Positions 1 through 27,064 of a DNA stretch of 27,064 nucleotides are shown one piece after another. This stretch comes from a virus (lineage: Duplodnaviria > Caudoviricetes). The translations under genes and the position numbers were made by a program. Under the pieces are notes generated by a model, which worked only from the letters and a program-made list of their open reading frames with translations, was not told where the DNA came from and did not search any database. The DNA is taken from positions 1-27,064 of the IMG/VR virus record IMGVR_UViG_3300023210_000175; one strand, written 5' to 3'. Position 1 is the stretch's first letter. Each line of letters starts with the position of its first letter.

Positions 1-2
1 GC

Positions 3-1775
3 TGGTTGTTTAGTCCATTCAGTTCAAACTAAATACCAAAAAGGTGCATTAGTTTGTGCTGGTAAATTAAGTGTTATATCTTCATCCATTAATATTCAAC
101 TTGAAGTAGAAGTATAAACTAAGCTATTATTAGCTAATCAATTAATTCATAATCAACTTACATATTGAGTTCATCTAGTTATATGATTATATAAATGAGT
201 TTGTGTATCCATACTTCTTCAATGTCTTTCTTCTCAGAATAATATTATTTCTGAAGTTGTAGCATTCCAATATATAACTGAAATAAATGCACAAGTGTAA
301 AAAGCTCAAAGTATATCTGTTACTGAAGATAAGTTACCACTTGAATCAAAACAAATCATTCTTTCTCCTGTAGTATCTGCAAAGTTTATTTGTTCTAATC
401 CTGTTTTTACAAACTCTGTATTATTAACCATAAAACTATACTCTGTTTCTCAGTTTTCAGGATAAATAGCAAATCATCTAGCACTTGCTGGAGTTTGATA
501 TGCTGTTCAATTAGCAAAGTTTCAAGAAGAATTAGTAAATAACACTCAACTACTATCTCTACCAACTATATTAGTTCAATCTTCTGATATTTCTATTCTT
601 CAATTTGTTACTAGATTAAATCTATCAAATCAAGTCTTATCATCAACCTTTACTTCATTTATTGTCTTCCCTCAATCTTTTATTAGTTTACCTGTAGTTG
701 AGTCATAAGTTGCTATATTATTATCTTCTGCTGAAGTAGGTCAGACAACTAAATCACTTAAATTTTGTATTGATGGAACTCTAACTGCTAACACTCAATT
801 AACTGCATGTGCATATAATACGAATGCAACTGGTATTTCTATATTTGGAGAAGAAGGAGCTACATTAGTTAAGTTTCAAGCTATAGTTGGACTTGCATAT
901 AAAATATCTCAATCATTCCAAGTTTCACTTACTGTAGTTCAAGAAGTATCTATAGTATTAATCTTTCAAAAATGAGTTATAAATCCATCTGCACTATTTG
1001 CTATATTTTCTGTAACTATACCTAATGTAAACATTCAAGGTATACTTCAGTCTGCTATATATGGAGCTATTGTCATTTTACCACTTGATCATAAAGTTCA
1101 AGAAGCATATACTATAGTCCCATTATCTATTTGGCTTCAAGTATTATTTCTACCATACCAATATTGCTCTTGTCATATTTGTTGTGTTACATTTGCTGTA
1201 TGTACTAAATCCATTGTTTGTTCATTAGTATTCCAAGACATACTTCAAATATTTGTAGGTGCTACTGATGGCGTTAAATCAACACTTAATCATCAAATGT
1301 TACCTAAATTTCAATTATCATCTTGTGTAACTGTTCAATCTTGTATTAATTTACCTGTAGTTGTATCAAATCTTACTAAAGCATTATCTGTAGCAGAAGC
1401 TGGTCAAACAACATTAGCAGCCCCTCAACCACTTCAATTAGAAGCACTTGTTATTCTACCTTTACTGTCTACTGTAATATCAGTATTTGTATAACTTCAA
1501 GCTGCAACTGTTGTTGTTTTTAAATCAGCCTTAATATCTTGTCATGTAAGAGTTAAATCTATTTCAGCAGTATCCGTAACAGTTATATCTCATGTATTTG
1601 TTCATGATAAATTAGATACTTTTGTTTGTTCAGCATCAGTATAATTATTGTCTGATAATTCTTTTCAAACAACTTTATCCACTTTTAAGGCAAGTTCTGC
1701 TGTAGTGTCAGCTGGAAGGTTAGAAATGGCTTCTCAATCAATAAGTCTGTTAGATCCGATAGTTCTTTCACTCAT
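3..1775 (-). CDS. Tail fibre / receptor-binding protein (3' end truncated by the window edge)
   Basis: Open frame with TGA=Gly, starting MSERTIGSNRLIDGEAISNLP. Carries tail-fibre-type motifs KVDKVVGKELSDNNYTDAEQTKV and VAAGSYTNTDITVDSKGRITSASNG, plus two copies of VVGP.S..DN....D.TTGKLI.D. T/S/G-rich; last gene of the virion module. Confidence 0.8.
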
Positions 1776-1806
1776 AGTTTTTAATAATTAAATATTATAT
1801 ATTTTT

Positions 1807-1834
1807 ATTGTAAGGATTTTAAATAGTTTTGCAA
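1807..1834 (-). promoter_or_regulatory. sigma70-like promoter TTGCAA-N16-TACAAT for the tail fibre gene
   Basis: -35 at 1829-1834 and -10 at 1807-1812, intergenic and just upstream of ATG 1775. Confidence 0.65.
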
Positions 1835-1838
1835 AGTT

Positions 1839-1869
1839 AAAAAGTAGAGTTTTGAAGTTCTACTTTTTT
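1839..1869 (-). terminator. Putative intrinsic terminator after the polyvalent protein gene
   Basis: AAAAAGTAGA-10 nt-TCTACTTTTT inverted repeat overlapping the TAG stop. Confidence 0.5.
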
Positions 1870-4800
1870 AGCACTTTAATCTTCTTAAAATCATCTAAAG
1901 GATTACCATTCTCTTTTATAAATTGTTTAATCAACTCTCTTCTAGTTCAACTATTCTTAACATTTTGTAATCAAGTTAGTAATTTATCATAAACTCAAGA
2001 TTCAAGTTTAAGTTTTAATTTCTTAATATCACTTAATTCTCTTCAAGCTCAAGATAAATCTAATAAATCATCTACAGCACTTTCACTTAATCAAGTGTCT
2101 TTAGTTATTATTTGTTTACTTCTTGCTATATCTTCAGTTAAATCAGGAGCTTTCTTTTTTAATTCAGTATCTGCAAGTCTTTTCTCAACATTTCTTGCCT
2201 CTACTTCTCAAGCATTTCTTTTATATCATTCACTTCATGCTGCTTTTAAATTTGTACCACTAGCAAATCATTCAGTTTTTTGAATATTATGTTGAAGTTC
2301 ATGTAATAAAGTTGCTTTTTCTTTATCAGTAAGTTTATAAACATTTTTCATTGTTCAATCATATACTCACTCTAAATTCTTAGGTACATTAGGAGCTGAG
2401 TTTCTTGTTGAATATTTTTGTATAAGTTTATTCTTCCAAAGTAATGAATCAATTTTTAATTTATCAGTATTAAATGTAATTATATTAGTACCTGGATCAA
2501 ACTTAGCAGTTGCTCAAGATTTAATTTCTTTAAATACAACTTTAGTATCTTTTAAAATAGGATATTGTTCAAATAATTGTTTATGGTCTAATACTTCTGT
2601 TAACTTTAATCATTTATCTCATTCTATAGTCATAGTTCATTTAATCTTAGCTAAACTATCATCTATTTCAAACTTCCATTTTCAATCTTTTCATTTATTC
2701 CAACCTGTTTTTTCCCATATCTCTTGACTTGTTTTTCAAGCACTTTTCATATTCTTAGCTCTTTCTAAAGTTGTTACAGGAGCTTTTAATGCTCATTCTC
2801 AACCAAGTAACTTAGCTTTTACTCATGGAATATTATCAGATAATTCTTCAAATAAATCTCAAAGTTTATCTTTTAGTTTTTCTCAATACTTCCTTACATA
2901 TTTTTCTACTATTTTATAAGCTTGTTTTGTGTATTCTTTAGCAACTCACAAGTTTTTTACAATATTGTTAGATACTTGTTTAATTTGAGCAGGTGTTTTA
3001 ATCTTAGATCATAGCTTAATTATTTCATCTGCTATTTTTTCAAGTGCTTTAGTTTCAACAAAAGCTTTTTTGTTTATTGTGTTTGTAGACTTAACTAAAT
3101 CATCTGTAAAATTCTTTGTAAGTGATTCTTTAATATTTGGAATCATTTCATCAAATACTTCTTTTTTCCAGTATCATGCTCTATCATAAAAAGCTTTACT
3201 TCATTTATTTACTGATACGTATTGTTCTATCATTCTAGCTGTGATTTCTTTATCACTTGCCCAATATTTTCTTCCTCTATATCAATCTTTTACTTCATTA
3301 AAAGATATTTTACCTTTATTAATAAGGCTTTTGTTAAATAATTTATTATCTATCATATAATCAAGAGAGTGTCCTATTTCATGAGCTAATGTAGGATTAA
3401 TCTTTTTTATAACCATTTTTCAATCTGCTCATTTAAATTTAATTTCTTCTACTCCTCCTATAGATATACTATTCCCATTTTTAGTTTGTCTATATAATCC
3501 TGCTGTGTTTTTCATAAGAAAAGGATTTTTTCAGCTTAAATGTGATATAACCACTCTTTTATCTGTATATAATTTATTGATGTCAATTCAAGTTGCATCT
3601 GTAAAATCAGTTATTCATTCAACTACTTCATCAATTTGCTCTTTTAATATCTCTTTCCCATCTTGCCTTTTCATTCATACAGATATTCTATCATCAAACT
3701 TAATTCTTGAATCATCTACTCAAAATGATGTAGAAACTCCTTTTTCAAACCTCTCTCTATTATTAACAGCAGTTTTAAAAGACTTATCATAGTTCAATAC
3801 CTCATCAGGATATTTATATCATTTACTAATGTCTTTTTTAATCTTTGAAATATATACTTTTTTAATTGCATCATCTCACATAGATTTAATATTTTCAATT
3901 CATGGTGCTATTTTTGTATAATCTCTACCTAAAATTTCTTTTAATTTAAGTTTAATCTCTAGTTTTTTAAAGTAGTCTACATTTTCATTTACATATCTTT
4001 CAACATTTCTTTTCCTAATTCATTCATATTTTCAGTCTTTTAATCCTTGTTTATAAGTATTGTATTCATCAAAACTCTTTTTACTTCATCCTCTTATATC
4101 TGTTTTATTTCCTCTATAATCAGGTTTAATATCATCCCATGCTTTAATTAGCTCATCATATTCAGATTTAATCCCTTTTATTCATGCTTCAGGCGTTAAT
4201 TGTTGGTGTGCAACCAAATCAGGAGCTATTCTTTTAGCTCATACTTTTTTAGCTTCATCAGCCATAGAACTTCACTTAGGTAAAGTTTCAAAAGCTTCTG
4301 TAGTTTTAGATTCTACTTTCTTTCAAGGCACTTTTATTTTTGTTTCCATTTTTTGTGTTTTAGGAGTTAATGTATTAACATTATCTCACACTTTTTTTTT
4401 GCTGTCAATTTTTGAAGTCTTTTTTGGGGTTTTAATTACTTTTTCAGGCATATCTTTTATTGCTCTGTCTAAATATTCTAACTCGCTATATAATGAATCT
4501 TTATATCTATGACCTGTTTCATAAGTAGCTTCTCATAATTTAGTTTCTTTTCATACTGAAATAAATCATTCTCAATCTCTTTTTACAACTTTTACATACA
4601 CTCATCATTTTGAATAAATAGTTGTAAAATCATTAGGGGTTTCTTTTTTGTATCAATTGTATTTTAAGTATTTTTCCATACTTCAATCATCAGTATATTT
4701 ACCTTTGAATTCATCAGGAATAATTCTTCATTGTTCAGTTACTCATTCTTTTCTTATTTTATCACTTTGTGCTTGGATTTTTTCTCATCATTTTGTTACC

Positions 4801-7001
4801 TTCTTTGATTTTTGTTCTACAGTTTTTTCCACACCCTTTTCTTCGCTTACCTTAGCCATTTCTTTTTCAGATTTTTTTTCCACTTTTTTAGTAGGCTCTT
4901 TTTTGGTTTTTGGAGTAGGTTTTTTCGGAACTTTAATAGGTGTTTTTGTTGTACCTATTTTAGTTTTTTCTAAACCTTTTTTACTTTCTTGAATTATAGC
5001 TTTTTCAGCTGTTTGTGGGGTTATTACTGGTTCTTTCTTTCAAACTGGTAATGCTTTTTGAGGTTCTTTTGGTTTTATTATTTCTTTTGGTTTTAAAGTT
5101 ACATCAATATCCTCTTTTCAAGTCATCTTTTGAATTTTACTTCAAAGTGTAGCTTTTTTAGGTCAATGTAATTTAAATAATTCTTTAACTATATTATTAG
5201 GATTTTCTTTTCTTTTCTTTAATGCAGAGAAAGTTTTTCATAAAGCTCATTTAGCAAATTGTGATACATCTCATGTCATACCTCAAATAATCATTTCAGG
5301 CAAAGTAAAAATATCAGTTAATCATGTTAATCAACCTTTAGTATTTCTTGTAAATACTCACATTCTTCTAGCTAAATCTTTTTCTACAGTTCTTAAAGCT
5401 CAATATTCTTTCATTAAAGCTTTATTAGTTTTTCATAATACTGCTTCAATATTATTATCAAATAAGTTTCACATAGCTCTAGCAACAATACTATCTGCTA
5501 ATAATTGTTCTTTATCTGTAGTCATTAATTCTGACCATTTATTTGCAGGTACTTTTTGTCCTTGTTTTGTCTTTATAAATAATAAATCCTCTTGTGATAA
5601 TTTATTAGTGTTTGTAAATTGTTCTATATATTCATCAAGCTTTTTTTCTAATTTAGGATAAGCTTTCATTGTTAATTGTCATTCTTTTGTTGCTTTCCAA
5701 TCAAATACTGTATCAGCTATTTCTTGCTCTTTTGTTGATTTAGTAACATAATCTTGATTTTTTTCTACAGTTTTCCATACATCTTTTTTACTATCTCATA
5801 CTTTATTTAAAGCATCCATTCAATCTGAAGGTATACCTTTCCTTGTTGCAGCTGATTCAATTCATTCTCTAATTTTACTATTATATACAGCTATTTTAGG
5901 AGCAGTATCTTTTCAAACTATAGAAGGTCTTAATCATCTTGATATTAAATCATCTGATTTAGCTATATCAACTCATTTTTGTATTACTGGTTTTTTAGTA
6001 ATAATAGGAGTTACAATAGGTTCTTGTCATACAACTCATCTAAATTCTTGTCATCAAGTTTCAATTCTTTCTTTTAAAATTTTTCATGTATCTTTAAGTT
6101 TTTTTATTGGTCAAGTATTTCAACTAATTATTTTAGGAGCTTGATATTGTAAAGGTTTAGGTGCGATTATTCATGATGGTATAGTAGGTTTAACAATAGG
6201 AGCTACTGGAGGAGTTACAACTTGTTTAGCTGTTTGTTCAATTATTTCTTTTCAAACTTGTTTAGCAGGTTGCTTTAATAAACTAATACCCCATAAATCA
6301 GCAAAAAATTCTAATCATTTCATAGTTGCTCTTTGATTTCTTGCTTTACCTGGATCAGTTTCTTTTAATTCTTCATACTCTGAACTTATTTTTTGATAAG
6401 CTTCTCAAACCTTTTCTCATACTTTTGTATCAGCTACTTTTCAAACTAAAGCTTTTAACTCTTCTTCTGTTGATTCAGGTGTTAATACATCCATAGTAGA
6501 CATAAACAACTCTCTAAGAGGTGTTAATGCCACATCTCAACTCTCTAATAACATTTGCATTCAAGTATCAAAAGCTCCTTGTTCTCATTTTCTTAATCAT
6601 TCAGCACTTGCTTTATATCATTCTATATTTCATTTAATTTGTTCAGCCATTCTAGGTAAGATTTGTTCTTCCTCTAAAGGCTTTGATAATCAACCTATAA
6701 CTTCTTCTCAAACTCATTTTAAATATGAAGGAGCTTTTTTTACAGCCTCAAAAGCTTGTCATACAGGATGTTTTTTTAGAACTTTTGATATAAATCATTC
6801 CTCTTTTGGTTGCTCTAATCCTTTTTCTAAACTAGAAATACCTGTAGCAAAAGTTTGTGGTTCTTGTACAGGTGTTTGTTCTATAGTATCAAATAATCAA
6901 TCATTAACTGCTTGTTTATAGGCAACATTTATTTCATCTCTTGATTTATTTAAGTCTTTACCTCTTTGTATAAAAGATTGTACTTTAGTTTCATTTAACA
7001 T
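1860..7001 (-). CDS. Large polyvalent / internal virion (ejection) protein, 1713 aa, with an LPD1-like zincin, LPD23 and a second zincin-like metallopeptidase
   Basis: Single frame MLNETKVQSFIQRG...KIKVLKK-TAG with TGA=Gly, containing track ORF 5469-5669. Motifs: TLAHEIGHSLDY...YWASDKEITARMIEQYV (HExxH at 3369-3383, LPD1-like), IWEKTGWNKGKDGKWKFEIDDS (LPD23-like), LLHELQHNIQKTEGFASG...GEVEARNVEKR (HExxH at 2289-2303). Confidence 0.82.
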
Positions 7002-7003
7002 TT

Positions 7004-10000
7004 TTAGTAGTATTTATCAAATAAATCATCACTTGTAGGTTCTTTAGTTTCTACTCAAAAGTAAGAATCAAATTCATTATCCCCTCCATTTACTTGTCTT
7101 CATGTTCACAAAGCAGCTCATATTGCAGCTCCTTTACTTCATAAGGTTTGTGTATTTGATATATCTACAGGTGCTTTTCAAGTATATTTTTCTAGTCTAG
7201 CTACATTATTTCTAATTTCTTCATTATTTATTTCAGGTAATCAAGCATTTTTTCTTGCTATATTATAATCCCTTGTCATTTTTTTCATAATAACATCTAT
7301 TTTTCAAAATGCTTTTTCTGGATTATCTCTTATTGAAGGAATAACATTATCTAAAAATTTACTTTCTGATTCAGTAACAGCTGTACCTGATATTTTATTT
7401 CTGTATTCAGCTACATATAATGCTAAGTTTCATAACATTTCTTGAAAATCTGAATCTCATGTAATATATGTATTTACCATTTCTGATTTCCATCCTTCAA
7501 TAGGTCAGAATCTATCTTCATATTTTTCTAATCATTCTGTCATTTTATCATAAGTTCCCATATATCATTGTACTTCTGTTACAGGATTTTCATCTCATTT
7601 TCTTTTAAATCTTGCATCTTCAATAATATTCATAGCACCTTGATAATTACCATTATTTATTTGTTCTGAAACTTCTCATGGTAAATCTGTATTTACTCAA
7701 TAAGTATACTTTTTAAATTTATCTAAAGCAGTACCCATTTTAGTATCTCACTCATTTGTATCGTATAAATAATATCATGCGAATCTATCTATTATTCATT
7801 GATCATCGTATCAAGCTTCTCTTAAATCTACAAAATCTTCATAAAAACTTTGTCTTTCCTCCTCACTTGTTTGTTTACCCGATATAGCAAATAACATTTT
7901 CTTTAATTTAACCCTATCTTCTACTGATAAATCAATAGTTTCTTTCCATTTATTATACTGGTCTTTAGCTCATTGTAAATCTGTTCATAACATCTCTGAT
8001 AAATCATCAAACTTTCATTTATTTCAAAGATTTTTAAATAATGATACTTGTGAATCAGTAAATCATTCATCAATTCCCCTAAACTCATAATGTCCATAAT
8101 CTCATCTAGCTATTGTTTCTTCAGGTCTAAAGAATCAATTTTTATTCATTTCAGCATCAATTCATTCAAAATATTTAACTTTATCCTCTCATTCAGGTAA
8201 AACTACATCAACAGCATTTCATTCCATGTGTGGAGAATTAGTTGTCCATGTTACTATATTTTCTTCAGGTTGTGCATAACTTGCATCAATTCAAGCAGCA
8301 GTTAATTCTTCTGCTGTTCTCCCTTGTCCATATAAAGCATATTGATCCTCTTGTGTTCTATATAAATTAGATATATCAAATTGTATATCTGAGTTTGTAT
8401 CCATTATAGCATTTATTCAGTCTACAAGTCATTTAGTAGCTGTTATTTGAGTTCAATCATTTAATGTATATGTATCTAGTTTAGCTTGTTCAGCTGATAT
8501 ATTAGTTGCTTCTTCTTTTGGTACATTTTCTCATGTAATAGCACTTTTAAACTCTCATGTTCTTTGATTATATAAAAAGTTATCATCATATTTAGCCCAG
8601 TCTTGATAAGTTTTTCAATCAGCAACAGTAGTTTGTGTAAATCTTTCATCTGTTCTCATTTCAGCTACAACTTGAGCTGGAGTATTTCACTCTGAAAGTA
8701 ATGTATTAACCTTAGCTATATCATCTGTTGTTAAATTAGCAGTTTTACCTAATACAGTTTGAATTGAATTAGTCATGATATTCTTTAAATCAGTTAATTT
8801 AGCTTGTGATAATGTTCAAGCTGTAACTTCATTAGCAAGAGTAGTTAAATTAGTGTTTTGTAATAATTCAGCATCATTTGCTAAATATTCGTTAAATCTA
8901 ACATTTAATTTACCGTTTACTAATTCTTGTTCTTTATCATATAAATCAATAGCAGCATTAGTTCTGATTTGTTCATTTCTTAATAATTGTTGAAATTGTC
9001 AAACAGCAGCCATATCCATGCTTTGATATTCTTTTGCTATATCATTTAAAGCTTCAGTTAAAGCTTCACTTCAAGCTCAATATTTATCAGTTAATCCACT
9101 TAATTGTAGACCAGCATTATATTTAATGTCTTTTATTTGACTATTAAATTCATCAGTAGCTCTTTGAACTCATTTATTATAATCTTCTGTTAATCTTTCT
9201 AAATTAGTTGTATCTGTACCCTCATATCTCTCTAAAGAAGTACTTAATTTATTTATTATTTTTTGTCCATCATCTTTAATATTTTTAATACCTTGTGCAT
9301 ATCATGAACTTCTTAATCATCCTGTCCAAGCTCATTGAGCTGTTGCAAATTGTACATTTCTGTCAATATTTTCTTGTACTCAATCAATAGCTAATTCAGT
9401 ATCATCTTTCATGTTTTGAAGATTTGTTTTCATATCTTCTTTAGTCCTTCTGAAATTAGTATCAGCATCTGCCATTCATTGATCAAACTTTGTTGTTCAA
9501 GTATTCTTTTTTCATTCCTCACTTAAAATAAGATTATCTTCAAAAATTGTTCAAGAATCTTTTATATTATTAATATCTACTCAAAATCTATCTGCTAAAG
9601 TTTGATTTTGTTCATCTGTTAATTCAGATGTTCAGAACTCTTTGTATAATTCTATTTTTGCATCTCTTACTGAATTATATAAATCATTTACTTTATTATA
9701 ATTTGTATAATTTCATCTATTTTTTTCATAATTAGATGCTCCTCTTTCAAATTCCTTTAATTTAGTATCTACTGCTTTTCATTCTTCTTTTTCTATTCTA
9801 GCTCTTTCATCTCTTAATTTATTATCCATTTCCCATTTAGCATATTCTTCTTGGAAAGTTCATTGTGAATCTACATCAAAATCTTGATTTGTGTCTACTT
9901 TTCAAGTAGTTCAAGTAGTATCTTGTCATGGTATCTTAATTTTACCTCAAACAGTTGATTTAGGTGTATATTGATTAACATCAGGTATTTTTACTTGTGG

Positions 10001-10177
10001 CTCTTCATATCATTTAGCATCTATTTGTTCTCATCATGAAAGACCTGTATCTTGTACAGGGTCTTTTGGTAATAATCAAGCATTTCATATAGCTCATTTT
10101 GTTCTTTCAAGTCAAAACTTCTCTATAGACTGTTTTACTTTGTTTGGATCTAAATCTTTATAATTCTTTATTGCCAT
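7004..10177 (-). CDS. Internal virion / DNA-ejection protein (1057 aa) with a peptidase M15 (L-Ala-D-Glu peptidase-like) domain
   Basis: Frame MAIKNYKDLDPNKVKQ...DDLFDKYY-TAA with coiled-coil, Q/D/T-rich N-half. At about 8080-8390: LYRTQEDQYALYGQGRT...IVTWTTNSPHMEGNAVDVV...DYGHYEF. C-terminal SGTAVTESEVKFLDNVIPSIRD motif resembles podophage ejection proteins. Follows the nozzle gene. Confidence 0.78.
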
Positions 10178-10187
10178 AATAGTTTAA

Positions 10188-12656
10188 TTAAAATTTATTA
10201 TTAATATCAGAGTAATTAGTTACAGTAGCCATAGTTCATAATATATCTAAGATAAAATCTTGAGTTGTGCTATCACTTTCTATCTTTATTTTTATTCTCT
10301 TTCACATTCTATAAATCCTTCCTGCATCAGCTGTTTTTTCAAAAGGTGTTAATGTTGAAACATAATCTCCTCCTGGATCAGTTCATGCTGTTACCGTATC
10401 TGTAAAGACTTGTGTTCCATCTATATATACAGTATATGTTAAAGTTGTTAAATATCAACATCAACCTGCTGTAAAAAATCAATTAAACATTTTTTCTAAT
10501 ACAGTACCTAAATTCATATCTTGTGTTTGAATTTCAAAAGGAATTGCAACTCAGTTATCATTATATCCTATATCATCTTTATATATACTTGTATCTACAT
10601 CTGATAATCCATAATAATCTAATCAGTCTTCTACTACAAAATTATAATATTTATTTGTATCTACACTAAATGTATCATTAGTTATATCATAAATTATTGT
10701 AATATCATTTATTGTTGAATCTTTTGTTCTTAAATGAAATTGTATTGTTTCATCTTTCTTGTTATATATTGCAAAAGCATTAGGTTGATTATCATCTACT
10801 GTAGCTATTAATTCTTTAACTCATATAACTGGTCTTGAGCTTAATGTTCATACAGAAGCACTAGCAGTCCCTTGTATATAATTAACTGTTTGAATTTGTA
10901 ATGATTTAGTTACATAGAATATTTTATCTCAACTACTAGCTATACAATGATTATTTACTGGCTCTCAACTCTTTCATAAAGGAGCTGATATAAATGTTGC
11001 ACTTCAAGCTACATTTTGTAAAGCATTAGCACCTAAAAATTCTACTTTTTTTTCTGTAAATATATATAATCAATTCATTGTTCATTCTAAACCTACTATT
11101 GTATCATCATAAACTATATTTTGACTACCAGCTCATGTAAAATCATAAGCATATTCAGGATTAGCTGCTGTTATAGGTCTTGATATATATAAACTACCTG
11201 TAGTTCATGAAATTGTATATAAAGCATCTAAATTAAACTGTATATCTCAATGTACTGCATAAGCAGCAGTTGTTTCATACATAACAAAATATACATCTCT
11301 GTCATAAGGAAATATAGTTGTCCAACTTGTTCATGTTCATTGAGTTCTTGTTAATTCTCATCCTGAATACATTGGTCTACCTGAATTTGAAACATTAGTA
11401 TGTACATTATAAAAATTTACATTATTAAATGTTCAGTCTTTTTCAAATAATATATAATAAGCTTCACTTGTAGTTAATGTCAAACTTCATGTAAGAGCTA
11501 CTGATAATTTAGTTATACTACTTCATATAGAAGTATCAGCTATTGTAGCTTCACTTGTAATTAAAACATCATCTGAAGTTCTGTATATTCATACTTTTAC
11601 ATCTGCTGTAGGACTATTTACTTTACTTAAATAAAAATCTAAATTAGGATTTGTTACTGTTGCATCTATAGTGAAAGTTTGTCTAACTTTTCTATTACTA
11701 TCTGATAATGTACCAAAATCTGTTGTAGACCATGGGTCTTCTCAAGATAAATAATCTATAATTATATCATCTTGATAAAAACTATTTTCTCAACCTGTAT
11801 ATACATCTGTTTCACTTCATTTTAAAGCATAATAGTTTGTGTCATCTAAACTTGAACTTCTTGAAAGCTTTATATAATATGCTTCAGCCGTTGTTAATGG
11901 TAAAGCTCATGTTAAACTAACTGTTGTAGACACAGCAGAAGTTGTTAAACTTGTTCATGCCACTGTTCATACATTTGTGATTAAAGCATCATCTGAAGTT
12001 CTATAAATAGCTACATTTAAGTTATCTGTAGGACTTCATTCTTTATATAATTCTAAAGTTACTTCAGGATTATCAATTGCATCACTTAAAGTAATACTTT
12101 GTTTTAAATATTGTCCATAAGCACTTCCTGCAATATCATTTCAAATATAAAAATCATCAGGTCATTGATTTTGGTCTATACTAAAAGTTAATCCACTTCA
12201 TCAAACAAGAAAAGAATACCCTCTTGTATACTCAATAATTCAAGTATTAGCATCAGGTACTGTTGTCGGTGTAGTTTCTAATCATGTTCAATTAAAAACC
12301 TCTAAATCTTGCTTATTACTTACTATAATAGCAAAATCTTTGTATACTAAAATATCAACTCTTTGATTATATGGTAAAGTTGCTCTTTCAGTTTGAACTC
12401 ATGAATCTTTATTTACTTCATAAATCTTACTATTTGCTACTTGGTATAATTTACCTTGCATTATAAAACCTCATTTATTATTAGTTCATAATGTACTTGA
12501 AGTTAATTCCTCAAAACCTCTTCTAGCTCATAAACCTCAATCGTATATTCTCACATTATTTGCCACAGTTAAATATTCTGTAGGTATTTTATTGATTGAT
12601 TTACTAGCTACAAGCAGTTTTTGTCAGAATTTATCTATAGGAATTGTATTTGGCAT
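10188..12656 (-). CDS. Tail nozzle / DNA stabilisation protein (P22 gp10- or T7 gp12-like), 822 aa
   Basis: Frame MPNTIPIDKFGQK...NVRIYDGGLGARRGF...YSDINNKF-TAA. Beta-rich propeller-like composition, C-terminal GVAIPFEIQTQDMNLG...GERIKIKIES. Lies between adaptor and ejection genes. Confidence 0.7.
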
Positions 12657-12662
12657 TTTTTA

Positions 12663-13736
12663 TTATCTTACTGATTTAAAACCATAACTTTTAGCTCTTA
12701 AACTTTGTTTTATAATATTTATTTCATTAGTGTAATACTGATAAAAGCTTTGTAGTGTTGTAAATCATATCATTAATTGTTGTTCACTATTTGGGATTCA
12801 TTTACCATATCATAACTTTCAACTTAATATATTTGCTACTACACTTAATCAATACATATCAGGAATAGGAAAAGTTGTTGCATCATCTGTAATATTTGTA
12901 TGTTTTTTAATATATTCTATTTCTACAACTTCTGTATCATCTAATCAAACTACTTTTATATAAGTATTAGTTCATTCTTTAAGTATTTGGTAATATTTAT
13001 CAAAACTTGTTGTATTATCCAATTCTAACTCTACTTTTGTATTATCTGTACTCTTTACTATAAATTCAACTTTAGTAGGCTTATCCATTGCTTCAGGCAT
13101 TAAATATAATGGTAAAACTCTATCTGCTGCTAAATGATTTATTGTTTGTCATGAAATTCACTCTATTTGTGTATCTGTTTTTGAAGTATATGTAATAATA
13201 TCTCAACCAATTAATACTACTCAAGCATCTAATAATCATACTGTAGACATTTCAGCTACTGTATCTCACATAGTTAATGCAGCTGTTAATATTGTAGATT
13301 CAATATATCTAAATCTTGTGAATCAATCTATAAAATTTAATGCTCCTGCTCTATATATTTTTTGTGTTAATGGATTTTGAACTCTACCTCTGTAAATATC
13401 AGAAACTAAACTATTCATTTCAGCATCTAAAATACTATTACTAAAAACAGTTGAACTTGAAGTTTGTCATAAATTTACCCATATTTGCTCTTTTACATCT
13501 CCCCATATTAAATCTGTTTGTGGATTAACTGGAGCTGTTGAATCTTCATAATCTACATATAAACTAACAGTTGGAGCATCTGTTAATGTGATTTGATTTC
13601 ATAAAACAGTGAAAGAAACATATATTGCACCATCCATAAAAATATCATCAATATAATCAGGTGTATTTAATAATGTGAAAACCTTATTTACTCAATCTAT
13701 AGTTCAAGTTGGTATTTCTTTGCTAATAAAACTCAT
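12663..13736 (-). CDS. Head-tail adaptor / connector protein (357 aa) with extra beta domains
   Basis: Frame MSFISKEIPTGTIDGVNKVFTL...YLMPEAMDKP...VEIEYIKKHTNITDDATTFPIPDMY...GFKSVR-TAA. Adaptor-like motifs and position directly before the nozzle. Confidence 0.62.
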
Positions 13737-13765
13737 ATTTTTATAATTAATAAGTATTTAATATT

Positions 13766-13793
13766 AGTATATACTTTTTAATAAAAAAAACAA
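13766..13793 (-). promoter_or_regulatory. sigma70-like promoter TTGTTT-N16-TATACT for the adaptor/nozzle/ejection operon
   Basis: -35 at 13788-13793 and -10 at 13766-13771. Confidence 0.55.
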
Positions 13794-13815
13794 ACATAAA
13801 ATTTATGCTTGTTTA
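13783..13815 (-). terminator. Intrinsic terminator
   Basis: AAACAAGCATAA/TTATGTTTGTTT stem (G-U pair on the minus strand) followed by a T run, spanning the stop codon of 13803-14069. Confidence 0.6.
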
Positions 13816-14069
13816 ATCTTTTCTCTTAATGTTTCAGCTTTTGACATTGGATGAGCTTTTTTTCAAAATACTTCTAAATGTTTTGCTCTTAATTCTTCTA
13901 ATTCTGATTCTTCATCTGATTCTGTAAAGTTATCAGGGTTAATTTCTTCTTTAATAGGTGTTTCAACAGGAGTTTGTGTTTTAAAACAAGTATTTCTGTA
14001 TTTATTAGCCTTTTCTATAGATTGCTTAGCAAGTGTAGTAAAAGTTTCGAAACTAAATTTATCATTCAT
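13803..14069 (-). CDS. Small head-module protein (88 aa) with a C-terminal HeH/LEM-like helical motif
   Basis: Track ORF extended through TGA: ...ELEELRAKHLEVFGKKAHPMSKAETLREKIKQA-TAA. This kind of motif is common in genes following the capsid gene. Confidence 0.65.
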
Positions 14070-14095
14070 AATAGTTTAATTATTTGTTAATATGT

Positions 14096-14818
14096 TTATT
14101 GTAATGTTTTTTGAGGATTAATCAAATATTCTTCTCTTAACTTTTTTAGAAAAAATATCTGACCACTTCAATTTATATAAGTTGTATTAGTTAATATATC
14201 TCATTTTACTGATTTTACAACTCTTTCTGATACAGAAAAATACTTTAAGCTATGTTGAAAAGGTTCGTTATTCTTCATTAAATAGCCATTTTTTCTAAAC
14301 CATTTATATAATTTATTCTGTCATATATTAATTCACTCATCTCATAATAATTTACAAAACTCTCTAACTAGTATTGATTCACTTGTTTGTGCAATAGTAT
14401 TTGCAAAACTTACTAAAGGTCTATCTTCTTCTATTTTTTCTTCTAATATTAGATTCTTTTCTTTTTCTTTTATTATTTCTGTTTCTAAAAACTTAATTGA
14501 TTCTAAAACTAAAGACATTCATGTTTTAGGTTTTTCTAATTCTAACCATCTATCAATAATTGATTCTCTTAATTTTGCATTATATCAACTCACTAAAGTT
14601 AGAGTTAGTTTTTTAGGAAGTTTATATCTCTTCATTTCTCCAGTTTGGCTTTGTTCTGCGAAGTAATATTTTACTTGGCTTTCTGCTCCCATTTCTAAAT
14701 CATTAAACATCTTTTCAATATCCTTTAAAACATTACTATGTTCTTTTCAAGTAAGTATAGATATTTCTAAACTTGTCATTGTTAAGTTTTCAGTTGCTCC
14801 AACTAGTAAATCTGTCAT
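14096..14818 (-). CDS. Phage antirepressor: Rha-like N-terminal domain plus ANT/KilAC C-terminal domain (240 aa)
   Basis: MTSLEISILTGKEHSNVLKDIEKM...YKLPKKLTLTLVSGYNAKLRESIIDRWLELE (Rha), then EEDRPLVSFANTIAQTSESILVREFCKLL...IGQNKLYKWFRKNGYL...TTYINGSGQIFF (KilAC). Confidence 0.88.
14098..14125 (-). promoter_or_regulatory. sigma70-like promoter TTGATT-N16-TACAAT
   Basis: -35 at 14120-14125 and -10 at 14098-14103, within the last codons of the antirepressor and upstream of ATG 14069. Confidence 0.6.
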
Positions 14819-14831
14819 AATTATCTTAATT

Positions 14832-14908
14832 AAAAAAACAATAACCGACCAGAGTTATTGTTTAAATATAAAGCATAAATACTTTTTCTGGTCGTTAAAA
14901 ATATTTAT
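14832..14908 (-). ncRNA. Candidate kissing-loop cis-regulatory 5' leader of the antirepressor gene
   Basis: Hairpin 1 (14875-14908, 12 bp, one G-U on the minus strand) has loop AACGACCAGA. Hairpin 2 (14836-14863, 10 bp, followed by Ts) has loop TCTGGTCG. The loops are complementary over 8 nt. Confidence 0.6.
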
Positions 14909-14914
14909 ACATGT

Positions 14915-14942
14915 ATTATAATAATTTAAATTTTAAAGTCAA
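14915..14942 (-). promoter_or_regulatory. Near-consensus promoter TTGACT-N16-TATAAT for the antirepressor
   Basis: -35 at 14937-14942 and -10 at 14915-14920. Confidence 0.75.
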
Positions 14943-14971
14943 AAAAAAGACTATGGGAAAATTATGGGAAC

Positions 14972-15002
14972 AAAAAAAAGACTAGAAATTAATCTAATCT
15001 TT
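14972..15002 (-). terminator. Intrinsic terminator after the major capsid gene
   Basis: AGATTAGA-TTAATT-TCTAGTCT stem followed by a T8 run, just after TAA TAG. Confidence 0.75.
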
Positions 15003-15017
15003 AATTTTGAATAACTA

Positions 15018-16103
15018 TTAGGCTATTCATGTACCACCTGTAACACAAAATTCAGCATCATAGGCACCCACTCAGATTATAGCTCTTATAGAAGTGCTCA
15101 TAACATCAGTTTCATCATTCTCAAAAGTTTTTACTCTCGCAGAATAAAGTGAAGCTGATCTAAATGCCTTCATATCTCTTACAGCTTTAGGATTAGTTAC
15201 AAAGAACATAGAATCAGTACCAATAGTATTTCCATCAGTATCTGTATCTCCTAGTAAATCTAATACTACAACTTCAACAAGATTGTTTTTGAAAGAAAAA
15301 GTATTCTTTTTAGCAGAGTTATTACCTGTTCCAGCTTTATCTGAACCTTCGTTGATAACTTCTAACCAAAATGTTTCTTTAACTCTTGAACAGTATAATT
15401 TATAAGCTTCGCCTTTAGGTTGTCTTATTTTTTTACCATTATCAAATTTCATTGTTTTTAATGCGTCTAATGCAACTTGTAATTGAGCTTGTCCAGTAGC
15501 AACATCAGTATAAGCAGCACCTGATACAACATTTGTAAATGTAGAACCATCTTTTAGTTCATGAGAAGCATTAAATAATGATAATCAATCTCTAGCAGAA
15601 GCAGCACCAGGACCTTCAGCAGCAGTAACAGAAAAACCTAAAGTTAAGTTTTTAACCATTTCTTCAGCAAAAGTTATATCATAACCTTGTACTAAATCTC
15701 TAGCTTGGTCAGATATTTGAACTAATTCAGCTTGTACTCCTTCAGGAGCGCCTTTTAAGTTTTGTGCTTTTTTAGCCCATTGAGTCATTAAGTAAGACAT
15801 ATCAAATTTTTCTCAGATTTCTCTTTGAGACAAACCTTTTTTAGGTCCAAAGTTAAATTCTCTATTTGTTTTGATTCCTGTTTCAGTAATTCCTTTAAGA
15901 CCACCATTTGGAGTTCTTGAACTAAATTTTTGATCAGGATTTAATAAAGTTGTATCAGTATAATCTAATAAAGCTTTATATTGTTTATGGTCTTCTAACA
16001 ATTCATTTTGTTTAATTGTTTCTGATACATAAGCATCTAGGATTTCTCCTCATTTACCCTCATATAGGATACCATTGTCTAATGTGATTAAATCTACAGC
16101 CAT
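15018..16103 (-). CDS. Major capsid protein (361 aa, HK97 fold inferred)
   Basis: Three track ORFs (15072-15452, 15585-15800, 15813-16001) join in one frame across TGA. Contains ARDGLSLFNASH and ALDALKTMKFDNGKKIRQP, resembling Mu gpT-like capsid motifs. Follows scaffold and decoration genes and is followed by a strong terminator. Confidence 0.85.
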
Positions 16104-16138
16104 TTTTCTATAATTAATTATTAAAGTATTTTATGCAA

Positions 16139-16552
16139 TTAAGCATTAACTATTTTAAATACACTTGAAGTAGCAGATACAAATTCAATTAATTGTAATT
16201 GACCAGTAGTTGCACTTTCAGTTGTTCCATCTACAGTTGAAGCAGTTGCTAAATCATAGAAATTACCTTCATCAGCAGCAGTAATTGTACCACCAGTAAT
16301 AGTAACAGTATATAATCTATTTGATTCAGCAGGAGTGAAATTAACAGGAGCTAAAGCAACTGTTTCATTGTCAGCAGCATAAGTAGCAATAGTGTCATTT
16401 ACTCATGAGATTATTCCTCCAACAGCTGATAAACTAACTACACCAGCAGCTAATGTAACAAAATTGTACTCAATTAAAGCCATACTATTATCTCCAACAC
16501 CACTTCTTTGTTTACCTTCATAGGTATTATTTTCATATAATTTTATAGACAT
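16139..16552 (-). CDS. Head decoration / capsid cement protein (137 aa)
   Basis: MSIKLYENNTYEGKQRSG...FKIVNA-TAA. A/T/G/V-rich small beta protein between scaffold and capsid genes. Confidence 0.65.
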
Positions 16553-16570
16553 TTTTGATTCTATTAAATA

Positions 16571-17314
16571 TTAAAGTTTGTGTAACTTCATAAAGTCAGA
16601 AATATCTTTCTTTAATGAAGCGTTTTTTGTTTCTTTATTTGAATTACCTCATTTACCTTCACTTTTAGTCATAGCTTTTCAAACAATTTCTCATTTCTGA
16701 AGTTTCTTTAATTGTTCTTCATTTCATGATATATCTCTATATGCTGCTTCTAAATGTTTTGATATAGTATCAGGGTTAAAGCTTTTTAGTCCTTGTCTAT
16801 CAGTAAATTCAGCTTCAAATTTTTCTAATTCTTCTCATTTAATATCTAAATCTTTAATAAACTTAGATTTTGTATTAGTGATTAAATCAGAACTAACTTT
16901 TTTTGCTAGTTTTTTTTCAACTAGAGCATCTATTACTTTTGGATCACTATAATCAACCTTATATTCAATACTTTCTTTAAAAGCATTTATATCTTGTCAA
17001 TCATAATATGTATCTAAAATAATTTGTGCTGCTTCTTCATTTTCAGAATATAGTTCAACTAATTCTTCAGGATTTTCAGATATATTACTTAAATTACTCA
17101 TAGCTAATTTATAAGCCTTTTGTCATTTAACTAACTTTTGTACTCATTTTTCAGAATTACTCTGCATATCCTTTTTAATAGCTTCTACCTCCTCTAATGT
17201 GAAAGTCTTTGTTTCAGTAGTTTCAACTTTAGCATCTGCTTTAGTTTCTTCTTCTGATTTTTCTTGGTTTAGATTTTTATCATCCTCCAATTCTTCAATT
17301 TTCTTATCCTCCAT
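16571..17314 (-). CDS. Capsid scaffolding protein (247 aa)
   Basis: MEDKKIEELEDDKNLNQEKSEEETK...DISDFMKLHKL-TAA. Acidic, E/K-rich and helical, immediately upstream of the head genes. Confidence 0.72.
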
Positions 17315-17336
17315 GTAAATATGGTTTAGATTATAA

Positions 17337-17411
17337 AATATAAAAATTTAGCTGTAGCCTTTTTTATATTAAGACATAGTCTTACTTGAACCAACCATCT
17401 CTGATTGATTC
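17337..17411 (-). promoter_or_regulatory. Three-hairpin structured leader of the scaffold gene
   Basis: GAATCAATCA-GAGA-TGGTTGGTTC (GNRA loop, G-U pairs only on the minus strand), TAAGAC-TAT-GTCTTA, and AATATAAAAA...TTTTTATATT. Confidence 0.5.
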
Positions 17412-17418
17412 TAAAAAA

Positions 17419-17916
17419 CTATTTCTTACCTCATACTATTCATTTTTGCTCTCATGTAAACTTATTTGTGAATTTATCTTTAGTTACATACTTACTTATC
17501 ATAGTAATTAACATATTATTTCTTGTTAATGCACCTGATAAATATTGTATAACATCATTAGCATTATCTTTATTTAATGTCTTAGCTATGTTCTTTGTAA
17601 ACTCATAACTATCTAACTCTAAATACTTAACAATCACTCATAGAGTAAATTTATCAGCTAATTTTAATGCACTTTCAAGTTCTTTAATATTTCTTGTTGG
17701 TTGATTCAAATTAATCTCTTTTGATTTTTCTAGTTTATCTTTAACTATATTATAACTGTGGTCAAGCTCATCACATTCTCTCTTGGATTCATTCAGTTGG
17801 ATTTCAAGCGACTGGTGGTAAATCTCAAGGGTTTCATTCCTCTGTTTGTATTTCTTTGTTTCCTCCCATAGCTCATCATAAAGCTTTCATTTCTTGATTA
17901 GGTCAAGGATTTTCAT
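17419..17916 (-). CDS. Hypothetical coiled-coil protein (165 aa) overlapping the portal 3' end
   Basis: MKILDLIKKGKLYDELWEETKKYK...GIVGGKK-TAG, containing track ORF 17452-17637. The start is uncertain because it lies inside the portal gene. Confidence 0.65.
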
Positions 17917-19741
17917 TTGTTGGTGTGTTAATTTTTAAAGCTTCTTGTAAAACTTTTAGTTTCTCCATATTTCTTCTAGCTATCTCATCTTTTTCTGTAT
18001 TTGCTTTTAATCAGTTTATATCATATCCATAAGTATCACTCATCCATCAGATTAATTCATCAAATCTAACAAATTCACTTAACTTCTTCATCATTTCTCA
18101 TGTTTGGTCTAAAGATGCAACATTTCACATTGTCATGATATTGTTAATAAATTCAGTTATTTTAGCTCTTTCTATAATATCTAAACTAACATTTGTTGAA
18201 CTTGTAACAATTTTAACTCCTATTCATTGAATAACATCAGGTTTTAATTCAAAATATCAGTATTTACCTATTGCTTCTACTACTATTTTCTTACCTCATT
18301 CTTTTTTAATCTCGTATCAATCCATTTTTATCAAAGGGAAAGTAGCTTTTAATAACTTTCAATCCTTTCAATAAATCTTTTCTGATAATAATGCAGGTGC
18401 AAATTGTTTTATTCTAGCCAACATCATTGTTAATGCAGAATCTAATCAAATATTGTAGTTTTCATCTACTGAACTTTGTCTAACTATTTTATTTGCTTCC
18501 ATTATCTCTACAATACCTACCTTATCACTTTGTGCTTGGAAAGGAGCTCTTAGATTATCTCATGTGTCTTGAACTACTAAATCATCAATTAAATTTAATA
18601 CAGTTGTAAAATATCATAAATTAGGACTTGTATTAACTTGTTGTACATTTTCAGCACCTCATGTTGTTCTCCATAAATTAACTTTTCTACCTCATACATC
18701 CCAATCTTGACCTATTTCATCATCTCCTCATACTAATAGATTAATTCAACTACTCATTGCTGATCCAGTTAGTATATCTTGTAATACTTCTGATTTATAA
18801 GCTTTCAGGTATCAAACTCTTCTTGGTACTCAATTACCCCGAATACAAGCATTGTTTGTATAATGTTGAACCATTTCTACTGGTAATTTACCATCATTAT
18901 ATAAATAGATTCAGTTTAATATTACAGTTTCTTCATTTGCTACAACTAAATACTTTTTAGTTATTCTATGATAATAATGCATAACAACTACATATCTTTC
19001 ATCTTGTGGTGTATCATTTAAGTTTTTAGGCTCTGTGTCAGTTCACTCAGTAACCATTGAAGTATTATATTGCTTAGCTCAATATCTAGTTTCAAACTCC
19101 ATCCATGATAATCTTTCTTTAATTATACAATCATCAGCTTTTTGTACATCATTTTCTCCATAAACTCAATCATCTATATAAAAATCTTTAGGATGAATAT
19201 TTTGTGGGAAAAAGAAATAAGTTTCATTCTCTGATTTATTAAAGTTTTTAGGGTTTTGTAAATCTGCTTCATCATTTATTACAGCATCTTCTTTAATTTC
19301 GTATCTATAATCTTTATAAGCTCTATGTCATGTAAACCGAACACCAGTTCAATATACAGCTTTGTTTTGTCTAAATTGTTTATTCTCTTTCCAAAAATTA
19401 TCTTTACCATTTCAATCTAAAAAGAAAGACATTGCAAACTTAGTTGGTTGTAATGCTTCTACATCAGCTTGACCATCTGGTTCAATAGCAAAATCTACTT
19501 TTCCATTAGTTCTACCCATATAAATCTCTATTAGATTCTCTTCTAAGGGTACATTAACATTAAGTTCTCATTGGTTATCATAATAACTTATTGCAGTAGT
19601 TTGTTTCTCATATTTATCAAACTCTTTAGTGATTGTACTTTTCTTACTTCTCATGAAGTTTAATCTATCTTGAAAATAGTCTAACCATTTAGCTTCAGAC
19701 CAATCTTTACTATTTACTATATCATTAGTAGGTGTTTGCAT
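17750..19741 (-). CDS. Portal protein (663 aa)
   Basis: MQTPTNDIVNSKDWSEAKWLDYFQDRLNFM... with QNKAVYGTGVRF and NIHPKDFYIDDG...ADDCIIKERLS motifs typical of P22-like portals. Directly follows terL and has a low-complexity G/P/E/Q tail. Confidence 0.85.
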
Positions 19742-19769
19742 ATATTTTTAATTACAAAGTATATAATTA

Positions 19770-19797
19770 AATATAATCCTTTTTAATCTTTAATCAA
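19770..19797 (-). promoter_or_regulatory. sigma70-like promoter TTGATT-N16-TATATT for the portal/head operon
   Basis: -35 at 19792-19797 and -10 at 19770-19775, in the terL-portal gap. Confidence 0.6.
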
Positions 19798-19798
19798 A

Positions 19799-21343
19799 TT
19801 ATATTGTAATTCTTTGATTCTCTCAGGTCATTTTGTTAGTAAATGTTCTTTTTTGAGGTTTTCTAATTATTAAAGATTTATAATCTACTGCTAAGTATCT
19901 AAATGAATCAGCCCCATTTGAATTTATATCATGTTTTGGCTTATTTCTAAACATTCAATTCTTTTCATCAAATTCTCTTCTATATCATGCTAATCTACTT
20001 AATCCAGTATAACATTTAGTTTCATCAAAATAACAATTAATAAATATTTCTCTTACTGCATTAATTCAATCCGATATTAATCCTTTTTTTACTACATTAA
20101 TCTTACCATTTAATTCTTTTTTAGCAATAGATAATCTTGTTTTTCATGTTGTATATTCTGTTACTTCTACATCAAAAGGGAAATTGTGTGTATCATAGTT
20201 ATTATATCTAGGATTTACAATAGTTTGTGCTATTTCTGTTAATCAATAACCACTTCATTCCCAGTAATCTATAATTCTAATTTCTTTAGCATATTTCTGA
20301 TAAAACCAAATAGCTGTTTCATCTCATCATCAAGCACCTCATAAATCCCAACTTGTATAAACTGCTAATTTTGGATCATAAAATACTTTTCAGACTCTTC
20401 ATTGTGTTCTAGCTAGTGATAATTCTTTTTCATAATAAGCACCTTTTATAGCTAAATCAAAAGCTTCTTTAGGATAACTTGGATATTCTCTTTGCATATC
20501 ATCCTTTTGTTCTTCTAATTTCTTTTGATACCATCTCTTTTGTCAATCTGTAAATGATAAGTTTGGATATTTCCTATTAATCCAGCTATCATCTAATATT
20601 TTCTGAAAGTATACATGAATATCATTTCTAATAATATCTTCTGAATCTAGTGTATATGTTTTATCTAGCCACCAAGCATAAAAATGAAATTTATAATCCA
20701 TGTTTGTTAATTCTTTTTCTTGTTCTTCTAATTCCATTGCCCTCATTGTCATATCAAAGAAATTTCAACTATTTCATTCTGCTGTACTTTCAATATCTGC
20801 CCTACTATTAGGAGCAATAGTGTTTAATGCACCTGTTTGTATTTCTCTTGCTTTTTCAGGATATTTGTTACAAATTTTACCATACTCTGAAATATGAATA
20901 TGTTGTAGTGTTCATCATCTAAATGAAGTATCAACTGAAACAGAGCAAGTGTTATTCTCAAACATTAACTCTCATTTCCTATCTGTTTTAAGTTTGTAGT
21001 TACTTTTTAGCCATTCAGGTACATTATCATAAACAAACTTTATCTTGTCCTTAAAAATCATTATACTTGAATCTTTATTATCTGCAATTATACCTCCAGT
21101 GTAATAAGAGCTAAATAATACATCATCCAGCATATCTATATCTATAAGCGTACTGAATCATAATTGCCTTGCTTTAAGAATTATATTTTTTGTATGCCTA
21201 TTCTCATAATAATGAGCTTGTGCCTCATTTGGAATAAATGACACCTTTTCTCAATTTTTATTCTTGATAAAATATAGTTTTCATGAGAATATTCTCCATT
21301 GTTTATCTGATAATTTTTTTAATAATTGTTCTCTTTCTGTCAT
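19799..21343 (-). CDS. terL: Terminase large subunit (514 aa)
   Basis: Walker A ILKARQLGFST; DTSFRGGTLQHIHISEYGKI; IESTAEGNSGNFF; QREYPSYPKEAF; nuclease motifs YTSWDLG, HNFPFD and PKHDINSNGADSFRYLA. Confidence 0.95.
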
Positions 21344-21720
21344 TAGTATATTTTATTATTAATAGTATCAAACTTATCAAATAATTCTTTATCTATTTGT
21401 TTAGTTTGATGTGCATAATATGGATTAAGATAATATTTACTCACACTATCACTAACTAATTTGAACTTTCAAACTATTCAATTCTTTATAAATAAAGGTC
21501 TTAATTTTTTTACAGTTCATTCAGGTAATTCTAATATATCAAAATTAACCTCATTATCTTTTCTCATAGTATGAATTAATTTTATTACATAATACATTTT
21601 AGCTGTTCATATCTTTTCCGCTAAACTATCTATATTATATTCTATATTCATTTTTACAAACTTATATTTTAAATGTAAATATTCTTTACTTTTTTTGGTT
21701 TTTAAATAATATGTCATCAT
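21343..21720 (-). CDS. Hypothetical protein (125 aa), possibly RepL-like winged helix
   Basis: MMTYYLKTKKSKEYLHLKYKFVKM...TVKKLRPLFIKNGIVGKF...SKYYLNPYYAH. The stop overlaps the terL start (TAATG). Confidence 0.6.
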
Positions 21721-21747
21721 TAAGGATTTAGTATTGTAGTTATTACT

Positions 21748-21775
21748 AATATAATCCTTGTGTCAGTAAAAGCAA
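21748..21775 (-). promoter_or_regulatory. sigma70-like promoter TTGCTT-N16-TATATT
   Basis: -35 at 21770-21775 and -10 at 21748-21753. Confidence 0.6.
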
Positions 21776-21829
21776 ATAAAAGTTCCGAATAATATACTTT
21801 TTAGTATACTATATATGGAACTTTTATTT
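21774..21829 (-). terminator. Long hairpin / terminator between terS and the RepL-like gene
   Basis: 13-bp arms aaataaaagttcc (21774-21786) and ggaacttttattt (21817-21829) enclose an inner ATAGTATACT/AGTATATTAT stem. Confidence 0.55.
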
Positions 21830-21886
21830 TTTTATTGGCTTTATACTTAACTTGAAAGTTAATCCCTCTTATATCTTATATTAGAT

Positions 21887-22294
21887 TTATAACTTGTTAT
21901 CCTTCATTCATTGTATTTCTTGTAGTACATCTCAAAGTATATTATGATTTTCTGTAGATTCTCACTCCATTAATCTGTTTTGTTTAAAAGCTGATTCTCT
22001 TAATGCTGTTAATTGAGCAATAGTAATTTTTTCGTCTTTATTACAAATTAATTCTGAAATCATTATATCAGCCATTGATTGTAAATCATTGTTTCTATCT
22101 ATCAAATTCGCCACTAAAACACTCTTTTCGCCAATTTTCGCCAAGTTTTCCTTTATAATTCTACTTACTGTTCTTTCTGACATTCATAATTTTATTGCAA
22201 TATCTGAAGCACTAGAATTATTATTTATTTTTTCTTCTATTACTTTTGCTTCTTTTTCATAGGAAGTTTTTTTTCATCTTTTACTTTCAATCAT
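21887..22294 (-). CDS. terS: Terminase small subunit (135 aa), N-terminal HTH
   Basis: MIESKRGKKTSYEKEAKVI...ASDIAIKLGMSERTVSRII (HTH)...QNRLMEGESTENHN. Lies shortly upstream of terL. Confidence 0.68.
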
Positions 22295-22295
22295 C

Positions 22296-22424
22296 CTAAT
22301 AATTTAAAAAGTAAAATATAATTGCTGCTATTACTACTGCTAATAGTAAAGGGTGTATCATAAACAGAATAACTGCTGATCATATAATCACAGTTGCTGC
22401 TAGTATTAAGTTTATTATAAACAT
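22296..22424 (-). CDS. Small hydrophobic membrane peptide (42 aa)
   Basis: MFIINLILAATVIIGSAVILFMIHPLLLAVIAAIIFYFLNY-TAG, abutting the terS start. Confidence 0.55.
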
Positions 22425-22451
22425 ATTATATATAGTTATTAAATTAAATCA

Positions 22452-22590
22452 AGTTATAAGTTCAACTATCATATAGTAGCTAAACCTATAACTAAATAGG
22501 CTCTTAAATAATAAGTTACTGAAAATAACAATTATTAATAAGATATACTTTTTTTACTTGCGAAGGTAAGAGTAATCTAAAACCTATTTA
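22452..22590 (-). ncRNA. Structured non-coding segment downstream of the HNH gene
   Basis: 17-bp stem 22452-22468/22477-22493 with three G-U pairs on the minus strand, plus an AAATAGG.../...CCTATTT closing stem and an inner GTTATT/AGTAAC hairpin. Confidence 0.45.
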
Positions 22591-23118
22591 TTGGGGGAAT
22601 TCCCATTTATATCATCAAGCTGTTTTCCTTTTTCAATTACAGCACTTTGATATTAATCAATTACATATTCATAATTCCCTACTTATATCAGACAAACTAT
22701 CCCATAATTTTATTATATTTCAATGTAAAGATAATTGTATCACTTTTTTTGAATTATGGTTTAATATTCATTGTAAACCTTTATATCACTTAATCTTTCT
22801 TCTTTTATTCATCATATCATCCATATTATCCTGATGAGTACCTAAAAATAAATTGTTTAGATAATTATTACTAGGATTGTCATCTCTATGACAAACTAAC
22901 ATTTTACTATCATCTATATTTAGTCAAAGAAATGCTTGGGCGACTAATCTATGAATAGAAAACATTTTTTTATTATTCTTCTTTGATAACCTAACTACTT
23001 TATATTTTACAACAGTTCCTGGTTTTAATATAATATTCTTTCTCAAACTTTTTACCATCCCTTTTATACTTACTGCATATAATCATTCATATCCAATAAT
23101 ATCTTTCCATTCCTCCAT
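22588..23118 (-). CDS. NUMOD4-HNH-NUMOD1 homing endonuclease (176 aa)
   Basis: MEEWKDIIGYEGLYAVS (NUMOD4); IHRLVAQAFL...VCHRDDNPSNNYLNNLFLGTHQDN (HNH); ISKCCNGKRKTAGGYKW (NUMOD1/IENR1). Confidence 0.92.
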
Positions 23119-23131
23119 AAATTTACAAATT

Positions 23132-23219
23132 AAAAACTCTTACAAACAGGCTTAACTCGCTAAAGACAACCTGCTCGTAAGAGCCTATAATAAGGGCGAG
23201 TTAATTTAATGTCTTTAGC
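23132..23219 (-). ncRNA. Candidate pseudoknot / attenuator 5' leader RNA of the HNH gene
   Basis: 14-bp stem 23170-23183/23137-23150 (two G-U on the minus strand) plus a T5 tail. Its 19-nt loop is complementary to two upstream boxes, 23210-23219 (10 bp) and 23196-23204 (9 bp). Confidence 0.62.
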
Positions 23220-23226
23220 TAAGAAT

Positions 23227-23254
23227 ACTATATCCATTTTAATATAAAAAGCAA
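23227..23254 (-). promoter_or_regulatory. sigma70-like promoter TTGCTT-N16-TATAGT for the HNH gene
   Basis: -35 at 23249-23254 and -10 at 23227-23232. Confidence 0.6.
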
Positions 23255-23277
23255 TCTTATCTTTGTCTTATCTCTGA

Positions 23278-23397
23278 CTATAATTTATTTATATAATCTA
23301 TTAATATGCTATAATATAATATATTAGATATTACTACTCCTGCTAGTAGTAATAGATTTAGCAGTAGCCATGTTAAGGCTTTTTGTAGTTTAGTCAT
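23278..23397 (-). CDS. Small hydrophobic peptide (39 aa)
   Basis: MTKLQKALTWLLLNLLLLAGVVISNILYYSILIDYINKL-TAG; the start overlaps the YopX stop. Confidence 0.45.
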   Translation of the reverse strand: MTKLQKALTWLLLNLLLLAGVVISNILYYSILIDYINKL

Positions 23398-23794
23398 TTT
23401 CTATTAAGTTAGGGTTTTCATATATGTTTCAAACTACATATACTCAGGAAATATCTTTCCCCGTTTTACTATCTGTGCAATTTCAATCTTCTAATGCTTC
23501 GTGTAAAGGTGTTATAAGTCAAGGAGTATATACTATAAAGCCTGAAAATTCCTCATCATATTCAACCTTAGAATAATTATCTATTCAAGCAATATTATTT
23601 CAGTCCCATACTATATCCCCCTCATATATTTCTTTTCAGTTCTTATCTTTTAATCATATGTATTGCATAACTACATTAGAGGCTCTTCAGTCCTCAAAAG
23701 CTCTATAGTCTTCATATCATTTTCAATCACTTACTACAACATTATCGTAATTCATTATCATTCAGTTGTAAGTTCTAAACTTTAAATTATTCAT
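23390..23794 (-). CDS. yopX: YopX family protein (134 aa)
   Basis: MNNLKFRTYNG...VMQYIGLKDKNGKEIYEGDIV...VVGNIYENPNLI. Confidence 0.92.
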
Positions 23795-23796
23795 AA

Positions 23797-23922
23797 TTAT
23801 ATTTTTTTAAAATAATCTTCTTCACTCATTTCTTCTATGTGTTGTATAGTAATGTTGTTACACACTCATTTACAGCTACATTTTCTAGGTGTTTTACTGT
23901 TAGGACATTGGTTAGGTTTCAT
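23797..23922 (-). CDS. Small Cys-rich hypothetical protein (41 aa)
   Basis: MKPNQCPNSKTPRKCSCKGVCNNITIQHIEEMSEEDYFKKI; fills the gap between neighbours exactly. Confidence 0.5.
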
Positions 23923-23924
23923 AA

Positions 23925-24236
23925 TTAAGTGTTATAAGCTATTTCTTTACTATCAAAATCATATAATTCTAAATAATGCAACATAGTAACTTCTCATATT
24001 TCTTGAACTAATATACTTCTTTGTTCAATAGTCAATTCTTTTCATTCAAACTTATCCCATAAATTTCTCATAAGTACAGACTGCCAAGTCATTCATAGAG
24101 CAGTTTTACAATAATTACTTAAATGTCTAGTAGGTCATTCTGTTGCTTCTATTTCTTGTATCTTAACTAGAGTATTAAACATATTCTCTATTTGGTTTTC
24201 TAGTTTTTGTGTCAAAATTTCTAATTGAGTTTCCAT
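23925..24236 (-). CDS. Hypothetical protein (103 aa)
   Basis: METQLEILTQKLENQIENMFNTLVK...KEIAYNT-TAA, open with TGA=Gly. Confidence 0.65.
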
Positions 24237-24242
24237 ATTTAT

Positions 24243-24410
24243 TTAGTTAGGATATATTCTTATCCGACCTTGTTTTTGTTTTTCTTTATATATTAATTCT
24301 CTTTTCAAAACTTCTTCATTATATTTTTGTTTATATTTTTTACTTTCTTTTTCTTCTTGAAATAAGAATATTCAGTAAATAATAATACATATTATAAATA
24401 TTATTAACAT
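24243..24410 (-). CDS. Small membrane-anchored protein (55 aa)
   Basis: MLIIFIICIIIYGIFLF followed by a charged tail, QEEKESKKYKQKY...IYPN. Confidence 0.55.
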
Positions 24411-24417
24411 AAGTTAT

Positions 24418-24798
24418 TTAGTTAGTATATATTTCAGTTGGAAAGGTTTTATGTTTTATTCAATCCCATTTAATATCAGTTTGTTTTATTTCGTCTAATC
24501 AGAATATATGAAAACTAATTATTGTGTTTTTATATTTGAAATACATAATTCAATCTCTTTGTCAGTATTCTATATTTAAGTCATATTCATTTATATTATT
24601 TATAGCTTTTCTAATAAATTTATTTTTAAGTTTATAATTATCTTCTTTTTTAAATCTACTTATTCTAGCATAATCTGTTTTAGTACCAAAGTTTATTTTT
24701 GAATTTTCTATTGCTCTATCTCTTAAAGAATGGGCTTCTCTGTTAGCATTAAATGCTTGTTCAATAGCTCTTATTGCAGTATAATAATTTGGTTTCAT
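24418..24798 (-). CDS. Hypothetical protein (126 aa)
   Basis: Track ORF extended through TGA: ...NIEYGQRDGIMYFKYKNTIISFHIFG...KWDGIKHK...TN-TAA. Confidence 0.7.
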
Positions 24799-24800
24799 AA

Positions 24801-24947
24801 TTATTTCTTTAGTAAGTTAATAATCTCATTGTAGCAGTTTTTAATTACCTCTACTTGTTTAGCTAAACTGTAATGGATATTAGTTTCTTTAAGTTGCTGA
24901 ATTACACTGTCTGCTTTCTCATTTGCTAGTTTTAGTTTCTTGTTCAT
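24801..24947 (-). CDS. Hypothetical protein (48 aa)
   Basis: MNKKLKLANEKADSVIQQLKE...IINLLKK-TAA; overlaps the Rha 3' end. Confidence 0.45.
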   Translation of the reverse strand: MNKKLKLANEKADSVIQQLKETNIHYSLAKQVEVIKNCYNEIINLLKK

Positions 24948-25641
24948 TAATTAATAGATTAGGTGTTTTTAAATACAAAGTTCCTGCAAAATTATCTAGT
25001 GCTATTTTACATAATAAATAAATCTCTTTATAGTGTGTTCATTTATTCATTTCTTCTACAATCACTCCTTTTAACATATTTTCTGCAACTGTTAAGTGAA
25101 ATAACTCCATTTTATCTAAAGTATCTCTAGTTTTAGGTTTATTATGTTGTAATAATTTTAAAGCCTTGTATTCAGCCTTAGTTAAATTAGCATAATAAAA
25201 TTTAACTCAACTACTTGCTCCTTGTTTTTTTGCATATTCAATAAAGTCTTTAATTGTATCTGTTGCTTGTAATCTAATTTGTTTTCATAATTCTCTAGTA
25301 GTTATCCACTCACTATTTTGTTGTTGTAACAATATCTTCTCCATTTGATTAAAAGCCTTAATAAACTGTAATTTTTTATTGTGTGCTTTTTTATTTTGAA
25401 TATTCATAACAATAAACATATATCAATCTCTATTTATTGAATAATTATCAAATGTTCTTTTATATGAATTTTCAAATGTAGATTTTCTAAACATTGCTTC
25501 AAAATCTATGGTGGAAATTTCCACCCTAAAATTATGTATTTTTCTTAATAATTCTTTATGTGCAATTCCAAATTCTTCTCAAATTCTATTACTTGTAGTT
25601 CTTGCTTCTCATTTTATTAGATTTACCAACTCTTTTACCAT
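24889..25641 (-). CDS. rha: Rha family phage regulatory protein (250 aa)
   Basis: ARTTSNRIGEEFGIAHKELLRKI...YSINRDGYMFIVMNIQNKKAHNKKLQFIKAFNQMEK, followed by a WITTRELGKQIRLQATDTIK C-terminal domain. Confidence 0.88.
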
Positions 25642-25697
25642 AATATTAGTATTAACAATTAATACTAATATTATATTCTTTTATTATAATAAATCAA
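25640..25697 (-). promoter_or_regulatory. Promoter TTGATT-N16-TATAAT with an overlapping 16-bp-arm palindrome
   Basis: -35 at 25692-25697 and -10 at 25670-25675. Perfect inverted repeat 25640-25655/25659-25674 touches both the -10 box and the ATG. Confidence 0.65.
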
Positions 25698-25711
25698 ATT
25701 TTAATTTTTCA

Positions 25712-25930
25712 TTACATTTTTCTTTTATCAAATATTCATAATTCAGCAAGGCTTATATTTGGCATATCTTTTTCAAAACCGCAGTATACAAGTGTAAGTT
25801 TTCAAACTTTCCCCTTAGCTTCTTCTATAATCTCATTGAATTGTCTATTGGTATGAACTGTTCTTAATTTCTTTAAGTCTTGTTCTGATAAGTCTAAGCT
25901 ATCTATATAATCAAAGTCTAATCTTTTCAT
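25712..25930 (-). CDS. Hypothetical protein (72 aa)
   Basis: MKRLDFDYIDSLDLSEQDLKKL...LGIFDKRKM-TAA. Confidence 0.6.
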
Positions 25931-25941
25931 AGTTATTTAAT

Positions 25942-26145
25942 TTAAAGTAAATGTTCTCAAAGCCATAAACTATTTTCTTCTTCTATTCTTTTATCAACTA
26001 ATAATTTATCTACTAATTCTCTAAAAGTATCTATTGTTTCTTGTGCGAAATCACAATGCTGATTATCTTCTAATAAGTATATCAGAGTATTACTCATATC
26101 AGTTGCTTCTGATATGAGCCTGTTGGTTTCAGTTATTTCTTTCAT
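25942..26145 (-). CDS. Hypothetical protein (67 aa)
   Basis: Track ORF MKEITETNRL... extended by GEHLL-TAA. Confidence 0.6.
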
Positions 26146-26148
26146 AAT

Positions 26149-26418
26149 TTAATAATTATCATTTAAAACTTGTTCTATATCTGTTTTTGCTTCATTTTGT
26201 ACTTGTTCAAGAATTTTAGTTCTTAACCATAATTCTTTTGAAAGTCATTTCATACTTTGGTATTTCTCCCATTCTGCTTGAGTTAAACCAACCTCAACTT
26301 TTTTACTTAATCTTGATATTTCTCCAAAATCTTTGTGGTAATCAGAAGTTAATCAAGTTTGTCAATCAGCTTCTAATACTCAATTTAAAACATAATCAAT
26401 AGGTTGTTTATTTCTCAT
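26149..26418 (-). CDS. Hypothetical protein (89 aa)
   Basis: MRNKQPIDYVLNGVLEADGQTG...EQVLNDNY-TAA. Confidence 0.62.
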
Positions 26419-26686
26419 TTTTTGTAGTAGTTAAACCATAATTTAATATAAATTTTTCTGCCTCTTTTCTAAGTTTTGACTTTATAGTATAGGGCTTTAA
26501 ATATTCCATTAACCATTGTCTAAACTCTTGTTCTTTTTCTACTGTTGTTTTATAATATATAAACCAATCCTCTCATTCTACTTTTCAATCTTCTCATTTT
26601 ACATTATCAAAAGTAACGTCATATCAATTTATTTCAAATTGCTTATTTATGATTATCTCTAGGTTTGATTTTTCAAGTTCTTTCAT
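26408..26686 (-). CDS. Hypothetical protein (92 aa)
   Basis: MKELEKSNLEIIINKQFEINGYDVTFD...FILNYGLTTTKNEK-TAA. Confidence 0.65.
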
Positions 26687-26691
26687 TTGTT

Positions 26692-27063
26692 TTAATCAGT
26701 TAATTCTAAAGCTTTTTTATTTTTAAATTTCCATATATACCCTCCTGCTCTTTTCCTTTTTCAATTACAACACATAGATATTCAAGTATCTGATTTTAAT
26801 CATACTCAAATTCCTGCTTCTGTAATACTATTAAATGTTTGTATAAGTTTTCAATTTATTGTGTATTGATTTACTTTTTTATAATGGGCTTTCGAAACCT
26901 TATCTTTAGTTTTTTGAGTATGTTTTACTCACTTATGACTTAATCTCATTTTTTCTATTGATTGTTCTTTGTGTTTTCTTCATTTCATATAAGGGATATG
27001 CCCTTGTTTTGATTTACTAATTTTATCTTTAGTTTTTTGAGTATGAAATAAAACCAAGGGCAT
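26692..27063 (-). CDS. NUMOD3-repeat / NUMOD1 DNA-binding region of a homing endonuclease (probably 5'-truncated by the window edge)
   Basis: HTQKTKDKISKSKQG, KGRKHKEQSIEKMRLSHKGVKHTQKTKDKVSKAH (NUMOD3 repeats; exact 23-bp repeat at 26900-26922 and 27023-27045), then KVNQYTINGKLIQTFNSITEA...ISMCCNGKRKRAGGYIW (NUMOD1). Confidence 0.82.
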
Positions 27064-27064
27064 A

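Follow-up and report, generated by a model that had tools for sequence, protein, structure and literature searches.

A seawater tailed phage that reads TGA as glycine, and apparently CGG as tryptophan, points to a probable low-GC BD1-5 Gracilibacteria host

The phage described here almost certainly reads TGA as glycine, and it very probably reads a second codon, CGG, as tryptophan. It likely borrows both readings from a host among the low-GC BD1-5 Gracilibacteria. Phages in which TGA encodes Gly are already in print, and the TGA part of the finding is ordinary. What is new here is the apparent reassignment of a sense codon in a phage, together with the narrowing of the host that follows from it. 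These readings come from the codons and alignments of the 27,064-nucleotide stretch of DNA that was analysed (the window), of a complete sister genome and of related loci.

The window covers some 60% of the genome of a tailed phage of 45 kb. The sister record, G001 (44,900 bp, terminal repeats, 100% complete), matched it at 100% over positions 1-19000, with no differences reported, and at 99.96% over positions 9802-26435 (16.6 kb). Because the final 630 bases of the window are unlike G001 and both versions are present in the sequencing runs, the window is a strain variant of G001, which is a proxy for the missing part. The strain-variable end (26421..27063, minus strand) holds a 92-aa ORF and a NUMOD3/NUMOD1 gene (26692-27063), in place of which G001 has other genes. 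Contigs from runs X3 and X4, neither of them marked as the source of the record, had no alternative letters at 8000-24800 where they covered the window. All six of the listed sequencing runs were seawater metagenomes, of which two may be the source, and no RNA data set was listed as containing the phage. The genes found only in G001 encode DnaB, a primase-like protein, a DnaD-like protein, ERF, NinB, RusA, two DNA methylases and HNH proteins. No integrase was found among the 57 proteins of the window and G001 that were scanned against Pfam, a scan from which some small ORFs were left out.

The element is a tailed phage (Caudoviricetes), as shown by its HK97-fold capsid protein, its terminase large subunit (TerL) and its SU10-like portal. 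All the window genes given below are on the minus strand, and fractions in brackets are the TGA codons among all Gly codons. TerL (19799..21343; 22/33) is about 41% identical to annotated terminases, and an HTH protein (21887..22294) is likely the terminase small subunit, from its place upstream of TerL in relatives. The SU10-portal-like portal protein (17750..19741; 37/57), which contains two CGG codons, had zero matches among 50,697 GenBank phages; PF23899 was matched in 7 of the 21 members of the portal alignment, the window's own portal not being one of them. The major capsid protein (15018..16103) was recognised by its structure model (AlphaFold, pLDDT 76), for which the matches listed were phage capsids only (best E 1.6e-11). 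A 137-aa gene just upstream of it (16139..16552), with no match in either Pfam or PHROG, likely encodes a decoration or cement protein, judged by position, and a conserved gene between portal and capsid (16571..17314; 8/11) likely encodes the scaffold protein.

Two further conserved virion genes, of 822 aa (10188..12656; 46/71; no family match) and 357 aa (12663..13736; 18/25), would by position encode a short-tail component and an adaptor or tail component, respectively. Two very large genes each probably encode an ejection protein. One product, of 1057 aa (7004..10177; 67/92), is kept in relatives and has an endolysin-like domain at about aa 596-697 (phrog_465, phrog_6523); the other, of 1713 aa (1860..7001; 105/140), has LPD23 and weak LPD1 domains. 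No tape-measure or sheath protein was matched among the window's proteins in Pfam or PHROG, and this, with the two very large genes, suggests a short-tailed virion with ejection proteins. The 5' part of a long gene (3..1775; 44/61; no family match), tail-fibre-like by composition and position, runs on in G001. At window position 1365 the read layout has a 51-base branch, which resembles a paralogous fibre motif and not a repeat. Other genes encode a Rha/KilAC antirepressor-like protein (14096..14818; 8/13), a NUMOD4-HNH-NUMOD endonuclease (22588..23118; 10/15), a YopX protein (23390..23794; 12/15) and a Rha-family regulator (24889..25641; 7/11).

Gene calling with table 11 failed, giving 19 short ORFs in the window, with ORFs of at least 60 aa covering 8.3% of the minus strand. 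Reading through TGA restored minus-strand coding (93.2% for ORFs of at least 60 aa, and 94.8% for a set of 28 curated ORFs). TGA occurred in 27 of these 28 ORFs, and the remaining ORF had no Gly codon of any kind. The set contains 648 Gly codons (434 TGA and 214 GGN) and 62 TGG codons, which gives a composition of 0.7% Trp and 7.5% Gly if TGA is Gly, and of 5.8% Trp and 2.5% Gly if TGA is Trp. The motifs on which a preliminary description of the sequence had based its claim that TGA is glycine were all found: KARQL[TGA]FST and SFR[TGA][TGA]TLQ in TerL, QYI[TGA]LKDKN[TGA]KEIYE[GGG]D and VV[TGA]NIYENP in YopX, and KTA[TGA][TGA]YKW in the HNH/NUMOD protein, whose paralog at 26692-27063 has KRA[GGA][GGG]YIW.

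That claim was confirmed by residue columns in terminases, in cultured phages and in codon-level alignments. In the 22 TGA columns of TerL, Gly accounted for 747 of 1334 aligned residues from 80 homologous loci, all 80 without in-frame stops, and was the top residue in 14 columns. Four cultured standard-code phages had Gly in 58 of 88 cells at the TGA columns, and Trp was not among their eight commonest entries. Codon-level alignments of nine gene families, made from the window and 17 relatives, gave Gly (312) and then Ala (13) as the conserved columns under TGA, with Trp absent from the eight commonest residues. Left out of this tally were same-phage copies (L001, L003, L004, L006, L011), a distant locus of 62% GC (L002), L014, which had the same counts as L009, and L015, L017 and L018, which were taken, without direct comparison, as near-copies of L016. 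TGG was Trp, as earlier claimed, with W in 420 of 585 cases in the TGG columns of TerL (80 loci).

Public protein records of the phage assume that TGA is Trp (table 4), and database entries P0001 and P0121 appear to have W at TGA sites (31 W and 11 G in P0001). However, W was the top residue in none of the 22 TerL columns and TGA interchanged with GGN in the codon-level alignments, and we give the table 4 reading next to no credence. A tally of database proteins at TGA columns was dropped, as in most close homologs the Gly columns were filled with W, apparently because the genes had been called with table 4. The DNA-level and standard-code tallies were used because database proteins are confounded by this apparent table-4 translation. 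The sole case seen of TGA aligned to W was one RusA TGA, in a poorly aligned N-terminal stretch. UGA has been shown by proteomics to encode Gly in a BD1-5 bacterium (PMC4032931), and prfB is reported to be missing from BD1-5 genomes (PMC6851277).

Recoding is genome-wide. The replication genes of the complete G001 are TGA-rich like the virion genes (DnaB, 17 of 21 Gly codons; primase-like, 16/20; ERF, 8/9), in support of the earlier view that regulatory and structural genes are both recoded. When the window and the G001 flanks were pooled (62 ORFs), 725 of 1035 Gly codons were TGA. The preliminary description overlooked that recoding is uneven across genes: no early gene with at least eight Gly codons was significantly TGA-poor, and only the capsid gene and its neighbour were. 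It had also seen no suppressor tRNA. ARAGORN, which unusual tRNAs can escape, detected no tRNA gene in the window or in G001, G001 had zero family matches in Rfam, and no PCRF domain of a release factor was found in G001.

Because neither a tRNA gene nor a release-factor gene could be detected in the complete G001, the readings of the host are likely borrowed. The equal recoding of early and late genes, with no tRNA, also supports the proposal that the phage shares the code of its host and makes no switch. Code-switching phages (crAss-like phages, Lak phages and clades of Borges et al.) likewise read a stop codon as sense. In those phages 26-71% of genes are recoded, mainly late genes, to Trp or Gln and often with a suppressor tRNA, whereas in the window phage early genes are equally recoded, to Gly, and no tRNA was found. 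In the mechanism that we favour, a host tRNA-Gly(UCA) would decode UGA, a Trp-charged host tRNA(CCG) would decode CGG, and infection would proceed without a code switch.

In the 14117 codons of the 62 ORFs, the Arg-box codons were AGA (418), AGG (40), CGT (3), CGC (0), CGA (1) and CGG (7). Four of the seven CGG codons, and 0/1 for CGA, could be aligned; the other three CGG codons and the CGA are outside the tally because early genes are hardly shared among the related records. All four of the testable CGG codons were in Trp or aromatic columns (portal 135, portal 301, RusA 132 and methylase 100). At portal aa 301 (18839..18841, minus strand) the column was W56, Y41 and R17 of 119 homologs, and W10, Y1 and V1 in DNA-level relatives. 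At portal aa 135 (19337..19339, minus strand) it was F54, A19, W10, R9 and Y9 of 119 homologs, and F13, Y2 and D1 in the relatives. RusA 132 was W in five of six cultured phages and Y in one. Of 150 homologs of the methylase, 132 were aligned at position 100, with W in 67 of them and R in 5. By comparison, none of the 22 portal AGA/AGG columns had an aromatic top residue, and the chance of 4/4 against 0/22 is about 1 in 15,000 by a hand calculation. No alternative letters were present at the portal CGG sites in runs X1 and X3. From these alignments, CGG is very likely read as Trp in this phage.

Several smaller observations concern the same codons. The portal 135 column is mostly Phe/Tyr rather than Trp. 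For the methylase, matches in the PDB gave no useful coverage of position 100. The third CGG of the window (24264..24266, minus strand) is in a 55-aa ORF (24243-24410), for which no homolog was found. The apparent recoding of CGG had been overlooked in the earlier reading of this DNA.

Could the phage use plain table 25, with CGG still Arg and its CGG codons the result of Trp-to-Arg missense changes? TGG to CGG is a single transition, the CGG sites are few, and R is present in homologs at both portal sites (17 of 119 at portal 301, and 9 at portal 135). However, the missense reading requires four independent changes from Trp or another aromatic residue to Arg at conserved sites, in a phage that writes Arg as AGA or AGG in 458 of 469 Arg-box codons and none of whose testable CGG codons is in a column of Arg. 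The R of database homologs is itself what CGG or CGA would give under table 4 or 11, and these homologs also had R at TerL and portal columns in which Trp is otherwise invariant. In relatives of higher GC the reverse is seen, CGG and CGA there falling in columns of Arg or Lys. We regard plain table 25 as decidedly improbable, and CGG=Trp as the better reading.

Which bacteria would read both codons in this way? We hold with high confidence that the host reads code 25. Eight genomes of low-GC BD1-5 have no tRNA(UCG) and use CGA at 0.8-6.7 per 10,000 (PMC8629427). In two of these eight rows, UBA5194 and UBA6489 (GC 0.24-0.27, no tRNA-UCG, CGA about 1 per 10,000), CGG=Trp was called, as a computational prediction, and in higher-GC BD1-5 CGN is Arg (PMC8629427). 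The phage codon rates were closest to those of UBA5194 and UBA6489, the host rates being for Pfam-aligned bacterial domains, which need not predict phage usage. Judged by the code alone, the host is probably a low-GC BD1-5 Gracilibacteria.

The preliminary description had pointed to Gracilibacteria or Absconditabacteria; a code-25 host is supported by the code, and SR1 (Absconditabacterales) fits poorly. An SR1 host would read CGA and CGG as Trp, the phage being merely sparing with CGA. UGA is Gly in SR1, with CGA and CGG predicted to be Trp (PMC8629427), and putative SR1 phages are mostly code 25, whereas of the 38 phages longer than 20 kb that are putatively from Gracilibacteria, 34 are not clearly recoded (PMC10746230). 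One relative, L010, also has CGA in W and F columns. However, in all 10 Absconditabacterales rows CGA is Trp, is used at 13-37 per 10,000 and exceeds CGG (PMC8629427). These rows predict 19-52 CGA in the phage set, where one CGA and seven CGG were observed, and P(CGA<=1) was at most 1e-7 for every row. L010, with CGA at 48 per 10,000, is what an SR1-type member looks like, and the window phage is unlike it. An SR1 host is thus unlikely. Our own initial guess of SR1 was dropped on the host codon table, in which CGA is common in SR1; it is near-absent in the phage.

No CRISPR array was found at the loose ends of the read layout, among the rows listed, and the related loci that were inspected had no host flank or prophage junction. 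A type V-A repeat motif had a match in 0 of 34 loci. A GTDB scan gave a single match, a related code-25 phage on two contigs (10,000 and 6,003 bp) in a Cytophagales bin, which has two release-factor genes. The match bears on the possibility of a standard-code host, for example in the Bacteroidota, in which the phage would switch code by an undetected mechanism; the AT-rich upstream regions of the window would presumably suit such a host. However, both contigs are phage end to end, without host flank, as mis-binning would give, and we take the match to be probably mis-binned. In addition, the replication and regulatory genes are unreadable under table 11, neither a tRNA nor a release factor was detected in the phage, and a stop-suppression switch would leave CGG=Trp unexplained. 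A standard-code host is therefore highly improbable, and a low-GC BD1-5 host remains the preferred reading.

The related loci show three codon patterns. In each of four low-GC relatives (L005, L008, L012 and L013) a CGG falls in a column of W or F and CGA is almost absent, and in a fifth, L026, CGG is in a column of E4 and W1. In the distant relative L010, W columns hold CGA three times and F columns twice, and in eight loci of 31-42% GC, CGA and CGG are in Arg or Lys columns. The CGG=Trp-like loci are scattered on the portal tree, with five changes for five rows (500 of 500 shuffles were as low). Of the relatives' four CGG sites, three are in the same two portal columns as those of the window, and may not be independent. 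The DnaB of G001 had no match in five related records.

Tentatively, and a little short of an even chance, one short-tailed phage family may infect the whole UGA=Gly class, its code re-tuned to CGG=Trp, CGA=Trp and CGN=Arg hosts. The three dialects would be those of low-GC BD1-5 (the window phage), SR1 (L010) and higher-GC BD1-5. If this is true, these would be the first phages found to follow bacterial sense-codon reassignment, and the scattered tree would be a record of phages having crossed between codes more than once. Gracilibacteria would gain independent support for their tentative CGG=Trp code, codon meaning would become a marker for host prediction, and the avoidance of UGA in capsid genes would show that a codon remains inferior after its reassignment, even where the host is fully recoded.

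How does this phage compare with those already described? Liu et al. 2023 (PMC10746230) and Borges et al. (bioRxiv 10.1101/2021.08.26.457843) reported phages and prophages that use code 25 in Gracilibacteria and Absconditabacteria. As in the window phage, almost every gene of these is dense in in-frame TGA (about 90% in Borges et al.; 27/28 in the window), table 11 gives them hardly any ORFs, and their code is presumed to match that of the host. They differ in that spacers or integration tied them to their hosts, whereas the host here comes from the code alone, and CGG and CGA are absent from both main texts. RSA-ATP1 (PMC13059738), a 39-kb Absconditicoccaceae tailed phage compared here by its description only, is similar in size, uses code 25 and has like early genes (DNA methylase, HNH, DnaD-like, DnaB-like, NinB-like, RusA-like and TerL). 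It has four tRNAs, including tRNA-Gly(TCA), whereas G001 has no detectable tRNA; UGA is in 39 of its 65 ORFs, and the description makes no mention of CGA or CGG. Shulgina and Eddy 2021 (PMC8629427) described a like combination of CGG at Trp positions, AGA-dominated Arg and low GC. Theirs were bacterial genomes, with Gracilibacteria only tentative, whereas here the pattern is in phage genes, with three host patterns in one family. A 2026 k-mer screen (10.64898/2026.04.02.715157) appears to cover cellular genomes only. No report of CGG or sense-codon reassignment in phages was found in a search of the literature outside the tables of Liu et al., the bioRxiv supplements and most subscription papers.

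So far, sense-codon changes in bacteria have been predicted by computation, from two genomes in the case of CGG=Trp in Gracilibacteria. Independent support would come from a phage in which conserved Trp is written as CGG, because the genes of a phage are read by the host machinery. Codon meaning also offers a route to hosts for phages of uncultured bacteria, which are often without CRISPR. In practice, table 25 would give the wrong residue at the CGG sites, and for most members of the family the public proteins seem to have been translated wrongly, with Trp at TGA.

The capsid genes avoid TGA. Overall, 70% of Gly codons are TGA, against 5 of 34 in the capsid gene (p=1.4e-11) and 1 of 12 in the 137-aa gene upstream of it (p=1.3e-5), or 6 of 46 for the two jointly. 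In every one of the 10 genomes with the capsid gene, TGA was scarcer in this pair than in the other homologous genes (Wilcoxon p=0.002), and in four of the 10 the pair had no TGA at all. As a proxy for TGA in database proteins, W in Gly columns had a median of 0.00 in 48 capsids, 0.52 in 119 portals and 0.44 in 60 terminases, some entries possibly coming from another translation table. Conservation alone was rejected as the cause of the pattern, as conserved Gly columns of portal and TerL still had the TGA proxy at these medians. No report of capsid TGA depletion was found in literature outside most subscription papers.

From the TGA poverty of the capsid block in all 10 genomes, TGA is likely a codon that is tolerated without being optimal. 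According to Liu et al., genes dense in TGA may be codon-optimised, whereas the capsid gene of the window avoids TGA, and the pattern argues against the published idea that phage genes rich in TGA have been optimised to be translated efficiently. The simplest reading would be that selection on translation acts in the proteins made in the largest amounts, TGA elsewhere arising through AT-biased mutation. Such mutation would turn GGA into TGA wherever this is tolerated, and selection would retain ordinary Gly codons in the most-translated genes. The capsid pair also favours GCT, ACT and TCT.

Most public protein records of the family to which this phage belongs (P0002-P0240) show Trp at Gly positions, which suggests that table 4 was used to translate them. 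A distant relative, L010, whose record (G004) is complete at 42,226 bp with terminal repeats, carries CGA at Trp and Phe columns, which is the code of the SR1 type (Absconditabacteria; UGA as Gly and, by prediction, CGA as Trp). Two pieces of a related code-25 phage, L005 and L052, were placed in a Cytophagales genome bin (G002, contigs C134 and C64); TGA was absent from the capsid gene of that related phage and from its neighbour (0 of 47 Gly).

A tRNA scan of L010/G004 found no tRNA, and tRNA-Gly(TCA) was found in none of the 19 loci scanned. Single tRNAs were called in two relatives, Ile-AAT in L009 (1533-1605) and Tyr-GTA in L025 (675-759).

Three genes were of the Rha/antirepressor type, which is typical of temperate phages: two in the window (14096-14818 and 24889-25641) and one in L004, a copy of the same phage (4333-5088). 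Despite these, a Pfam scan of 57 proteins from the window and its complete sister record, G001, found no integrase. Joints in one seawater metagenome run (X1) bypass the Rha gene near 24840-25709.

Start regions in the window, taken as the 22 bases that precede each of its 28 ORFs, were strongly AT-rich, with no Shine-Dalgarno motif obvious by eye. A 165-aa ORF on the minus strand (17419-17916) shares ~167 bases with the 3' end of the portal gene, read in a different frame, and has a similarly overlapping homolog in ~10 relatives.

Finally, a module is swapped between the window (26421-27064; a 92-aa ORF and a NUMOD gene) and G001 (about 30590-31240; an HTH-like ORF and a small membrane-protein-like ORF). 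Both versions were found in the metagenome runs.
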